The position numbers were made by a program, and so were the translations under genes. From an uncultured Candidatus Saccharibacteria bacterium (GTDB lineage: Bacteria > Patescibacteriota > Minisyncoccia > Phycocordibacterales > UBA12088): a DNA stretch of 53,363 nt. Position 1 is the stretch's first letter. Each line of letters begins with the position of its first letter. Shown here one piece after another: positions 1-53,363 of the stretch. The stretch spans positions 1 through 53,363 of the forward strand of contig CAZMPG010000001.1 in assembly GCA_964568345.1 (NCBI GenBank). The letters are read 5' to 3'. Below the pieces are notes generated by a model, which had not been told where the DNA came from, ran no database searches, and worked only from the letters and a program-made list of their open reading frames with translations.

Positions 1-362
1 GCCCTCACTGGGAAGCGTACATTTTTGGTCGCGCGACAACCTGCTCACCCCCAGTGCACTTCCGAGCGCTCGACAGAATAGCCAACAGGTCAATCTCGCC
101 AGCGGAGCTTGGTCTCCTCACCGAGAATCGAAGGTGTACCATTGATATCCAGACGCATCAAAACGGTCATGCCTTCAATGTGGTGACCACCATTGTGGAG
201 GGTCAGGGGGAGAAAAGCATGACTGAGCGGTACCACTTGCTGGGGTGCATGGAGGTACCGGAGGGAAAAACGTACTGGATCTACGCGAGCAACACGGAAA
301 ACACTCGCCTCTGTGGGACAGAACGAGCTCGTGGTGTAGTACCAGCAATCCAGAGGTGCTAA
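1..362 (+). CDS. 3' end of an unidentified protein-coding gene (partial, open to the window edge)
   Basis: Frame 3 has no stop codon from nt 3 to the TAA at 360-362. A strong terminator hairpin follows 6 nt downstream. No family recognised. Confidence 0.35.
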   Translation, partial: PHWEAYIFGRATTCSPPVHFRALDRIANRSISPAELGLLTENRRCTIDIQTHQNGHAFNVVTTIVEGQGEKSMTERYHLLGCMEVPEGKTYWIYASNTENTRLCGTERARGVVPAIQRC

Positions 363-367
363 CCCAC

Positions 368-403
368 AGGGGTCGCATAACTTCGTGCGACCCCTATTTG
401 TTT
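368..403 (+). terminator. Rho-independent terminator-like hairpin
   Basis: Perfect 10-bp stem AGGGGTCGCA (368-377) / TGCGACCCCT (386-395) with an 8-nt loop, followed by ATTTGTTT. Confidence 0.6.
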
Positions 404-638
404 ACCTCACCGAGGACTTGCGCGATATTCAAGAATACGGCTTGAAACCTAGCATCCGCCCACCTTTTCTACACAAAACAAAGCCCCGTTCTATGGGGTC
501 GCTATACAACCGAGGACGAGCGCGGGGTGCGCGGCTTCCTCAGCCCATGAGCACGAACCAAAGCATTGGTAGCGTCGTGTAGCTAGCACACCAAAACCCC
601 AGGCTGAGTAGCGGGCTTTGAAGAAGCCCTTCGGGAGG

Positions 639-896
639 TTATTTCCCTGCAACAATACGCGCGAGGTGAGACTTCTTGCGCGCCGCGGTGTTCGCTTTGA
701 TGACACCGCGCTTGGCCGCTTTATCAATAGCTTTGTACGCACCCGCGAGGAGCGTTGCAGCATCGGTGCGCTTCTCGTGCACCGCACCCACCACCTCCTT
801 CACCGCAGCCTTCATGGCGCGATTGCGACGCACGTTGAAGATGCGCTTCCGCTCGCTCACCCGCTGTGCTTTCGTTGCCGATGTCGTAATGGGCAT
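639..896 (-). CDS. rpsT: 30S ribosomal protein S20
   Basis: 85-aa basic protein MPITTSATKAQRVSERKRIFNVRRNRAMKAAVKE...KANTAARKKSHLAR, the typical S20 pattern. Confidence 0.9.
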   Translation of the reverse strand: MPITTSATKAQRVSERKRIFNVRRNRAMKAAVKEVVGAVHEKRTDAATLLAGAYKAIDKAAKRGVIKANTAARKKSHLARIVAGK

Positions 897-942
897 AGGA
901 GAGAAGATACCATACTGTGCCTGGAACGCAAGGGTGACGGCA

Positions 943-1203
943 GTAACTATTCACCTTTTCCCAGCAACTATCCTCGAATAACCGTTTCGCGTCGTCATTG
1001 CGAGGAGCTTGCGACGAAGCAATCCACGGGTATACCCCATGCGGTACGCATTATGGATTACTTCCCGCCACGCTCCGCTCGCGGCTAAAGATCTGCGGTC
1101 ATACCGCCTGTGGCGGGGGCCTGCCCCGCCACAGGCGGGGGCTCGCAAAGACAAGAAAAACCGCCGATATATTCACACTCACTGGGAATAGGTGAATAGG
1201 TAC
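943..1203. repeat. MITE-like non-coding element, copy A, with ~22-bp terminal inverted repeats and an internal 15-bp hairpin
   Basis: 5' end is GTAACTATTCACCTTTTCCCAG (943-964). The reverse complement of the 3' end (1182-1203) is GTACCTATTCACCTATTCCCAG. Internal perfect hairpin CCGCCTGTGGCGGGG (1104-1118) / CCCCGCCACAGGCGG (1124-1138). Homologous in inverted orientation to 49058-49258. Lies between the divergent rpsT and ruvA promoters. Confidence 0.6.
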
Positions 1204-1292
1204 TGGCGGCAAGATTTCTTCTTTCCTCTTTTACTTTTCCCTTTCCTCTCGTCCATTCCCTTCCCCCACGCCCTGCGCTATGATTGCCATAC

Positions 1293-1868
1293 ATGATCGC
1301 CCGCCTCTCCGGAACCGTGTATGCAACCCGTCCGAGCTACCTCACCCTCGACGTGCACGGCGTGGGGTACAAGGTGTACGCCACCGAGCGCCTCCTCTCC
1401 TCGCTTACCGCCGGTGACTCGTGCTCGCTCGCAACGCACCTTGCGGTACGCGAGGACGCGCTCGACCTCTTCGGCTTCCCCTCTGACGACGAGCTCGAGC
1501 TCTTTCGCCTCCTCATCGGCATAAGCGGCATCGGCCCGCGCTCCGCGCTTGCTATCCTCGGCCTCGAAACCCCTGAAAAGCTCGTACGGGCCATTGCCCA
1601 GGGAGACGTGGGCTACCTCACCAAGGTGAGCGGGGTGGGAAAGAAGAGTGCAGAGAAGATCGTGCTCGAGCTCCGCGACAAGGTGCAGACGATGCAGATT
1701 GCGGACGCCCATCCGCTCCAGCTCGTGGACGCTGACGTACTCGAAGCACTCCTCTCGCTCGGCTACCGCGCCGACGAGGCGCGCGAGGCGCTCCGCACTC
1801 TTCCCCCCACCCTCACCGACCAGGGTGCGCGCGTCAAGGAAGCGCTCCGCACACTCTCGCGCGGGTGA
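1293..1868 (+). CDS. ruvA: Holliday junction branch migration complex subunit RuvA
   Basis: MIARLSGTV...LDVHGVGYKV...GISGIGPRSALAIL...VSGVGKKSAEKIVLELRDK, the RuvA OB fold plus HhH motifs. The ATG at 1293 is preferred over the TTG at 1284 in the track; TATGAT lies 8 nt upstream. Confidence 0.9.
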   Translation: MIARLSGTVYATRPSYLTLDVHGVGYKVYATERLLSSLTAGDSCSLATHLAVREDALDLFGFPSDDELELFRLLIGISGIGPRSALAILGLETPEKLVRAIAQGDVGYLTKVSGVGKKSAEKIVLELRDKVQTMQIADAHPLQLVDADVLEALLSLGYRADEAREALRTLPPTLTDQGARVKEALRTLSRG

Positions 1869-3151
1869 CACCCCGCCACACGACTATGCACATCCTCGCC
1901 ACCATCCGCTCCTGCATCCCGAAGCGCCTCTTCCGGGCGCTCCAACCCTCCTACCACAGCGCGCTTGCGAGCATTGCGGCACTCCGATACCGCTTCCCGT
2001 CGCGCACACTCTTTGTGATCGGCGTCACCGGCACCAAGGGCAAGAGCACGACGACCGAACTCATCGCGGCGATACTCGAAGAGGCTGGGTGCAGTGTTGC
2101 GCTCTCGAACACCATACGCTTCAAGGTGGGGGACGTGAGCGAGCCAAACCTCTACAAGATGAGCATGCCCGGGCGCTTTTTCCTGCAGCATTTCCTCGCG
2201 CGCGCTCGAGCTGCGGGGTGTACCCACGCGGTCGTGGAGCTCACGAGCGAGGGCGCAAAGCTCATGCGCCACAAGCACCTCGAGCTTGACGCACTCGTCT
2301 TCACGAACCTCTCCCCCGAGCACATCGAGAGCCATGGGTCGTTCGAAGCGTACCGTGATGCGAAGCTTTCCTTCCGCGATGCGCTCATCACCTCGCCGAA
2401 GCCGCGCAAGGTGGTGGTGGCAAACAGCGACGACGCTCATGGTGCGCGCTTCCTCGAGGTCCCAGAAACCATTGCGCGAAGGCCCTACGCCCTGCGAAAT
2501 GCCGAGCCACATGCAGAAAATGAGCGTGGCATCCTCCTCACCCTCGAGGGCGTCTCCATCCACTCGCCACTCGTCGGCACCTTCAACCTCTCCAACATTC
2601 TCGCGGCGGCAACGCTCGCACGCGCCCTCGGCATCCCCACCGAAACGATCAAACGGGCTGTTGAAAAGCTCTCACTTGTGAAGGGGCGCGTGGAGCGGGT
2701 AGAGGAGGGCCAACCGTTCACCGTGATCGTGGACTACGCCCACACCGCCGACTCGCTCGAGCAGCTCTACCGAGCATTTCCCCGCGAGCGCAAGCTCTGT
2801 GTCCTGGGGAGCTGTGGCGGAGGGCGCGATACCGGAAAGCGGCCGGCAATGGCAAAGATTGCCGAAACGCACTGCGCCGAGGTGGTGCTCACGAACGAAG
2901 ACCCCTACGACGAGGATCCTGAAAAGATCGTACGCGAGATGACTGCCGGGATGGAGAAGCAGCCAACCGTCATCATGAACCGCCGCGAAGCGATTCGCTA
3001 CGCGCTCTCACGGGCGCACAAGGGTGATGCCGTTCTTATAACCGGCAAGGGCACCGACCCCTACATCATGGGCCCCCGAGGGCAAAAAACACCCTGGAGC
3101 GATGAGCAGGTGGCGCGGGAGGAACTGCGCGCATTGCAGGGAGTGGTATAA
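1865..3151 (+). CDS. murE: Mur ligase family protein, MurE-like (UDP-MurNAc-tripeptide synthetase), short form
   Basis: P-loop GVTGTKGKSTT; ELTSEGAKL...FTNLSPEHIESHGSFEAYRDAKL; VDYAHTADSLE; GCGGGRDTGKRP. The GTG at 1865 overlaps the ruvA stop; an alternative ATG is at 1886. Confidence 0.8.
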   Translation: MTPRHTTMHILATIRSCIPKRLFRALQPSYHSALASIAALRYRFPSRTLFVIGVTGTKGKSTTTELIAAILEEAGCSVALSNTIRFKVGDVSEPNLYKMSMPGRFFLQHFLARARAAGCTHAVVELTSEGAKLMRHKHLELDALVFTNLSPEHIESHGSFEAYRDAKLSFRDALITSPKPRKVVVANSDDAHGARFLEVPETIARRPYALRNAEPHAENERGILLTLEGVSIHSPLVGTFNLSNILAAATLARALGIPTETIKRAVEKLSLVKGRVERVEEGQPFTVIVDYAHTADSLEQLYRAFPRERKLCVLGSCGGGRDTGKRPAMAKIAETHCAEVVLTNEDPYDEDPEKIVREMTAGMEKQPTVIMNRREAIRYALSRAHKGDAVLITGKGTDPYIMGPRGQKTPWSDEQVAREELRALQGVV

Positions 3152-3188
3152 TCCGGTTGTTGCAACTTTCTTTTGCCATGCCACTTGC

Positions 3189-4100
3189 ATGAAGTTTGTG
3201 TTTGCGATCTGTGTCTTTTTTTGCCTGAAGGGCGCACTCCTCGTGCAGCTGAGTGCGTTTGATATGCTTGCAACGACCGACGGATCGCCCCTGGGGCTCG
3301 TGCTTGCTATTGCTGCGTGTTTTGTTTTGTTCGGGTACGCGCTTGTGCGTACCGACTCGTTTTTTACCACAACAACAAGGATCGCGCTCTTCTTCGTTCC
3401 ATCTATCGTGGCGCTGTGGTCGGCTACGGTACTGGGGAGGACGATCTCCGCATGGGGCACCGCGACACTGGTGCTTTTACCGGCACAATTCCTCGTGTAT
3501 CCACGCGGTCGCTTATTTCTACAAACATGGTTCACCTCGAACACGAACATCCTTTGGGTATTCCCCATATTTACCATTCTCGCCTTTCACCTCATTGGTG
3601 TCGATGAGCTTGCACGCACGACAGTGGCAAGCACTGGGCTGCTACTTGTCCTCCTCATGGAGTGTGAGGTCTATAGTTCGTTTGGAAGCGGAGCGGCTCG
3701 TAGCAAGGTTGCATTATGCGCCGCATCATCAGTACTCACGGGGACACTGTACGTGCTCTTCCCCACACAAATCAGCGCACTCGCACTTTGTACCAGCATC
3801 TCTATTTCCATTACAGCATGTCTTGTAGCAGTGGTGACACCCTCCGGGGTGAGGGTACGCTCATCCCAAACACCACCCATCGCAATACTTTTGGGGGTGC
3901 TTTTCATTGCAGCAGCGACCATTCCGGCACTGTTACTATTCACCGGGAGAGACGTGGTGATAAAAGCCGTCATGGTAGGTAACCCAGCGATACTTGCCGG
4001 CTCTTTGCTTTTTGCAGGACTTAGCCTGCTGCCGATTGGCTCTTGGCTTGGAGCGAGCATGCGCCGTCTCCGGGGCAACCAGTACGTGAGTGAGGGGTAG
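3189..4100 (+). CDS. Polytopic membrane protein, unknown function
   Basis: About 8 or more hydrophobic segments. The ATG at 3189 (MKFVFAICVFF) lies after the murE stop. TGGTATAAT at 3144-3152 looks like an extended -10. No family recognised. Confidence 0.55.
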   Translation: MKFVFAICVFFCLKGALLVQLSAFDMLATTDGSPLGLVLAIAACFVLFGYALVRTDSFFTTTTRIALFFVPSIVALWSATVLGRTISAWGTATLVLLPAQFLVYPRGRLFLQTWFTSNTNILWVFPIFTILAFHLIGVDELARTTVASTGLLLVLLMECEVYSSFGSGAARSKVALCAASSVLTGTLYVLFPTQISALALCTSISISITACLVAVVTPSGVRVRSSQTPPIAILLGVLFIAAATIPALLLFTGRDVVIKAVMVGNPAILAGSLLFAGLSLLPIGSWLGASMRRLRGNQYVSEG

Positions 4101-4129
4101 GTACGCTACCGCCTTTCCAAACCCTCCTC

Positions 4130-4597
4130 CTACCGCATCACCCCGTAGAGCACCACCCCCGCCGCGACGCTCACGTTGAGCGACTCTTTCGTGCCGCGCA
4201 TGGGGATCTCGACGATTGCGTCGCACTGGTCAAGGAGGTCGTGCGGCACGCCGCGCACCTCATCGCCGAGGATGAGTGCGGTCGGCCGATCGAGCACAAG
4301 CGACGTGTACGGTTTTGAGCGTGGGTCCTGCTCAAGCGCCACCACGCGCACGCTGGCAGCACGGAGCTTCGCTACGAGCGTCGCCGTATCCTCGGCCTGC
4401 TCCCAGTGCACACTCTCCTCTGCGCCAAGTGCGACCTTTGCGACTGCCGCACACTTTCTGCCAAAGCGGTCCACCGGCGCCGGAGTGCAGCCGCAGAGGT
4501 ACACCGTATGTACCCCCGCTCCGTCTGCGGTGCGCAGGATTGCACCGACGTTGTGAGTGCTCCGCACGTTGTGGAGAATGAGCGAAAGTGGATGCAT
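4130..4597 (-). CDS. SpoU/TrmH family RNA 2'-O-methyltransferase
   Basis: LHNVRSTHNVGAILRTADGAG...LILGDEVRGV...IPMRGTKESLNVSVAAGVVLY, the SPOUT motifs. Confidence 0.85.
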   Translation of the reverse strand: MHPLSLILHNVRSTHNVGAILRTADGAGVHTVYLCGCTPAPVDRFGRKCAAVAKVALGAEESVHWEQAEDTATLVAKLRAASVRVVALEQDPRSKPYTSLVLDRPTALILGDEVRGVPHDLLDQCDAIVEIPMRGTKESLNVSVAAGVVLYGVMR

Positions 4598-4669
4598 GGT
4601 GCTAGCATACCTGCACCAGGAATCTTTGCACGTTCGACAAAGCGGTGCCGGTATCGTACCATGGCGCTA

Positions 4670-4742
4670 CCGCCCATAGCTCAGTTGGTAGAGCTGCTCC
4701 CTTTTAAGGAGATGGTCGAAGGTTCGAGTCCTTCTGGGCGGA
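4670..4742 (+). tRNA. tRNA-Lys (anticodon UUU)
   Basis: Manual cloverleaf: acceptor CCGCCCA/TGGGCGG, D arm GCTC-AGTTGGTA-GAGC, anticodon loop CTTTTAA, T arm GAAGG-TTCGAGT-CCTTC, discriminator A. CCA is not encoded. Confidence 0.85.
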
Positions 4743-4879
4743 CTTGAGCAAGACAAGTCCGAGGCGGAGACATGTTCTTGCGACCCCGAGGAGCAAGAAC
4801 AGTCGATCCGGGGTCGCGAGCACTTGGCAGAATTGGAGCGAAGCGAACAATTCTGCTTAGTGACTCGTGACGACAAGGA

Positions 4880-4914
4880 AACAACAAAGCGCGCAGTGGG
4901 CGCGCTTTGTTGTT
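4880..4914 (+). terminator. Strong hairpin downstream of tRNA-Lys
   Basis: 15-bp stem AACAACAAAGCGCGC (4880-4894) / GCGCGCTTTGTTGTT (4900-4914), 5-nt loop. Confidence 0.5.
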
Positions 4915-4958
4915 GACGAGGACGCCCAGAGCACGGTGCCTGCGCACCGTGCGTAAGG

Positions 4959-5450
4959 ATGAGAAAAGTGAGGGTATGGTGCAGTTTGCTGTACCCAAGT
5001 AAGCATGCTACCATGCGAAACGGTTCCAAGCGGAGAAAAACGATGTACGAGAAAAGCACTCACCTCGCCGCACTACATGAGGTGGAAGGTCTACTCCCGG
5101 ATAGCGAAACTGCCAGCACCCTTGCCCGCAAAATGCTAGACCATGCTGTAAGGGAAATCGAGGTGCTTTACCTCAGGACACAGGACAATTTCGCACAAAT
5201 GCGGAAAACGTTCGCGGCGTCTACACCGCCCCCACCGTCCCCCAATCTCCACCTCTCAGAAGACAGGGAGTTGGTCATGAAGCTGCGGGAGGAAGACCAC
5301 CGTGCCGATGGGGAGGCAATGGCAAAGCGCCACGCCCAGACCTTGGGTGCCATGGCCGACATTGCACTGCCCATCCTCACCGCTATCGGCGTGAGGGAGG
5401 AAACGGCTCAGCGTCTCATCAGCGAGATTGCTGGCAAAACGCCCCGGTAA
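4959..5450 (+). CDS. Hypothetical protein (start uncertain; alternative ATGs at 5011 and 5044)
   Basis: The only sizeable ORF in a visibly lower-GC stretch after tRNA-Lys. A terminator follows it. No family recognised. Confidence 0.35.
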   Translation: MRKVRVWCSLLYPSKHATMRNGSKRRKTMYEKSTHLAALHEVEGLLPDSETASTLARKMLDHAVREIEVLYLRTQDNFAQMRKTFAASTPPPPSPNLHLSEDRELVMKLREEDHRADGEAMAKRHAQTLGAMADIALPILTAIGVREETAQRLISEIAGKTPR

Positions 5451-5458
5451 GCAACAGG

Positions 5459-5489
5459 GACCCCGCGAAACATCGCGGGGTCGTTTCGT
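5459..5489. terminator. Bidirectional terminator-like hairpin between convergent genes
   Basis: GACCCCGCG (5459-5467) / CGCGGGGTC (5474-5482), loop AAACAT, followed by GTTTCGT. Confidence 0.6.
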
Positions 5490-5493
5490 AGCA

Positions 5494-6468
5494 CTAATCC
5501 CACCCGTACCCATTCCCAAAGTGGCCGTAGCGAGCGGTCGGGAGGTACTGGGGGCGGCGGAGGTCGAGCTGCTCGATGATGGCACGCGGGCGCAGGTCGT
5601 AGCCCACGACCGGCTCTTCCCTGCCGTCAATGCGCACCACCGCAGCAACCGGCTCCGCCTGGCCGATAGCGTACGCAAGGAATGCCATGGCTTCGCGCGC
5701 GCCGCGCCGCACGTAGTCTGCTGCCACCTTGCGCGCCATGTACGCCGCACTCCGATCCACCTTCGTAGCATCCTTGCCGGAGAATGCGCCGCCACCGACC
5801 GGCACCTTCGGCCCGTACGCATCCACGACGATCTTCCTCCCCGTGAGGCCGGTGTCCGCGGCAAAGCCGCCGATACTCCACGACCCGTTCGGGTTCTTGG
5901 TCCACGCACGATCTATGCTGATTCCGTCGCGGAGGTACGGAGCAACGGTTGTGACCGCTGTGCGGAGGAGCTCCTCGGGGTACTCGCCACACACCGATGT
6001 GAGGAATGACACCACCCTCCCGTCCTCGACCGTCACCTGCGCTTTGCCATCACGCTCCCCCATCGCCCGCACGAGCGCGCGGGCAAGCGAGACCTCGAGC
6101 GGCATGAGCTCCGGCGTCTCCGCAGACGCATACCCCACCATGATACCCTGGTCGCCCGCGCCATCCTGGTCTACCCCCGCCCCTATTTCGGGCGACTGCT
6201 GCACGAGGGTGACGTTGATGTCGAGCGAATCGGTGTGGCCACACGAGCGGTACACCTCCCGTGCGATGTCTGCCATGCGTGCCTCGGTGATGGGCGCAAC
6301 GGTGGTGAGTTCACCAACGATGAAGAGCTTGCCGTGCCCTCCCAGAACCTCGACCGCAGCCCGGGTGCGCGGATCAAAGGTGAGGCATTCGTCGAGGATC
6401 GCGTCTGCTATCTGGTCGCACACCTTGTCGGGGTGGCCAACAGCGACCGCTTCAGCGGTGTGGAGCAT
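5494..6468 (-). CDS. metK: S-adenosylmethionine synthetase
   Basis: MLHTAEAVAVGHPDKVCDQIADAILDE..., GAGDQGIM, GGGAFSGKDATKVDRSAAY. The start at 6468 (MLHTAE) is preferred over the extended ORF start at 6534. Confidence 0.9.
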   Translation of the reverse strand: MLHTAEAVAVGHPDKVCDQIADAILDECLTFDPRTRAAVEVLGGHGKLFIVGELTTVAPITEARMADIAREVYRSCGHTDSLDINVTLVQQSPEIGAGVDQDGAGDQGIMVGYASAETPELMPLEVSLARALVRAMGERDGKAQVTVEDGRVVSFLTSVCGEYPEELLRTAVTTVAPYLRDGISIDRAWTKNPNGSWSIGGFAADTGLTGRKIVVDAYGPKVPVGGGAFSGKDATKVDRSAAYMARKVAADYVRRGAREAMAFLAYAIGQAEPVAAVVRIDGREEPVVGYDLRPRAIIEQLDLRRPQYLPTARYGHFGNGYGWD

Positions 6469-6577
6469 GGGGTACGGGTGAATGGTAATGGCCCTAGTAT
6501 ACACTACCGTCACGGTGTCGAGACAACCGGCCACGGCGTAACGAGCCGCTTGCCCCTACACGGCGAACCGCTGTACC

Positions 6578-6895
6578 ATGTCTTCGATGGACGATACTTC
6601 TCACGCAAACATCGCACAGGAGCAAGGACCGAACGTGGACTTCCCCCAGCACAAGCAGCAAAGCGCTGTGGAAGCCTTTTCACCCCTGCAGCAAAAACGT
6701 CCGCAGCATCCACTCCTGCGCACGGGTGGGTACTGGTTTCTGTTTCTGTGCATCCTGCTCTTCCTCATCTTTAGGGAAAACGATGCGCAGGACACCGATT
6801 CCCTGATTGCCGCCTCGGGACTCTCGCTACTCCTCGCTCCTGTCTTTGCCATTTTCACCAAGTGGATTGGTGAGGTGCGGGGGACGTGGGGATGA
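6578..6895 (+). CDS. Small membrane protein, unknown function
   Basis: 105-aa ORF with two hydrophobic segments (YWFLFLCILLFLIF; GLSLLLAPVFAIF). No family recognised. Confidence 0.4.
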   Translation: MSSMDDTSHANIAQEQGPNVDFPQHKQQSAVEAFSPLQQKRPQHPLLRTGGYWFLFLCILLFLIFRENDAQDTDSLIAASGLSLLLAPVFAIFTKWIGEVRGTWG

Positions 6896-6964
6896 CGCCC
6901 AAGCTACGCCGCCGTGGTTCAACCTGCTTCATGTAGCTCTACCGCAGCACGTGCCGGTATGCAT

Positions 6965-6990
6965 GTATCGCCCTTGGCGATACAGTTTTC
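6965..6990. terminator. Terminator-like hairpin in a convergent intergenic region
   Basis: GTATCGCC (6965-6972) / GGCGATAC (6976-6983), 3-nt loop, then AGTTTTC. Confidence 0.4.
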
Positions 6991-7052
6991 ACTCGCTGTT
7001 CCTTTTGGGATTCTGTCGTTCGTGGTGGGGTAGATACACCAGCGTCACACGT

Positions 7053-7766
7053 TCATATCCCAAGTATCCACCGCTCGAGCCCGACGTCGAGGTCGAGGGT
7101 GCCGCGATGCGCATCGTGGTAGAGCGCGATGAGAGCTCGAGCGTAGGAAACAAGCTCGTCACGGGTAAATACCCGTGCCTGCCGGCGGAACTTCCCGTAC
7201 GTAAAATCCTTCATCCCTGCGTCTGTCGCGCAGGGCGCGTGCTGCGCGGCGAGGAGGCTCCGCAGCGCCCAATGGAGCGTGCCACAGAGGTTCTCTGGCT
7301 CCACCCCAGCACGACGCGCAGCGCGGTACGCAACCCAGAGCCCACGCCGGTCGCGTACGGCGAGCGCATCGGCAAGCGCGAATACATTGAAATCCTGCGG
7401 CTTCCGCCCGCCACCGCCACACTCCTCGATGGTCGTCGCATGGCGCTCGAGCTCGCGCTTTTCAGCAACAAGCACCTTCCCCTCAGTGAGCACAAACAGG
7501 TGGTCTGATGCGGCAAACCGCTCGAGGCGCGCAAGGGTGAGGTCGCGGCTCGCCGCATCGGCAAACGGCTCCCTGATGACAACGACGTGCCGCTCGACGA
7601 AGAGCCCTCGCGCCTCGACGAGCTCGTCGAGTGCCCCCGCACTATCGAGGGGACCCTCGAAGGTAAATAGCTGTGCGCCTGGGTGCTTCTCGCGCAACTC
7701 GGCGACAAGCCTATGCGCCCGGTCAGCAACAGTACGCGTATCGGCGCCATGGAAGACGTAGAGCAT
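7053..7766 (-). CDS. holA: DNA polymerase III delta subunit-like protein (short form)
   Basis: N-terminus MLYVFHGAD...; C-terminal FALADALAVRDRRGLWVAYRAARRAGVEPENLCGTLHWALRSLL resembles the delta-subunit helical domain. Lies immediately upstream of polA in the same operon. Confidence 0.6.
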   Translation of the reverse strand: MLYVFHGADTRTVADRAHRLVAELREKHPGAQLFTFEGPLDSAGALDELVEARGLFVERHVVVIREPFADAASRDLTLARLERFAASDHLFVLTEGKVLVAEKRELERHATTIEECGGGGRKPQDFNVFALADALAVRDRRGLWVAYRAARRAGVEPENLCGTLHWALRSLLAAQHAPCATDAGMKDFTYGKFRRQARVFTRDELVSYARALIALYHDAHRGTLDLDVGLERWILGI

Positions 7767-7767
7767 A

Positions 7768-10116
7768 CTACACCCTCGTAAGCTCTCCCCAATTCTTCCC
7801 GACCGACACCTCTACCGGCAGCGGGACGCCCCGAGTATCTGAAAGTGACAAAACGCCCTGCATGGTCTCACGCACCAATGCAAGCACGCGATTCACACAG
7901 GCATCACGTACCTCGAACATGAGCTCGTCATGTATTTGGCAGGTGAGGAACGCATCACCCAAAAGGCCCCCGTCTTTGAAACCCTGCTCGATGCGCACCA
8001 TTGCTATCTTGATGATGTCCGCCTGCGTTCCCTGGATAGGCGCATTGAGAGCCATCCGCTCTGCGGCCGCTTGCACGTAGGGTAGAGGTGAGCGGATGCC
8101 GGGGAACGACCGCCGCCGCCCGAACCACGTCTCGGTGTACCCGCGACTGTGTACCTCTGCCTTCACCGCTTCGACATACCGTGCGATGCCAGAAAAGCGC
8201 TTGAAGTACTCGACGAGGTATGCCTGTGCCTCCGCCCTGCTCGCGCCGATAGCCTCCGCGAGTGCATGCGCCCCCATGCCGTAGAGGATACCGAAATTGA
8301 TAACCTTCGCACGACGGCGCATCTCTTTATCCACCACGTCTACCGGCACACCGAAAACCTGTGCCGCGACCGCGGTGTGAATGTCCTCACCCGCAGCAAA
8401 GCTTGCGATGAGCTGCTCGTCGCCGGAGAGGAATGCCGCGACCCGGAGCTCTATCTGGCTGTAGTCTGCCGCGAGGAGCGAAAAGCCCTCCGGCGCAACG
8501 ATCGCCCTGCGAATGGCTGCGCCCCGCGTCGTCTTGATGGGGATGTTCTGCATATTGGGGCTCTGGCTCGACATGCGACCGGTCGTGGTACCGGTCTGCG
8601 AGAAGTGCGCATGGAGCCTGCCTTCCGCATCGGCGAGCTTCGGGAGCGTGTCAATGTACGTCGAGAGGAGCTTCTGGAGCTCGCGGTACTCGAGGATGTC
8701 GCCCACGATGGGGTTCCCCGCGGCATACCTGCGAAGCTCGTCCTCCCGGGTCGAGCGCTGCCCGGTCGCGGTCCGCTTCCCCTTCCCCGCGCCGATGCCG
8801 AGGCGATCGAAGAGCACCTCCCCAAGCTGCCGCGGCGAGTTGAGGTTGAACGGCCCGCCGCAAGTGGCGTAGATACGTCCCTCAATCTCCGCGAGGTCCG
8901 CGTGGTAGCGCTTCGAGAGCTGCGCGAGGTACCCACCGTCAAGGAGCATCCCCCGCGCCTCCATTGCTGCCACGACCGGCATGAGCGGGAGCTCGATATC
9001 CTCATACACTCGCATGAGCCCACGCTCCCTAAGCTCCCTGAATACCGTGGCACGTGCCTCCCCAAACGTCGGTACGCCCGCATACTCGAGGAGAGTTTCT
9101 CGCGTCGGGTTCGTCATGTCGCTGTCAACCACCCAGAGCGCGAGGAGTGCACGAGCGAGCTCCTCCGGAGGCTCCGCAGCCTCAGCAACCGACTGCACAC
9201 TCGCTCGCGCGCCACCCACACAGTTCCGCAGGCGCGGCAGGAGGCTCCGAAAGCCGAGCTCCTCGAAGAGCGCACCTGCGCGCGCACCGTCAATCCGCTC
9301 GCGCCATGGCCCGGCGTGGGTAGGGGCATGCACCGGTGCGTCGGTCCGTATGGTCGCAAGCTCCTTGCTGAAGCGCGCCTCATCCTCCCCCTCGGTAAGG
9401 AGGGAGACGATGCGGGGGCGCAGCTTCTTCTCGGCAACCAGCGCAGGATCGCGAAGTGCCTCGTAGATAGCATCGAGCGAACCGAATGCGGTAATGAGCT
9501 CGGTTGCAATCTTTTCCCCAATACCCCGCACCCCGGGTATGTTGTCGCTCGGATCCCCCCGCAGCCCCTTGAAGTCGGCGACGCGCTCGGGGCCGAAGCC
9601 GTACCGGGCACGGACCGCAGCATCGTCGTAGATCACCGTGTCGTTCATCCCTTTCCGGAGCGTGTACACGACGACCCTGGTTCCCTCGACGAGCTGGAGC
9701 GTGTCCATGTCGCCCGAAGCGATGGTGACGCGGTCGCCTGCTTGGGAGAAGGTTCGCGCGAGCGTGCCAAGGATGTCGTCTGCTTCAAAGCCCGGGGCCT
9801 CAAGGAGCGGCACCGCGAGCGCGGCGAGGATATCGCGCGAACGCTCTATCTGGGCAATGAGCTCTTCGTCGATCTTCTGCCGCGTCCCCTTGTACTCTGC
9901 AAACGCTTCGTGTCGGTGGGTCGGCTCTGGCAGGTCGTACGCTGCAATGATGTCGTCCGGCGCGAGCTCGTCGGCGATCTTGAGGATGAAAGCAGCGAGC
10001 CCGTAGAGAGCCCCGGTCGGCTCGCCCGCGGGCGAAGTAAAGCCGGGGAGCGCGTGGTACGCACGATGGAGGATCGCGTGGGTATCGAGGAGTACGATGT
10101 GCCGTTCTCCGCTCAT
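7768..10116 (-). CDS. polA: DNA polymerase I
   Basis: 5' nuclease region (LLDTHAILHRAYHAL...GDPSDNIPGVRGIGEK). Polymerase motifs DYSQIELRV, RRRAKVINFGILYGMG and QIHDELMFE. The ATG at 10116 forms an ATGA overlap with the tsaE stop. Confidence 0.95.
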   Translation of the reverse strand: MSGERHIVLLDTHAILHRAYHALPGFTSPAGEPTGALYGLAAFILKIADELAPDDIIAAYDLPEPTHRHEAFAEYKGTRQKIDEELIAQIERSRDILAALAVPLLEAPGFEADDILGTLARTFSQAGDRVTIASGDMDTLQLVEGTRVVVYTLRKGMNDTVIYDDAAVRARYGFGPERVADFKGLRGDPSDNIPGVRGIGEKIATELITAFGSLDAIYEALRDPALVAEKKLRPRIVSLLTEGEDEARFSKELATIRTDAPVHAPTHAGPWRERIDGARAGALFEELGFRSLLPRLRNCVGGARASVQSVAEAAEPPEELARALLALWVVDSDMTNPTRETLLEYAGVPTFGEARATVFRELRERGLMRVYEDIELPLMPVVAAMEARGMLLDGGYLAQLSKRYHADLAEIEGRIYATCGGPFNLNSPRQLGEVLFDRLGIGAGKGKRTATGQRSTREDELRRYAAGNPIVGDILEYRELQKLLSTYIDTLPKLADAEGRLHAHFSQTGTTTGRMSSQSPNMQNIPIKTTRGAAIRRAIVAPEGFSLLAADYSQIELRVAAFLSGDEQLIASFAAGEDIHTAVAAQVFGVPVDVVDKEMRRRAKVINFGILYGMGAHALAEAIGASRAEAQAYLVEYFKRFSGIARYVEAVKAEVHSRGYTETWFGRRRSFPGIRSPLPYVQAAAERMALNAPIQGTQADIIKIAMVRIEQGFKDGGLLGDAFLTCQIHDELMFEVRDACVNRVLALVRETMQGVLSLSDTRGVPLPVEVSVGKNWGELTRV

Positions 10117-10571
10117 ACGCCACGCTCTACCGTAATCGCACGCGCAGTCTCCCCGATATGGGTAAACGACACCCACACCGCCCGCTCCGGTACCCCGAGC
10201 CCCACCTGCTCCGGCCATTCGATGAGGACGAGGTTCCCCGGGTTAGTTGCAAGCTCGTTCCAGCCTATGGTGCGGAGCTCCTCCTCCCCCGCGAGGCGGT
10301 ACGCGTCAATGTGAACGAGACGCTTCCACGTCCCTCCCTCCGGCAGCTCATAGATCTTCTCGACGACAAACGTCGGGCTCGTCACCACCTCCTCGACGCC
10401 GAGCGCACGCGCCGCGCCCTTCGCGAACACCGTTTTCCCCGCGCCGAGCTCACCCTGGAGCGCTACGATGGTGCTCGTACCGCTCCCCGCAGCCTCGTGG
10501 GCGAGCTCCGCTACGAGGCGGGCTGCGAGCGCTTCTGTCTCCTCGGGGCCCCTGGTCGTCACCTGTTCCAT
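10113..10571 (-). CDS. tsaE: tRNA threonylcarbamoyladenosine biosynthesis protein TsaE
   Basis: LQGELGAGKTVFAKG...VTSPTFVVEKIY...HIDAYRL. Confidence 0.85.
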   Translation of the reverse strand: MEQVTTRGPEETEALAARLVAELAHEAAGSGTSTIVALQGELGAGKTVFAKGAARALGVEEVVTSPTFVVEKIYELPEGGTWKRLVHIDAYRLAGEEELRTIGWNELATNPGNLVLIEWPEQVGLGVPERAVWVSFTHIGETARAITVERGV

Positions 10572-10577
10572 GCTGCC

Positions 10578-10583
10578 AGTATA
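10578..10583 (-). promoter_or_regulatory. -10 hexamer TATACT, 6 nt upstream of the tsaE ATG (leaderless-type promoter)
   Basis: Plus strand reads CAT(10569-10571)GCTGCCAGTATA, so the minus strand reads TATACT-GGCAGC-ATG. Confidence 0.45.
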
Positions 10584-10734
10584 CGGTGGTTAGGAGGGAA
10601 AAGCGAAATGGCGGTCGCCCTCACGCTACCGAGACACATGAGTGCGGTGTATCACCCCACAAAACCCCCAAGAATGGATGGGGCCGTGCGCAAGAAAGCT
10701 GTGGCTCGTGTTGGCTGGTCCGCAAGCGACCTGC

Positions 10735-10740
10735 TACAAT
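10735..10740 (+). promoter_or_regulatory. -10 hexamer TACAAT (extended TGCTACAAT), 6 nt upstream of the PilB-like ATG
   Basis: CTGCTACAAT-AGGCCC-ATG(10747). Confidence 0.45.
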
Positions 10741-10746
10741 AGGCCC

Positions 10747-12405
10747 ATGCCCATTGCATTCGATGAACAGTCCCGCACGAAGCTCGAGGCCATCCGCAAA
10801 CGCGAGGAGGAGGAACTCGTCTCGGTACTCTCGAAGAAGTACGGCATTGGGTATGTGAACCTTGCGGTGACCGCCATCAACACCGACGCGCTCCGTCTCA
10901 TCCCCGAAGAGACCGCGCGGCAAGCGGAAATGGTCGCGTTCCAGCAGGTCTCCCACACGATTACCGTTGGTGTCCGCACACTAAACAATCCCCGTACCCA
11001 GACCGTCATCGCCGAGCTCGAGAACCGTGGCTACAAGGTGGTGCCGGTTATGGTCTCCACCGCATCGCTCGAGAGTGCATGGGGAAGGTACAAGGACATA
11101 TCCTTTGCGGTCGAGACCGAGGCTGGGGTCCTCGACGTCTCGAACGACGTCATCCGCACCCTCGTCGAGAAGCTCACCTCCGTGCAGGCAACCCATGCCG
11201 CCGTCAGCGAGGTGCTCGACATGAAGAAGATATTCCGCATCACGCGCACGCTCGAGGTCACCATCGCCGGCGCACTCGCGAACAAAGCCTCCGACATCCA
11301 CATCGAGCCCGAGGAGCAGCTCGTGCGGATCCGCTTTCGGATTGACGGCGTGCTCGTCGAGATTGTCTCTATTGACCCAGAAACGTACCGCGCGGTACTC
11401 ACGCGAGTGAAGCTCCTTTCGGGCCTCAAGATCAACGTCCACGACGCACAGGATGGGCGCTTCAGTGTCCGCATTGACACCCGCGAGATCGAGATCCGCA
11501 CCTCGGTCCTACCGGGCAACTATGGGGAATCTGTCGTGCTCCGACTCCTCGACCCCTCCTCTATCCGCATCACCCTCGACAAGCTCGGCATGCGTGCGGG
11601 GCTCCGGACGCTCATTGAGCGGGAGATCGCGCGCCCGAACGGCATGATCCTCAACACCGGGCCAACGGGGTCGGGCAAGACGACGACGCTCTACGCATTC
11701 CTCACGAAGCGGTTGAGCCCCGAGGTAAAGATCATCACCATCGAGGACCCCGTCGAGTACCACCTCGCGGGCATCGTACAGACCCAGGTGGACCATAAGG
11801 ACTACACCTTTGCCTCGGGCCTGCGGAGCACGCTGCGGCAGGACCCGGACATCATCATGGTCGGCGAGATCCGCGACGAAGAGGTCGCCTCGACCGCGGT
11901 CAACGCCGCACTCACCGGCCACCTCGTGTTCTCAACCCTCCACACGAACAACGCTGCGGGAGCATTTCCGCGCCTCATTGACCTCGGGGTAGACCCGAGC
12001 GTCATCGGCTCATCGGTCAATGTCGTCATGGCACAGCGCCTCGTGCGGAAGCTCGACCCCGAACACCGAAAGGAGGTCCCCATCGAGGGGGGTGACCGTG
12101 CACTCATCGAGCACATCCTCGGAGGCATCCGCGACCGATCGCTCGTACCGGAAAAGCTCGCCACCATGTGGGTTCCTGACACCGATGAGCCCGGCGCCGG
12201 GTACCACGGCCGCATCGGCGTCTACGAAGCTATCTGTGTGACCCGCGAAATAGAGGATGCGGTCCGCAAGAACCTCACCATACGCGAGATCGAGGATGTT
12301 GCGCGGTCGCAAGACTTTCTCTCGCTCCACGAAGACGCGATACTCCGGGTTCTCGAGGGGGTTACCTCGCTCGACGAGGTCCGCCGCGTCCTCGGGGAGC
12401 CGTGA
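10747..12405 (+). CDS. GspE/PilB family type II/IV secretion (type IV pilus assembly) ATPase
   Basis: N-terminal T2SSE_N-like region (VSVLSKKYGIGYVNL...LRLIPEETARQ). Walker A GPTGSGKTTT, IITIEDPVEY, TGHLVFSTLHTN. Confidence 0.9.
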   Translation: MPIAFDEQSRTKLEAIRKREEEELVSVLSKKYGIGYVNLAVTAINTDALRLIPEETARQAEMVAFQQVSHTITVGVRTLNNPRTQTVIAELENRGYKVVPVMVSTASLESAWGRYKDISFAVETEAGVLDVSNDVIRTLVEKLTSVQATHAAVSEVLDMKKIFRITRTLEVTIAGALANKASDIHIEPEEQLVRIRFRIDGVLVEIVSIDPETYRAVLTRVKLLSGLKINVHDAQDGRFSVRIDTREIEIRTSVLPGNYGESVVLRLLDPSSIRITLDKLGMRAGLRTLIEREIARPNGMILNTGPTGSGKTTTLYAFLTKRLSPEVKIITIEDPVEYHLAGIVQTQVDHKDYTFASGLRSTLRQDPDIIMVGEIRDEEVASTAVNAALTGHLVFSTLHTNNAAGAFPRLIDLGVDPSVIGSSVNVVMAQRLVRKLDPEHRKEVPIEGGDRALIEHILGGIRDRSLVPEKLATMWVPDTDEPGAGYHGRIGVYEAICVTREIEDAVRKNLTIREIEDVARSQDFLSLHEDAILRVLEGVTSLDEVRRVLGEP

Positions 12406-12692
12406 CCTGTTCGTTCACACACGGAAAGGGGAGGTGGGGTGGTGAACCCCCGACATGACACATACAGGAAGGATCCTGATGCGGGTACCTGGCTAAGGAG
12501 TGCCCCAGCATCCCCCACATTCTACGCTCGAGCGCAGCTTCCCCGCTCAAGCAGAGAATGTGGGGGACCCAGGACATCCTCGCGGGGCACCCGTCACCGC
12601 GCAAGCGCGGTTCTGTCATGTCCGGGGTTCAACGACCCACGCATGGGAAGAACGACGTTCCGTACAGACAAGATTAGCATAAACACACACCT

Positions 12693-13700
12693 ATGTCAAC
12701 AGACCCCAGTTCCCGGGAATCTGACCTCTGGCTCGACCGCACCCTCCGCCCGAGCGGGTGGAGCGAGTACATTGGCCAGGAGGGGGTGAAGGAGAACCTC
12801 CGCATCCTCCTTGGCGCAGCACACGAACGCGGCCACGCCCCCGAGCACGTACTCCTCTACGGCCCTCCCGGGCTCGGGAAGACGACGCTCGCGCACCTCG
12901 TCGCCCACGAGCTCGGGGTTGCCATGAAGGTGACCTCGGGCCCCGCCATTGAGCGGGTGGGCGACCTCGCCGCCATTCTCACGAACCTCGGAAAGCGCGA
13001 CATCCTCTTTATTGACGAGATCCACCGCCTCAACAAGACCGTCGAGGAAGTGCTCTACCCCGCGCTCGAAGCGGGGGTGCTCGATATCATTATCGGGAAG
13101 GGGCCGTCGGCGCGCACCATCCAGCTCGAGCTCCCACCCTTTACCCTCATCGGCGCCACGACGCGCATCGCGCTCCTCTCCGCCCCCCTGCGCTCCCGCT
13201 TCTCCGGCGGCGTCTTCCGGCTCGAGTTCTACACAGTGGGGGAGATAACCCGCATCATCGAGCGGTCGGCTGGCATCCTCGAGGTTGCGCTCGACCCCAA
13301 CGTCGCCCGCTCCATCGCGGAGCGGAGCCGCTGCACCCCCCGCACCGCAAACTACCTCCTCAAGCGCTGCCGCGACTACGCGCAGGTCCATAAAGAGGCG
13401 CTCACGGCAGACATTGCCCGCGCAGCGCTCGAGGCCTTGGGCTTCGACACGCTCGGCCTCCAGTACGCCGACCGCATGCTCCTCACCACCATGGCAGACA
13501 AGTTTGCCGGCGGCCCGGTCGGCCTCGCGACGCTCGCCGCAGCGACCGCGGAGGAGGAGGCGACTATCGAGGAGGTGTACGAGCCATTTCTCCTCCGCTC
13601 CGGCCTCATCGAGCGCACACCCCGTGGGCGCGTGGTGACCGCGCTCGGGTACGCGCACCTCGGCCGCCAGGCTCCACCGACGACCCCGACGCTGCTCTAG
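12693..13700 (+). CDS. ruvB: Holliday junction branch migration DNA helicase RuvB
   Basis: [13 protein letters not shown]...[18 protein letters not shown]...LFIDEIHRL...GATTR...[11 protein letters not shown]. Confidence 0.95.
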
Positions 13701-13702
13701 AA

Positions 13703-14059
13703 CTACCTGAGAGGCGCGGGGGGCTTGAGCGACCCAATATCACCGTCTACCTTGAAAGTGTCCTGGAGCATCTTCACGAAGCCCCACACCGACACGAAGA
13801 CGAAGAGCGCAATAAGGCTCCAGAGCACCCCTCCCTTCGCATCGCTCTGCGTACCCTCCTTCCCGGCGCGCATGAACTTGATGACGTTCCAGATGAATGC
13901 GATGAGCGCAATGCCGGCGAGAAGCGGTGCGACCTGCCCGAGGAGCGCCACCACTTGCGCGAGTCCGCCCGACACGTAGGTAAAGCTCTGCGCGTGGAGC
14001 GCCGAGAAGGGGGTAAGTGCTGCAAGCAGCGCAAGAATGGTTCTCCAGAATTGCGGCAT
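13703..14059 (-). CDS. Small two-TM membrane protein, T4SS-pilin-like (TrbC/VirB2-type topology)
   Basis: Start at the internal ATG 14059 (MPQFWRTILALLAAL...). Signal-like N-terminus, TM, short charged loop, then a second TM ending LWSLIALFVFVSVWGFVKMLQ. Paralog of the adjacent gene. Confidence 0.5.
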   Translation of the reverse strand: MPQFWRTILALLAALTPFSALHAQSFTYVSGGLAQVVALLGQVAPLLAGIALIAFIWNVIKFMRAGKEGTQSDAKGGVLWSLIALFVFVSVWGFVKMLQDTFKVDGDIGSLKPPAPLR

Positions 14060-14063
14060 GGGT

Positions 14064-14387
14064 TTAGAGGTGCACCCGCTTGAGGGTTTTCGTCGGCGAT
14101 ACGTCGAACATGCCTTGCATGAGCTGCACAAAGCCCCACACCGACACGACGACAAAGAGCCCGACGATGCCCCAGAGCATCTGCTGCCGCCCAAGCACCC
14201 GACGCTCCTTGCTGTCGGCATGGGAGATGAATTGCACCATACCCCACAGGAACACGATGAGCGCGAGCGCCGCGAATACGAGGACGAGCTGCTCAATGAC
14301 CGCGAGTGACTGGGTTGCGGCGGTATCGAGCCAGTTCGCCGATGCGGCGTACGGCACGAGGAGTGCGAGGGCTACCAGGTACTGCAT
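14064..14387 (-). CDS. Small two-TM membrane protein, T4SS-pilin-like, tandem paralog
   Basis: MQYLVALALLVPYAASA signal-like N-terminus. Shares the C-terminal motif LWGIVGLFVVVSVWGFVQLMQ with 13703-14059. Confidence 0.5.
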   Translation of the reverse strand: MQYLVALALLVPYAASANWLDTAATQSLAVIEQLVLVFAALALIVFLWGMVQFISHADSKERRVLGRQQMLWGIVGLFVVVSVWGFVQLMQGMFDVSPTKTLKRVHL

Positions 14388-14471
14388 ACGGTAAGTATAC
14401 CACTCCCCTCATGGACGCAGCACGCGCCCTGCGCACCTTGCGTCACGCCGCCAGGCCGGTATGATACCGGT

Positions 14472-15002
14472 ATGTCCGGACACTCGAAGTGGTCGCAGAT
14501 CAAGCACAAGAAGGCGCTCACCGACGCAAAGCGGAGCAAGGAGTTCGGGAAGATTGCTCGCCTCATCGCGATTGAGTCGAAGCGTGTCGGTGGCGATTCC
14601 TCTGCCCCGTCGCTCAAGGTGCTCATTGAAAAGGCAAAAGCGAGCAACATGCCAAAGGACAACATTGAGCGCGCCATTGCGAAGGGGCGCGGCGGCGACG
14701 TTGGGGAAGCAGAAACCATCCTGTACGAGCTCTACGGCCCAGGCGGCGTCGCACTCCTCGTCGAGACGGCGACCGACAACCGCAACCGCACAAACCAGGA
14801 GCTCAAGCACCTCGTCGGCAAGCTCGGGTACCAGATGGCTGAGCCGGGTTCGGCGAGCTGGGCCTTCCGGAAGGAGGGGCTTGAGTGGGCTCCCACGACG
14901 ACTATTCCCCTATCTGACGCCGACGCAGAGCTCCTCGCGACGCTCGTCGAAGCGCTCGAGGCACACGACGACGTCGAGGTGGTGTACGCAAACGCCGAGT
15001 AG
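14472..15002 (+). CDS. yebC: YebC/PmpR family DNA-binding regulator (short form, 176 aa)
   Basis: MSGHSKWSQIKHKKALTDAKRSKEFGKIAR...LYELYGPGGVALLVETATDNRNRT...DDVEVVYAN. Confidence 0.85.
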   Translation: MSGHSKWSQIKHKKALTDAKRSKEFGKIARLIAIESKRVGGDSSAPSLKVLIEKAKASNMPKDNIERAIAKGRGGDVGEAETILYELYGPGGVALLVETATDNRNRTNQELKHLVGKLGYQMAEPGSASWAFRKEGLEWAPTTTIPLSDADAELLATLVEALEAHDDVEVVYANAE

Positions 15003-15006
15003 CACT

Positions 15007-15483
15007 ATGGTCATCGTCGGCGTTGACCCTGGGTACGGCCGCTGTGGCTTCGCGGTTGTCGCACGCGCGACGCGCGGCGCTGAGACGCTCCTCCACTCTG
15101 AGTGTTTCGTGACCGACGCACACGATCCGTTCAGTACGCGGCTCCTCGCCCTCTCCGACGCATTCCGGGCCCTCCTCACCACACACACCCCCGACCTCGT
15201 CGCGCTCGAGAAGGTGTACTTCACCTCGAACCAGAAGACCGCGATGCGCGTTGCGGAGGTCCGCGGGGCGCTGTCGCTCATCGCCCACGAGCACCGCGTA
15301 CCGATAGCCGAGTACAACCCAAACGAGGTCAAGGTCGCCGTCGCAGGGAGCGGCCGCGCGAGCAAGAAACAGGTCATGGCGATGGTGCCGCGCCTCATCC
15401 GCATCACCAAGGACATCCGCCTCGACGATGAGTTCGACGCTATAGCGATCGCCCTCACCGCAAGCGCGGCGCGGCCAGCGTAG
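15007..15483 (+). CDS. ruvC: Crossover junction endodeoxyribonuclease RuvC
   Basis: MVIVGVDPGYGRCGFAVV...LALEKVYF...GSGRASKKQV...DDEFDAIAIAL. The true start is the ATG at 15007, inside the long ORF 14461-15483. Confidence 0.9.
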   Translation: MVIVGVDPGYGRCGFAVVARATRGAETLLHSECFVTDAHDPFSTRLLALSDAFRALLTTHTPDLVALEKVYFTSNQKTAMRVAEVRGALSLIAHEHRVPIAEYNPNEVKVAVAGSGRASKKQVMAMVPRLIRITKDIRLDDEFDAIAIALTASAARPA

Positions 15484-15572
15484 GACTTATCCACCGAGGG
15501 AAGACTTGAAAAGTGTGCACGGTTTTGCTACTAATAGGGCGTTAGTTATAAGCAGTAATTTGTTTGTGCTGT

Positions 15573-15782
15573 ATGGCAACATACCTTGATGAAGACGTGC
15601 TGCTCGCTCACGTGCGCGCAGAGGAGAGTGAGGAGGAAACGGAGCAGGAACCAAGCGAGCTCGATGATGATGAGCTCGATGATGATGCGGACACCGACGA
15701 TGTAGGCGATGACCTTGCAGATGATGGCTCCGAAGATGACGCGGAAGAGGAGTTCGACGAGGCCGACGAGTCCGAGGAGTAG
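15573..15782 (+). CDS. Hyper-acidic small protein (69 aa), unknown function
   Basis: MATYLDEDVLLAHVRAEESEEETEQEPSELDDDELDDDADTDDVGDDLADDGSEDDAEEEFDEADESEE. Intergenic position with TGCTACTAAT upstream. Competing ORFs are antisense and low-complexity. Confidence 0.4.
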   Translation: MATYLDEDVLLAHVRAEESEEETEQEPSELDDDELDDDADTDDVGDDLADDGSEDDAEEEFDEADESEE

Positions 15783-15810
15783 CACCATCGTCTTTCCCCC
15801 ACGGCGGTGG

Positions 15811-15816
15811 TAGTAT
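15811..15816 (+). promoter_or_regulatory. -10 hexamer TAGTAT, 6 nt upstream of the PBP ATG
   Basis: GGTGGTAGTAT-GGGTAC-ATG(15823). Confidence 0.4.
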
Positions 15817-15822
15817 GGGTAC

Positions 15823-18249
15823 ATGCAGCACCCTAAGCACCTTCGGCTGCGATCGGCGTTCCTCCTGGGAGGGGCGCTCGTAGGTGCTGCATGTTTCCTT
15901 GTGGGCGGCGTGTTTCTCTTGTGGGCAACTACCCTCACCATGCCCACCGTCGCCGCCATTGAGGCTGCGCGCGAGAGCAACTCCACGAAGATCTACGACC
16001 GAACCGGCACGGTGCTCCTTTACGACATGCACCAGGACATGCGGCGCACCGAAGTGCCCCTGGGCGATATCGCACCGAACGTGCAGCACGCGACGATCGC
16101 CATCGAGGATGCGCGATTCTACCGCCACTTCGGCATCGAGCCGCTCTCGATTCTCCGCGCACTCATCCACAACCTCAAAGCAGGGGACCTTCTCGGTGGC
16201 CAAGGCGGATCAACCATCACGCAGCAGGTGGTAAAGAACGCGCTTCTTGTGAATGACAAAAAGCTCTCGCGAAAGCTCAAGGAGTGGGTGCTCGCGATAA
16301 AGCTCGAGCGCGAGCTCTCGAAGGACGCTATCCTCGAGCTCTACCTCAACACCGTGCCGTACGGGGGCACCAAGTACGGTATCGAGGAAGCAAGTCAGGG
16401 TTTCTTCGGGAAGCCCGCACACAACCTCTCCCTTGCCGAGAGCGCGTACCTCGCTGCACTCCCCCAGGCACCGACGTACTACTCACCGTACGGCGCACAT
16501 CGCGACGCACTGGACGCCCGCAAGAACACCGTACTCGACCGCATGCACGAGCTCGGCTACATTTCCGACGAGGAGCGCACCCACGCGCGCGATGAGCAGG
16601 TATTCTTCCGACCGCAGAGCGGCGCGAGCATCAAGGCGCCGCACTTCGTGTTCTACGTGCTCGAGCAGCTCGGGAAGACGTACGGCGACGCCGACCTCGC
16701 CCAGGCAAACCTCCGGGTTACAACGACACTCGACTGGGATCTCGAGCGCGCCGCCGAGGAGATCGTGCTCAAGCACGCGCTCGAGAACAGCGTCACCTAC
16801 CACGCGTCGAACGCATCGCTCATGGCGGTAGACCCGCGTAACGGCGAGATCCTCGCGATGGTCGGCTCGCGCGACTACTTCGACACGACCATTGACGGCA
16901 ACTACAACATCGGCCTCGCGGCGCGCCAGCCAGGGTCTGCATTCAAGCCCTTCGCGTACGCGGCGGCGCTCGCAAAGGGCTACACGACCGAGACGGTCCT
17001 CTATGACGTCCAAACGCAGTTCTCCACCACGTGCGACAAGGCAAATATGACGAACGACGATGGGTGCTATGCGCCGACAAATTACGACGGGAAGTTCCGC
17101 GGACCCATGACCTTCCGGAACGCACTCGCCCAATCGGTGAACATCCCGGCTATCAAAGCGCTCTACCTCGCCGGCATGAGTAGCACCATTGCGCTCGCGA
17201 AGGCAATGGGGCTCACGACGCTCGGCGATCCATCGCGCTACGGCCTCACCCTTGTCCTCGGGGGCGGCGAGGTGTCGCTCCTTGAGATGACGAGCGCGTA
17301 TGGGGTCTTCGCGCGCGAGGGGGTGCGCTACCCATCCCACGGCATCCTCGAGGTGCGCGATAGCTCCGGCAAGGTGCTCGAGCACGCGGATCCGGAGGGC
17401 AGTCAGGTGCTCGACCGCGACACAGCACTCAGTATCACCGACATGCTCAAGGACAACGTCGCACGTACCCCAGCCTTTGGCGCTAGTTCGTACCTTACCT
17501 TCCCCGGCCGCGACGTTGCGGTGAAGACAGGCACGACGAACGACTACCACGATGCGTGGATCATCGGGTACACCCCCTCGCTTGCGGTCGGTGCATGGTG
17601 CGGCAACAACGACAACACCCCTATGGAGAAGAAGGTTGCTGGGTTCATCGTGGCGCCGCTCTGGCACGAGCTCATGCAGGTGCACCTCGACCGGACCGCT
17701 CCTGAGGAGTTCGCCGCACCACCCCCCCTCGACCCCTCGCTTAAACCGGTGCTCCGCGGCGTCACCGCGTACGGGAGCTCGAGTAGCGAGGCGCCGCACT
17801 CTATCCTCTCCCACGTGAACAAGGACGACCCCCGTGGCCCCGCGCCGCAGAACCCCTGGAGCGATGCACAGTACCCCTACTGGGAGTATGGGATTCTCCG
17901 CTGGTCACTCGGGACGGGCTCAACATCGATCGAAAGCATCCTCGAGAATACCGGGATCACGAGCGCACAAGCCCCTACGGTCGTGATCCACACTCCCGAT
18001 GATAATGATCACTTCGATCGCACCGACCGGATACGCGTCCGCTTCTCAGTGGCCTCTGACGACACCCCGGATCGCATCGAGTACTACCTCGATGGTTCGC
18101 TCCGCGACACACTTGCGGGCGACGATACCTCCTTCTCATTCACCCCGCGGTCGTACGACCTTGACCGCGGCGACCACACCCTCCTCGTCGTCGCCTACAC
18201 CGCACACAACACTCGTGGTGGCGCAGCGGTGTCCTTTTCGGTACGGTAA
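15823..18249 (+). CDS. Class A penicillin-binding protein (GT51 glycosyltransferase plus transpeptidase) with a C-terminal extension
   Basis: EDARFYRHFG, GGSTITQQ, RKLKEWVLAIKLE. Transpeptidase motifs SAFKP and KTGTT. N-terminal TM segment. Confidence 0.9.
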   Translation: MQHPKHLRLRSAFLLGGALVGAACFLVGGVFLLWATTLTMPTVAAIEAARESNSTKIYDRTGTVLLYDMHQDMRRTEVPLGDIAPNVQHATIAIEDARFYRHFGIEPLSILRALIHNLKAGDLLGGQGGSTITQQVVKNALLVNDKKLSRKLKEWVLAIKLERELSKDAILELYLNTVPYGGTKYGIEEASQGFFGKPAHNLSLAESAYLAALPQAPTYYSPYGAHRDALDARKNTVLDRMHELGYISDEERTHARDEQVFFRPQSGASIKAPHFVFYVLEQLGKTYGDADLAQANLRVTTTLDWDLERAAEEIVLKHALENSVTYHASNASLMAVDPRNGEILAMVGSRDYFDTTIDGNYNIGLAARQPGSAFKPFAYAAALAKGYTTETVLYDVQTQFSTTCDKANMTNDDGCYAPTNYDGKFRGPMTFRNALAQSVNIPAIKALYLAGMSSTIALAKAMGLTTLGDPSRYGLTLVLGGGEVSLLEMTSAYGVFAREGVRYPSHGILEVRDSSGKVLEHADPEGSQVLDRDTALSITDMLKDNVARTPAFGASSYLTFPGRDVAVKTGTTNDYHDAWIIGYTPSLAVGAWCGNNDNTPMEKKVAGFIVAPLWHELMQVHLDRTAPEEFAAPPPLDPSLKPVLRGVTAYGSSSSEAPHSILSHVNKDDPRGPAPQNPWSDAQYPYWEYGILRWSLGTGSTSIESILENTGITSAQAPTVVIHTPDDNDHFDRTDRIRVRFSVASDDTPDRIEYYLDGSLRDTLAGDDTSFSFTPRSYDLDRGDHTLLVVAYTAHNTRGGAAVSFSVR

Positions 18250-18313
18250 GCTCTCCGCACCACCCCACAAGCGTCTTGCGGGCGGGAACGTAACCACTTC
18301 ATACGTACTCGTA

Positions 18314-18568
18314 CTACCGAATGAACGAGAGCCGAACACCATGCTCCCGCTGGAGCGTTGTGAGAATCTGCGGCGCAGAGCGCGCCACCTCGGAGCGTGC
18401 TATAGGGTGGCAGGTGAGGTGTACGCCACCTCCACGGAGCGAGAGGTGCGCTTCGTCGAGCACCACGCCGCACTCATCCCGCACGACGCTCGCGACGAGT
18501 CGCTTCTTGCTCGCTTCTGGCGGCACGAGCGACCGATATTTGGCGAGGTAGTTGGTGAGAGTATCCAT
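18314..18568 (-). CDS. Small protein downstream of dnaN, possibly DUF721/DciA-like
   Basis: 84 aa from the ATG at 18568 (MDTLTNYLAKYRSLVPPEASKKRLVASVVRDECGV...). The call rests on position after dnaN and size, so it is tentative. Confidence 0.4.
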   Translation of the reverse strand: MDTLTNYLAKYRSLVPPEASKKRLVASVVRDECGVVLDEAHLSLRGGGVHLTCHPIARSEVARSAPQILTTLQREHGVRLSFIR

Positions 18569-18652
18569 GTTAGTAGCGGTGCATTGTACGTCCCCCCTCC
18601 CTACCGAGGGAGATGGGGGATATGTTTGATGGTATTGGTTTACGCAGTACAC

Positions 18653-19753
18653 CTAGCGATTCATGGGCATCACGAGATAGCGAAACGTATCGTCCTGCAC
18701 TGGATGCACGAGGACCGGCTGCATGCCGCCCGCCACCTCGAGAAGCACGCTCTCGCTCTGGATGGGCTGGAGCGCATCGAGAAGGTATCGGTGGTTGAAG
18801 CTTAGGGTTGCCCTATCGCCGGAGAGTGTCGCGGGCACCGAGTCGGTCGCCTCGCCCACCGAGGCACTCTCGGTGTGGAGTGTGAATGCACCCTCCTCCG
18901 GTTCGATGGTGAGCACGGTCTTGCTGAACTGCCCGGAAAAGATGGCTGCTTTCCGAAGCGCCCGCTCGAGGTCGGCGCGGAGCACCGCAGCAGACGTGCG
19001 AAATTCTTTGGGAATGATCTGCGTGTAGTCGGGGAAGGTTCCTGCAGTGAGCCTGAGTGTGAGGTAGGTGCCCGGGAAGGTAAGCGCGAGCTGGTGCTCA
19101 CCAACCGCGAGATCAACGCTCCCCTGTGCGCGGTCGAGGACCCTGAGGACGTCTGCCACACTCTTGGCGGGGATGAGGAATGGCGAGCACGACACCGGCT
19201 GCTTGAGCGGCACACGACGCTCAGCGAGGCGAAACGAGTCGGTAGCTGCGGTAGTGAGTACACCACCATCAGGGTGCACAAAAATGCTTGCAAGCTCCGG
19301 CTTCACCAAGGATGTGGAGGCGCAGTACGCGACCGACGTGAGCGCGCCCCTAAATTCGTGTGCGGGGAGCGACACAGCAACCGCATCGGCGACACGGGGC
19401 AGCTCGGGAAAATCCGACGGGTCGTGCACCGCAATCTTTGTCGCCCCTCCTGCGCTCTGCACCACAAGGAATCCTCCCTCGAGTACGAGGTTGAGCGACG
19501 TGCCGCTCGGGAGTGCGGCGAGCACCTGCGCGAGCACGGTTCCCGACACGGCGACCACCCCATCCTCGCTCGCGGCGACCGGCAGGTGGTACGACACACC
19601 GACCTCGAGGTTGGTTGCAGTAACGGTGAGCACGTGCTCTGCGACCGAGAGCAGCACGCAGCTCAAGACCGGTGCGGCGAGGTTCTTCCCGCACACCTTA
19701 TCGGAGAGCGACACCGGCTCGAGGAGTTGCTCGCGAACAATAGAGCACTGCAT
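18653..19753 (-). CDS. dnaN: DNA polymerase III beta subunit (sliding clamp)
   Basis: 366 aa directly downstream of dnaA. Clamp-like layout: MQCSIVREQLLEPVS...NLEVGVSY...TDSFRLAERR...MPMNR. Confidence 0.9.
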   Translation of the reverse strand: MQCSIVREQLLEPVSLSDKVCGKNLAAPVLSCVLLSVAEHVLTVTATNLEVGVSYHLPVAASEDGVVAVSGTVLAQVLAALPSGTSLNLVLEGGFLVVQSAGGATKIAVHDPSDFPELPRVADAVAVSLPAHEFRGALTSVAYCASTSLVKPELASIFVHPDGGVLTTAATDSFRLAERRVPLKQPVSCSPFLIPAKSVADVLRVLDRAQGSVDLAVGEHQLALTFPGTYLTLRLTAGTFPDYTQIIPKEFRTSAAVLRADLERALRKAAIFSGQFSKTVLTIEPEEGAFTLHTESASVGEATDSVPATLSGDRATLSFNHRYLLDALQPIQSESVLLEVAGGMQPVLVHPVQDDTFRYLVMPMNR

Positions 19754-20010
19754 AGGGGTAATTGGTTATTTAAATAAACTATAACAACGACACACTACTA
19801 CCCTGTGGATGGTGGGGATATCCCGTCTTGGCGTTCTGATGAGCCGCGAATCCTCTCAGGAGCTCTCGCGGAGCTTGGGGATACCGTGGTACTTTGTCCC
19901 CTGCGCCACAGACCCCTCCTCGACCCACCGTCTCACTCCCCAACCTACCCCCAAACCATTCCGCACCTTTTCCCCCACTCGCCCACCACGTTCTCCCCAC
20001 GCATTCCCCA
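19754..20010. promoter_or_regulatory. dnaA-dnaN intergenic region with an AT-rich tract and DnaA-box-like motifs (possible oriC part)
   Basis: AT-rich tract 19759-19788 (TAATTGGTTATTTAAATAAACTATAACAAC). Box-like motifs TGTGGATGG (19804-19812), TGGGGATAT (19813-19821) and TGGGGATAC (19876-19884). Confidence 0.5.
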
Positions 20011-21369
20011 CTATTTCAACATAGCCCGTATCTCGGCGACCTCGCGCTGGAGCGAGGGGGTGCTCGTGAGGCTCGCTTTGATCTTCTCGCACGAGTGGAT
20101 GACCGTGGTGTGGTCCCGCCCGCCGAGCCGCTGGCCTATCGTGGGGTAGCTTATACCGAGGTCCTCGCGCATGAGGAACATGATGACCTGCCGCGGCTTC
20201 ACCACCTCCTTCTTGCGGGTCTTTTCGTACACGGCAGACTCCTCGACGTCGTAGTACCGCGCAACCCGTTCGATGAGATCTTTCACGGATATGGTGCGCT
20301 GTGGCCGCACATTACTCTTCACAATCTGCCGGATGTCCGCGATGTCGAGCCCCGCGCCGCGGTGCTGTGTCTCGAGGATGATGCGGTTCAGGATGCTCTC
20401 GAGGTCGCGCACATTATTTCCCTCGACCTCGCTCGCAATCGCGTTCGCGAGGTCCTCCTCGAGGAGGAAGTTGCTGTGCGCCGCTTTCGCGCGGAGGATG
20501 GCGACGCGCGACTCGTGGTCGGGCACCGCGACATCCACCACCATCCCCTGCCCGAAGCGCGATCGGAGCCTGTCGGCGATGTCTCCGATATAGCCGGGGT
20601 GCCGGTCCGAAGAAAAGACGATCTGCTTGTTGTTCTCGTAGAGGGTGTTGAAGATGTGGAAGAGCTCTTCCTGGAGCTTGTCCTTGCCGGAGAGGAACTG
20701 CACGTCGTCGAGGATGAGCACATCGTACTGGCGGTAGCGCTCCTTGGTGCTCTGAATGGTGTTTTGCTGAATCGCATTGATGATATCGGTGCCGAACCTC
20801 TCCGAGGTGGTGTAGTAGACGGCGCGCTGCTGGTGGTGGCGCTTGATGTGGTTGCCGATAGCTTGGATGAGGTGCGTCTTCCCCACCCCGGTGTTGCCGT
20901 AGATGAAGAGGGGGTTGTACGTGATGCCCGGCTCCGCGACGATAGCCTGGGATGCGGCGTGCGCGAGCTCGTTGAACGACCCCACGACGAATGTCTCAAA
21001 CGTGTAGCGGGGGTTGAGGTTGTCGGTGCGGCTCACGTAGTGGTCGGCGAGCGGGAGCTCCGAGCTTTGGACCGTGCGGGACTCCTGGCGCTCCCGCGGC
21101 TTGCTGCGGTCCTCGCGTGCGATGACGTACTCGACGCCGCGGACATCGGGTACGATGCCGCGGAGTGCCCGGAGGATCGTCTTGTGGTGCTTATCGGCGA
21201 GCCAGTCCTTGTAGAACTGGCTCGGTACGCCGATGTACACGGTCCCCTCCTCAATCTTGACGATGTGGGTCCCCTTGAACCAGGTGCTGAAGTTTGCCCG
21301 CGAGACGGAGAGCTCAATCTCTACCAGCGCATTCTCCCATACGTCCCTGGTATCAATGAGCGCCCCCAT
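20011..21369 (-). CDS. dnaA: Chromosomal replication initiator protein DnaA
   Basis: GNTGVGKTHL, LILDDVQFLSGK, and the C-terminal DNA-binding region ...GGRDHTTVIHSCEKI. The ATG at 21369 (MGALIDTRDVWENA) has TATAAT 9 nt upstream. Confidence 0.95.
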   Translation of the reverse strand: MGALIDTRDVWENALVEIELSVSRANFSTWFKGTHIVKIEEGTVYIGVPSQFYKDWLADKHHKTILRALRGIVPDVRGVEYVIAREDRSKPRERQESRTVQSSELPLADHYVSRTDNLNPRYTFETFVVGSFNELAHAASQAIVAEPGITYNPLFIYGNTGVGKTHLIQAIGNHIKRHHQQRAVYYTTSERFGTDIINAIQQNTIQSTKERYRQYDVLILDDVQFLSGKDKLQEELFHIFNTLYENNKQIVFSSDRHPGYIGDIADRLRSRFGQGMVVDVAVPDHESRVAILRAKAAHSNFLLEEDLANAIASEVEGNNVRDLESILNRIILETQHRGAGLDIADIRQIVKSNVRPQRTISVKDLIERVARYYDVEESAVYEKTRKKEVVKPRQVIMFLMREDLGISYPTIGQRLGGRDHTTVIHSCEKIKASLTSTPSLQREVAEIRAMLK

Positions 21370-21548
21370 AGCAGAAGTATTATAGCCGGTTATCCACAGT
21401 GCGCCAGTTCCCCTCCCCGCCGAGGTGTTGGGGGAAGTGGGGATAGGGTGGGGATAGCGAGGACGGTGGGAGGCTAAATTTGACAAAATGGTAATAATAA
21501 TGTTAAAATGTAAAAGGAAAATGGTTACTTGAAAACGAGGGGTACAAA
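21370..21548. promoter_or_regulatory. dnaA upstream region: DnaA boxes plus an AT-rich unwinding-element-like tract (possible oriC part and dnaA autoregulation)
   Basis: Perfect TTATCCACA at 21390-21398. Tandem TGGGGATAG at 21438-21446 and 21449-21457. AT-rich tract 21475-21535 with three AAAATG(G/T)TA repeats. Confidence 0.55.
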
Positions 21549-22748
21549 ATGTTTAGTGGTTTTGAACTGGTTGTGTCCATGGGCATGACCCTTACGATGG
21601 TTGTGCTGGTATTCTTCCTGTTCCGAAAGAAGAAATCGGTCTCTTCGCAGAGTGGAGCGATGGCGCAACCGAAAAACGGCTGCCCTTTATGTCGTGTTGT
21701 CGACATGGTGCTCTATCGTCTACTCTTGCCGTGCACTCTCGGAGTCACCCTAACGGTTGTTTTTTGGATAGGTTGGTTTGAGGGCGTGCTGTACTGCGTT
21801 CCGCTGCTCCTATTGTTCACCGTATACTGGTTTATCAGTTTCAGGACAGTGGCAACAACGGACCGTGCGGTAAAAACAATGTTCGGGCGCCCGTATGCAA
21901 CCACTGAGTCCGGCCTCTGTTGGGTACCGTACCTCATTGGAGATCTCGACCCGAGGCCAACCATCATCCAGACGCTTGACTTTACGGAACACCGAGCAGG
22001 TGTCGTGACCCGGGCGAGTAAGGAGCTCGACGAAAATGGTGCTCCTGTCGGTAACAGGATCTACGGGTCAATCACCCTGGGTGCAGATGTAACATTCATC
22101 TTTCAGTACCCGAAGGGCGATGCGTTGATGCGTGCGGTGGTATTATTGCCTCGTGAGAGAGACAAATTGATAGACCTATTCGAGGAACCGGTTCTCGATG
22201 CGGTTCGGACCACAGGAGGAAATGTGCCGTGGATTAATCTCGTACTGCGCCGCGCGCATTTTGCCGAGCAAGTCCTTGCAGAAGTGAAAAGACGTGGCGG
22301 AGCCGTAACGAGCATATTGACCGAAAGTGGGGTGGAGAATGTTCAGATCGCTATCAAGCATCTTGAAATACCAAAAGATCTACTTGACTCCATCAGTGCA
22401 AAGGAAAAGGCCACGTTGGAATTGGAGGGCACTGTGATAGCTGCAGATGCCGAGCGACAGAAACGCACCATTGAGGGACAAGGAACAGCGGCCGCAAAGA
22501 AACAGCTGCTCGATGTGTTGCGGGAGAACCCAACGAACTTACAGGCACAAGCGCTCCTCTCCCTCATTGAAATGGCGCAGGGCCCAGCAACCACCATCTT
22601 CCCACTCTCGACCGATCTCACAAATGTGCTGAGTCGTGTGTTGCGGGGTGGTGGGAGTGGTCCTCCTCTCCCTGACTTAGATCAGATTGTGGGGCTTCTC
22701 ACGCCGGATCAGAAGAGAGCCCTGCTCGAGAAGCTTCTTAAGGCATAG
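21549..22748 (+). CDS. SPFH/band-7 (prohibitin-like) domain membrane protein
   Basis: N-terminal TM segments. DRAVKTMFGRPYATTESGLCWVPYLIGDL resembles the SPFH core start. Coiled region ADAERQKRTIEGQGTAAAKK. Shine-Dalgarno-like GAGGGG upstream. Visibly lower GC. Confidence 0.55.
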   Translation: MFSGFELVVSMGMTLTMVVLVFFLFRKKKSVSSQSGAMAQPKNGCPLCRVVDMVLYRLLLPCTLGVTLTVVFWIGWFEGVLYCVPLLLLFTVYWFISFRTVATTDRAVKTMFGRPYATTESGLCWVPYLIGDLDPRPTIIQTLDFTEHRAGVVTRASKELDENGAPVGNRIYGSITLGADVTFIFQYPKGDALMRAVVLLPRERDKLIDLFEEPVLDAVRTTGGNVPWINLVLRRAHFAEQVLAEVKRRGGAVTSILTESGVENVQIAIKHLEIPKDLLDSISAKEKATLELEGTVIAADAERQKRTIEGQGTAAAKKQLLDVLRENPTNLQAQALLSLIEMAQGPATTIFPLSTDLTNVLSRVLRGGGSGPPLPDLDQIVGLLTPDQKRALLEKLLKA

Positions 22749-22758
22749 GGGAACGGAA

Positions 22759-23649
22759 ATGATCGTGGGTATCCTGTTGTGGATCGTAGTGCTTACCACA
22801 CTCGTCATGGTTATGGGTAGGCGGTTTGGGGTGGTGTGGTCGTCTGTTTTTGCGCCAATCTCACTGAAGGGGATATGGTGGACTATCGGCCTTGTTGCTG
22901 CGATGGTTCTCGCATACCTCGGCCACAGGTTGCTGGGGGCCATGGGTGGAGGGTCTGTGTCACCTCCCTCCCCTACAGCGCAAGCGGGTGTCACCCAGGG
23001 ACAGGATTGGGCCACACTCTTCGCCGCGTACTGGCCGTACGTGGTGATCGTGGCGTTGCTTGGCATCATCGGAGTGCTCTGGCGTCGGCCGCGTGCGCGG
23101 GCGGTGCAAACCACGGCCGGTAGTGGTAACACAAAGCTCCCAGCATCAACACAGTCACCGACAAAACGCACGTCGGCTGGTTTTGGATGGGTGCTCATGG
23201 TGGTGGTGTTTGTTGGTGCGGTAGTACTCGCTCTCGGTAAAGGTATTGCGGTCCATGTGCCGAAGGAGGATGTTGCGAAGGCTATCGCGAGTACGGCGGA
23301 TGTTGCCGGTGGTGTGGATTGGTGGTACATACTCGTGCCGTGCTGCGTGGCCTTGTTTGTGTACTACTGGTCGCCGCCTGACCAAAAGAACCCGCTTCGC
23401 ACAGGCCTTGCGGTGCTTGCGTCGATTGTGCTCATATTGGTCTGGGAGCAAGCCGACACCATGTCAGCGACTTTCAGGCTGGTTGGGCCGAGTGAGGTGG
23501 TTCGTGCCTGGGTCACCCCAAAAGGTCCAACGCTCCTCTTGTGGGTCATGGGAGCGGCAACAGTCGCACTCTTCTTTACGGGCAGGGCGATCGAGGGCCT
23601 ATTGGTTGCCATAGTTCTTTCGGTTTCCATCATGTGGCTTGCTGCGTAG
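22759..23649 (+). CDS. Polytopic membrane protein, unknown function
   Basis: ATG at 22759 preceded by AGGGGAACGGAA. Several hydrophobic segments. Followed by a canonical terminator. Confidence 0.5.
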   Translation: MIVGILLWIVVLTTLVMVMGRRFGVVWSSVFAPISLKGIWWTIGLVAAMVLAYLGHRLLGAMGGGSVSPPSPTAQAGVTQGQDWATLFAAYWPYVVIVALLGIIGVLWRRPRARAVQTTAGSGNTKLPASTQSPTKRTSAGFGWVLMVVVFVGAVVLALGKGIAVHVPKEDVAKAIASTADVAGGVDWWYILVPCCVALFVYYWSPPDQKNPLRTGLAVLASIVLILVWEQADTMSATFRLVGPSEVVRAWVTPKGPTLLLWVMGAATVALFFTGRAIEGLLVAIVLSVSIMWLAA

Positions 23650-23667
23650 CACCACGTGATGGTAGGT

Positions 23668-23701
23668 AGCCGCCCCAAACATGGGCGGCTTTCTTTTTTT
23701 T
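23668..23701 (+). terminator. Canonical rho-independent terminator
   Basis: AGCCGCCC (23668-23675) / GGGCGGCT (23683-23690), followed by TTCTTTTTTTT. Confidence 0.8.
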
Positions 23702-23709
23702 GGGGGACA

Positions 23710-23718
23710 TGGTATAGT
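23710..23718 (+). promoter_or_regulatory. Extended -10 TGGTATAGT upstream of rpmH
   Basis: TGGTATAGT at 23710-23718, 21 nt before the ATG at 23740. Confidence 0.4.
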
Positions 23719-23739
23719 CCCTCCACACCAAAAGACACT

Positions 23740-23877
23740 ATGCCGAAGCGAACCTACCAACCCAAGAAGCGTAAGCGCGCAACGACCCACGGCTACCTCG
23801 TGCGGAAGCGCACCCCAGGCGGCAGGCGGGTGATCCGCCGCCGCATGGCAAAAGGGCGCTCCAAGCTATCCGTCTAG
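23740..23877 (+). CDS. rpmH: 50S ribosomal protein L34
   Basis: [45 protein letters not shown]. Confidence 0.95.
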
Positions 23878-23923
23878 CCCAAAACCTCGCTTTTTGTGAG
23901 AACGTGGAGCACAGCCCATCACC

Positions 23924-24271
23924 ATGCTCCCCCAACATCAGCGGCTCTCAAGGAATGAGGTGGTGCGCGTGCTCCAGCGTGGTACGCGCATGGTGCACCC
24001 CCTCCTCTCGTTCCACAGCATACGCCGCCAGGAGGCGGGCGATGTGCGGGCTGCGGTCGTCGTAAGTAAGAAGGTGGCGCAGCATGCGGCTGCGCGCAAT
24101 CTCCTCCGCCGGCGTACCTACGCGCTCATCCGCGCCCACAGCACCTCCCTCGCGGGCTGCGACGTGGTCGTGCAGCTCCGCCCTGCCGCCCGAGGAGCCT
24201 CGTATGCCGCGCTCGCGCGGGTGTTCGGAGAGATAAGAGAAAAGAGACAAGAGAAAAGAATGGAGCGATGA
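23924..24271 (+). CDS. rnpA: Ribonuclease P protein component
   Basis: 115-aa basic protein between rpmH and yidC. LSRNEV...VVVSKKVAQHAAARNLLRRR. Confidence 0.85.
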   Translation: MLPQHQRLSRNEVVRVLQRGTRMVHPLLSFHSIRRQEAGDVRAAVVVSKKVAQHAAARNLLRRRTYALIRAHSTSLAGCDVVVQLRPAARGASYAALARVFGEIREKRQEKRMER

Positions 24272-24332
24272 CACGTCGCATCTTTTCCCTCATCTCTTTC
24301 CTCTTTTCTCTCCGTACGGTATCATACCCCCA

Positions 24333-25082
24333 ATGGTGAGCAGTCTGTTCCACACCTTCGTTTATACACCGCTCTACAACGCCCTCGTGGCGCTCCTCTC
24401 GCTCGGGAGCTTCGTAGATGTCGGCATTGCAGTGGTGAGCCTCACGGTGCTCGTGAAGCTCGTCCTCTACCCGCTCTCGCTCAAGGCGTCCCGCACGCAG
24501 CAGGTGATGTGGGAGCTCGAGGCGCCGATGCGGGAGCTCCGCGAGCGCTACAAGGACGATCGGGAGACCCAAGGAAGGAAGATTCTCGAGCTCTACAAGG
24601 AGCGTGGTGTGAACCCCTTCTCCGGCTTCCTCGTCCTCCTCGTGCAGCTGCCGCTCATCCTCGGGCTCTACTTCGTCTTCCTCAAGGGCGGTTTGCCAAC
24701 GATTGACACCTCACTCCTCTACCCTTTCATTAGGGAGCCGCTGCACGTGTCTATGTACTTCCTCGGCTTCCTCGATATGGCGAGCAAAAGCTACCTGCTT
24801 GCTGTGCTCGCGGGGGCGACCCAGTACCTCCAGGCGCACTATGCGATGCCGCCCCTTGCCCCCCGGAGCGAGCACGCCTCCTTCCAGGAGGATTTCGCAC
24901 GTTCGATGCAGGTGCAGATGAAGTACGTCTTGCCGATCATCGTTGCGTTTGTGGCATACGTTGCGAGTGCGGCGGTTGCGCTCTACTGGATCACGAGCAA
25001 CCTCTTTGCTGTCGGGCAGGAACTATACGTACGCAAGCAGCTCGCCGAGGAGCGTGCAGAGAAGCAGAAGAGCACCGTATGA
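24333..25082 (+). CDS. yidC: YidC/Oxa1 family membrane protein insertase (short form)
   Basis: IAVVSLTVLVKLVLYPLS...MRELRERYKDD...GVNPFSGFLVLLVQLPLILGLY...ALYWITSNLF. Conserved rpmH-rnpA-yidC-jag order. Confidence 0.9.
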   Translation: MVSSLFHTFVYTPLYNALVALLSLGSFVDVGIAVVSLTVLVKLVLYPLSLKASRTQQVMWELEAPMRELRERYKDDRETQGRKILELYKERGVNPFSGFLVLLVQLPLILGLYFVFLKGGLPTIDTSLLYPFIREPLHVSMYFLGFLDMASKSYLLAVLAGATQYLQAHYAMPPLAPRSEHASFQEDFARSMQVQMKYVLPIIVAFVAYVASAAVALYWITSNLFAVGQELYVRKQLAEERAEKQKSTV

Positions 25083-25546
25083 CCTACACGAATGCAGGAG
25101 AGTTGGTGCGGGAGTTCGTGGCTGCGCTCGGCGTTTCGGTCGAGAGCGTGGAGCAGGTGCCCTGCGCCGCACATGAGCTTTGGAACGTACGGACCCCCGA
25201 TAGTAAGCGGCTCATCGGGCCGCAGGGCGAACACCTCCGGGCGCTCAACCTCCTCGTGCGGAAGTATGCTGAGCGCGTCGAGGGGCTGCGCGAGGCGAAG
25301 TTCCTTGTCGATGTGAACAGCTACCAGCACAGCCGCATTGCGGAGTTGGAGCAAAAAGCGCGGCTTCTCGCCGATCGTGTGCGCACGTTTCGCTCGAGCG
25401 CCGAGATGACACCGATGAATGCCTACGAGCGTATGATCGTCCACGCGCTCTTCGCGAACGACCCCGAAGTCACGAGCGAGTCAGATGGCGAGGGTCCCCT
25501 GCGGCACGTTGTACTGCGGTATAGAGCGGAAACAGCGGGACTATAG
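25079..25546 (+). CDS. Jag/KhpB-like R3H domain RNA-binding protein
   Basis: C-terminal R3H-like MNAYERMIVHALFANDPEVTSESDGEGPLRHVVL. Position after yidC. Confidence 0.8.
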   Translation: MTYTNAGELVREFVAALGVSVESVEQVPCAAHELWNVRTPDSKRLIGPQGEHLRALNLLVRKYAERVEGLREAKFLVDVNSYQHSRIAELEQKARLLADRVRTFRSSAEMTPMNAYERMIVHALFANDPEVTSESDGEGPLRHVVLRYRAETAGL

Positions 25547-25720
25547 ACGATAGACAAAAGACTACGGATAGCCCGCGGGACTATGGACAAAAGACCATAG
25601 AGATTATGGAAACCGCAGGAAATGAAACCCAATCACCCGCACCTATCGTCCCCCATAGTCCATTGTCTGTAGTCCCCGTGCATCCCATCGTCAGTAGTCT
25701 GTAGTCCCCGCACGCCCCCA
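25535..25720. repeat. Repeat-rich imperfect palindrome in a convergent intergenic region
   Basis: Two plus-strand units, CGGGACTATAGAC (25536) and CGGGACTATGGAC (25575), each with GACAAAAGAC. Inverted units GTCTGTAGTCCCC at 25666 and 25697, and CCCCCATAGTCC at 25650. Confidence 0.5.
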
Positions 25721-25725
25721 TCGTC

Positions 25726-27021
25726 TTAATCCTCCATCCCGCCCGTACTGCTTGCCTCGTTTCCCGGAAGCCGGAGCGCCCAGAGCTCGTCGCTCACCCG
25801 CTCGCGGAAGACGAGGAAGTCCTCAAGCGGTGTGACCGATATATCCATGATGTCGAACTGCCGCTGTACCTCCGCCTCGGGGTCCGCGAGGCGCTCCGAG
25901 GTGCCGCTTACGGTGTCGAAGCGCCAGAGCATGTCACGGGACACCGCACGGCCCTGGCGCCACGCCTCCTGGAACGCGTCGGTGCTCTGTGCGCTATCTA
26001 CAGGCACCGCACAGTAGACATATTTCCCACTTTCGCCCCACGCGCACTTCTCACGCATTGTGTACAGGGGGAGGTACACGAGTGACGCATCCTTGAGCGT
26101 CACGATGCGGAGCGAGGGGAAGCCATCTTCGCGCTCCTTGAGCCCGGTAAGCACGCGGTCTCCCGCCGGACTCACCGTGGTGCCGAGCGTGTATGCGGGG
26201 CCAATAGCCGGCTGTTTCGTGCGCTTCACAGGGTCCACGAGCCACGCGACGCCCGTCGCCGCGGGGGTGGGGTTCAGGTGTACCACAATGCTCCTCGTGC
26301 CGCCCCAGGAGGTCGTGAGGCTGCGGAAGGGGAAGCTTGTCACCTCGGTGCGCGCTCCGCCAGAGATCGGCTCGACGTAGAGGGTGGAGCCGCTGTTGGT
26401 CGGTTGGAGGTAGGCTACCGAGGCACCGTCGGGCGAGAACACCACCCCGCGCACGTCGTTGGGGAGCGGGCGCCCGTGGAGCCCCGCATTGGAAGACGTG
26501 CTCGTGGTTGCGGTCAGTGTGCCAAGGAAGGAGAAGAGGATATCACCCGCTTCGTTTTGGTAGCGGAGCGCGGTTGTTGAGCCGGTAGGCGACCATATAG
26601 CTTCGCCGACACGGAGAATTGTCTTGCGGGAGAGAGCCACGGGCTTCTCGACAGTATCGAGCGGCGCCTCAAAGACGTTGCCGTTTGCCCGCTCGACGTA
26701 GCGCACGACCGGTGTCGTTGCGAGGAGCCGGCGCACCTCGAGCGCAACAGCGCCCGCAGTGGGTGTGTCGGTGATGCGGCGGAGGAGCGGGAGCGCCGCT
26801 ACGGGAGCCTGGGTGTCGCCACCCTCCCCGGGATTCTCCGGAGTGGTAGCGGTGTCGCGGGGGGTGGTGCTTTCGACACCACGCTCGCTCGAGGTGTCGC
26901 CAAAGCCGCCTTCGCCCGAAGGGGTCTCCTTCCCGCTACCCCCGAGGAGCACCACCCCAAGCCCAATGAGGAGGAGGAGAAGCACCGCGATAGCGCCGAG
27001 GAGGAGACGTTTGTCTTGCAT
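25726..27021 (-). CDS. Membrane-anchored protein with PD40/TolB-like beta-propeller repeats (function unknown)
   Basis: N-terminal TM (LLLGAIAVLLLLLIGLGVVLL), a low-complexity linker, and repeats such as VVFSPDGASVAYL and IWSPTGSTTALRY. Last gene of the T4SS-like cluster. Confidence 0.6.
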   Translation of the reverse strand: MQDKRLLLGAIAVLLLLLIGLGVVLLGGSGKETPSGEGGFGDTSSERGVESTTPRDTATTPENPGEGGDTQAPVAALPLLRRITDTPTAGAVALEVRRLLATTPVVRYVERANGNVFEAPLDTVEKPVALSRKTILRVGEAIWSPTGSTTALRYQNEAGDILFSFLGTLTATTSTSSNAGLHGRPLPNDVRGVVFSPDGASVAYLQPTNSGSTLYVEPISGGARTEVTSFPFRSLTTSWGGTRSIVVHLNPTPAATGVAWLVDPVKRTKQPAIGPAYTLGTTVSPAGDRVLTGLKEREDGFPSLRIVTLKDASLVYLPLYTMREKCAWGESGKYVYCAVPVDSAQSTDAFQEAWRQGRAVSRDMLWRFDTVSGTSERLADPEAEVQRQFDIMDISVTPLEDFLVFRERVSDELWALRLPGNEASSTGGMED

Positions 27022-27022
27022 A

Positions 27023-27514
27023 CTAGAGCTGATTTATTGCAGTACACCGGGGGTCTGATTGTGGATTGGCACGGCACTGTTCTACTAGAGCGGCGGTTAT
27101 CTCATCTGGGGTCGGGCCCGTCCCCCCGGTACCGTTTGTCGCAGATCGAAACACATCGAATCGCACGAGGTCAGGGTTGATGGTCTTGAGGACAAGGATG
27201 GCGACGAGTACGAGGAGGAGGCCGCCGATGGCGCTCCCTATCTTATCCTTTGCATCGCCGAGTTTAACCGGCGTCTCCGATGTCATCCACACGAAGCCGC
27301 CGATGGCGACCTCAATGACCGCGAGCACCGCCGCGATGCCGACCGAAATGCCAACGAGTGCGTCGAGGAGTTCTGCGAAATCGCTTTTCCATACATTGCT
27401 CGAGATGAAGGGGAGGTGGGGGGAGAGCGGCACGTACTCTGCGCCAAGCACCCAGAGTGTGGGAACAAGCGCCATAGCGGTGAGGGCGAAAAGTGTGGTG
27501 AGGGTGCGTCTCAT
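27023..27514 (-). CDS. T4SS pilin-like protein (TrbC/VirB2-type)
   Basis: Signal peptide MRRTLTTLFALTAMALVP. TM1 (VGISVGIAAVLAVIEVAIGGFVWM), charged loop (GDAKDKIG), TM2 (GGLLLVLVAILVL). Confidence 0.6.
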   Translation of the reverse strand: MRRTLTTLFALTAMALVPTLWVLGAEYVPLSPHLPFISSNVWKSDFAELLDALVGISVGIAAVLAVIEVAIGGFVWMTSETPVKLGDAKDKIGSAIGGLLLVLVAILVLKTINPDLVRFDVFRSATNGTGGTGPTPDEITAALVEQCRANPQSDPRCTAINQL

Positions 27515-28566
27515 GGAGTGAAGGAGGTTGCCGGCTGTACCGCGGCCGTGTCGAAGGACACCGTCGTGCCGGCAGACACGCGCTGCTGCCAGATGTTGGT
27601 GTGCTGGATCAAGAGCGACACCTCCGCGCTCCCTGCCCCCTTCCCCTCGGGGCGGAGCACGAGGGATCCTATGGTGGTAAAGTCCTGGTCGCCGACCTGC
27701 CAGGCGTACGTGAGTGCCGGGTCGGAGCGTGAGAGTGCGCTTAGGTAGTAGGGCTCGGCGATGAGGGTCGCTTCCGCCGCCCTAATGCGGTACGCGTCGC
27801 CCAGTGCGCGGTGGTAGGAGACGCCGGTAAGGGGGTCGTCCTCGTAGAGCACGAGCTGCGGCTCCGCTGTGTCTACGACGAGGCGCTTCGTGGTACGTAT
27901 CGTACCGGTATCGTCCTTGACCTCGAGGAATATATCAAATTCGCCGAAAGGCACGTTGTTGGTGAGCGTTACCGACTGGAGGCCCTTTCCTGCCACATCG
28001 GGGGTGAAGCTCTTGTTCATGTACCACGCGTACATGAGCGTTGTGGGGTCGAGGAGCACCCCCTTAGGCCCCATGACACTCGGGAGCGCAAGGATCGTCA
28101 TGGGCGTCCCGGGAGCGTAGCGCGCTCTGCCGCCAAAAAAGGGCGGTGTGTAGCTCTTTGCCTCCCATACGAGGGCTACATCGGCGACTTGGAGGACATT
28201 CGTCGCCTCGATGGCCGTACCCTTCGTGTCGCGGAGGAGTACAGTGATGCGCATAACCTCGCCCAGTTTCCCCGCGGTGAAGGAGCATGAGGTGCCCCCA
28301 CTCGACTCCTTGATGACCACGCCATTTACCTTCCAGGTGACGAGTGCCGTGGAGCTGTCAACAGCGCTCGTCTGCACCTCAGCGGTCACCGTATCGCCCG
28401 GGCGCGGGTAGGGTGGGCTCACCTTGATGGCGATGCCGATGGGGGGGTTACTCCCAAAGAGCGCTCCCTGCGCGTCGGCGCGGTGTCCGAGCGCCACACT
28501 CCCACATGCGAGCAGTACGAGAAGGGTGCGCACCATTCGACGAGTACCCATAGGGAAAGTATACAC
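27511..28566 (-). CDS. Secreted protein with Ig-like repeats, unknown function
   Basis: Signal peptide (MVRTLLVLLACGSVALG). Beta-rich repeats. 4-nt overlap with the downstream pilin gene. Confidence 0.6.
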   Translation of the reverse strand: MYTFPMGTRRMVRTLLVLLACGSVALGHRADAQGALFGSNPPIGIAIKVSPPYPRPGDTVTAEVQTSAVDSSTALVTWKVNGVVIKESSGGTSCSFTAGKLGEVMRITVLLRDTKGTAIEATNVLQVADVALVWEAKSYTPPFFGGRARYAPGTPMTILALPSVMGPKGVLLDPTTLMYAWYMNKSFTPDVAGKGLQSVTLTNNVPFGEFDIFLEVKDDTGTIRTTKRLVVDTAEPQLVLYEDDPLTGVSYHRALGDAYRIRAAEATLIAEPYYLSALSRSDPALTYAWQVGDQDFTTIGSLVLRPEGKGAGSAEVSLLIQHTNIWQQRVSAGTTVSFDTAAVQPATSFTP

Positions 28567-28605
28567 GATGCTCGCTAGCTGGCGCCGCCTCCGGTGAGGA
28601 TAACC

Positions 28606-29196
28606 CTACGCCGGTGCCATGACGGGGTTGTCGACCATGTCCTCGTCGTCTCGGTACTGCCGTGGCTTTTGGGCAGCCGCATCCTTCGCTTTGCGTTCAT
28701 CCTCCTCCCGGGTTGCTTTGATGTGGAGCAGTACCGCGGTGGTGCACGCGGGAATGAGGATATTGAGTACGGGGAAGAACTTGACGATGAAGGTGGCGAA
28801 GTTGGTGAGGAACCGCTTCGGCGTTGCCGCCCACATGAAGACGCCGTGCGCCATGAACCATATAGTAAAGACGCCGGCAAAGAGGACGTTGCTGAGGACC
28901 GATGCAATTGCAAGGATGAGGGGGCCGAGGGTGATCATGGTGAGTGCGGCGGCAATTGCAGCGGTAATCTTTACACCGACCTGTATAACACACTGAGCAC
29001 CGTGCCAGACGTACCCCGAAATCCCCGCCCCTGCCGCCTTGATGCACTCCGTGCCGAGCGACGATATCCCATAGAATACGAGCGCTGCCGCAGCGATGAG
29101 TGCTGCGACGGGGAGGAGGTCGAAGAGGATGCCGACCGCGACCATGTGGCGGCGCGTGCTCTTCGAGATGCGGTAGGAGACCTGCTCTTCGCTCAT
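28606..29196 (-). CDS. Polytopic membrane protein of the T4SS-like cluster, unknown function
   Basis: About 5 hydrophobic segments. 4-nt overlap with the VirB4 stop. Confidence 0.6.
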   Translation of the reverse strand: MSEEQVSYRISKSTRRHMVAVGILFDLLPVAALIAAAALVFYGISSLGTECIKAAGAGISGYVWHGAQCVIQVGVKITAAIAAALTMITLGPLILAIASVLSNVLFAGVFTIWFMAHGVFMWAATPKRFLTNFATFIVKFFPVLNILIPACTTAVLLHIKATREEDERKAKDAAAQKPRQYRDDEDMVDNPVMAPA

Positions 29197-31019
29197 ACAC
29201 TTGCTTCACCCCCTGCGGCTATCTCTTCTCGCTCTTTCTTGATAGCGAGGAGCTGTGAGGGGTCGGAGGTGATGATTTGGTCCTCGGTGTACGAGGCGAT
29301 GATCTTCACCGCAACGTGCTTGTTGCCGGCAAAGAAGATGCCCTCCCCCACCTGCGACTCGAGGAGGAGGTACTTCTCCTCGTCGGTGAGGTTGAAGGTC
29401 GCCTGGATCTTGTCGATGGCGGTCGGCGACTGCTTGAGGAGCACCTGGATCGAAGAGTTTGTGATCATCGGCACGCCGTACGGGCTCTTGAGGAAGTCGT
29501 CCACGTCCTGGGTGATCGTCGCGAGGCCGAGGTAGTACTTGCGGCCGCGCTTTGCGACGCTGAAGAGAAAGCTTGCGGTGTCATTGCTCTTCATCATCCA
29601 CCACGCCTCGTCGACGACGAGGAGCCGCTTCTGGAGCCGCCGGCGCACCGCGGTCCATATGTGGTTCGTGATGATATACATTGCCGCAGCCTTGAGGTCC
29701 TCCTCCATGTCGCGTACGGAGAAGACGATGAACTTGTGGTTGATGTCCACGTTCGTTGGTTTGTTGATGAAGCCCGCCCACGTGCCCTTCGTGTACTTCG
29801 TGAGCCGCACCATGATGGACTCGCTCCCCTCCATACCGGCGAGCACGAGCTCGAAGTCGGAGAGCAGGGGCGGGGTGAGGTCGGTGAAGTCGGTGTTGCC
29901 GGTTATTTCCTTGAGTGCGTACGTCTCGGTGATCGCGCGGTCAATGAGCGCATCCTCCTCGGGGGTGAGGCCGCCGAGGATGATGCGGAAGAAGCCAACG
30001 AGGGTGATGATGTTTTGTCGGAGGAGTTCCGCAGGATTCTCATCCTCGTGGACCGGCGGTAGGTCGAAGGGGTTGATGTGGTGCTCCGAGGAAAGGGAGA
30101 TGTTGAAGTAGTGGCCGCCGGTTGCGTTTGCCATGTACTCGTACTCGCGCTCGGGGTCAATGACAATCACCTCGACGTCGAACATGAGCGAACGGAGGAC
30201 CTCGAGCTTCGTTGTGTAGCTCTTGCCCGCGCCCGACTTAGCGAAGAGGACCGAGTTGTAGTTCTCCATCGAGTAGCGATCGAAGAGGACGAGTGAGTTG
30301 TTGTGGAGGTTGATGCCATAGAGAACCCCTTTTTCAGAGGTAAGGTCGAAGGAGATAAAGGGGAAGATAGACGAGAGTGGCGCGGAGTTGAGCTTGTTGT
30401 GGACCAAGAGCTCGTCGGTACCGAGGGGGAGGATACTCCGGTAGCCCTGCTCCTGTTGGAAGAGTGCGGGTTTGAGGTACACCATCTGTGCCTCGAGGAT
30501 GGACTTCACCTTCGTCTCGACCTTGTCGAGGAGCTCCTTGGTCGGCGCGTAGACCGAGATGTACACGCCGACGTCGAAGAGGCGCTCCTGGGCCTGCTGG
30601 AGGGAGTCGCGGAGTGACTCAAGGTTCTCGTACGCAGCATCAAGCATTGGGTCGCGCACCATGCCGCGGCTCTCGCGCTCGTTTATTTGGCTTTGCACCT
30701 CCGCAACCTTTTTCTGAAACTTCTTGAGAACAGGCGCGGTTTCGATAGGGTGGATGAAGATGGAGATGTCGAAGACATGCTCGAGGTTGATGATAGGAGC
30801 GAACCAGTTCTCGGTGAGGTACCGCGGGTACGAGATCACGAAGAATACCCGGGAGACCTTCTCGCCGAGGTTGAGCTCGCGCGGCGTTATTTCGAGCGCC
30901 GAGGGAGCAAGGACATCCTTGAGCTCGAGGCCGCCCGCGTTCACGACGTCGCGCGGGAGTATGTGGTCGAGCTCCACCGTTTCGACCGCACCTTTTTTGC
31001 TGAACGAGAAGAGTCCCAT
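29193..31019 (-). CDS. VirB4/TrbE-family T4SS ATPase (ATPase portion)
   Basis: Walker A FAKSGAGKSYTTK, Walker B RLLVVDEAWWMM, GLATITQD. N-terminal LAPSALEITPRELNLGEKVSRVFFVISYPRYL is typical of VirB4-like proteins. Confidence 0.9.
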   Translation of the reverse strand: MGLFSFSKKGAVETVELDHILPRDVVNAGGLELKDVLAPSALEITPRELNLGEKVSRVFFVISYPRYLTENWFAPIINLEHVFDISIFIHPIETAPVLKKFQKKVAEVQSQINERESRGMVRDPMLDAAYENLESLRDSLQQAQERLFDVGVYISVYAPTKELLDKVETKVKSILEAQMVYLKPALFQQEQGYRSILPLGTDELLVHNKLNSAPLSSIFPFISFDLTSEKGVLYGINLHNNSLVLFDRYSMENYNSVLFAKSGAGKSYTTKLEVLRSLMFDVEVIVIDPEREYEYMANATGGHYFNISLSSEHHINPFDLPPVHEDENPAELLRQNIITLVGFFRIILGGLTPEEDALIDRAITETYALKEITGNTDFTDLTPPLLSDFELVLAGMEGSESIMVRLTKYTKGTWAGFINKPTNVDINHKFIVFSVRDMEEDLKAAAMYIITNHIWTAVRRRLQKRLLVVDEAWWMMKSNDTASFLFSVAKRGRKYYLGLATITQDVDDFLKSPYGVPMITNSSIQVLLKQSPTAIDKIQATFNLTDEEKYLLLESQVGEGIFFAGNKHVAVKIIASYTEDQIITSDPSQLLAIKKEREEIAAGGEASV

Positions 31020-31020
31020 A

Positions 31021-31704
31021 CTATGTGGTGAGTTGGTCGGTAAGGTCAGAGAGCGAGACGGGACGGTCGAGCTCGCCGATATTGAAGAGGCGGTAGAAGA
31101 GCTCGATCACCTCCTCGGTGCCGAGCTGCGCGGTGCGCACGCCACAGCGGCTGAGACCCTGGGAGACGAGGGAAACCCGTTGCTCCATCTGGCTCCGGTA
31201 CTCCTCGAAGATCTGTGGGGTGAGCTTGGCGAGGCCTTCCTCGGGGCTCGCAAACAGTGCGCCGATCCCCCCCCGTACGCCCTGCCCCGGGCCAAAGGCT
31301 GGCGGGCTGTACGGTACGACGACGTAGAAGCCCTTGGTCATGATGCTCGACCCCTCGACAAAGCTCCGTACGAAGTCTATGTACTCACGCACCTGGATCT
31401 TCATGAGCTCGCTCTGCTGCTCGCCGTAGCGCTGCTCAAGGAGTGTGAGGTAGGGGCGGATGTCGAGCTCTCGCGACTGCACGAAGACTTGCACCGAAAA
31501 GTCGAGCGAGTTTAGGAAGCTCTGGAATTGGGCGAGGATGGCTTGCTGCTCGTCTGCCGACTTGAGCACGATGTTTATCGAAGACGCCATGAGGACGGAG
31601 CGTATCGAGCCGTCGCGGAGGATGAGGATGCCGTCGCGCACCTGCTCGATGGGCACGAAGTCTTGGCTCGGGGTGGCGCGGGTGCTGTGCTGGGGGGCGG
31701 GCAT
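31021..31704 (-). CDS. VirB4 N-terminal-domain-like protein (separate ORF)
   Basis: FVPIEQVRDGILILRDGSIRSVLMASSINIVLKSADEQQAILAQFQSFLNSLDFSVQVFVQSRELD resembles the N-terminal region of long VirB4/TraE-type ATPases. Its stop lies 1 nt before the ATPase ATG. Confidence 0.55.
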   Translation of the reverse strand: MPAPQHSTRATPSQDFVPIEQVRDGILILRDGSIRSVLMASSINIVLKSADEQQAILAQFQSFLNSLDFSVQVFVQSRELDIRPYLTLLEQRYGEQQSELMKIQVREYIDFVRSFVEGSSIMTKGFYVVVPYSPPAFGPGQGVRGGIGALFASPEEGLAKLTPQIFEEYRSQMEQRVSLVSQGLSRCGVRTAQLGTEEVIELFYRLFNIGELDRPVSLSDLTDQLTT

Positions 31705-31707
31705 ACG

Positions 31708-32127
31708 TTAGGAAGGTTGTTCACCGCTCTCCTGGGTGTCGAGGTTCCACGCGAGCTCCTTGAGGCGCGACTGGGTGAGGTGTGGGGTGAGGGGGCGTGT
31801 GGGCGCCGCGCTTGCGGCTGCTGCGTGCGCGGCGGCGTGGTGCTTCCCTACCCCCTTCTTCCAGAGGTAGAGCTTGTTGCGGAGCGTGTAAAAGACGGCG
31901 GCGTAGAGGGAGGAGATGAACGGTCGTTCGTTTATCTTCACGAAAGCAAGCGCAAACGCAAGGATGCCGATCGGTGTGCCGAAGATGACGGTGGAGAAGA
32001 AGCCGAACTCCGTGTAGAGGAATACCGCAAAGCCCAGAGCGCCACCGACATAGAGCCCCTGCTTGAAGGTGAGCGGGCCAAAGACCTTATCCTCGAACTC
32101 TATGAACTGTGGTACGGAAAAGCGCAT
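31708..32127 (-). CDS. PrgI/VirB3-like small membrane protein
   Basis: MRFSVPQFIEFEDKVFGPLTFKQGLYVGG followed by two TM segments. Position immediately upstream of VirB4. Confidence 0.55.
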   Translation of the reverse strand: MRFSVPQFIEFEDKVFGPLTFKQGLYVGGALGFAVFLYTEFGFFSTVIFGTPIGILAFALAFVKINERPFISSLYAAVFYTLRNKLYLWKKGVGKHHAAAHAAAASAAPTRPLTPHLTQSRLKELAWNLDTQESGEQPS

Positions 32128-32142
32128 GTGCTGTGGGTACTA

Positions 32143-32190
32143 CTCCTATCCTGGCGTTGTCATTGCGAGCGTGAGCAGAGCAATCCACGT
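32143..32190. repeat. Fragment related to the MITE-like element core
   Basis: GTCATTGCGAG (32159-32169) ... AGCAATCCACG (32179-32189) matches copy A at 994-1004 and 1018-1028. The preceding CTATCCT motif is also shared. Confidence 0.35.
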
Positions 32191-32233
32191 GGTCGGTGCG
32201 GTGTGGTGTATGCAGTATACCGCCCGCCGCCCC

Positions 32234-33040
32234 CTACGGTATCGACTCGCGGTACGGGTCGCGGTTGATCTCGTCGCGGGTTGCGGCTACGTTCTGTGGT
32301 GCCGGTGCGCTGCCTGTGGTGGCGGGGTTCGCACTTCGCTTGTTGCTACTAAGTGCCCGGAGTATCTCGGTCCGCACCGGAGCGAAGACAAGTTCCTCAA
32401 GGCCATGGAGTAGGTGCTCGCGCTGGTCCTGATCACGGAGGATAGAGGTACTTATGAGCTCTCGGAATGCCGCAATGGGGAGTGCTCCCACCGCGACACG
32501 GAGCACACCATCCCGGAGTGCCGCCGTCTGTGAGTCGGTGAGCGAGTACCGTGCCGCTATGTGGTCAACGGCTTGTGCAGCGGTGCTCGAAGCAAGGTAG
32601 GTGCGTACCGTTTCGGGAAGGCGTGCCGCGTACTCCCGCAGCTCGGGGTCACGGATGAGTCTTTCGGCAAGGGGGGTCTCCTTTTCACTCGACCCATTGA
32701 GGGTGACGCCGTGGGAGAGTTGCGCAGCCCCATCCCGCTTGTCCGCTTGCGCGGTGCAGGGGAACACCTCCTTGAGGAGTGCCTGGTAGAGCCGTGTTGC
32801 AGCGTCGGCGGGGAGTGCGAGCTCTTGGGCAATGAATTCCGCAAGTTCTTCGCGGGTGCAGAGTCCCACGACGGTGCCGACGAACAGGTTGCCGAGCCGC
32901 ATGAGCTGGTCGTTAGTGAGATTTTCGCCCTGTCCGGCGTGGGTGAGCGCATTAGCGGTCTCCTGCGCGAGGAGTGCGTCCTGCAGTGTGGGCGCAAGAA
33001 CGCGGAATTGTTTGTCGAGTTGTTCTTTGGTGAAGTGCAT
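32234..33040 (-). CDS. Hypothetical protein of the T4SS-like cluster
   Basis: 268-aa ORF in operon context, 4 nt after the upstream gene. No family recognised. Confidence 0.55.
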   Translation of the reverse strand: MHFTKEQLDKQFRVLAPTLQDALLAQETANALTHAGQGENLTNDQLMRLGNLFVGTVVGLCTREELAEFIAQELALPADAATRLYQALLKEVFPCTAQADKRDGAAQLSHGVTLNGSSEKETPLAERLIRDPELREYAARLPETVRTYLASSTAAQAVDHIAARYSLTDSQTAALRDGVLRVAVGALPIAAFRELISTSILRDQDQREHLLHGLEELVFAPVRTEILRALSSNKRSANPATTGSAPAPQNVAATRDEINRDPYRESIP

Positions 33041-33043
33041 AGG

Positions 33044-35881
33044 CTAGAAGAGGTTTGCGGCAATAGGGTTGGTAACCGAGCGGTATGCATCAATGAGTCG
33101 ACGGTCCTCAGAGCTAGTGTCACTCGAACGGTATGCGACTTCAAACGCCCGCTGTTCCTCGCTCTCTGAGAGTTGCGATCCAGCAGGTCGTCCACCTGCG
33201 GCGAGGATCGCGCTACGTTCATTCTGTACCCGGCTGCGGAATTCAACCATTCTTTGCTGGTTGTTGTATTGTTCAACTACACGGCCCTTCACCCGTTGCA
33301 CCACATCGTTGTTGTGTACCTTGCGCACCTCAGCGATATCAGCAGCCGAAAAGTTGTCAATAACCATGTCGTTGTCTCTAATGAAGTTCCCACTCAACTT
33401 TGCTTTTTGTGCCGGGCGCATTGAGTCGAGCTCATCTCGGAGTGTTCGTCCTGGTATTGGGGGCGGCGTCCCGTTATTTGTGGCTCTCACGAGGTCATTA
33501 AGGTACTCCTCACGCAATTGGCGAACACCATCTTTCTGTGTAGCTGAGACACGTTTACTTTCAAGAATCTTGTCAACGGTTGCCTGCGACATGTTCCGCA
33601 CGGCACGTGTCTCGTTCAAGATACCAGTGCCAAATAGGTCAGCCTCGTGGTCGCCATATCTGCGAATTGCGTCACGTATTACGTTATCCCCACTGTTACT
33701 ATCCAACGCACGATAGATGTCTGCGTAACGTCCGCGGATGAGAGCCTCCCGCTCAGGGTCGTTATATGCTTCATTTTTAAGCACTTGCTCGAAGGTTTCG
33801 GTCGAGAAGTAGCGCGTAACTTCGGGGTTTGCCACGATTCTATCGTGGAGAATGGTCATTTCAGCCTGTGTCATCTTTTCAAGTCGCCTAATCTCATCCG
33901 GGCTTAGTTGTATGTTGCCATTCGCATCTCTCTCACCACTTCGTGTGATCATCCTCATGACATCACCGTAGGCAAGGTTGGTGAGTGCTGCCTTTTCCGC
34001 ACCCGTGTACTCCTTACTGCCTCGCATACCGGAAAGTTGGCTCGATGAGAGTGCCTCCACAAACCGCCCTTCCCTGAAGAATCCTGGGCGGTTATCGCGA
34101 AGCCACTTGAGATCCTCCTGGCTCATACCCTGAACCGTACGTCTGTTTGCCGTCTGGTCAAGAGTACCACCCTCGAAGAGTGCCTCAGCTGCTGCGAGCT
34201 GCTGTTGGCGGCTGAGTGTTGTCTCAAGCTCCTGGGTTCTACCACGATTCGCTTCTGTGCCACGCTTCATGCGATCACGGTATCCCTTCGCCTGCGATTC
34301 AACACCTCGTTGCACCGCTCGACCCACAGCACTTCGCTCTATGAAGCGACCAAACGCTGCGCGTGTGCCACCAGAGTATTCGTTGGTGTTCGGGTCACGG
34401 GCAAAGTGTCGTGCAGCGGCATTCATGTTCGCCTTGCTCAGTCTATCAGCCGCCCAACCGTATGTACGGTCACGGAACCATCGCCCCGATGCTGCTGCGC
34501 CGTGGCCAACCTTGCTTCCCGTCCACTTTGCCACGCGCCCTGTCTTGCGTCCTGTCCACCGAGCGGTCTTGTTCACACCCTTCTTCCACATCCCCATTGC
34601 ACTCGCCGACATACTCCCCCCAACTTCCCGCGCGACCGAGAGCGAGAGAATCAGAAAGCCGGTCATGAGGACGAGGTAAAAGACGATCATGGTCGAGTTG
34701 GGGTCCCCGACGTCCGCGACGTTGGACAGGACGTTTTTTTCACCGCCGCCGAAGAGCGCCATCATGCTCTCCGCGATCTTGTACACGACGTACCACATGA
34801 GCATGAGGACCGGCGCCACGAACGATTGTGCCATGAGTGTGCTCCACCACTTCCTCCCCCAGTCGAAGACCTCGGTGAGGTACGACACGAATGCGACCGG
34901 TGAGAGGACGATGAGCATGATGAGCACGAGGAAGCGGCTCATGAGGATGAACGCCCCCGCGCCGAATACAAAGGTGAGCACGAGGAAGAAGATCGCGGCG
35001 ACGATCGAGACATTGCCGATTGCAAAAGCTCTTTGCTCTACGTTCTCATTCTTTTTATAGTCGGTTTTGAACACCGTGACGACCTTCGATATATTGAAGA
35101 ATGCCCCAGCGATGCCGTTCGCGAGGCACTCTTTCGCATTCGCATCCAACTTCCCCTCGATCGGCTTATCACATCCCACCCCCCCATTCGATGAGCTCTG
35201 CTGGAGGAGCATTGCATAGATCTGCACCGTCGCGAGGTTCGAGATGTCAATGATGACCTTCGTCACGGTGATGCTGAAGTTGACGAGGAGTGCGGCGAAG
35301 AGCACCTTGCCGAGCATCTGCTTCGAGCCAAACTTACTCGAGCCAACGATGATCGAGATACCGACGAAGATGGTGAGGAAGACGAGGAAGACGTTTGCGA
35401 TGTCGCGGAGGAGCATCCAGGTGGTCGTGATACCGATGAGGTTCCCTACGACGACCCCCATGCTCACGACGAGCTCCATGACGACGTAGTTGAGCACGTA
35501 CCCCGCGATGCCGGATACCCACATGCAGAAGATCATGAAGCGGTATAGGACGTACCCGTAGCAGCCCTTGAACGTGGTATCGGTGAAGCTGCCGCTATTG
35601 AAGCAGCCGAATTCCGGCATGTTGTCCCCTGCCGTCTTGGCGGCAGCGCCAGAAGCATTTGCCTGCGGATTGTTGGAAACCGGTGGAGTATTGCTCTGTG
35701 TCGGCGGTGTCGCTTGTGCAGCAGCAGTGTGGGGCGCGAGCGTTCCCCCCACACCCACCGACACTACCGCGATGAGGAGGGCGGTAAGGGTGCGGAGGAA
35801 TCGTTGCGGTGTGGGGAGGCGTAGCATGGTATGTTTAGGGGCGATCCTTCGCCCGGCTTGGTGCAGTGGGTAGCTCCGCAT
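33044..35881 (-). CDS. VirB6/TrbL-like polytopic membrane protein with a ~520-aa hydrophilic C-terminal domain (alternative start at 35827)
   Basis: Signal-like N-terminus (FLRTLTALLIAVVSVGVGG), then about 7-8 TM segments (residues ~120-440), then a long charged C-terminal region. The VirB6-like call rests on topology and context. Confidence 0.65.
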   Translation of the reverse strand: MRSYPLHQAGRRIAPKHTMLRLPTPQRFLRTLTALLIAVVSVGVGGTLAPHTAAAQATPPTQSNTPPVSNNPQANASGAAAKTAGDNMPEFGCFNSGSFTDTTFKGCYGYVLYRFMIFCMWVSGIAGYVLNYVVMELVVSMGVVVGNLIGITTTWMLLRDIANVFLVFLTIFVGISIIVGSSKFGSKQMLGKVLFAALLVNFSITVTKVIIDISNLATVQIYAMLLQQSSSNGGVGCDKPIEGKLDANAKECLANGIAGAFFNISKVVTVFKTDYKKNENVEQRAFAIGNVSIVAAIFFLVLTFVFGAGAFILMSRFLVLIMLIVLSPVAFVSYLTEVFDWGRKWWSTLMAQSFVAPVLMLMWYVVYKIAESMMALFGGGEKNVLSNVADVGDPNSTMIVFYLVLMTGFLILSLSVAREVGGSMSASAMGMWKKGVNKTARWTGRKTGRVAKWTGSKVGHGAAASGRWFRDRTYGWAADRLSKANMNAAARHFARDPNTNEYSGGTRAAFGRFIERSAVGRAVQRGVESQAKGYRDRMKRGTEANRGRTQELETTLSRQQQLAAAEALFEGGTLDQTANRRTVQGMSQEDLKWLRDNRPGFFREGRFVEALSSSQLSGMRGSKEYTGAEKAALTNLAYGDVMRMITRSGERDANGNIQLSPDEIRRLEKMTQAEMTILHDRIVANPEVTRYFSTETFEQVLKNEAYNDPEREALIRGRYADIYRALDSNSGDNVIRDAIRRYGDHEADLFGTGILNETRAVRNMSQATVDKILESKRVSATQKDGVRQLREEYLNDLVRATNNGTPPPIPGRTLRDELDSMRPAQKAKLSGNFIRDNDMVIDNFSAADIAEVRKVHNNDVVQRVKGRVVEQYNNQQRMVEFRSRVQNERSAILAAGGRPAGSQLSESEEQRAFEVAYRSSDTSSEDRRLIDAYRSVTNPIAANLF

Positions 35882-36024
35882 CTGCCACGCACCTTCTTAC
35901 TGTAGAGCTGCTGGTACGACGCCTGTGGTGAGGCGATGATGGAAGCGGTGCGACATGGGCACCACAGATAGCCGCACCTACGCGGCACCTCGCGGCAGCT
36001 GTCCCCAGCCATCCCATACGTTAC

Positions 36025-36080
36025 AGTATACGACGGTCTGTGGATAAACCTAGGGACAAGAGGTGGGTAGTCTGTGGATT
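36025..36080 (-). promoter_or_regulatory. Duplicated promoter/operator module, copy 1 (-10 TATACT plus two DnaA-box-like motifs)
   Basis: 51 of 56 nt identical to 42018-42073. Contains TGTGGATAA (36039-36047), TGTGGATT (36073-36080), and AGTATA (36025-36030), which is TATACT on the minus strand. Confidence 0.5.
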
Positions 36081-36088
36081 GTGTCGGG

Positions 36089-38803
36089 CTACGGTGCCCC
36101 AACAGGCAGTATGGATTCGCAGTGCATACCGTCGGCTGCAAGGCGGTACCCAGCTGCGCAGTAGTATTCGCAAGGTTCCGAAGTGTTAGGCACGTGGTAG
36201 TGGTACGCTTGCGTCTGGTCTTGTGACGGGACTACCGAATCGCCATCATAGAGAAGTGCGTGCGGGGGAATCGAGCCGGTACAGGTGCCAGGTCCATCCT
36301 GTTGATCTCCCTCCACCATTACAGAGGCGTGTGCAATGAGGTTGTGATAGGTGAGAGTAAACAGTGACGAACCTGGTTGTAGGCCACGGATATCACCATC
36401 TACAGGGCCTGGGTGACTGGGGTTTTCCGGCACATTTTCGTAGCTCACTACAAGTGGATCCGAATTGGTAAGGGTATGGCCAGGCATATAGACAGTTACA
36501 TCTGGCCCGTGGTTTTCAATACCGTCACAGGTGAGTGGGGTAGGCGAACCAGGTCCTCGATAGTACCCACGGAGCATGCCGTTGCTGCCTACCCCAAGCA
36601 TCACAACCTTCGAAGGCTGGAGTTGTAGCGCGCTGGAGCCGCACAGTACGAGGGAACCTGCAGATTCCGGTGTCGGTCTTGCACAAGTACTCCCGTTCCA
36701 AGCTTGAAACGGAGGGCAATCACCCGCCTCAGCGAGTCGTGCGGTGATATTGGTACTTGCATTCTTGTAGGACACGGTGATCACACTCGATCCACCCTGT
36801 TCTGGCGGTGACCAATGTACCGCACCCGCTGACGCTGTTGACTGGATCCCCACGAGACAGCGAGATGCGTTGCGATACAACCCACCAAGGCAGTGTTCAA
36901 GATCAGTTGCAAAACTGAGGGTAATAACATCGGGATTACTCGATGTCCAATAGTCCGCACCGAATACGTACTCATCCCCAGCCTGACTCTCGATATTTTC
37001 GCATGTTATGGGATCTCCCTGTGCTCGATACCATGCGACCAAAACATCACTTATCCACACCAAAAAGGGGTTTCTGTACTCCTCACTATGTATGGTGTCT
37101 CCGAACCCACAAATAACCATGGAAGGGCCGTCTTGTGGTGGTGGTGGCGGTGGTGGTGGGGTCTCCTTCATCGTCAATGGCTCAACCTCGACCGTAAAGA
37201 CACCCGCATTCGGAACCTCACCCTGCTCGATACCCGTGCCGATCCTGAGTGCACGTGCCTGATCCCCCACGTATATCACAAACTCGTAGTCGTTCTCACT
37301 CGAGTACTCGGGGGTTACTGTAGTGAACCCCACTCCCTCTACGAAGAGTATGTAGGTCTTGATCGGCACGCCACCGCTCCTGTACGAGGTTGTGGTCGAG
37401 TACGAAAGGTGGGCCCCGGCATGACTTGGTGGGGTACTGCTCTCGAGAAGTTCCCGTGTCACCGTGTAGTAGAATGCATCATTCTCTGAAAATGCGGCAT
37501 GGCTTCCACTACCTGCCCCGGTCACCCGCACCCGCACGTAGCCACTGTAGGTCGCCGCGGTTCTACCGGTCGTAATGTCGTTGAAGGAAGCGGCAAGCAC
37601 CTCCGTCGGCCCAGCACTCTCGAAGCAGTCAAAGATGTGTACACCACAGTCCTGCTCCCCTCCCCCTCCTGGAGGTGTGGGCGGAGGTGTTGGCTTAACG
37701 ATCTCACCCTCCCACCCCTCGGCACCCGGGTGCGTCTGCCAGTCGGTTGACGTCGCCGCCATTGCTGCGTTCCAGTAGTCGGTGTCCTTCCCCCCAGAGC
37801 CAAGTCCGAGGAGCCCCTCCTGCGCGGTGGTGAGCACCTTCTCGACGAGCGCCGCGAGGAGCGCATTGATGATCTCCCCCAGCTCGTCGGCGACGGTGAG
37901 CTCCTCAAGCGCCCCTCCCGACCACTTATTGACCTGCTCGGATATGTACTCGCCGGGGGTGCAGGTGTACTCGTCGTCGTTCGTCTTCGAGTCTCCATCC
38001 ATGTCGCAGCGCTGGGAGAGCCAGCCCTTGCCCCAGTTCGTGAGGTTCACCTCATAGCTCTGTGCCGCGCCCGACCGCTTCGCCGCTTCCGACTGGAGGG
38101 AGAAGTACGTGCCGTAGGGGTTGTTCATGTCGTTCGTCATCGCCATGAGCGCAGGTATGCCGCCCTCGGCGAAGTGGAAGTTCCCGCCGACGAACTTCTT
38201 GTACTTGTTGCCGAAGTCCACCTCCCCCTGCACATTGACCTCGACGCCCTTCGAGAAGACCTTGTCGAGGCTACAGGAGAGCATCCCGAGATTATTCTTC
38301 TGGCCGAATACGTCGAATGCGAAACTGAATATGATGTCAATACGGAAGGGGCTACAGAGGAGCTTGTCGAGCCCCTCATTGAAGAGGAATGCGGATACGG
38401 TGTTCAGCATGACACCCTTGAAGAAAGCGTGCGGGTCGGTCACGAACGCCGGTGAGCCCTTGAAGCCGCCGCGGATCCACGAAATGATGCTCTTGGTGAT
38501 GGATTTGATCACCACCTCTTTGATGATCCAGAAAATGGTATCTATGACGCACTCCTTGATGGTGTTTTCCCACGTAGAAGCGGCAGTAGAACCCGTATTG
38601 ATGTTTGTGGTAAAGGGGAAAACTGGCACAGCAAGGGTAGCTTCAGCGGCAGTCCCAGCGATCCCAAACAAGGCCGCTATTGCTGTGGCAAGCCCGCACG
38701 TTGCTTCCGCCGTCCGTACCGGCTGCATCCCGAGGTACGCCGACGGTGCGACGACCGTGATGGCGAGGAGGAGGGCAGTAAGGGTGCGGAGGAGGGGGGT
38801 CAT
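36089..38803 (-). CDS. Large surface/secreted protein, paralog B (904 aa): shared N-terminal module, poly-Pro linker, Cys-rich Big_2-like C-terminal tip
   Basis: Residues 1-547 are identical to paralog A. The unique C-terminus has two similar modules containing YWTSSNPDVITLSF and LTNSDPLVVSYEN. Confidence 0.8.
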   Translation of the reverse strand: MTPLLRTLTALLLAITVVAPSAYLGMQPVRTAEATCGLATAIAALFGIAGTAAEATLAVPVFPFTTNINTGSTAASTWENTIKECVIDTIFWIIKEVVIKSITKSIISWIRGGFKGSPAFVTDPHAFFKGVMLNTVSAFLFNEGLDKLLCSPFRIDIIFSFAFDVFGQKNNLGMLSCSLDKVFSKGVEVNVQGEVDFGNKYKKFVGGNFHFAEGGIPALMAMTNDMNNPYGTYFSLQSEAAKRSGAAQSYEVNLTNWGKGWLSQRCDMDGDSKTNDDEYTCTPGEYISEQVNKWSGGALEELTVADELGEIINALLAALVEKVLTTAQEGLLGLGSGGKDTDYWNAAMAATSTDWQTHPGAEGWEGEIVKPTPPPTPPGGGGEQDCGVHIFDCFESAGPTEVLAASFNDITTGRTAATYSGYVRVRVTGAGSGSHAAFSENDAFYYTVTRELLESSTPPSHAGAHLSYSTTTSYRSGGVPIKTYILFVEGVGFTTVTPEYSSENDYEFVIYVGDQARALRIGTGIEQGEVPNAGVFTVEVEPLTMKETPPPPPPPPQDGPSMVICGFGDTIHSEEYRNPFLVWISDVLVAWYRAQGDPITCENIESQAGDEYVFGADYWTSSNPDVITLSFATDLEHCLGGLYRNASRCLVGIQSTASAGAVHWSPPEQGGSSVITVSYKNASTNITARLAEAGDCPPFQAWNGSTCARPTPESAGSLVLCGSSALQLQPSKVVMLGVGSNGMLRGYYRGPGSPTPLTCDGIENHGPDVTVYMPGHTLTNSDPLVVSYENVPENPSHPGPVDGDIRGLQPGSSLFTLTYHNLIAHASVMVEGDQQDGPGTCTGSIPPHALLYDGDSVVPSQDQTQAYHYHVPNTSEPCEYYCAAGYRLAADGMHCESILPVGAP

Positions 38804-38811
38804 GGGGTGAG
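37163..38811. repeat. 1,649-bp perfect direct repeat, copy 1
   Basis: Identical to 39415-41063 at a constant offset of 2,252 nt. All ORF-track translations in several frames are identical in both copies. Boundaries were found by direct comparison. Confidence 0.9.
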
Positions 38812-38829
38812 CGCCTAATCACGACGCAC

Positions 38830-41055
38830 TCAGTAGTCCAAGAGTTGTACCCGACATATATCGGTACTGCCACAGGTTTGTTGTGGTCTGAAACTCAGGT
38901 AAAGTTGGGTATTTTCCGGGACGACACAGTACCCTTCGCACGGGTTGATGGTTCCTCCGGTAGGTAGTGTAGTGGGGCATGAGTTCGTGCGTGCTATATC
39001 AATAGTGAACCCGTTTTCAGGGCCAATCTGACAGTGTGGATCAGAAGCAGTTATTTCCCCTGGTGTTGTCGTCACCGCTCCCTGCGCCACACCTCCGCCG
39101 GAAGTCTCTCCTGCCTCGGCGCGGTCAATCTTGTACCTATCTGTATTGTTTTGATCCGGAACCTTGCCAAGGTGTGATGATGGAAATGTAATTCGTGCAG
39201 CATACGTTGTACCTGACTGTAGACTTCCGTTATGTCCACAACCGGTTGTTTGCCAGTCCTCACCATTGATGCACCCGGGAACGAACAGTCGATTGCTTGT
39301 GGGGGAGAGATCAAACACAATTACATTTTGTTGTCCCGGTGGGCTCCACACCCCGCTGCCCGGGTCGCCTGTGCCGCCAGTATCATCGTCATCCCCTTCC
39401 CCGCCATCCTCCACCTCCTTCATCGTCAATGGCTCAACCTCGACCGTAAAGACACCCGCATTCGGAACCTCACCCTGCTCGATACCCGTGCCGATCCTGA
39501 GTGCACGTGCCTGATCCCCCACGTATATCACAAACTCGTAGTCGTTCTCACTCGAGTACTCGGGGGTTACTGTAGTGAACCCCACTCCCTCTACGAAGAG
39601 TATGTAGGTCTTGATCGGCACGCCACCGCTCCTGTACGAGGTTGTGGTCGAGTACGAAAGGTGGGCCCCGGCATGACTTGGTGGGGTACTGCTCTCGAGA
39701 AGTTCCCGTGTCACCGTGTAGTAGAATGCATCATTCTCTGAAAATGCGGCATGGCTTCCACTACCTGCCCCGGTCACCCGCACCCGCACGTAGCCACTGT
39801 AGGTCGCCGCGGTTCTACCGGTCGTAATGTCGTTGAAGGAAGCGGCAAGCACCTCCGTCGGCCCAGCACTCTCGAAGCAGTCAAAGATGTGTACACCACA
39901 GTCCTGCTCCCCTCCCCCTCCTGGAGGTGTGGGCGGAGGTGTTGGCTTAACGATCTCACCCTCCCACCCCTCGGCACCCGGGTGCGTCTGCCAGTCGGTT
40001 GACGTCGCCGCCATTGCTGCGTTCCAGTAGTCGGTGTCCTTCCCCCCAGAGCCAAGTCCGAGGAGCCCCTCCTGCGCGGTGGTGAGCACCTTCTCGACGA
40101 GCGCCGCGAGGAGCGCATTGATGATCTCCCCCAGCTCGTCGGCGACGGTGAGCTCCTCAAGCGCCCCTCCCGACCACTTATTGACCTGCTCGGATATGTA
40201 CTCGCCGGGGGTGCAGGTGTACTCGTCGTCGTTCGTCTTCGAGTCTCCATCCATGTCGCAGCGCTGGGAGAGCCAGCCCTTGCCCCAGTTCGTGAGGTTC
40301 ACCTCATAGCTCTGTGCCGCGCCCGACCGCTTCGCCGCTTCCGACTGGAGGGAGAAGTACGTGCCGTAGGGGTTGTTCATGTCGTTCGTCATCGCCATGA
40401 GCGCAGGTATGCCGCCCTCGGCGAAGTGGAAGTTCCCGCCGACGAACTTCTTGTACTTGTTGCCGAAGTCCACCTCCCCCTGCACATTGACCTCGACGCC
40501 CTTCGAGAAGACCTTGTCGAGGCTACAGGAGAGCATCCCGAGATTATTCTTCTGGCCGAATACGTCGAATGCGAAACTGAATATGATGTCAATACGGAAG
40601 GGGCTACAGAGGAGCTTGTCGAGCCCCTCATTGAAGAGGAATGCGGATACGGTGTTCAGCATGACACCCTTGAAGAAAGCGTGCGGGTCGGTCACGAACG
40701 CCGGTGAGCCCTTGAAGCCGCCGCGGATCCACGAAATGATGCTCTTGGTGATGGATTTGATCACCACCTCTTTGATGATCCAGAAAATGGTATCTATGAC
40801 GCACTCCTTGATGGTGTTTTCCCACGTAGAAGCGGCAGTAGAACCCGTATTGATGTTTGTGGTAAAGGGGAAAACTGGCACAGCAAGGGTAGCTTCAGCG
40901 GCAGTCCCAGCGATCCCAAACAAGGCCGCTATTGCTGTGGCAAGCCCGCACGTTGCTTCCGCCGTCCGTACCGGCTGCATCCCGAGGTACGCCGACGGTG
41001 CGACGACCGTGATGGCGAGGAGGAGGGCAGTAAGGGTGCGGAGGAGGGGGGTCAT
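38830..41055 (-). CDS. Large surface/secreted protein, paralog A (741 aa): shared N-terminal module, acidic/Gly linker, different Cys-containing C-terminal tip
   Basis: Residues 1-547 are identical to paralog B. The unique 194-aa C-terminus starts VEDGGEGDDDDTGGTGDPGSG. ATGA overlap with the upstream gene. Confidence 0.8.
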   Translation of the reverse strand: MTPLLRTLTALLLAITVVAPSAYLGMQPVRTAEATCGLATAIAALFGIAGTAAEATLAVPVFPFTTNINTGSTAASTWENTIKECVIDTIFWIIKEVVIKSITKSIISWIRGGFKGSPAFVTDPHAFFKGVMLNTVSAFLFNEGLDKLLCSPFRIDIIFSFAFDVFGQKNNLGMLSCSLDKVFSKGVEVNVQGEVDFGNKYKKFVGGNFHFAEGGIPALMAMTNDMNNPYGTYFSLQSEAAKRSGAAQSYEVNLTNWGKGWLSQRCDMDGDSKTNDDEYTCTPGEYISEQVNKWSGGALEELTVADELGEIINALLAALVEKVLTTAQEGLLGLGSGGKDTDYWNAAMAATSTDWQTHPGAEGWEGEIVKPTPPPTPPGGGGEQDCGVHIFDCFESAGPTEVLAASFNDITTGRTAATYSGYVRVRVTGAGSGSHAAFSENDAFYYTVTRELLESSTPPSHAGAHLSYSTTTSYRSGGVPIKTYILFVEGVGFTTVTPEYSSENDYEFVIYVGDQARALRIGTGIEQGEVPNAGVFTVEVEPLTMKEVEDGGEGDDDDTGGTGDPGSGVWSPPGQQNVIVFDLSPTSNRLFVPGCINGEDWQTTGCGHNGSLQSGTTYAARITFPSSHLGKVPDQNNTDRYKIDRAEAGETSGGGVAQGAVTTTPGEITASDPHCQIGPENGFTIDIARTNSCPTTLPTGGTINPCEGYCVVPENTQLYLSFRPQQTCGSTDICRVQLLDY

Positions 41056-41063
41056 GGGGTGAG
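39415..41063. repeat. 1,649-bp perfect direct repeat, copy 2
   Basis: See copy 1 (37163-38811). Confidence 0.9.
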
Positions 41064-42011
41064 GTGGTTTGCTGCTATGTACGCCGTGATGTCGGTGTGT
41101 GCGGCGACGAGTCGCTTGCCGTACTCGATATACACACCGAGCGCTGCCGCGGCGCGGAGCGGGTCGTCCTCAAGGTGGGTGGCGCTGTCGAGGATGCCGA
41201 CGAAGGCGACGAGGGCGCTGAGGTAGGCGGTCTGGAGCGCCACCGCATCGTCGGGTACGGGCGCGTGCTTGAGTGTCTCGATGTGCGCGGAGTACACCCG
41301 CACTGTGGTACGGAGCTTCTCGAGCGCTTGCGTGCGGTCCCCGCCCTGGCTTATCTCCATGAGCGCTTCATTCTCATTGGGTGCCTCGGTCGTCATCGCG
41401 CGGATCTCCCGCAGATAGGTTGCGATGTAGGCCTTCCGTGTCTCTGGTGTTGCGGGCACGACCGTGAGCCCTTGAGCATCGAACGAGGGGAGCGAGAGCC
41501 CCCTCGACGCTTGGGTGATGGCGCTGTCCACCATCTGCGCCTGCTCCGCGGAGGATGGCTTGCTGTTGGGGTCGCTCTGGAGCCGCGCCATGAAGGAGCT
41601 GAAGACGGTGCGAGAGAGCGCTTCGGTCGCGGTGAGGGGTGTCGAGGATGCCGTGGGCGAGCTGGTTCCCGTATCCTGTGCATACGCCCCCGCCCCCACG
41701 GTGAGCGGGTCGTGCCCTGTCCGCACCTCCTCACCATCGGTCTGCCCGTCGCCGTCGGTGTCGGGGAGTGCCGGGTTTGTGCCCCAGAGCGTCTCCTGCC
41801 AGTTGAGGAGGCTATCGCCGTCGCTGTCTTCCTCGAAGGGGGTTGAGGTTGCGAGTGCTACCGTGGCGGTCGGTTCCTCGGTGTTTTGTCGCTCCGCCGC
41901 GGGGTGGTCATACACGAGTCGTGAGGCGAGCACGACGAAGAGGAGCGCAAGCACACCAAACGCAACCGCTACCATGCGGTTCGCCGCAGCAGCCGACCCC
42001 AGTCGTCCCAT
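41052..42011 (-). CDS. Membrane-anchored protein with thrombospondin-type-3-like Ca-binding repeats
   Basis: Start at ATG 42011 (MGRLGSAAAANRMVAVAFGVLALLFVVLA), with TATACT 6 nt upstream. Contains DSDGDSLLNWQETLWGTNPALPDTDGDGQTDGEEVRTGHDP. Confidence 0.65.
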   Translation of the reverse strand: MGRLGSAAAANRMVAVAFGVLALLFVVLASRLVYDHPAAERQNTEEPTATVALATSTPFEEDSDGDSLLNWQETLWGTNPALPDTDGDGQTDGEEVRTGHDPLTVGAGAYAQDTGTSSPTASSTPLTATEALSRTVFSSFMARLQSDPNSKPSSAEQAQMVDSAITQASRGLSLPSFDAQGLTVVPATPETRKAYIATYLREIRAMTTEAPNENEALMEISQGGDRTQALEKLRTTVRVYSAHIETLKHAPVPDDAVALQTAYLSALVAFVGILDSATHLEDDPLRAAAALGVYIEYGKRLVAAHTDITAYIAANHLTP

Positions 42012-42017
42012 GTCTCT

Positions 42018-42073
42018 AGTATACGACGATATGTGGATAAACCTAGGGACAGGAGGTGGGTAGCCTGTGGATT
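42018..42073 (-). promoter_or_regulatory. Duplicated promoter/operator module, copy 2
   Basis: TATACT (reverse complement of 42018-42023), TGTGGATAA (42032-42040), TGTGGATT (42066-42073). Immediately upstream of the first gene of the minus-strand cluster. Confidence 0.5.
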
Positions 42074-42147
42074 TTCGCCTACATGATATTATGTAGGTTT
42101 GCGGGTTGTGGCATGTTGTGTGTCGCTCCCGTGCTATACTCACTCGC

Positions 42148-43194
42148 ATGGTGCGTGCCGTGCTCGTCTGTGTGTGCGTTGCTGGTGCCCTAGCGCTACA
42201 CTTCCACGGTGCGCGTGTTGCGTACGCAGCCCCTCCCCCATCGTCCTTTTTTCGAGAGTTGTCCGTTGGAATGTACGGCGAGGACGTGCGTGCTCTGCAG
42301 CACATACTCAACCTAGACGAATCCACGAGAATACGCGGGTCTGGGGCTGGGTCACCGGGTAAGGAAACACAGTACTTTGGCGGCCTCACGCGCGACGCGC
42401 TGGTGCGGTTTCAAGAGAAGTACCGACGTGACATACTCACGCCATTTGGGCTCGTGTCGGGGACGGGGCGTGCAAATTGGCGCACACTCGCGGTGCTCGT
42501 GAGGGTTCGTAGCACACTCCAGGGTAGCGGGGCAAGCCAGGCGGTGAAGGGGGTCGTTGCGTCTAGTTCTAGAGACACTCTGACCCAGAAAGAGCCAGCG
42601 AAGACCTCTTCCCAAGGCGTATTCGACCCAAATCGCGAGAGCCGGATAGCAATGATCGCCGCCGTTGAGTATGTTGCAAGAAAGCAAGGGAAAACTAACA
42701 AGGAAATAGCACATTTGAAAGAGTTGGTGACGAAAAGTATGGCCACAAGCACCGATCTTAAGCGTGCTTTCGAGGATTTGGTAAGGAAAACTTCCGCGAA
42801 GTATAAAAAAGTGTCTCGTTCCGGCTTCCCAGCTTTTTTTGCACGTGTCGCCGGTTTTCTCGGGGAGTTGTTTATGCCTGAGCAAGCGTATGCCGGGTTG
42901 GGAACTCCGTTTGGGGGGCACCTTAAGGCGGCGGTCCCTTGTGCTTGCAGCGATACGTGGCTTATCACACTTGCCCCGCCACTCCCACCGTCGTTTGTTG
43001 TCCTGCTCTCCTACATACCCGAGACCCAGCTGTTCCTCTATGAAAACATACCGATGACCTCCGAACTGCTTGGGTTCTATGAACCGGGCGCCGGAATATG
43101 TCTTGAGCCGGGAACCCCTTGTGAACCAATACCGAACGAAGGTCTCATCTCACCTTTTGTCGGTTCATCGATGATGGGTTTCACTGATCCGTAG
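42148..43194 (+). CDS. Secreted peptidoglycan-binding (PG_binding_1-like) domain protein
   Basis: Signal peptide MVRAVLVCVCVAGALALHF. GEDVRALQHILNLDE...YFGGLTRDALVRFQEKY. TATACT lies 8 nt upstream of the ATG at 42148. Confidence 0.7.
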   Translation: MVRAVLVCVCVAGALALHFHGARVAYAAPPPSSFFRELSVGMYGEDVRALQHILNLDESTRIRGSGAGSPGKETQYFGGLTRDALVRFQEKYRRDILTPFGLVSGTGRANWRTLAVLVRVRSTLQGSGASQAVKGVVASSSRDTLTQKEPAKTSSQGVFDPNRESRIAMIAAVEYVARKQGKTNKEIAHLKELVTKSMATSTDLKRAFEDLVRKTSAKYKKVSRSGFPAFFARVAGFLGELFMPEQAYAGLGTPFGGHLKAAVPCACSDTWLITLAPPLPPSFVVLLSYIPETQLFLYENIPMTSELLGFYEPGAGICLEPGTPCEPIPNEGLISPFVGSSMMGFTDP

Positions 43195-43230
43195 ACAGTA
43201 CCACCCCAATTACCCAGTGTTTCTGTGAAG

Positions 43231-43266
43231 ACAGTGGCTATGTCGCAAGGCATAGCCACTGTTTTA
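43231..43266. terminator. Bidirectional terminator hairpin overlapping the rsmA stop
   Basis: 12-bp stem ACAGTGGCTATG (43231-43242) / CATAGCCACTGT (43251-43262), then TTTA. Confidence 0.6.
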
Positions 43267-44071
43267 CGGTGAGTTCTTCCGGTCTCGAAGAGGGTGGGAC
43301 GACACATCGGTCAAAAATATTGGCGGATAATGCTCCTTTTAAAGAAGTACCAATCTTTTTCCGTTTAGTTGAAAAAGCGAGATGTGCGAGCGTAAAGACG
43401 CGTTCTTCGCAGCGCTTGTCGGCGAACTTTTCTCTCGAAATTTCATGTATGGCGAGGATCGCGCTCTCGACTCTTGGTGGTGGTGAAAACGCCCCCGCCT
43501 TCACCACCCGCACAAGCTCCGGTGTGCCGTATGCTTTGACCGAGATCGAGAGAAGGCTCTCCTTTCCGTCGCGCGCCACGATGCGCTCCGCAACCTCCCT
43601 CTGTACGAGGAGCGCCATGGCGGAGGGCTGGTGTGCTGTAGAGAGGAAGGTGCGGATGAGGTAGCCCGTAAGGTAGTAGGGGATGTTAGCGACAAGCACG
43701 TAGTTTTCAGGTTTCAGTCCTGGGTGCGAAGACGGATCGAAGCCGCGAATATCCTCATTGAGGAGCGACAGCGTACCGTTCGCTAGTTCCGTGGCAAACG
43801 TCACGCGGAGCTCGGCGGCGAGGGTCGGGTCCTTCTCGACCGCGAGCACCTTCCCTGCACGTTTGAGGAGTTCGCGGGTGAGGATACCGTGGCCCGGGCC
43901 TATTTCGAGCACAGTATCCTTTGTGGTAAGGGGTAGCGCGTCGGCAACCCACCCGGCTACCTCCGGCCGCGTGAGGAAGTGCTGCCCCAGCCTTGCCCCC
44001 CGCCGTTTCCTCGGTGCACGTGCTACCCCGTCGCTCCTTTTCTCTTTTCTCTTTCCTCTTTTCTCTCGCAT
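43238..44071 (-). CDS. rsmA: 16S rRNA (adenine1518/1519-N6)-dimethyltransferase
   Basis: LGQHFL, VLEIGPGHGILT, ANIPYY. The ATG at 44071 is preferred over the long ORF extension that overlaps uvrD. Confidence 0.9.
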   Translation of the reverse strand: MREKRGKRKEKRSDGVARAPRKRRGARLGQHFLTRPEVAGWVADALPLTTKDTVLEIGPGHGILTRELLKRAGKVLAVEKDPTLAAELRVTFATELANGTLSLLNEDIRGFDPSSHPGLKPENYVLVANIPYYLTGYLIRTFLSTAHQPSAMALLVQREVAERIVARDGKESLLSISVKAYGTPELVRVVKAGAFSPPPRVESAILAIHEISREKFADKRCEERVFTLAHLAFSTKRKKIGTSLKGALSANIFDRCVVPPSSRPEELTVKQWLCLAT

Positions 44072-44072
44072 A

Positions 44073-45992
44073 CTAATCCAAGTACACCACCTTCCCCCGC
44101 GGGGCCGCCCGCTCCTCTGCGAGGTACTCCTCGGGGATATCGAGGATGAAGCGCGATGGAGCGGTGTGGGTGAGGGTGCCGAACACGGTGCGGGTGAGTG
44201 CGTAGGAGAGGTGTACCTGGTGCTGGGCTCGGGTGAGGGCAACGTAGAAGAGTCGCCGCTCCTCCTCGACGTCGTGGGCACCCCTATCATCCTGCCGCTC
44301 GTGGGGGAAGAGGCCATCCTCGAGGCCGGTGATGAAGACGTGTGAGAATTCAAGGCCCTTCGACGCATGGACGGTCATGAGTGCTACAGCGCCCTGCTGC
44401 TCGGTATGATCAAGCTCGTCCTGGTCGGTGGCGAGCGATGCGTCTTCGATGAGGCGCAGGACCCCCTCCGGAGCAGGAAGCGAGTCGTAGCGTGTTGCGG
44501 CGAGGGAGACGAGCTCCTCGACGTTTTGCTTCCGCTCAATATCCTCGTCGAGGTCGCTACGGAAGCTCGCCCCGATGCCGGAGCGTTCTATGGCGTACGC
44601 AACCGCTTCGCGCGTTGGTTTTTCCGCCACCACACGAGCGATATCATCGAGTATGACGAAAAAATCGTCAATCCTTTTCTGCATGGCAGGGGTGAGGGCG
44701 CTCCGATCCCCGCCGAACCAGCGCTCCACAGTCGTCTTCCCAATACCGCGCTGTGGCTCGTTGATGGCGCGGCGGAGGTCCGTTTCGCTCTCGCGGTTGA
44801 GCGCGCCACGGAGGTAGGCGAGCACGTCGCGCACCTCCTTGCGGTCGAAGAATCGGGTGCCGAGCACGCGGTACGGTACCCCGGCGGCTAAGCATGCATC
44901 CTCAAGCACGCGCGACTGAAAGTTGGCGCGGTAGAGCACCGCAATGTCGTGGTACGGTACGCCCTGCGCCGCTTGCGCGGCAATTGCTTCGACGACTTGG
45001 AGCGCCTCGTCCCGCTCATGGTATGCGGGGGTGAGCGAAACCGGTTCGCCGATGTCGTTCTCGGTGAAGAGCGTTTTGTCTCGTCGGCGCACGTTGCGCT
45101 GGATGATATGATTACTCACCGCCACGATGGTCTTCGTGGACCGGTAGTTCTGCTCGAGTTTGAGCACCGTCGCATCGGGAAAATGTGTTTCAAATGCGAG
45201 GATATTCTCGATCGTTGCCCCCCGAAACGTGTACACATTCTGGTCCACGTCGCCGACGCAGAAGATGTTGCGCGTTTCCCCCGCTATACTCCGTGCTATG
45301 TCGTACTGTACGCGGTTTGTGTCCTGGTACTCGTCTACGTGGAGGTAGCACCAACGCCGCTCGAGCACATCTCGCACGTCGGTGTGGAGGAGTTCGTTAG
45401 TGCGGAGGAGGAGGTCGTCGAAGTCGAGGGCATGCTCCTGTGCGAGGAGGGTGTCGTACCGCTGCCAGATGCTCCCGACGGTGCCAGGGAACCATGCATT
45501 ACCTGCCTTTTCCTGGTATGCGGCGCACGAAAGCCCATCGCTCTTGGCGCGCGATATGGTGCTAAGTACCACGCGTGGCTCGAACCGCTTGTCATCCTCG
45601 CCGACCTCGCGTGTCGCGCGCTTGATCGTGCGGAGCGAGTCTGCGCGGTCAAGGATGGTGAAGGAGCGTGGTATGCCGATGCGGTGCCCATACGTACGGA
45701 GAAGCTGTGCACAGAGTGCGTGGAAGGTGGTGACGGTCGGTCCCTCATCGGCGAGAAGGTTGTGTGCCGCAAGGAGTGCCAGAATACGCTCACGCATCTC
45801 TCGGGCCGCTTTGTTGGTGAAGGTGATAGCGAGGATGCTCCGGGGAGCCACCCCACCCTTGACCAGATGCACGATACGATGCGCGATGGTCTTCGTCTTC
45901 CCCGCCCCCGCCCCCGCAAGGACGAGCACCGGGCCATCCGTAGCGCATACCGCCATTTTTTGGGCTTCATTGAGCCCTGCAAGGTGATCCAT
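44073..45992 (-). CDS. UvrD/PcrA/Rep family ATP-dependent DNA helicase
   Basis: LNEAQKMAV...VLAGAGAGKTKTIAHRI, HVDEYQDTN, LEQNYRST, VHASKGLEF. Confidence 0.9.
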   Translation of the reverse strand: MDHLAGLNEAQKMAVCATDGPVLVLAGAGAGKTKTIAHRIVHLVKGGVAPRSILAITFTNKAAREMRERILALLAAHNLLADEGPTVTTFHALCAQLLRTYGHRIGIPRSFTILDRADSLRTIKRATREVGEDDKRFEPRVVLSTISRAKSDGLSCAAYQEKAGNAWFPGTVGSIWQRYDTLLAQEHALDFDDLLLRTNELLHTDVRDVLERRWCYLHVDEYQDTNRVQYDIARSIAGETRNIFCVGDVDQNVYTFRGATIENILAFETHFPDATVLKLEQNYRSTKTIVAVSNHIIQRNVRRRDKTLFTENDIGEPVSLTPAYHERDEALQVVEAIAAQAAQGVPYHDIAVLYRANFQSRVLEDACLAAGVPYRVLGTRFFDRKEVRDVLAYLRGALNRESETDLRRAINEPQRGIGKTTVERWFGGDRSALTPAMQKRIDDFFVILDDIARVVAEKPTREAVAYAIERSGIGASFRSDLDEDIERKQNVEELVSLAATRYDSLPAPEGVLRLIEDASLATDQDELDHTEQQGAVALMTVHASKGLEFSHVFITGLEDGLFPHERQDDRGAHDVEEERRLFYVALTRAQHQVHLSYALTRTVFGTLTHTAPSRFILDIPEEYLAEERAAPRGKVVYLD

Positions 45993-46165
45993 ATCTGCCT
46001 ATGATACCACACCCTTCTCATGGGCGGTTTGCAGGTGCCCGCTATCCACACCCCACCTTGACGCTTGGGGTGTGGTCGCTATGATGCAACTATCGCCGAA
46101 TTGCCCGCATTGCTGCGCGCCGAGCACCCGCTCGGTTTCTGCTGCCGGAAGCATGACCACAGAAC

Positions 46166-47236
46166 GTGCGTATACCAAGTACGAGCTCCCAGGACCCCGA
46201 CGGTAGGATGTATCGTCCGAGCATCCGTTGGGCGACAGATAGGGTACAGCGTGTGTACGTGGCGGTCGTCGTAGCGGCCTTTCTTGGTGTCGCCGCGTGT
46301 AGTGTGTGGTGGGAGCAGCCGCGTGCGGCTCTCGCCGAGCGAGGTGTGCCCGTGCGGGCTGCGACAGCAACACCAGCAACCACCGAGACTGTCGGAGTTC
46401 TCCGTGCACAGGGATCGCTCGACCCCGGGTCGCTTGGCGGTGGCGATGTCGTCGTAGTTGATGGTACCGCACTCCGCTCTGATGCAAGCCCCTTTGAGGA
46501 GGGTGAAGAGGTAGAGGCTGTACATAGCATCACGTGGTATGTGGTGAAGGAGGGAGACTCGCTCTCACAGGTTGCGGCTATGTTTGGGGTTTCTGCAAAC
46601 ACCATTGTGTGGGCAAACGAGCTCTCCTCCCGCAACGACCTACACCCCGGCATGCGCCTGCTCATCTTGCCCATTGATGGGGTGCAGCACACCGTCGCTT
46701 CTGGGGATACGCTCGAGCGCATTGCGAAACGGTATGGCGGCGACGCGGAAGAAATCCGCTCCTACAACGACCTTGTGGGAGGAGAGCTCGCCCTTGGTAT
46801 GGTGCTCACTGTGCCGGGAGGGGAAATACCCGCGCCGCGCACCGTGGCGGCGCCGAAAGCCCGCCTGGTGCGCGGTGGTGGCGCTGCTATTCCCGGGTAC
46901 TTTTTCCACCCCCTGCCTGGCAGCGTACGCACGCAAGGCCTCCACGGCTTCAATGGCATTGACTTCGCTGCTCCAGAGGGCACACCCATCCTTGCTGCAG
47001 CGGCGGGTACGGTGATTGTGCTCAAGTCCGGGGGGTGGAACGGTGGCTACGGCACATACCTCGTGGTGAGCCATCCAAACGGTACCGAGACGCTCTACGC
47101 CCACCTCTCCGGTGTTGCGGTTGCGGCTGGCGACCAGGTAGCGCAGGGCGAGGCGATAGGCTACGTCGGGTCAACCGGTCGTTCAACCGGCAACCATCTC
47201 CATTTTGAGATTCGCGGCGCAGCGAATCCGTTCTAG
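46166..47236 (+). CDS. LysM-domain M23 family peptidoglycan endopeptidase (start uncertain; alternative ATG at 46208)
   Basis: Two LysM-like repeats (YVVKEGDSLSQVAAMFGVS...; HTVASGDTLERIAKRYG). M23 motifs GIDFAAPEGTPI and GRSTGNHLHFEIR. Confidence 0.85.
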   Translation: MRIPSTSSQDPDGRMYRPSIRWATDRVQRVYVAVVVAAFLGVAACSVWWEQPRAALAERGVPVRAATATPATTETVGVLRAQGSLDPGSLGGGDVVVVDGTALRSDASPFEEGEEVEAVHSITWYVVKEGDSLSQVAAMFGVSANTIVWANELSSRNDLHPGMRLLILPIDGVQHTVASGDTLERIAKRYGGDAEEIRSYNDLVGGELALGMVLTVPGGEIPAPRTVAAPKARLVRGGGAAIPGYFFHPLPGSVRTQGLHGFNGIDFAAPEGTPILAAAAGTVIVLKSGGWNGGYGTYLVVSHPNGTETLYAHLSGVAVAAGDQVAQGEAIGYVGSTGRSTGNHLHFEIRGAANPF

Positions 47237-47241
47237 CGCGC

Positions 47242-47263
47242 AGCCCCGCCAGGCAGCGGGGCT
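47242..47263. terminator. Hairpin between convergent genes
   Basis: AGCCCCGC / GCGGGGCT with loop CAGGCA. No clear U-tract. Confidence 0.35.
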
Positions 47264-47320
47264 TGATCGCACTCGTATGCACCTCTACCCAGAGGCCCCC
47301 TGCTTGCACCTCACGATTCC

Positions 47321-48850
47321 CTATCGAGCAAACTCAATGGCCCTGCTCTCGCGGATGACCGCAATCTTGATCTCGCCGGGGTACTTGAGCTCCTGCTCAA
47401 CACGCGTTGCTATGTTGCGTGCTATTTCCCGCGCCTCAAGGTCGCCAACCTCCTCGGGACGTACAAATATACGCACCTCCCGCCCCGCAGCGATAGCGTA
47501 GCTTTTCTCGATACCCGGGAAGCTGTTTGCAATATCTTCGAGCTCCTGGAGCCTCTTGAGGTAGTGTTCGACTGAGTCACGGCGGGCGCCCGGTCGGCCG
47601 CCTGAAATTGCGTCTGCAACCTGCACGATAATGCTTTCCGGTGTCTCGTACGGGTACTCCTCGTGATGGCTTTGCATCGCTTTGATGATGCGCTCATCGA
47701 CGCCGAACTTCTGGAGGATCCTGCGTCCAATCTCGACGTGTGTACCCTGTACGTCGTGGTCAACCGCCTTGCCGATATCGTGCACGAGTGCCCCCGCACG
47801 GGCGATGTGGACATCCGCACCGAGCTCTTCAGCGAGCATGCCGGATATGTGAGCCATCTCGATGGAGTGCTGGAGCACGTTCTGGCCGTAGGAGGTCCTA
47901 AAGTGGAGCCTGCCGAGGATCATGAGGACGCGGTTGTCAATGTTGAGTACGCCCGCTTCATAGGCTGCTTGCTCGCCCTTCTCCTTGATGATCCGGTGGA
48001 TCTCGTCGGTCGCCTTTTGCACCATCTCCTCTATCTTTGCCGGCTGTATCCTGCCATCGAGAATGAGGTTTTCGAGTGCGACGCGCGCTATCTGGCGACG
48101 CACGGGGTCAAAACAGGAAAGGGTGATGAGGCCGGGCGTGTCGTCAACGAGCACGTCCACGCCGGTTACGCGCTCGAAGGCACGGATATTGCGCCCCTCC
48201 TTTCCAATGATCTTCCCCTTGATCTCTTCGCTCGGGAGAGCGATGGAGGTGGTAAGCACATCGGTGGTGACTGCGTTGCCGAGCCGGTGGATCGCGGTCG
48301 TCAGTATCTCCTGCGCCTTACGCTCGAGGCGCTCGCGCCCGTGCTGCTCAAGCTTCTGCATCCGCACCACCATGTCCTCATTGCTTTCCCGCTCTAGGCG
48401 CGCCATGAGCTCACCTCGTGCGTCTTCTCGTGAGAGGTGTGCGACGCGCTCGAGCTCATGCTCAGTCTTTGTTTTGAGTTCGTCAACACGCGCCTTGACC
48501 GCATGGACCTCCTCGATTTTGTGCTTCACGTGCTCCACCTCGCTGTCGAGGTCTGCCTGACGCTTGTCGAGGAATGCCTCGCGGTCAAGAAGGCGCACCT
48601 CTGCCTTTTTGGTAAATTCCTCGCGCTCCTTTACTTCCTTCTCTGCCTCTCGCTTCCTTGCCGCTATACCTCGCTCCGCCTCATCCTCAAGGCCGCGGGC
48701 ACGCTCCTTCGCCTCGAGGAGGAGCTGCTTGATCTCAAGCTCAAGAGAGCCCTTTTTCCCAGCAGAAATAATGTAGCGTAGGTAGTACCCACCAGCGATG
48801 CCGGCACCCACTGCGAGCACCGCAGCGCCAATAGCTATGAGTAATGACAT
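47321..48850 (-). CDS. rny: Ribonuclease Y
   Basis: N-terminal TM, coiled coil, KH motif GKIIGKEGRNIRAFE, HD domain HSIEMAHISG...LVHDIGK. Confidence 0.9.
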   Translation of the reverse strand: MSLLIAIGAAVLAVGAGIAGGYYLRYIISAGKKGSLELEIKQLLLEAKERARGLEDEAERGIAARKREAEKEVKEREEFTKKAEVRLLDREAFLDKRQADLDSEVEHVKHKIEEVHAVKARVDELKTKTEHELERVAHLSREDARGELMARLERESNEDMVVRMQKLEQHGRERLERKAQEILTTAIHRLGNAVTTDVLTTSIALPSEEIKGKIIGKEGRNIRAFERVTGVDVLVDDTPGLITLSCFDPVRRQIARVALENLILDGRIQPAKIEEMVQKATDEIHRIIKEKGEQAAYEAGVLNIDNRVLMILGRLHFRTSYGQNVLQHSIEMAHISGMLAEELGADVHIARAGALVHDIGKAVDHDVQGTHVEIGRRILQKFGVDERIIKAMQSHHEEYPYETPESIIVQVADAISGGRPGARRDSVEHYLKRLQELEDIANSFPGIEKSYAIAAGREVRIFVRPEEVGDLEAREIARNIATRVEQELKYPGEIKIAVIRESRAIEFAR

Positions 48851-49057
48851 AGTGCGACAGAGAGCGTCGTCGCAATAAACCTCACGCGAGCGTGCTGTGC
48901 GCCTCAGGCTGTTGTGGTATCCCCTTCCCGCTTGTGCATGACCTGCTCAGTGCGAAGTGTGTGCGTCCGACGCCCATAGTTATTCAATAAGCACCCACCG
49001 TATCGTGTTGCTCATTGATACTAGCAGCAATTTGCTCGCGACGCAAAACCGGTCGAG

Positions 49058-49258
49058 GTAACTATTCACCTATTCTCAGCACCGCATGATTCAATCGTCT
49101 GTACACAAACATGGGGTTTCTTCGTCTTTGCGAGCCCGCAGGCGAAGCAAACCAGGTCTGGATCGCTTCGCCTGCGGTCATCCCCGCAGCAGGCGGGGGG
49201 CTCGCGATGACGACCAGAGCAGCCATACTGTTGCTACAGTGCTGGGAATAATAGTTAC
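49058..49258. repeat. MITE-like non-coding element, copy B (inverted relative to copy A)
   Basis: 5' TIR GTAACTATTCACCTATTCTCAGC (49058-49080). The reverse complement of the 3' end (49241-49258) is GTAACTATTATTCCCAGC. The interior shares TTTCTTCGTCTTTGCGAGCCC, a long hairpin (GCAGGCGAAGC...GCTTCGCCTGC) and CTCGCGATGACGAC with the reverse complement of copy A. Confidence 0.6.
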
Positions 49259-49281
49259 CGGCTGAGAGGCAACTAGGCGTA

Positions 49282-51045
49282 CTACTCCGCCCCCGTAGTT
49301 GTTGCGTGTGTACTGCTAACGGTAAATGGTGTAGTGGCGCCGTTGAGGAGCACTTCGACGAGCTCGGCATGTGCCGGTGTTTCGGTCGCAACCTCAAACG
49401 GTACCCCCGATACGCATGCATCTGTGGATGTACCCGTGTCGGTGGTGATCGAGAGCACGAACGCGGGCGTGCTTGTTGCTGCTGGTACAAGGTTGGCGGT
49501 GGTGGTAGCACATTCCGTGGCGAGTGTACCGCGATACGTCTGCACACCGTGCTCGTACGTCGCCTCTATCGTAAGCGGCGTCCCGGTTCCCGAACCCTGT
49601 TCAGTACCGCTTGCCACTTCCCCACCCTCAACAGTCTCCGCCTTACTGGTGGTGCCCACAAGCTGTAGCCGTGCCTGAGTAACGTACGCACGAGCTGCCT
49701 CAAGCCGCTCCTGTGCCTCGGTGTAATCATCGAGCGTGAGGGCGACCTCGCCGCGTAGGAGGTGTGCCGTTGCGTCTTTGATGAGGTCTCGTACCTGGAT
49801 CGCTTGCGGGTCGCTCGATGTTCCGACACTCGCAAGCTGCTGCGTGGTCCGGATAGAGTCTGCCACCTCGGTATGGAGCGCGCCCACGTCCTCGGTGGGG
49901 GTAGTGTCCGTCGCATAGTCTGTGTCCATGTCCGTTGGTACGCGCACCGAGTCGGGGAGGATGGTGATGGCAAAGATGTTTGATGCTTGGAGTACCTGGA
50001 CCAAGCTCTGGAACTCATCCCCTGCGGCACGGAACGCGCTGTATGCTGCGCGGGTATCGCCACGGTCTGCTGCAGTACTTCCCGTGTCCAGGTACGCTGT
50101 TCCCCGTGCGAGCTGGTCACGAGCCTGTCCCGCAAGCTCTGATGCCGGGTCGAGCGCTTCAAGTCTGAGTGTTGCGGTCTGCTGGAGCGTTGCTGCTCGC
50201 TCACGTGCGCGCTCAAGCCCTTCCCGCAAAGCCTCTGGCGTATCTACCTCCGATGTTTTGCCCCCACCCGTAGCTGATGATGTGCTGGTGGGGAGTAGCT
50301 CGTCTGTTGCTGTTGCAAATGCTGGATCTGCCACGGCGAGTTGCTGCTCAACAGACTTACGTACGTCTCCAGCCTCTGATGCCATGCTGTGGACGTGCTC
50401 CACGAGGGTGCGGGCTGGGGCAGCCACGCCGCTACCCTCGTCGGTTGCCTCGACGACGATACGCGCAAGTACCGCTTCATGGGTGTCGAGCGATTGCTCG
50501 AGATCTGTCGACACCTCGGCAGCGAGTACGGGGTCGGTGCGTTCGAGCTCGCGCACGGTTTCAACTACTGCGTTCGTGTGCTTCTCGAGGAGCTGTGTCA
50601 CCTCGTTTTGGCGCTCGGTATCGAGCCGTCCCTGGAGTGCAAGCTGCCCAGCCTCCTCGAGACGACGCTCTGCACGCTCTTGTTCCCACGCAGCGCGTGA
50701 CTCGGTACCGACCGTAAGTGCGCCACGGATCTCTTCGTTTACATTCACCTTGACGGGGTACAGGAGGTCGCCCGGCAGCGAGGTGGTCGCCGCGGAGGTA
50801 ACGCCGTACATGCCCATACTCACCATGCTTGCAATGAGGAGGGCGCCGGTTGCGTACCGATACCCCAGGGCTTGCCGCAGGCCCCGGAGGATGTGCACCA
50901 TCCGCAGCTGCTCGCGGTAGTGGTGTGTGCGGATTGGCTGGTAGGCCACATACGTCTGCACCTGGCTGCGTAGGTCAGCACGCTCCTCGTTGGTGAGGCG
51001 TACGTGAGCCGTTGCGTTCTGGAGTTGTCTCGTGAATGATTGCAT
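49282..51045 (-). CDS. DUF5667-like membrane-anchored protein (putative anti-sigma partner)
   Basis: Start at ATG 51045 (MQSFTRQL...). One TM (ATGALLIASMVSMGMYGV), then LPGDLLYPVKVNVNEEIR, typical of DUF5667. Directly downstream of the ECF sigma gene. Confidence 0.6.
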   Translation of the reverse strand: MQSFTRQLQNATAHVRLTNEERADLRSQVQTYVAYQPIRTHHYREQLRMVHILRGLRQALGYRYATGALLIASMVSMGMYGVTSAATTSLPGDLLYPVKVNVNEEIRGALTVGTESRAAWEQERAERRLEEAGQLALQGRLDTERQNEVTQLLEKHTNAVVETVRELERTDPVLAAEVSTDLEQSLDTHEAVLARIVVEATDEGSGVAAPARTLVEHVHSMASEAGDVRKSVEQQLAVADPAFATATDELLPTSTSSATGGGKTSEVDTPEALREGLERARERAATLQQTATLRLEALDPASELAGQARDQLARGTAYLDTGSTAADRGDTRAAYSAFRAAGDEFQSLVQVLQASNIFAITILPDSVRVPTDMDTDYATDTTPTEDVGALHTEVADSIRTTQQLASVGTSSDPQAIQVRDLIKDATAHLLRGEVALTLDDYTEAQERLEAARAYVTQARLQLVGTTSKAETVEGGEVASGTEQGSGTGTPLTIEATYEHGVQTYRGTLATECATTTANLVPAATSTPAFVLSITTDTGTSTDACVSGVPFEVATETPAHAELVEVLLNGATTPFTVSSTHATTTGAE

Positions 51046-51053
51046 GGTTATTC

Positions 51054-51653
51054 TCAGTCTTCCGTACGGTACGTGCGGGTTGTGTCGATGTTGTGTGCGA
51101 GCCACTTGATCCCTCGATGGATGCGCACCGATACGTTGTTTACCGACTCTCCGAGCAGCTCCGCTATTTCCGCTGGCATGAGGCCATCCATGTAGCGCAT
51201 GACGATCACCTCTCGGTACGCGTGGGGCATGTGGGTGAGGAGCTTGGGGACCTGTGTCGCGTCGAGCGAAAGCTCGAGTTCTTCGCGACTTCCTGCGACA
51301 AGCTCGGGAAACGCTGCCTCGGGCACGTCGTGCTCATCAAGGAGTGCGTCGAGCGACTCATGCTTCTTTTTGCGGTACCAATCGATGATCAAGCGGTTGA
51401 GTGTCCGGTATAGGAAAGGTTTGAAGTCGTCAACACGATTCCCCCTTGTTACATAGTCCCACGTCCGCATGAATGCATCCGCAACAAGATCCTTTGCTTG
51501 CTCACGGTCGGCTACTCGGAAGTAGCAATGGCGAAACAACGCATCGGCGTACTCATCAAATGCTTTCAGGAAGGCGTCCTCTTGACCCATGCCCGCTCGT
51601 CCATTGTGACGTTCCATAGGTTTAACTCTTTCAACGTAGCCAGGGGGCAGCAC
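51054..51653 (-). CDS. ECF-type RNA polymerase sigma-70 family factor (start uncertain: 51653, 51617 or 51590)
   Basis: Region 2: FDEYADALFRHCYFRVADREQAKDLVADAFMRTW. Region 4: YREVIVMRYMDGLMPAEIAELLGESVNNVSVRIHRGIKWL. Confidence 0.85.
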   Translation of the reverse strand: MLPPGYVERVKPMERHNGRAGMGQEDAFLKAFDEYADALFRHCYFRVADREQAKDLVADAFMRTWDYVTRGNRVDDFKPFLYRTLNRLIIDWYRKKKHESLDALLDEHDVPEAAFPELVAGSREELELSLDATQVPKLLTHMPHAYREVIVMRYMDGLMPAEIAELLGESVNNVSVRIHRGIKWLAHNIDTTRTYRTED

Positions 51654-51738
51654 GTCTGTAGTTTCTGAGACGCCGCGTGTTCTCCATCAGTGCGGCTCGT
51701 GTGGCGACCACGCACCGTGCGTCATAGACGTACGCAAG

Positions 51739-51809
51739 TCGGGGTGCCGAGAATCGAACTCGGATCGCGCGGTCCCAAACCGCGTATACTACCACTGTAC
51801 TACACCCCG
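51739..51809 (-). tRNA. tRNA-Pro (anticodon UGG)
   Basis: Manual fold of the reverse complement: acceptor CGGGGTG/CACCCCG, anticodon stem CGCGG/CCGCG with loop TTTGGGA, T arm CCGAG-TTCGATT-CTCGG, discriminator A. Confidence 0.8.
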
Positions 51810-51880
51810 TTATAGCCACAATCTACCATTTTTAGGTCACCATTACCATGGTGACCTGCACTGCGGGATATGCACCCGGT

Positions 51881-52276
51881 TCACAAGAGCACGTCGTGTA
51901 CCCATCGTACCCGTGCCCGCCGAATCCCCTCGTTTATGAGGACCACCGCGAGGTCTGCTGTCCAGGGTTGCGTCGAGGGCATCCGTCTTTCGGCGAGGTA
52001 GGTCTGCACAGCGCGCGCCATGCGTGCACGTTTCGTTGCGTGCAGGTGATCCTCAGGGCGGTAGATGTCGCTGCCGGGTATCGGCCACGGTCCGTGCCAC
52101 GACCCCGCTTTGACCTCTACGAAGTGTAGAACCTCGTCCTTTTCAGCAACAATATCGAGTTCTCCCCATGGTTTGCGGTAGTTTGTGGCGATAATGCGGA
52201 ACCCGAGGGTCTCGAGCCGTTTTGCAGCGATCTGCTCTCCAAGGAGTCCTATACCAATGTGGCGTGGTTGAGCCAT
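51881..52276 (-). CDS. yraN: YraN family (UPF0102) endonuclease-like protein
   Basis: GLLGEQIAAKRLETLGFRIIATNYRKPWGELDIVAEKDEVLHFVEVKAG. Confidence 0.8.
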   Translation of the reverse strand: MAQPRHIGIGLLGEQIAAKRLETLGFRIIATNYRKPWGELDIVAEKDEVLHFVEVKAGSWHGPWPIPGSDIYRPEDHLHATKRARMARAVQTYLAERRMPSTQPWTADLAVVLINEGIRRARVRWVHDVLL

Positions 52277-52325
52277 ATTCACCAACGACACCTGTCCTTT
52301 ATCCCCATATACACAGAGTTATCCA

Positions 52326-52361
52326 CAACAAAGAGCGGCCCGTGAGAGCCGCTCTTTGTTG
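52326..52361. terminator. 14-bp perfect hairpin abutting the 3' end of tRNA-Gly
   Basis: CAACAAAGAGCGGC (52326-52339) / GCCGCTCTTTGTTG (52348-52361), 8-nt loop. Confidence 0.55.
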
Positions 52362-52435
52362 TGGTGCGGGTAGGGAGAATCGAACTCCCGTCTGCTCCAT
52401 GGCAAGGAGCCATCCTACCACTAAACGATACCCGC
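52362..52435 (-). tRNA. tRNA-Gly (anticodon GCC), CCA encoded
   Basis: Reverse complement reads GCGGGTA-TC-GTTTAGTGGTAGGAT-G-GCTCC-TTGCCAT-GGAGC-AGAC-GGGAG-TTCGATT-CTCCC-TACCCGC-A-CCA. Confidence 0.85.
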
Positions 52436-52451
52436 CCCTCCAGCAGAGCCA

Positions 52452-53258
52452 TCATAGCGGGTGTCGTGCGGTATGTCCAGCCTCGCTGTGGGCACTCCAT
52501 GCGCCAAGGCGAACACTCCAGCCTGTCTCGCATGCTATGGTGAGGAGGTGAGAGATTACTTCGACGTCGGTCGTCTGCGTGAGTACCCGTACGGCATGTT
52601 CGTTGTAGGTGAGTACGGTGTCTCGAAATACAAGCACATCCCACTCTGTGGCGCAGTACGAAGACGGCACAATGTTGAGGAGTACCTGCGACAGGTCGGC
52701 AGCAGTGTGTGGGGCGCTGCTGCGGAGCGCGTCCGCGGTGTGTGTGCAAAGCAGCGCCTCAAGTTTCACTCTCCACTGCACTGCTCTCACCAACACCCCA
52801 AACACCACCTGGGCTCGTGTGCCCGCATCACCTCGCACTCCTCGCAGGAGTATACGAGCCCGCTCACCAGCATGTCGCTCGAATTCTCGGTCAAGTGTTG
52901 AAGAGAGTTGCGCAGGGGTGATTGTGTGCCCAGGTAGAGCATCAACCGCCATCTCATCCCTATCCTGCTGTGGTTCTTCGCTTGGGTCAGTGCGAAGCCG
53001 CGCACTGACCGACGTGAGTGTATCGGCGAGGTGGTTGAGCGGCACGCTGTACTCGAGGTGTCCACCGATCTTAGTGCAGTGTACGAGGCCCTGCACCGTA
53101 AGTCGTCGAACAATCGCGTCAACTGTGGTTCGTGAGAGTCCTGCACGCTGCGCAACTCTCGTCATATTCATGCGCCCAAACGTTGCGAGCGCCACGAATA
53201 CGCGTACCTCGCGCTCGTTGAGGCCGAGGAGACTGAGCTGGTCAAGAAGGAACACCAT
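52452..53258 (-). CDS. TrmB-like winged-helix transcriptional regulator
   Basis: LGLNEREVRVFVALATFGRMNMTRVAQRAGLSRTTVDAIVRRLTVQGLV. TATACT lies 6 nt upstream of the ATG. Confidence 0.7.
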   Translation of the reverse strand: MVFLLDQLSLLGLNEREVRVFVALATFGRMNMTRVAQRAGLSRTTVDAIVRRLTVQGLVHCTKIGGHLEYSVPLNHLADTLTSVSARLRTDPSEEPQQDRDEMAVDALPGHTITPAQLSSTLDREFERHAGERARILLRGVRGDAGTRAQVVFGVLVRAVQWRVKLEALLCTHTADALRSSAPHTAADLSQVLLNIVPSSYCATEWDVLVFRDTVLTYNEHAVRVLTQTTDVEVISHLLTIACETGWSVRLGAWSAHSEAGHTARHPL

Positions 53259-53264
53259 GCCACC

Positions 53265-53270
53265 AGTATA
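53265..53270 (-). promoter_or_regulatory. -10 hexamer TATACT, 6 nt upstream of the TrmB-like ATG
   Basis: Plus strand reads CAT(53256-53258)GCCACCAGTATA. Confidence 0.4.
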
Positions 53271-53363
53271 CCCATGACGATTCTTTCGTCAAAAATAGGT
53301 ATCGGGATACACTAGTGTCCAACAAAAATCTCACCACCCGAGCTTTAACTGCGGATCCGGGGG

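Follow-up and report, generated by a model that had tools for sequence, protein, structure and literature searches.

The 12-gene string described here very probably encodes a chromosomally fixed, vertically inherited T4SS of Patescibacteria (CPR), in the Paceibacteria/Parcubacteria arrangement beside the origin, that would serve exchange with a host. It lies on the minus strand at positions 25726 to 42011 of the window, by which we mean the whole 53,363-nt stretch of DNA that was analyzed, and is flanked by a divergent gene for a PG-binding protein (Table 1). Chromosomal, relaxase-less T4SS clusters of this kind, near the origin, were described in 2023 to 2025 and occur in nearly all ultra-small Patescibacteria; the system, including its missing relaxase and origin-proximal position, is therefore already known (Quinonero-Coronel 2025; Wang 2023; Christie-lab review 2025).

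Table 1. Coordinates of the features of the T4SS locus within the window
Feature	Positions	Strand	Basis or remark
TolB/PD40-like beta-propeller, N-terminally anchored, 431 aa	25726..27021	-	last gene of string
VirB2/TrbC-like T4SS pilin candidate, 163 aa	27023..27514	-	weak profile matches and topology
Secreted protein, three Ig-like repeats, 351 aa (341 aa from later start)	27511..28566	-	family profile
Polytopic membrane protein, 196 aa, ~4 TM, no family	28606..29196	-	KD scan
VirB4-type ATPase, C-terminal two-thirds, 608 aa, MPF_FATA/CD1110 type	29193..31019	-	profiles and PDB
TrsD-like protein, equivalent of a detached VirB4 N-terminal domain, 227 aa	31021..31704	-	profiles
PrgI/VirB3-like small membrane protein, 139 aa, 2 TM	31708..32127	-	profile, orthologue, topology
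Soluble protein, 268 aa, no significant family, conserved by position	32234..33040	-	position
Extended VirB6/TrbL-like polytopic protein, 945 aa as ORF	33044..35881	-	orthologue profiles and TM scan
Adhesin-like paralog 1, 904 aa	36089..38803	-	repeat and N-domain conservation
Adhesin-like paralog 2, 741 aa	38830..41055	-	repeat and family members
TSP3 (Ca-binding) repeat protein, N-terminally anchored, 319 aa	41052..42011	-	first gene of string
Secreted PG_binding_1 protein, ~348 aa from M15 of 362-aa ORF	42148..43194	+	divergently transcribed
Perfect direct repeat, 1649 nt, copy 1	37163..38811		exact-match scan, offset 2252
Perfect direct repeat, 1649 nt, copy 2	39415..41063		exact-match scan
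Promoter-like leader of string	41985..42073	-	DnaA box, TATACT, start codon

Gene content and family assignments

Gene coordinates bore out the original prediction of a single minus-strand string with 4-nt overlaps or very short gaps: the pilin candidate (27023-27514) follows a 1-nt gap, and 4-nt overlaps occur at 27511-28566, 29193-31019, and 41052-42011. The VirB4 ATPase is strongly indicated by sequence comparison. The 608-aa protein matched PF19044 (P-loop_TraG) at 4.7e-23 and AAA_10 at 4e-12 in Pfam, and scored 363 bits against NF045971 (conju_CD1110; cut-off 325), covering profile positions 181 to 733 of 752. In the PDB, the match to 4ag5 (Thermoanaerobacter VirB4) reached 5.4e-44, versus 1e-7 for TrwK. 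Homologues number more than 8,000; the top 120 are 74 to 87% identical and all from Patescibacteria, and the close homologues in general all belong to Patescibacteria/Paceibacteria. The neighboring 227-aa ORF, predicted to be a VirB4 N-domain, is supported as a TrsD-like version of that domain: it matches NF041427 (TrsD) at 2.1e-7, aligns to positions 2 to 117 of NF045971 and 103 to 232 of NF045975 (VirB4), and has orthologues that carry PF26593 (TraC-like). These two proteins match separate parts of one CD1110 profile: VirB4 is split here into a TrsD-like protein and the 608-aa ATPase, of the Gram-positive MPF_FATA/CD1110 type. The TrsD-like gene is present in 80 of 82 related loci, with a median identity of 55%.

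The predicted PrgI/VirB3, VirB6, and pilin homologues fit less firmly. The window proteins score below curated cut-offs or have no match, so it is orthologues, topology, and position that carry these assignments. The 139-aa protein is tentatively PrgI/VirB3-like: it matches PF12666 at 4.1e-5 (24.5 bits, below the GA of 27) and has two adjacent TM segments, its orthologue in related locus L002 has an unmarked PrgI match, and the gene is present in 80 of the 82 loci. Similarly, the 163-aa protein may be a VirB2-like pilin, given a signal peptide followed by two hydrophobic helices (2 TM), 18.1 bits against PF18895 (T4SS_pilin; E 0.003, below the GA of 26.6), and a match to NF045849 (Mbov_0395 pilin-like) at 3e-4. 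Its orthologues in L001 and L002 also match PF18895 weakly, and 55 of 82 loci have the gene. The window has a second T4SS_pilin gene, at 13703-14296. The VirB6 assignment holds only at the family level: the window protein itself had no match in Pfam or NCBIfam scans, and 7 of 59 orthologues match PF04610 (TrbL/VirB6; best 6.5e-7). In the L029 orthologue, residues 99 to 307 correspond to positions 3 to 190 of that profile and map to window residues 163 to 378, the TM core. The TM scan placed about 7 TM segments in residues 30 to 420; the C-terminal half, about 500 aa, is hydrophilic. M18 of the 945-aa ORF is invariant in the family alignment and is the likely start (position 35830).

Profile searches agreed with the predicted identities of four envelope proteins. 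For the PD40-like beta-propeller, which has one N-terminal TM and matches TIGR02800 at 0.0075, the family profile (54 orthologues) had TolB as all of its top 12 PDB matches (best 8.9e-5), and the gene keeps its position in 68 of 82 loci. The family profile of the secreted Ig-like protein matched the Ig-like domains of T4 Hoc (5.9e-4), the protein itself matched GldM_2nd in Pfam (0.001), and the W77/W180/W288 spacing is invariant; its gene lies directly after VirB4/TM in 80 of 82 loci, and the gene caller on identical contigs puts the start 10 codons later. The Ca-binding-repeat anchored protein matched PF18884 (TSP3_bac) at 9e-4, as well as the TSP3-type models NF047639/NF033765, and its L002 orthologue also matches TSP3_bac weakly. 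Because its orthologues are 288 to 354 aa long, we place its start at ATG 42011; the 445-aa ORF (to 42389) is over-extended, and the gene therefore does not overlap the PG-binding gene. The latter matched PF01471 (PG_binding_1) at 5.5e-4 (20.5 bits; GA 23), and 14 of the 82 loci have it at this site, likewise divergent.

Pfam and NCBIfam scans gave no match for the 196-aa membrane protein and no significant family for the 268-aa soluble protein. Between the VirB4 and Ig genes, 51 of 80 loci have an ORF of 100 aa or more (with at least 2 TM in 50 of the 51). In 64 of 64 loci the VirB6-like gene and PrgI are separated by a soluble ORF, the window protein being 25% identical to its L001 and L002 counterparts. 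No VirB8-like or VirB1-like gene was recognized inside the string.

Adhesin-like paralogs and leader sequence

The two large surface paralogs of the original prediction proved to be 100% identical over residues 1 to 547, with unrelated C-termini. The 1649-nt perfect direct repeat comprises 8 nt of leader and codons 1 to 547. Paralog 1 has a signal peptide and a conserved N-domain (approximately residues 60 to 340), continues with the beta-rich middle common to both paralogs, and ends in a C-terminus of its own (548-904) that is rich in Cys and has no match in related loci or the PDB; paralog 2 has a different C-terminus (548-741). In 46 of 82 loci the N-domain is conserved in the gene next upstream of the VirB6-like one. 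Its family comprises 3017 clusters at E<=1e-3, shows only weakly a TrbJ/VirB5-like N-terminal motif, and includes members that end in interchangeable F5/8-type-C (discoidin), Ig-like, fn3, PKD, or beta-helix modules. The perfectly shared 5' part, the unrelated C-termini, and this large family, for which there is no Pfam model, are the new details in this locus. The string's promoter-like leader (41985-42073) contains a perfect DnaA box (TTATCCACA) together with TATACT and the start codon. Upstream of the VirB6-like gene, at 35990-36080, is a copy that is 93% identical; the sequence of 41985-42073 is not conserved in relatives.

Genomic setting and inheritance

As predicted, the locus is embedded among core genes near the origin cluster; the distance of about 4 kb did not hold, since jag is 180 bp away, yidC 0.64 kb, and rpmH 1.85 kb, and only dnaA is at approximately 4.2 kb. 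On the other side, an M23/LysM peptidase gene lies 4 kb from the string, with ksgA and uvrD between. The proposed synteny comparison revealed the same order between ksgA and jag-yidC-rnpA-rpmH...dnaA in at least 82 related Paceibacteria loci (UvrD-KsgA-(PG)-TSP3-par-B6-x-PrgI-TrsD-VirB4-(TM)-Ig-pilin-propeller, then Jag-YidC-RnpA...DnaA-DnaN), in none of which the string carries mobility genes. Median identity across these loci is 73% for VirB4 versus 53% for DnaA, and 82% versus 71% in the closest relative; VirB4 divergence tracks, and stays below, that of DnaA and YidC. Given the shared site and order and the greater conservation of VirB4 than of DnaA, the locus is, on comparative grounds, a vertically inherited core locus and not an ICE. 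PMC12102498 describes this very system as a T4SS that lacks a relaxase, sits close to the origin, derives from MPF_FATA, and has been co-opted for functions other than conjugation, with TrsD, PrgI, VirB6, and VirB2 near virB4, and places the Paceibacteria locus near dnaA/dnaN/rnpA/ksgA/rpmH.

The synteny, with core genes on both sides (ksgA/uvrD; jag/yidC/rnpA/dnaA), largely refutes a degenerate or cryptic MPF_FATA-type ICE that has lost its relaxase, coupling protein, and integrase or has them just beyond the contig. We consider such an element highly improbable, even though VirB4 scores above the cut-off of NF045971, for which ATPases of conjugative elements were the basis, the pilin-like match is to a Mycoplasma ICE protein, and published phylogeny puts the Patescibacteria VirB4 clade inside MPF_FATA, which fits an ancient acquisition from a conjugative element (PMC12102498). 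The low VirB4 divergence argues against it, as do the absence of a GC anomaly and the lack of any integrase, relaxase, or T4CP for 16 kb or more to each side. Pfam scans of the plausible ORFs in the 53-kb window found no relaxase, VirD4, VirB11, or integrase domains, as predicted. A PilB-type T2SSE ATPase (10642-12405) belongs to the VirB11 superfamily but is a 587-aa protein with an MshEN domain. The absence of a coupling protein applies to the 53-kb contig only, and one may be encoded elsewhere in the genome; VirD4-like homologues are reported for most Patescibacteria genomes (2918 of 3035), usually at a distance from virB4 (PMC12102498).

Proposed role in host exchange

Taxonomy, the 82-locus synteny, and the literature support the original prediction that this is not a classical conjugative element and, by analogy, suggest that it may be a dedicated surface or host-interaction apparatus of the kind proposed for episymbiotic small-genome bacteria. 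In the mechanism that we propose, VirB4/TrsD would dock via VirB3 onto a VirB6 channel in the single membrane and drive the building of a VirB2-type pilus or conduit that crosses the cell wall. Its route across the envelope would be scaffolded by the Ig-like, propeller, TSP3, and PG-binding proteins, and the variable-tip paralogs would bind the host cell surface. The machine would serve contact-dependent host exchange (effector export and/or uptake of host macromolecules), not conjugation. We infer this role because the Saccharibacteria homologue is essential for epibiotic growth: Southlakia epibionticum requires the T4SS and its pilins, and no coupling or relaxase proteins were recognized there (PMC10633639). 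What we propose on the pilus, the substrate, and the direction of transport draws entirely on this distant class (Saccharimonadia), together with expression and imaging results. T4SS pilins are among the most highly expressed unknown Paceibacteria genes in co-culture, as are PG-binding, Ig-like, and galactose-binding proteins (PMC10936435), and tubular structures at the parasite-host interface may be T4SS pili (bioRxiv 10.64898/2026.06.21.733656).

A possible but unlikely form of this exchange is import of DNA (or RNA or nucleotides) by a machine like archaeal Ced: a VirB4-family ATPase, a membrane channel, and a pilus would supply host nucleic acid to a cell unable to make nucleotides. This is a sub-hypothesis of host exchange and not a separate entity. 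The ATPase has weak partial similarity to CedB (NF041017; 1.5e-7, 30 bits versus a cut-off of 700), but this is far weaker than its conjugative VirB4 matches, and no CedA-like genes were recognized. Import would be consistent with the absence of export-type coupling proteins and relaxases from the window's ORF scans, with a review's speculation on uptake of host molecules (PMC12857230), with the link that a 2026 preprint draws between VirB4 and host-RNA feeding in this phylum (bioRxiv 10.64898/2026.06.21.733656), and with comF/recG/radA adjoining the locus in class ABY1 (PMC12102498). However, deletion of comEC in S. epibionticum abolished competence and left viability unaffected (PMC12857230, citing Wang 2023), so the T4SS must be essential there for something other than ComEC-dependent DNA uptake.

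We regard as improbable a machine limited to adhesion and pilus biogenesis, in which VirB4 would build a VirB2-type fibre that carries the variable paralogs at its tip and no substrate would be translocated. One operon does combine a pilin with adhesin-like proteins bearing binding modules, the window's ORF scans showed no coupling ATPase nearby, and VirB4 is the pilus-assembly ATPase of Gram-negative systems (PMC12102498, introduction). Yet these genomes already encode type IV pili for adhesion, as the PilB-like ATPase at 10642-12405 indicates, and T4P mediates host adhesion in Saccharibacteria (PMC12206443); moreover, the extended VirB6 channel protein is retained and its position is highly conserved.

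Layout of the gene string and its core components

The locus comprises twelve minus-strand ORFs running from 42011 down to 25726, with 4-nt overlaps or gaps of 1 to 207 nt between them, and one divergent gene for a PG-binding protein. G+C content is approximately 60% over the whole window, and the composition is unbroken at the locus. The tightly packed string described in the original prediction is thus borne out by the ORF coordinates, with two corrections. The first ORF, previously given as 445 aa, was over-extended; orthologue lengths of 288 to 354 aa and a conserved MGRLGSAA place the start at 42011, from which the TSP3 gene does not overlap the PG-binding gene. In addition, the string does not lie about 4 kb from the rpmH-yidC cluster: jag is 180 bp away, rpmH is at 23743-23877, and only dnaA is about 4.2 kb away. 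Over-extension of ORFs is typical in high-GC DNA. The longest ORFs of ksgA (43238-44368, with the extension overlapping uvrD), ruvC (14461-15483), and dnaA carry N-terminal extensions of approximately 125, 180, and 45 aa without a domain match, which are probably also over-extension in high-GC DNA and not real domains.

Features of the locus and its surroundings. Occurrence is the number of related loci (of 82) matched by tblastn with the window proteins; many loci are cut by contig ends, and divergent genes fall under tblastn sensitivity.
Feature	Coordinates	Strand	Occurrence
Gene 1, TSP3-repeat protein, N-terminal anchor	41052-42011	-	24/82
Gene 2, adhesin-like paralog, 741 aa	38830-41055	-	46/82 (N-domain)
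Gene 3, second adhesin-like paralog, 904 aa	36089-38803	-	46/82 (N-domain)
Gene 4, polytopic protein, 945 aa, VirB6-like	33044-35881	-	64/82
Gene 5, soluble protein, 268 aa		-	
Gene 6, two-TM protein, 139 aa, PrgI/VirB3-like		-	80/82
Gene 7, 227-aa protein, TrsD-like		-	80/82
Gene 8, ATPase, 608 aa, VirB4	29193-31019	-	82/82
Gene 9, four-TM protein, 196 aa		-	
Gene 10, secreted protein, 351 aa, Ig-like		-	80/82
Gene 11, 163 aa, signal peptide and two hydrophobic helices, pilin-like		-	55/82
Gene 12, N-anchored protein, 431 aa, TolB-like propeller		-	68/82
PG_binding_1 protein, divergent from string	42148-43194	+	14/82
ksgA, origin-proximal neighbor	43238-44050		
jag, origin-proximal neighbor	25079-25546		
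rpmH, origin-proximal neighbor (yidC and rnpA in same cluster)	23743-23877		
dnaA, origin-proximal neighbor	20011-21486		
dnaN, origin-proximal neighbor	18653-19753		
PilB/GspE-type ATPase	10642-12405	+	
Second T4SS_pilin	13703-14296	-	
LysM(x2)-Peptidase_M23 cell-wall hydrolase	46166-47236	+	
DUF5667 protein, 607 aa	49282-51105	-	
ECF sigma factor	51054-51653	-	

The 608-aa ATPase is unambiguously VirB4, and by sequence comparison it is of the monoderm MPF_FATA type. It matched Pfam PF19044 (4.7e-23) and NCBIfam NF045971, the VirB4-like conjugal transfer ATPase of the CD1110 family, with 363 bits against a cut-off of 325. Its closest solved structure is 4ag5, the Gram-positive VirB4 of Thermoanaerobacter (5e-44), while TrwK of R388 was matched at only 1e-7. 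The 608-aa protein covers positions 181-733 of NF045971 and the 227-aa ORF, which lies 1 nt upstream of virB4, covers positions 2-117; VirB4 is therefore split as in pGO1 TrsD/TrsE, and the earlier description of the smaller ORF as a VirB4 N-domain was right. This ORF also matched NF041427 TrsD (2e-7, under the cut-off of 200) and aligned N-terminally to two VirB4 models; PF26593 (TraC-like) is present on its orthologues, and a profile search of PDB sequences with it gave no match.

Three further assignments of the original prediction differ in strength. The PrgI/VirB3-like protein has two TM helices and a PF12666 match (4.1e-5, 24.5 bits) below the curated gathering cut-off (GA, 27 bits); the match stands unmarked in the orthologue on L002, one of two long related contigs, and the gene was found in nearly all loci. 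The pilin-like protein has a signal peptide and two TM helices that fit pilin topology, and its matches to PF18895 (18.1 bits, GA 26.6) and NF045849 (3e-4, cut-off 40) are weak, as are the PF18895 matches of its orthologues. The PrgI and T4SS_pilin matches are the sole ones for these two proteins, and both recur among orthologues. The giant membrane protein had been called VirB6/TrbL-like. It has about seven TM helices and a hydrophilic tail of about 500 aa; the window protein itself had no family match, and a profile search of PDB sequences gave nothing relevant. Of 59 full-length orthologues, 7 matched PF04610 (TrbL/VirB6), with a best E-value of 6.5e-7; in one of these, from L029 (E 0.0022), the matching region corresponds to the TM core at window residues 163-378. 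Only by this transitive evidence can the protein be read as an "extended VirB6." Profiles of four string families searched against all R751 proteins returned noise, with TrbL and TrbJ not recovered.

A second T4SS_pilin gene (PF18895, 28.9 bits, above GA) lies 11 kb outside the locus, isolated and flanked by ruvB and ruvC; its sequence similarity to the locus pilin is undetectable.

A segment of about 90 nt is present twice with approximately 93% identity, at 35990-36080 and 41985-42073 on the minus strand. It holds a perfect DnaA box (TTATCCACA), a near-box (AATCCACAG), and TATACT, followed by an ATG. The copy at 41985-42073 forms the leader and start of the string's first gene (MGRLGSAA...), and the copy at 35990-36080 lies upstream of the VirB6-like gene with a vestigial, out-of-frame MGWLGTAA start. 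We rejected the DnaA box as a conserved regulatory feature, as a perfect box occurs upstream of the first gene in only 3 of 82 relatives. Scanning for sigma-70 promoters and terminators yielded sites no more numerous than in shuffled sequence.

Conservation of the locus and the conjugative-element question

We compared the locus with 82 related loci, taken from two long contigs (L001 and L002) and 80 species-representative genomes, all of the latter being CPR (Patescibacteria) MAGs. VirB4 has more than 8,000 homologues, the best 120 of which share 74 to 87% identity and come, where the source is named, from Patescibacteria, Paceibacteria, or Parcubacteria; by sequence, it appears to belong to a Patescibacteria-specific clade. 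Gene order is the same everywhere: UvrD-KsgA-(PG)-TSP3-paralog-VirB6-x-PrgI-TrsD-VirB4-(TM)-Ig-pilin-propeller, followed on the other strand by Jag-YidC-RnpA and then DnaA-DnaN. The locus is thus embedded among core genes, as first proposed, and its flanks, ksgA on one side and jag-yidC-rnpA...dnaA on the other, are shared across the 82 loci.

Median identity across relatives is 73% for VirB4, compared with 53% for DnaA, 48% for UvrD, and 45% for both YidC and KsgA. DnaA is less conserved than VirB4 in every relative, including the nearest, L002 (71% versus 82%). A secretion ATPase would not usually be more conserved than these four genes, which points to strong purifying selection. Because the order is the same everywhere and VirB4 identity exceeds that of DnaA in every relative, these comparisons indicate a vertically inherited, strongly constrained core locus and not a mobile element.

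An integrative conjugative element was the alternative to be weighed here. VirB4 itself belongs to a conjugal transfer family; we rejected this reading on synteny, given the same flanks in 82 loci, and also because the composition is unbroken and the Pfam scans showed no integrase among the plausible ORFs of the contig. The window spans this contig in full (53,363 nt), and Pfam scans of its plausible ORFs found no relaxase, VirD4/TcpA, VirB11-size ATPase, or integrase, in agreement with what the original prediction had failed to recognize in the window, and called genes within 10 kb on either side in L001 and L002 included no relaxase or coupling protein (T4CP). A tblastn search of the window and the 82 loci with R751 T4CP, VirB11, VirB4, integrase, and other proteins found the PilB-like ATPase only; this search is too insensitive to be taken as evidence of absence, as even TrbE missed the CPR VirB4. 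Overall, the original observation is confirmed with minor corrections, and its interpretation, a surface or host-interaction apparatus and not a classical conjugative element, is supported and matches published conclusions.

The PilB/GspE-type ATPase in the window (T2SSE, 4e-108, plus an MshEN domain) presumably serves type IV pili; it is the sole VirB11-superfamily member there, yet it is not VirB11. The GC-skew minimum lies at approximately 18 to 20 kb, beside dnaN/dnaA. The string is transcribed toward dnaA, an orientation kept in all related loci that reach dnaA; if oriC lies at this minimum, transcription would run head-on into the replication fork.

The two adhesin-like paralogs

The paralogs are identical over 1649 nt (37163-38811 = 39415-41063), corresponding to an 8-nt leader and 547 codons. 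Past codon 547, their 3' parts are unrelated, and their C-termini had no match in the 82 loci or in the PDB. This perfect tandem direct repeat reflects either a very recent duplication or gene conversion, or else an assembly artefact. A short-read assembler normally breaks at a perfect 1649-nt repeat. When we looked for independent confirmation of the tandem duplication, the 904-aa protein was unrecorded elsewhere, and the other contigs with an identical VirB4 were 4-kb fragments only.

The conserved part of the shared N-domain spans residues ~60-340 and contains the recurrent motifs W-I-N-S-G-F-x-G-x-P-x-F-V-T-D, LCSPF, NNPYGA, TPG, and ADE-x-x-E-I. Using HMMER with residues 62-340 against 1.84 billion representatives, we detected 3,017 clusters at E<=1e-3 and 1,798 at 1e-10 (clustering threshold, 50% identity), whereas a word-indexed homologue search had found just 16 and then 20 relatives. 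The N-domain is covered by no Pfam model. Other family members end in F5/8-type-C (galactose-binding), Ig-like, fn3, PKD, or beta-helix modules. As far as domain content reveals it, the family is built like an adhesin in which an unvarying anchor carries interchangeable binding tips.

The paralogs were also compared with the VirB5/TrbJ minor pilins. As in the virB5-virB6 and trbJ-(K)-trbL arrangements, the paralog gene adjoins the VirB6-like gene on its upstream side. The proteins carry a signal peptide, which in many members is followed directly by "(I)PV.D..NL.QN," resembling the mature N-terminus of TrbJ, and long helices are predicted. Unlike VirB5/TrbJ, the family proteins are 2 to 4 times longer and carry extra C-terminal binding modules, and the window paralogs bear only a degenerate motif, VPVFPFTTNIN. 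The segment after the signal peptide reads AG-IPVIDGTNLSQNIMTAI in TrbJ and AVPTIDHSNLAQNTITAT, ANLPVIDASNLIPNIL, and AQIPVTDVANLSAN in family members, and phmmer aligned R751 TrbJ solely at this motif. Models in NCBIfam for TrbJ, the counterpart of VirB5 in P-type systems, were matched by 3 of 93 members (best 8.7e-5), few members spread over four different models. DUF4141, annotated on proteins of Bacteroides tra operons (PMC10434189), was matched by 2 of the 93 and by two further proteins, over about 30 N-terminal residues only and below GA. In hhalign, the paralog family aligned to nine plasmid TrbJ sequences with a probability of 15% (P 0.0018), the likeness being limited to the signal peptide and the "PV.D" motif. 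Two AF2 runs of the N-domain, with alignments of 17 and 29 sequences, gave all-helical models of low confidence (pLDDT 47.7 and 56.5); Foldseek of these models against the PDB found no match with E<1, and the family profile searched against PDB sequences found nothing relevant.

It is conceivable, though in our judgment doubtful, that the paralogs and their family of approximately 3,000 clusters are the missing VirB5-like tip/adhesin subunit of the Patescibacteria T4SS. In that case, the N-domain would dock on the VirB6/pilus stalk, and the exchangeable C-terminal lectin/Ig modules would set which host is recognized; the perfect 1.65-kb 5' identity would then be the mark of gene conversion still under way, or of a cassette-like process that diversifies the host-binding tips. 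We regard the paralogs as VirB5 analogues as a lead and not a result.

Accessory proteins, known systems, and a proposed mechanism

The family profile of the secreted protein matched T4 Hoc (6e-4) and contains three repeats, which upholds the Ig-like fold assigned earlier. Likewise, the best twelve PDB matches of the beta-propeller family, previously called PD40-like, were all TolB (top match 9e-5), supporting a TolB-like propeller. The two genes lacking a sequence match are conserved by position: a soluble ORF separates the VirB6-like gene from PrgI in 64 of 64 loci, and in 51 of 80 the interval from VirB4 to the Ig gene holds an ORF 100 aa or longer, 50 of these ORFs having two or more TM helices. 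In this window, half of the operon, namely the genes for the Ig-like, TolB-like, TSP3-anchored, PG-binding, and variable adhesin-like proteins, keeps its position as well as the canonical VirB components do and yet lacks annotation.

The locus is an instance of an already described system; the finding is right, and its kind is known. Quinonero-Coronel et al. (2025, Microb Genom, PMC12102498) analyzed 3,035 Patescibacteria genomes and found a monophyletic VirB4 clade nested in MPF_FATA, with TrsD, PrgI/VirB3, VirB6, and VirB2-like (PF18895) genes adjoining virB4. Relaxases occurred in just 103 of these genomes, VirD4-like genes were mostly distant from virB4, and the Paceibacteria cluster lay near dnaA, dnaN, rnpA, ksgA, and rpmH. 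The window locus differs in nothing essential: its VirB4 is likewise of MPF_FATA type and closest to other Patescibacteria, TrsD, PrgI/VirB3, and VirB6-like genes lie beside virB4 together with a pilin candidate that matches PF18895 weakly, no relaxase was found on the contig, and the neighbors are the same. It is a clean, complete Paceibacteria example and does not add a new principle. From the genes left grey in that survey, our analysis adds conserved non-canonical ones, for the triple Ig-like protein, the TolB-like propeller, the PG-binding protein, an anchor with TSP3 repeats, and adhesin-like proteins whose C-termini vary; it also adds, for this genome, a perfect tandem duplication of 1.65 kb. 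The residual novelty is these unannotated, positionally kept accessory genes and the duplicated, tip-variable adhesin-like pair.

Essentiality of such a T4SS has been demonstrated solely in Southlakia epibionticum, the only genetically tractable relative, in which Tn-seq showed that epibiotic growth cannot do without the homologous T4SS cluster and its pilins (Wang et al. 2023, Cell, PMC10633639). The S. epibionticum ML1 system (SEML1_0006-0019) shares the monoderm type, VirB4, TrsD, PrgI, and VirB6 and has VirB2-like pilins, and its chromosomal cluster also has no recognizable relaxase or coupling protein, an absence noted in the same study. ML1 belongs to another class (Saccharimonadia), and its locus has six divergent arrayed pilins and adjacent peptidase/lysozyme genes, whereas the window string has one candidate pilin (the second, unrelated PF18895 gene being 11 kb off) and no hydrolase inside it.

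The locus also resembles the Firmicutes conjugative systems of MPF_FATA type (CD1110/CTn2 of C. difficile, pGO1 TrsD/TrsE, and pCF10 PrgH-I-J): the window VirB4 passes the CD1110 equivalog cut-off, the TrsD-like N-domain protein has a gene of its own, as it does in pGO1, and PrgI-like and PrgH/VirB6-like partners and the monoderm envelope logic (no VirB7/9/10) are shared. Unlike those systems, the window cluster has no recognized relaxase, T4CP (PcfC/TcpA), VirB1-type hydrolase, or VirB8-like protein (PrgL), and it has a candidate VirB2-like pilin, a fixed chromosomal position, and vertical inheritance. A 2025 review places the Patescibacteria systems in the T4SS superfamily as a separate, recent addition (PMC12857230). 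The window's M23 hydrolase is encoded 4 kb from the string on its upstream side, past ksgA and uvrD; M23/LysM domains occur on some Patescibacteria VirB1-like proteins (PMC12102498).

By analogy with characterized T4SSs, VirB4 (with TrsD) would be tethered via VirB3 to the VirB6 channel in a single membrane and would energize extraction and polymerization of the VirB2-like pilin. Four accessory proteins (Ig-like, TolB-like, TSP3-anchored, and PG-binding) are predicted to be extracytoplasmic; they may plausibly stand in for the VirB8/VirB1 functions that are missing and lead the structure across the wall. The variable paralogs would provide host recognition. The conduit might serve effector export, import of host macromolecules, or adhesion only. 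In methanogen-parasitizing Paceibacteria-type cells, the unknown genes with the highest expression include those for T4SS pilins and for PG-binding, Ig-like, and galactose-binding proteins (Kuroda et al. 2024, PMC10936435), and a 2026 preprint describes possible T4SS pili, seen as tubular structures where the cells make contact (10.64898/2026.06.21.733656). The T4SS is one of few conserved candidates for physical host exploitation by ultra-small CPR bacteria, and the accessory and adhesin-like proteins are obvious targets for asking how a monoderm T4SS builds a pilus and recognizes a host.

Elsewhere in the window, Pfam identified housekeeping genes (RuvA/B/C, a Mur ligase, SpoU methylase, MetK, PolA, PBP1, DnaN, DnaA, RnpA, YidC, Jag, KsgA, UvrD, and RNase Y) and two regulators, a TrmB regulator and an ECF sigma factor. 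The ECF sigma factor is followed by the DUF5667 protein, and the pair looks like a sigma/anti-sigma module.

Follow-up and report, generated by a model that had tools for sequence, protein, structure and literature searches.

The MPF_FATA-like T4SS of Patescibacteria has been described by Quinonero-Coronel et al. (2025; PMC12102498) and also by Wang et al. (2023; PMC10633639), and in the single species tested it is essential for epibiotic growth (PMC10633639). In Paceibacteria, T4SS loci were reported near dnaA, dnaN and ksgA (PMC12102498). Tandem arrays of VirB2-like pilins occur in the Patescibacteria systems and were proposed to reflect adaptation to different hosts (Quinonero-Coronel et al. 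2025), and the survey detected no adhesins in the T4SS loci (PMC12102498). The locus examined here is of the same type, with VirB4, TrsD-like and PrgI/VirB3-like genes and candidate genes for a VirB6-like protein and a VirB2-like pilin near dnaA, dnaN and ksgA, and it shares with the pilin arrays the theme of a tandemly multiplied, presumably surface-exposed T4SS component. However, the duplicated gene belongs to an unnamed family and not to the pilins, and whereas the pilin arrays consist of diverged whole-gene paralogues with an average identity of 25%, the N-terminal 547 residues of the two proteins described here are 100% identical and their C-terminal domains differ.

Judged by its gene content, the window, i.e. 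the whole stretch of 53,363 nucleotides that was analysed, is chromosomal DNA from near the origin of a Paceibacteria (Patescibacteria/CPR) bacterium and carries the monoderm-type T4SS operon of that group (Table 1). VirB4 is of the monoderm (CD1110/FATA) type and also has a Pfam P-loop_TraG match (4.7e-23). The TrsD-like and PrgI/VirB3-like genes adjoin virB4 in positions that match those in the related loci L002 and L008, and the gene order is the same in L002, L003 and L008, each with a single 485-aa homologue. In the VirB6-like protein, which has no Pfam match, about 520 aa at the C-terminus form a hydrophilic extension. No relaxase was seen among the scanned ORFs, a subset of those in the window. 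The preliminary description, made from the letters and ORFs of the window, had placed the tandem genes inside a T4SS-like locus of an episymbiont-like genome, and this setting is supported. In 75 of 81 related loci, as in the window, the family gene is followed on its own strand by a sequence for a VirB6-like transmembrane domain; TrsD was detected in 57 of these loci and VirB4 in 53, and the gene for the 319-aa protein precedes the family gene in 49.

Table 1. Positions in the window of the tandem genes, their parts and the neighbouring genes
Feature	Position	Strand	Remarks
dnaN	18653-19753		
dnaA	20011-21486		
Rest of T4SS operon	25726..33040	-	NCBIfam/Pfam matches and synteny with L002, L003, L008
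Other T4SS operon genes (268, 196, 351 and 431 aa)	within 25726..33040	-	
VirB2-like pilin candidate, 163 aa	27023-27514	-	T4SS_pilin E 0.003, below cut-off; two hydrophobic helices
VirB4	29193-31019	-	NCBIfam conju_CD1110 E 2.6e-108, 363 bits vs cut-off 325
TrsD/TraC-like gene	31021-31704	-	NCBIfam TrsD E 2.1e-7
PrgI/VirB3-like gene	31708-32127	-	Pfam PrgI E 4.1e-5, 24.5 bits, under gathering score 27
VirB6-like polytopic membrane protein, 945 aa	33044..35881	-	Directly downstream of geneA; TM segments aa 97-403
Decayed older copy	35769..36080	-	Promoter and 5' end of 319-aa gene ... signal-peptide codons of the module
geneA	36089..38803	-	904 aa: shared aa 1-547, poly-Pro linker, tip A aa 548-904
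Tip A cassette incl. stop codon	36089..37162	-	GC 0.543, GC3 0.499
Repeat copy 2	37163..38811	-	Same 8 nt as copy 1 and geneA codons 1-547
Middle part, aa 336-547 (geneA)	37163..37798	-	PT-rich linker and domain beta-rich judging by sequence
Family core in geneA, aa ~80-335	37799..38566	-	Alignments, profile search
geneB	38830..41055	-	741 aa: shared aa 1-547, acidic/Gly linker, tip B aa 548-741
Tip B cassette incl. stop codon	38830..39414	-	GC 0.530, GC3 0.474
Repeat copy 1	39415..41063	-	8 nt of 319-aa gene 3' end and geneB codons 1-547
Family core in geneB	40051-40818	-	Same segment as geneA core
319-aa gene, first of operon	41052..42011	-	Correct start codon: ATG at 42011
Operon promoter-like element	41985..42073	-	TATACT 6 nt before ATG; perfect DnaA box TTATCCACA
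RrnaAD (ksgA)	43238-44368		

Direct comparison at an offset of 2,252 nt and self-BLAST both recovered a perfect direct repeat of 1,649 nt (100% identity, no N bases), beyond whose ends identity falls abruptly to about 16-33% per 100 nt, the random level. A perfect repeat of 1.65 kb cannot have arisen by chance. Each copy contains 8 nt upstream and the first 547 codons of one of two neighbouring minus-strand genes, so that the repeat starts 8 nt before the ATG of both geneA and geneB. The repeat, the two intact tandem ORFs, the identical prefix ending in ...VEVEPLTMKE, the different linkers behind it and the unrelated, Cys-containing tips had all been noted in the preliminary description and were found again; the best BLASTP match between the tips has an E of 0.26 over 11 residues. 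In the upstream copy, the 8 nt are the final codons of the gene for the 319-aa protein, a membrane-anchored protein with a TSP3-type repeat, and the TGA of that gene overlaps the ATG of geneB (ATGA), which couples the two genes translationally. Between the repeats lie 603 unique nt, made up of the tip B cassette and an 18-nt spacer (38812-38829), and the order at the junction is the stop codon of tip B, 18 nt, and CTCACCCC-ATG of geneA, with only 8 shared nt at the join. The gap from the geneB stop to the geneA ATG amounts to 26 nt, and neither a promoter-like nor a terminator-like minus-strand site was found between the genes.

The 207-nt gap between geneA and the VirB6-like gene is filled by the promoter remnant of a decayed older copy, which lies ahead of the VirB6-like gene and reaches into its start. 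Positions 36080-35912 match 42073-41905 (172 nt, 74%, E 1e-27), and, colinear with this match, 35799-35769 match 41045-41015 at 94%. The presence of the diverged remnant just downstream shows that segments of this locus were duplicated in the past as well. Inverted repeats are absent from 34-43 kb, and self-BLAST revealed no other repeat that touches the tips; on these grounds a diversity-generating retroelement or an invertible shufflon was rejected.

The shared 547 residues had been taken for a single conserved delivery or anchor module, a view that was not sustained, as only aa ~80-335 are conserved in the family. Sequence comparison resolves the segment into a predicted composite of a signal/anchor region, a core with Cys residues (aa ~80-335) and a beta-rich domain specific to the lineage. 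Within the core occur the motifs SWIxGGFxGSPAFVTD, LCSPF, CTPGEY and ADExxEIINALL; in the family alignments W, GF, P, PG and ADE..E are invariant and four conserved Cys nearly so. The core defines a large unnamed family from Paceibacteria/Parcubacteria MAGs (profile score 737 bits); a profile search recovered 5,428 representatives at E<=1e-3, of which 2,291 reach E<=1e-30. The middle part (aa 336-547) is common to both copies, covered by no homologue and absent from the 81 related loci. Searches of the full proteins against Pfam, NCBIfam and PDB sequences gave no match, and AF2 modelling of the 904-aa protein from a 9-sequence alignment reached a pLDDT of 34, too low for a usable fold. Hydrophobic segments are confined to aa 1-59, and no LPXTG or lipobox motif is present; a surface adhesin of the Gram-positive T4SS type (PrgB/TraO) was rejected owing to the missing LPXTG motif and Pfam match. 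The proteins contain 20 and 16 Cys, four of them those conserved in the family. From the N-terminal signal peptide we infer Sec export, with probable exposure at the surface, and, judging by synteny alone, the core presumably docks the protein to the secretion machine. Across the family the C-termini vary, with Beta_helix, F5_F8_type_C and Bact_surface_Ig-like domains in long members and an Ig-like C-terminal end in L009, the closest relative. The C-terminal extensions of the window proteins are the longest and the eighth-longest among 110 retrieved family proteins with the ADExxEI motif. A Pfam DUF4141 match of uncertain meaning (E 9e-4) was obtained for 2 of 53 family members.

Tip A is built of two tandem repeats (internal BLASTP E 2e-5) and a Cys-rich end, and no homologues of it were found. 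When the isolated tips and the middle part were compared with Pfam at E<=10, nothing appeared except a weak, sub-threshold cEGF match at the C-terminal end of tip A. The relatives of tip B, P0010-12 among them, are small, free-standing secreted proteins with signal peptides, 37-41% identical to it, and are confined to contigs of phages or mobile elements that also carry portal, SLT and tail-fibre-like genes. The AF2 model of tip B, of medium confidence (pLDDT 66), is an all-beta sandwich. It had no significant match in the PDB by Foldseek (best E 0.085, with the lysozyme inhibitor PliG among the weak neighbours) and one match in BFVD, to an uncharacterised phage protein (E 2.6e-4). A metagenome scan with tip B led back to one known viral contig only. 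With Pfam and NCBIfam, neither tip matched a recognised family of adhesins, lectins or Ig domains; the tips may nevertheless serve as adhesins or influence host range.

The locus is a compositional mosaic. The lower G+C of the tips, which had been judged by eye, is real, modest in bulk (0.591 in the shared part and 0.601 in the window, with both tips at about the 5th percentile of same-size windows) and strong at third codon positions, where tip A has 0.50 and tip B 0.47 against 0.75 in the shared part. GC3 is 0.72-0.92 in the core and an intermediate 0.58-0.70 in the middle part; reference genes have a mean of 0.79, and their lowest 50-codon window has 0.60. The low GC3 of the tips may mark their non-core or fast-evolving status instead of a recent foreign origin, since a low GC3 also characterises the C-terminal half of the VirB6-like protein, which is hypervariable. 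The earlier suggestion that the tips may have been horizontally acquired is plausible for tip B at least, because its sole relatives are phage or mobile-element proteins.

On balance we favour, with moderate confidence, a model in which a T4SS surface protein, recently duplicated or homogenized by gene conversion, displays two alternative binding domains. The family protein would be a fixed, exported, disulfide-rich T4SS component encoded between the genes for the TSP3-repeat membrane protein and the VirB6-like protein. In the window this gene would have been duplicated in tandem such that both copies kept the identical N-terminal 547 aa, each followed by its own flexible linker and a different set of distal domains: two tandem repeats with a Cys-rich knob in tip A and a beta-sandwich in tip B. 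Both genes would be transcribed together with the rest of the operon, and one secretion apparatus could thereby acquire two alternative surface-exposed specificities for contact or binding, the likeliest target being the surface of the host cell that such bacteria rely on. With zero divergence between the repeats, either the duplication is very recent or gene conversion keeps the copies identical. If RecA-type recombination took place between the repeats, the 2,252-bp unit of repeat and tip B would be excised, leaving the repeat with tip A, or else be amplified, which would make tip B the labile element. Loss of one tip by recombination had been predicted previously; only tip B can be removed in this way, and not tip A. 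A second family copy was found in none of the 83 related loci searched, so the pair represents a one-off duplication and not a recurrent cassette array, and no orphan tip cassettes were found. The variation of C-termini in the wider family (Ig-like, discoidin, beta-helix) is in keeping with the preliminary description.

The tandem pair might be real but neutral and transient, a recent variant of one lineage whose redundant copy will be lost and which plays no role in diversification. We regard this as unlikely, even though zero divergence suits a very young event and direct repeats make the arrangement unstable. The single-copy state of the gene in the 83 related loci suits it too. Arguing against a neutral duplication is that a plain duplication would yield identical tips, whereas the two genes carry different, intact, in-frame Cys-rich sets joined exactly at the linker, which requires at least one additional in-frame fusion event that has since survived.

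Slightly less likely still is an artefact of assembly, in which two strains or alleles with different tips at one locus, or a wrong number of repeat copies, were threaded into a tandem pair. The perfect repeat exceeds the length of short reads and of most inserts, and an assembly graph of the form X-R-(tipB)-R-tipA, R being the repeat, is a simple loop for which the number of traversals is guessed by the assembler. Within the protein collection these genes occur on a single contig, and neither an independent contig nor, in JGI metagenomes, a close relative or the same arrangement was found. Against these points stands the junction at which the end of tip B meets the start of R: the 8 shared nt are too short for a k-mer mis-join, so that reads must link the 3' end of tip B to the 5' end of R, which places two R copies (or a circle) on one molecule. 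In addition, both ORFs are intact and in frame, and the adjoining remnant, left by an earlier duplication of this segment and 74-94% identical, cannot be an artefact.

Improbable as well is that the tips serve the envelope of the bacterium itself or its nutrition, for example by wall remodelling or the capture of glycans or nutrients, and not the recognition of a partner cell. The SLT genes that adjoin the tip B relatives in phage contigs encode lytic transglycosylases, and these, with PliG, would fit such a role, but the similarities are all non-significant and no catalytic family was detected. A pair of polymorphic toxins or effectors, in which a conserved N-terminal delivery region would bear different C-terminal toxins or effectors for export through the T4SS, is most improbable and was rejected, for although the abrupt switch at a domain boundary from identical N-termini to unrelated C-termini of foreign composition resembles Rhs, CdiA and MafB loci, neither tip contains a toxin or enzyme domain (Pfam/NCBIfam, even at E<=10), the gaps of 26 nt and 207 nt hold no immunity ORF, the structures of tip A (tandem repeats) and tip B (beta-sandwich in the AF2 model) do not suit toxins, the signal peptide suggests Sec export instead of recognition as a T4SS substrate, and each tip has a full-length N-terminal part, unlike the orphan C-terminal cassettes of those systems. 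The lack of room for an immunity gene, from which the preliminary description had favoured adhesin or receptor-binding tips over toxins, was confirmed.

The position of the family gene directly upstream of a VirB6 homologue recalls the order trbJ-(trbK)-trbL in R751, and the predicted Sec signal peptide of the window proteins is found also in the VirB5/TrbJ/CagL-type proteins of T4SS stalk caps and pilus tips. Several family members have a short motif at the mature N-terminus in common with TrbJ. In the Trw system of Bartonella, paralogues of trwJ (VirB5) and trwL (VirB2) are tandemly amplified, and the tandem duplication of components of this kind is linked to host-specific adhesion. Membership of the window proteins in VirB5/TrbJ was nevertheless rejected, as the resemblance is limited to the N-terminal ~25-50 residues. 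The TrbJ models of NCBIfam, run on 53 and then on 10 family members, matched the first ~50 residues only, with 14-20 bits against cut-offs of 225-286. TrbJ of R751 was also used in phmmer, and hhalign was run against one TrbJ and then a 7-sequence TrbJ alignment, to which the family alignment aligned with a probability of 2% over 24 columns. No VirB5/TraC entry turned up when the PDB was searched with a profile at E<=10. The window protein is, moreover, larger than VirB5/TrbJ, Cys-rich and extended by beta domains. A VirB5/TrbJ-like role is only a lead. More doubtful than the model of two binding domains, yet worth stating, is the wider proposal that the unnamed family supplies the missing distal component (a VirB5-like cap or pilus tip) of the essential Patescibacteria T4SS and would act as a modular scaffold for fused host-recognition domains, some of them taken over from phages; on this view the tandem pair would record tips in the course of capture and exchange, which sets or broadens the range of host cells to which the episymbiont can attach.

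The arrangement also resembles that of phage tail fibres with their modular, exchangeable receptor-binding tips, in which swappable distal domains are joined at linkers to a conserved proximal part, and all relatives of one of the window tips belong to phage or mobile-element genomes. In contrast to tail fibres, the gene in the window is cellular, chromosomal and part of a secretion-system operon, and the five phage relatives of tip B are not recognisable tail fibres.

The finding derives from one metagenomic contig and from the anatomy of its sequence. For the biology of Patescibacteria, a VirB6-adjacent family of predicted exported proteins with a variable C-terminus provides a concrete candidate for the element that contacts the host. 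Some members of the family bear lectin- or Ig-type C-terminal domains, and in the window the protein is doubled and fitted with two unrelated, compositionally foreign tips. The tandem pair offers a testable model of how host range may change through the capture of domains.

Direct comparison, with which self-BLAST agrees, revealed a perfect direct repeat (R): at a constant offset of 2,252 nt, all 1,649 nt of 37163-38811 recur with 0 mismatches at 39415-41063. Beyond R, identity drops at once to 16-33% per 100 nt, which is the random level; the window contains 0 N bases. The two genes that carry R, geneA and geneB, encode an identical 547-aa prefix with the last residues ...VEVEPLTMKE, followed by C-terminal parts, tip A and tip B, that are unrelated (best BLASTP E 0.26, 11 residues). 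The repeat coordinates, the offset, the shared prefix and the unrelated tips reported in the preliminary description were thus reproduced, and its reading of the anatomy and context is largely right. R begins 8 nt ahead of each ATG; at the upstream one, this octamer (CTCACCCC) makes up the final codons of the 319-aa gene, the stop codon of which overlaps the geneB start as ATGA, whereas in the downstream copy the geneB stop is followed by an 18-nt spacer and then the same 8 nt. These contexts show which copy keeps the ancestral setting and that only 8 shared bases connect tip B's end with the beginning of R.

Coordinates and descriptions of features in the window and of relatives of tip B
Feature	Position	Strand	Description
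dnaN	18653-19753	-
dnaA	20011-21486	-
ksgA	43238-44368
Operon gene 1		-	319-aa TSP3-repeat membrane protein
Operon gene 2 (geneB)	38830-41055	-	intact ORF, 741 aa, carries R
Operon gene 3 (geneA)	36089-38803	-	intact ORF, 904 aa, carries R
Operon gene 4		-	945-aa polytopic VirB6-like protein
Operon gene 5		-	268-aa protein
Operon gene 6		-	PrgI/VirB3-like protein
Operon gene 7		-	TrsD/TraC-like protein
Operon gene 8		-	VirB4 ATPase (NCBIfam CD1110 family, E 2.6e-108)
Operon genes 9, 10		-	196-aa and 351-aa proteins
Operon gene 11		-	VirB2-like pilin candidate
Operon gene 12		-	431-aa protein
Tip B relative, contig L001	10001-10636		contig with Prim-Pol/D5, methyltransferase, YqaJ, Amidase_2, tail-fibre-like gene, virion structural protein matches
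Tip B relative, contig L098	7770-8474		contig with SU10-type portal, SLT
Tip B relative, contig L004	5633-6367		contig with SLT, SNase
Tip B relative, contig L097	7767-8525		adjoins 2,059-aa methyltransferase-helicase

The tandem pair may have arisen by misassembly, as short reads do not span a perfect repeat of this length, which turns into a loop in the assembly graph. Against this, the 8-nt junction speaks for reads that truly link the tip B end with the R start, and a diverged remnant of an older duplication next to the locus cannot be an artefact. This remnant of ~310 nt (35769-36080), before and at the start of the VirB6-like gene, is a decayed, internally deleted copy of the operon 5' segment that consists of the operon promoter and the first ~105 nt of the 319-aa gene and, after the deletion, signal-peptide codons of the module gene. 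Positions 36080-35912 match 42073-41905 (172 nt, 74%, E 1e-27) and, colinear with them, 35799-35769 match 41045-41015 (31 nt, 94%), which indicates an older duplication of the same segment and makes a real, rearrangement-prone locus more credible. The N-terminus of the VirB6-like protein is now a module-type signal peptide (…LRTLTALL…), unlike that of its homologue on L009, the contig with the closest relative, which implies that the protein acquired it. A perfect DnaA box (TTATCCACA) is present in both promoter copies (36025-36080 and 42018-42073), as is a TATACT box at 6-7 nt ahead of the ATG, a spacing that suggests leaderless transcripts. Further DnaA boxes are located at 21390, 37051 and 52319. 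DnaA-box-like 9-mers (<=1 mismatch) occur 16 times vs 5.5 expected, a number reached in 0 of 100 shuffles, and dnaA and dnaN lie 15-20 kb away. DnaA may control the T4SS operon.

The window is chromosomal and origin-proximal and also encodes polA, ruvB, ruvC, PBP, yidC, RNase Y and uvrD. The T4SS operon, on the minus strand from ~42.0 to 25.7 kb, matches the monoderm-type T4SS of Patescibacteria, including the proximity to dnaA, dnaN and ksgA that is often found for this system (PMC12102498), which is essential for the epibiotic growth of Southlakia epibionticum (PMC10633639; review PMC12857230). Contigs L002, L003 and L008 (GCA_041920275.1, Candidatus Paceibacterota) have the gene order of the window from uvrD/ksgA through the post-pilin gene, with one 485-aa homologue in place of geneB and geneA. 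This common order and the VirB4 match bear out the earlier assignment to a T4SS-like locus. Between ksgA and the operon lies a divergent 362-aa ORF (42106-43194, plus strand) that matches PG_binding_1 below threshold and whose place is taken in relatives by a 420-aa gene. A type IV pilus/T2SS-type assembly ATPase (T2SSE, E 4e-108; 10642-12405, plus strand) is encoded ~15 kb from the operon, and imperfect palindromes of ~42 nt (86-88% self-complementary) occur at 52323-52364 and 49136-49177, one of them adjoining tRNA-Gly.

A word-indexed search of 5.8 billion proteins returned only 7 relatives of the shared part, covering only aa ~80-335. A profile of this core retrieved 5,428 proteins at E<=1e-3 (2,291 at E<=1e-30) from 1.84 billion representatives, mostly 480-560 aa in length. 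The family is uncharacterised yet very widespread in Patescibacteria; a one-genome-per-species scan yielded 80 loci, nearly all in Paceibacteria/Parcubacteria-type MAGs, among them Kaiser-, Taylor-, Zambryski- and Campbellbacteria. In the core alignment the W, GF, P, PG and ADE..E columns are invariant and four Cys nearly so; the core has no match in Pfam, NCBIfam or PDB sequences. A VirB6-like TM domain follows the core on the same strand in 75 of 81 related loci (median distance 800 nt), TrsD was found in 57 and VirB4 in 53, and the 319-aa gene lies upstream in 49. A second family gene within ~6-10 kb was seen in 0 of 83 related loci, which limits how general the arrangement can be taken to be. 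Typical members extend ~200 residues past the ADE motif, with a weakly coiled-coil-like profile. In the window proteins this part is replaced by a PT-rich linker and a seemingly beta-rich domain (aa 336-547), for which a protein search and the related loci gave no homologue in any relative. The 547-aa module, identical in the two genes as described, is therefore a composite rather than a single conserved unit.

Hydrophobic segments of both proteins are confined to aa 1-59, and all Cys (20 in geneA, 16 in geneB) lie within or after them, which fits exported, disulfide-bonded proteins, as both are predicted to be. LPXTG motif and lipobox are absent from both. Codons 1-79 (38566-38803 and 40818-41055) include two such segments, a signal-like one and, following it, an Ala/Gly-rich one (aa 34-59) of low GC3 (0.52-0.56), at the site of which L009 has an Ala/Gly-rich insertion of ~90 aa.

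Tip A (aa 548-904) has no homologue in the 5.8-billion-protein collection or in related loci; it consists of two tandem repeats of ~150 aa (BLASTP E 2e-5) and a Cys-rich end that matches cEGF below threshold. Tip B (aa 548-741) shares 37-41% identity with free-standing proteins of 211-244 aa in three clusters; they carry a signal peptide and a poly-Pro linker, and their domain likewise starts with GDPGSGVW. These proteins and two IMG/VR matches are all on phage or mobile-element contigs. The relatives form a small phage/mobile-element family with an N-terminal Cys motif, poly-Pro linker and beta-sandwich, encoded near SLT lysins, portal or tail-fibre-like genes and, on L098 and L001, directly after a ~540-aa gene without a Pfam or PHROGs match. 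The AF2 model of tip B is an all-beta sandwich (pLDDT 66) with no significant structural neighbour in the PDB and one BFVD match, an uncharacterised phage protein (E 2.6e-4). Other long family members end in Beta_helix, F5/8-type-C (discoidin) or bacterial-surface Ig-like domains, and the L009 protein (47% identity) ends in a different domain that appears Ig-like. To judge from these sequences, the family as such is marked by a variable C-terminus of binding type. By length of the C-terminal extension, geneA ranks first and geneB eighth of the 110 retrieved ADE-motif family proteins.

The lower G+C of the tips, first noted by eye, was confirmed by computation (tip A 0.543, tip B 0.530, window 0.601; ~5th percentile of same-size windows). 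The contrast is much stronger at GC3, which falls from 0.751 (shared part) to 0.499 (tip A) and 0.474 (tip B) (11 reference genes: mean 0.79, lowest 50-codon window 0.60); aa 336-547 are intermediate (0.58-0.70). The C-terminal ~500 codons of the VirB6-like gene (33044-34560) have a GC3 of 0.42-0.60 vs 0.64-0.92 in the TM half. This hydrophilic half, present in only 1 of 81 related loci, is a second hypervariable, compositionally atypical extension in the operon.

The position of the family gene parallels trbJ-(trbK)-trbL of R751, and the signal peptide and first ~25 mature residues of several members show a recurrent, weak resemblance to TrbJ (NCBIfam matches in 4 of 53 members, best E 1.2e-5); together these suggest a VirB5-like role. 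However, the matches are far under the curated cut-offs and never extend past the N-terminus, and profile-profile comparison with TrbJ was not significant (probability 2%, 24 columns), which leaves VirB5/TrbJ membership unsupported. The protein may be a functional analogue of VirB5, for which no counterpart in the Patescibacteria-clade T4SS was reported in the literature searched.

As a fixed, VirB6-adjacent component, the core most probably serves to dock the protein on the T4SS in its membrane-distal part, and the C-terminal domains, on flexible linkers, would face outward. GeneB is translationally coupled to the 319-aa gene, and no promoter-like or terminator-like site was found on the coding strand between geneB and geneA. 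With two co-transcribed copies that differ in their distal domains, one machine would have two contact specificities, the likely target of an obligate episymbiont being the host-cell surface, although the adhesin or receptor-binding function proposed earlier is unproven. Alternatively, the tips may serve nutrient capture or the envelope of the cell itself. A neutral, transient duplication is possible but leaves two intact, different, in-frame tips unexplained. A polymorphic toxin pair is unlikely, as the tips lack a toxin domain, the N-terminus is Sec-type and, as argued previously, an immunity gene is absent.

Since the tips differ, the origin of the pair needs more than plain duplication; one or more in-frame fusions at the linker following E547 must have taken place. 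Capture of foreign DNA would agree with the step in GC3 and with the occurrence of tip B relatives in phages, and a horizontal origin, suggested earlier, is plausible for at least tip B. That the copies have not diverged at all implies that the event is very recent or that gene conversion is still at work. Homologous recombination between the R copies would delete the 2,252-bp R-tip B unit, leaving 319-aa gene-R-tip A, or amplify it; the predicted loss of one tip thus applies to tip B, whereas tip A cannot be lost in this way. Tandem diversification of presumably surface-exposed T4SS components and modular tip exchange are both known themes, of which this is a new variant. Although known from a single metagenomic contig, it supplies a specific candidate for the element by which an essential secretion system contacts the host.
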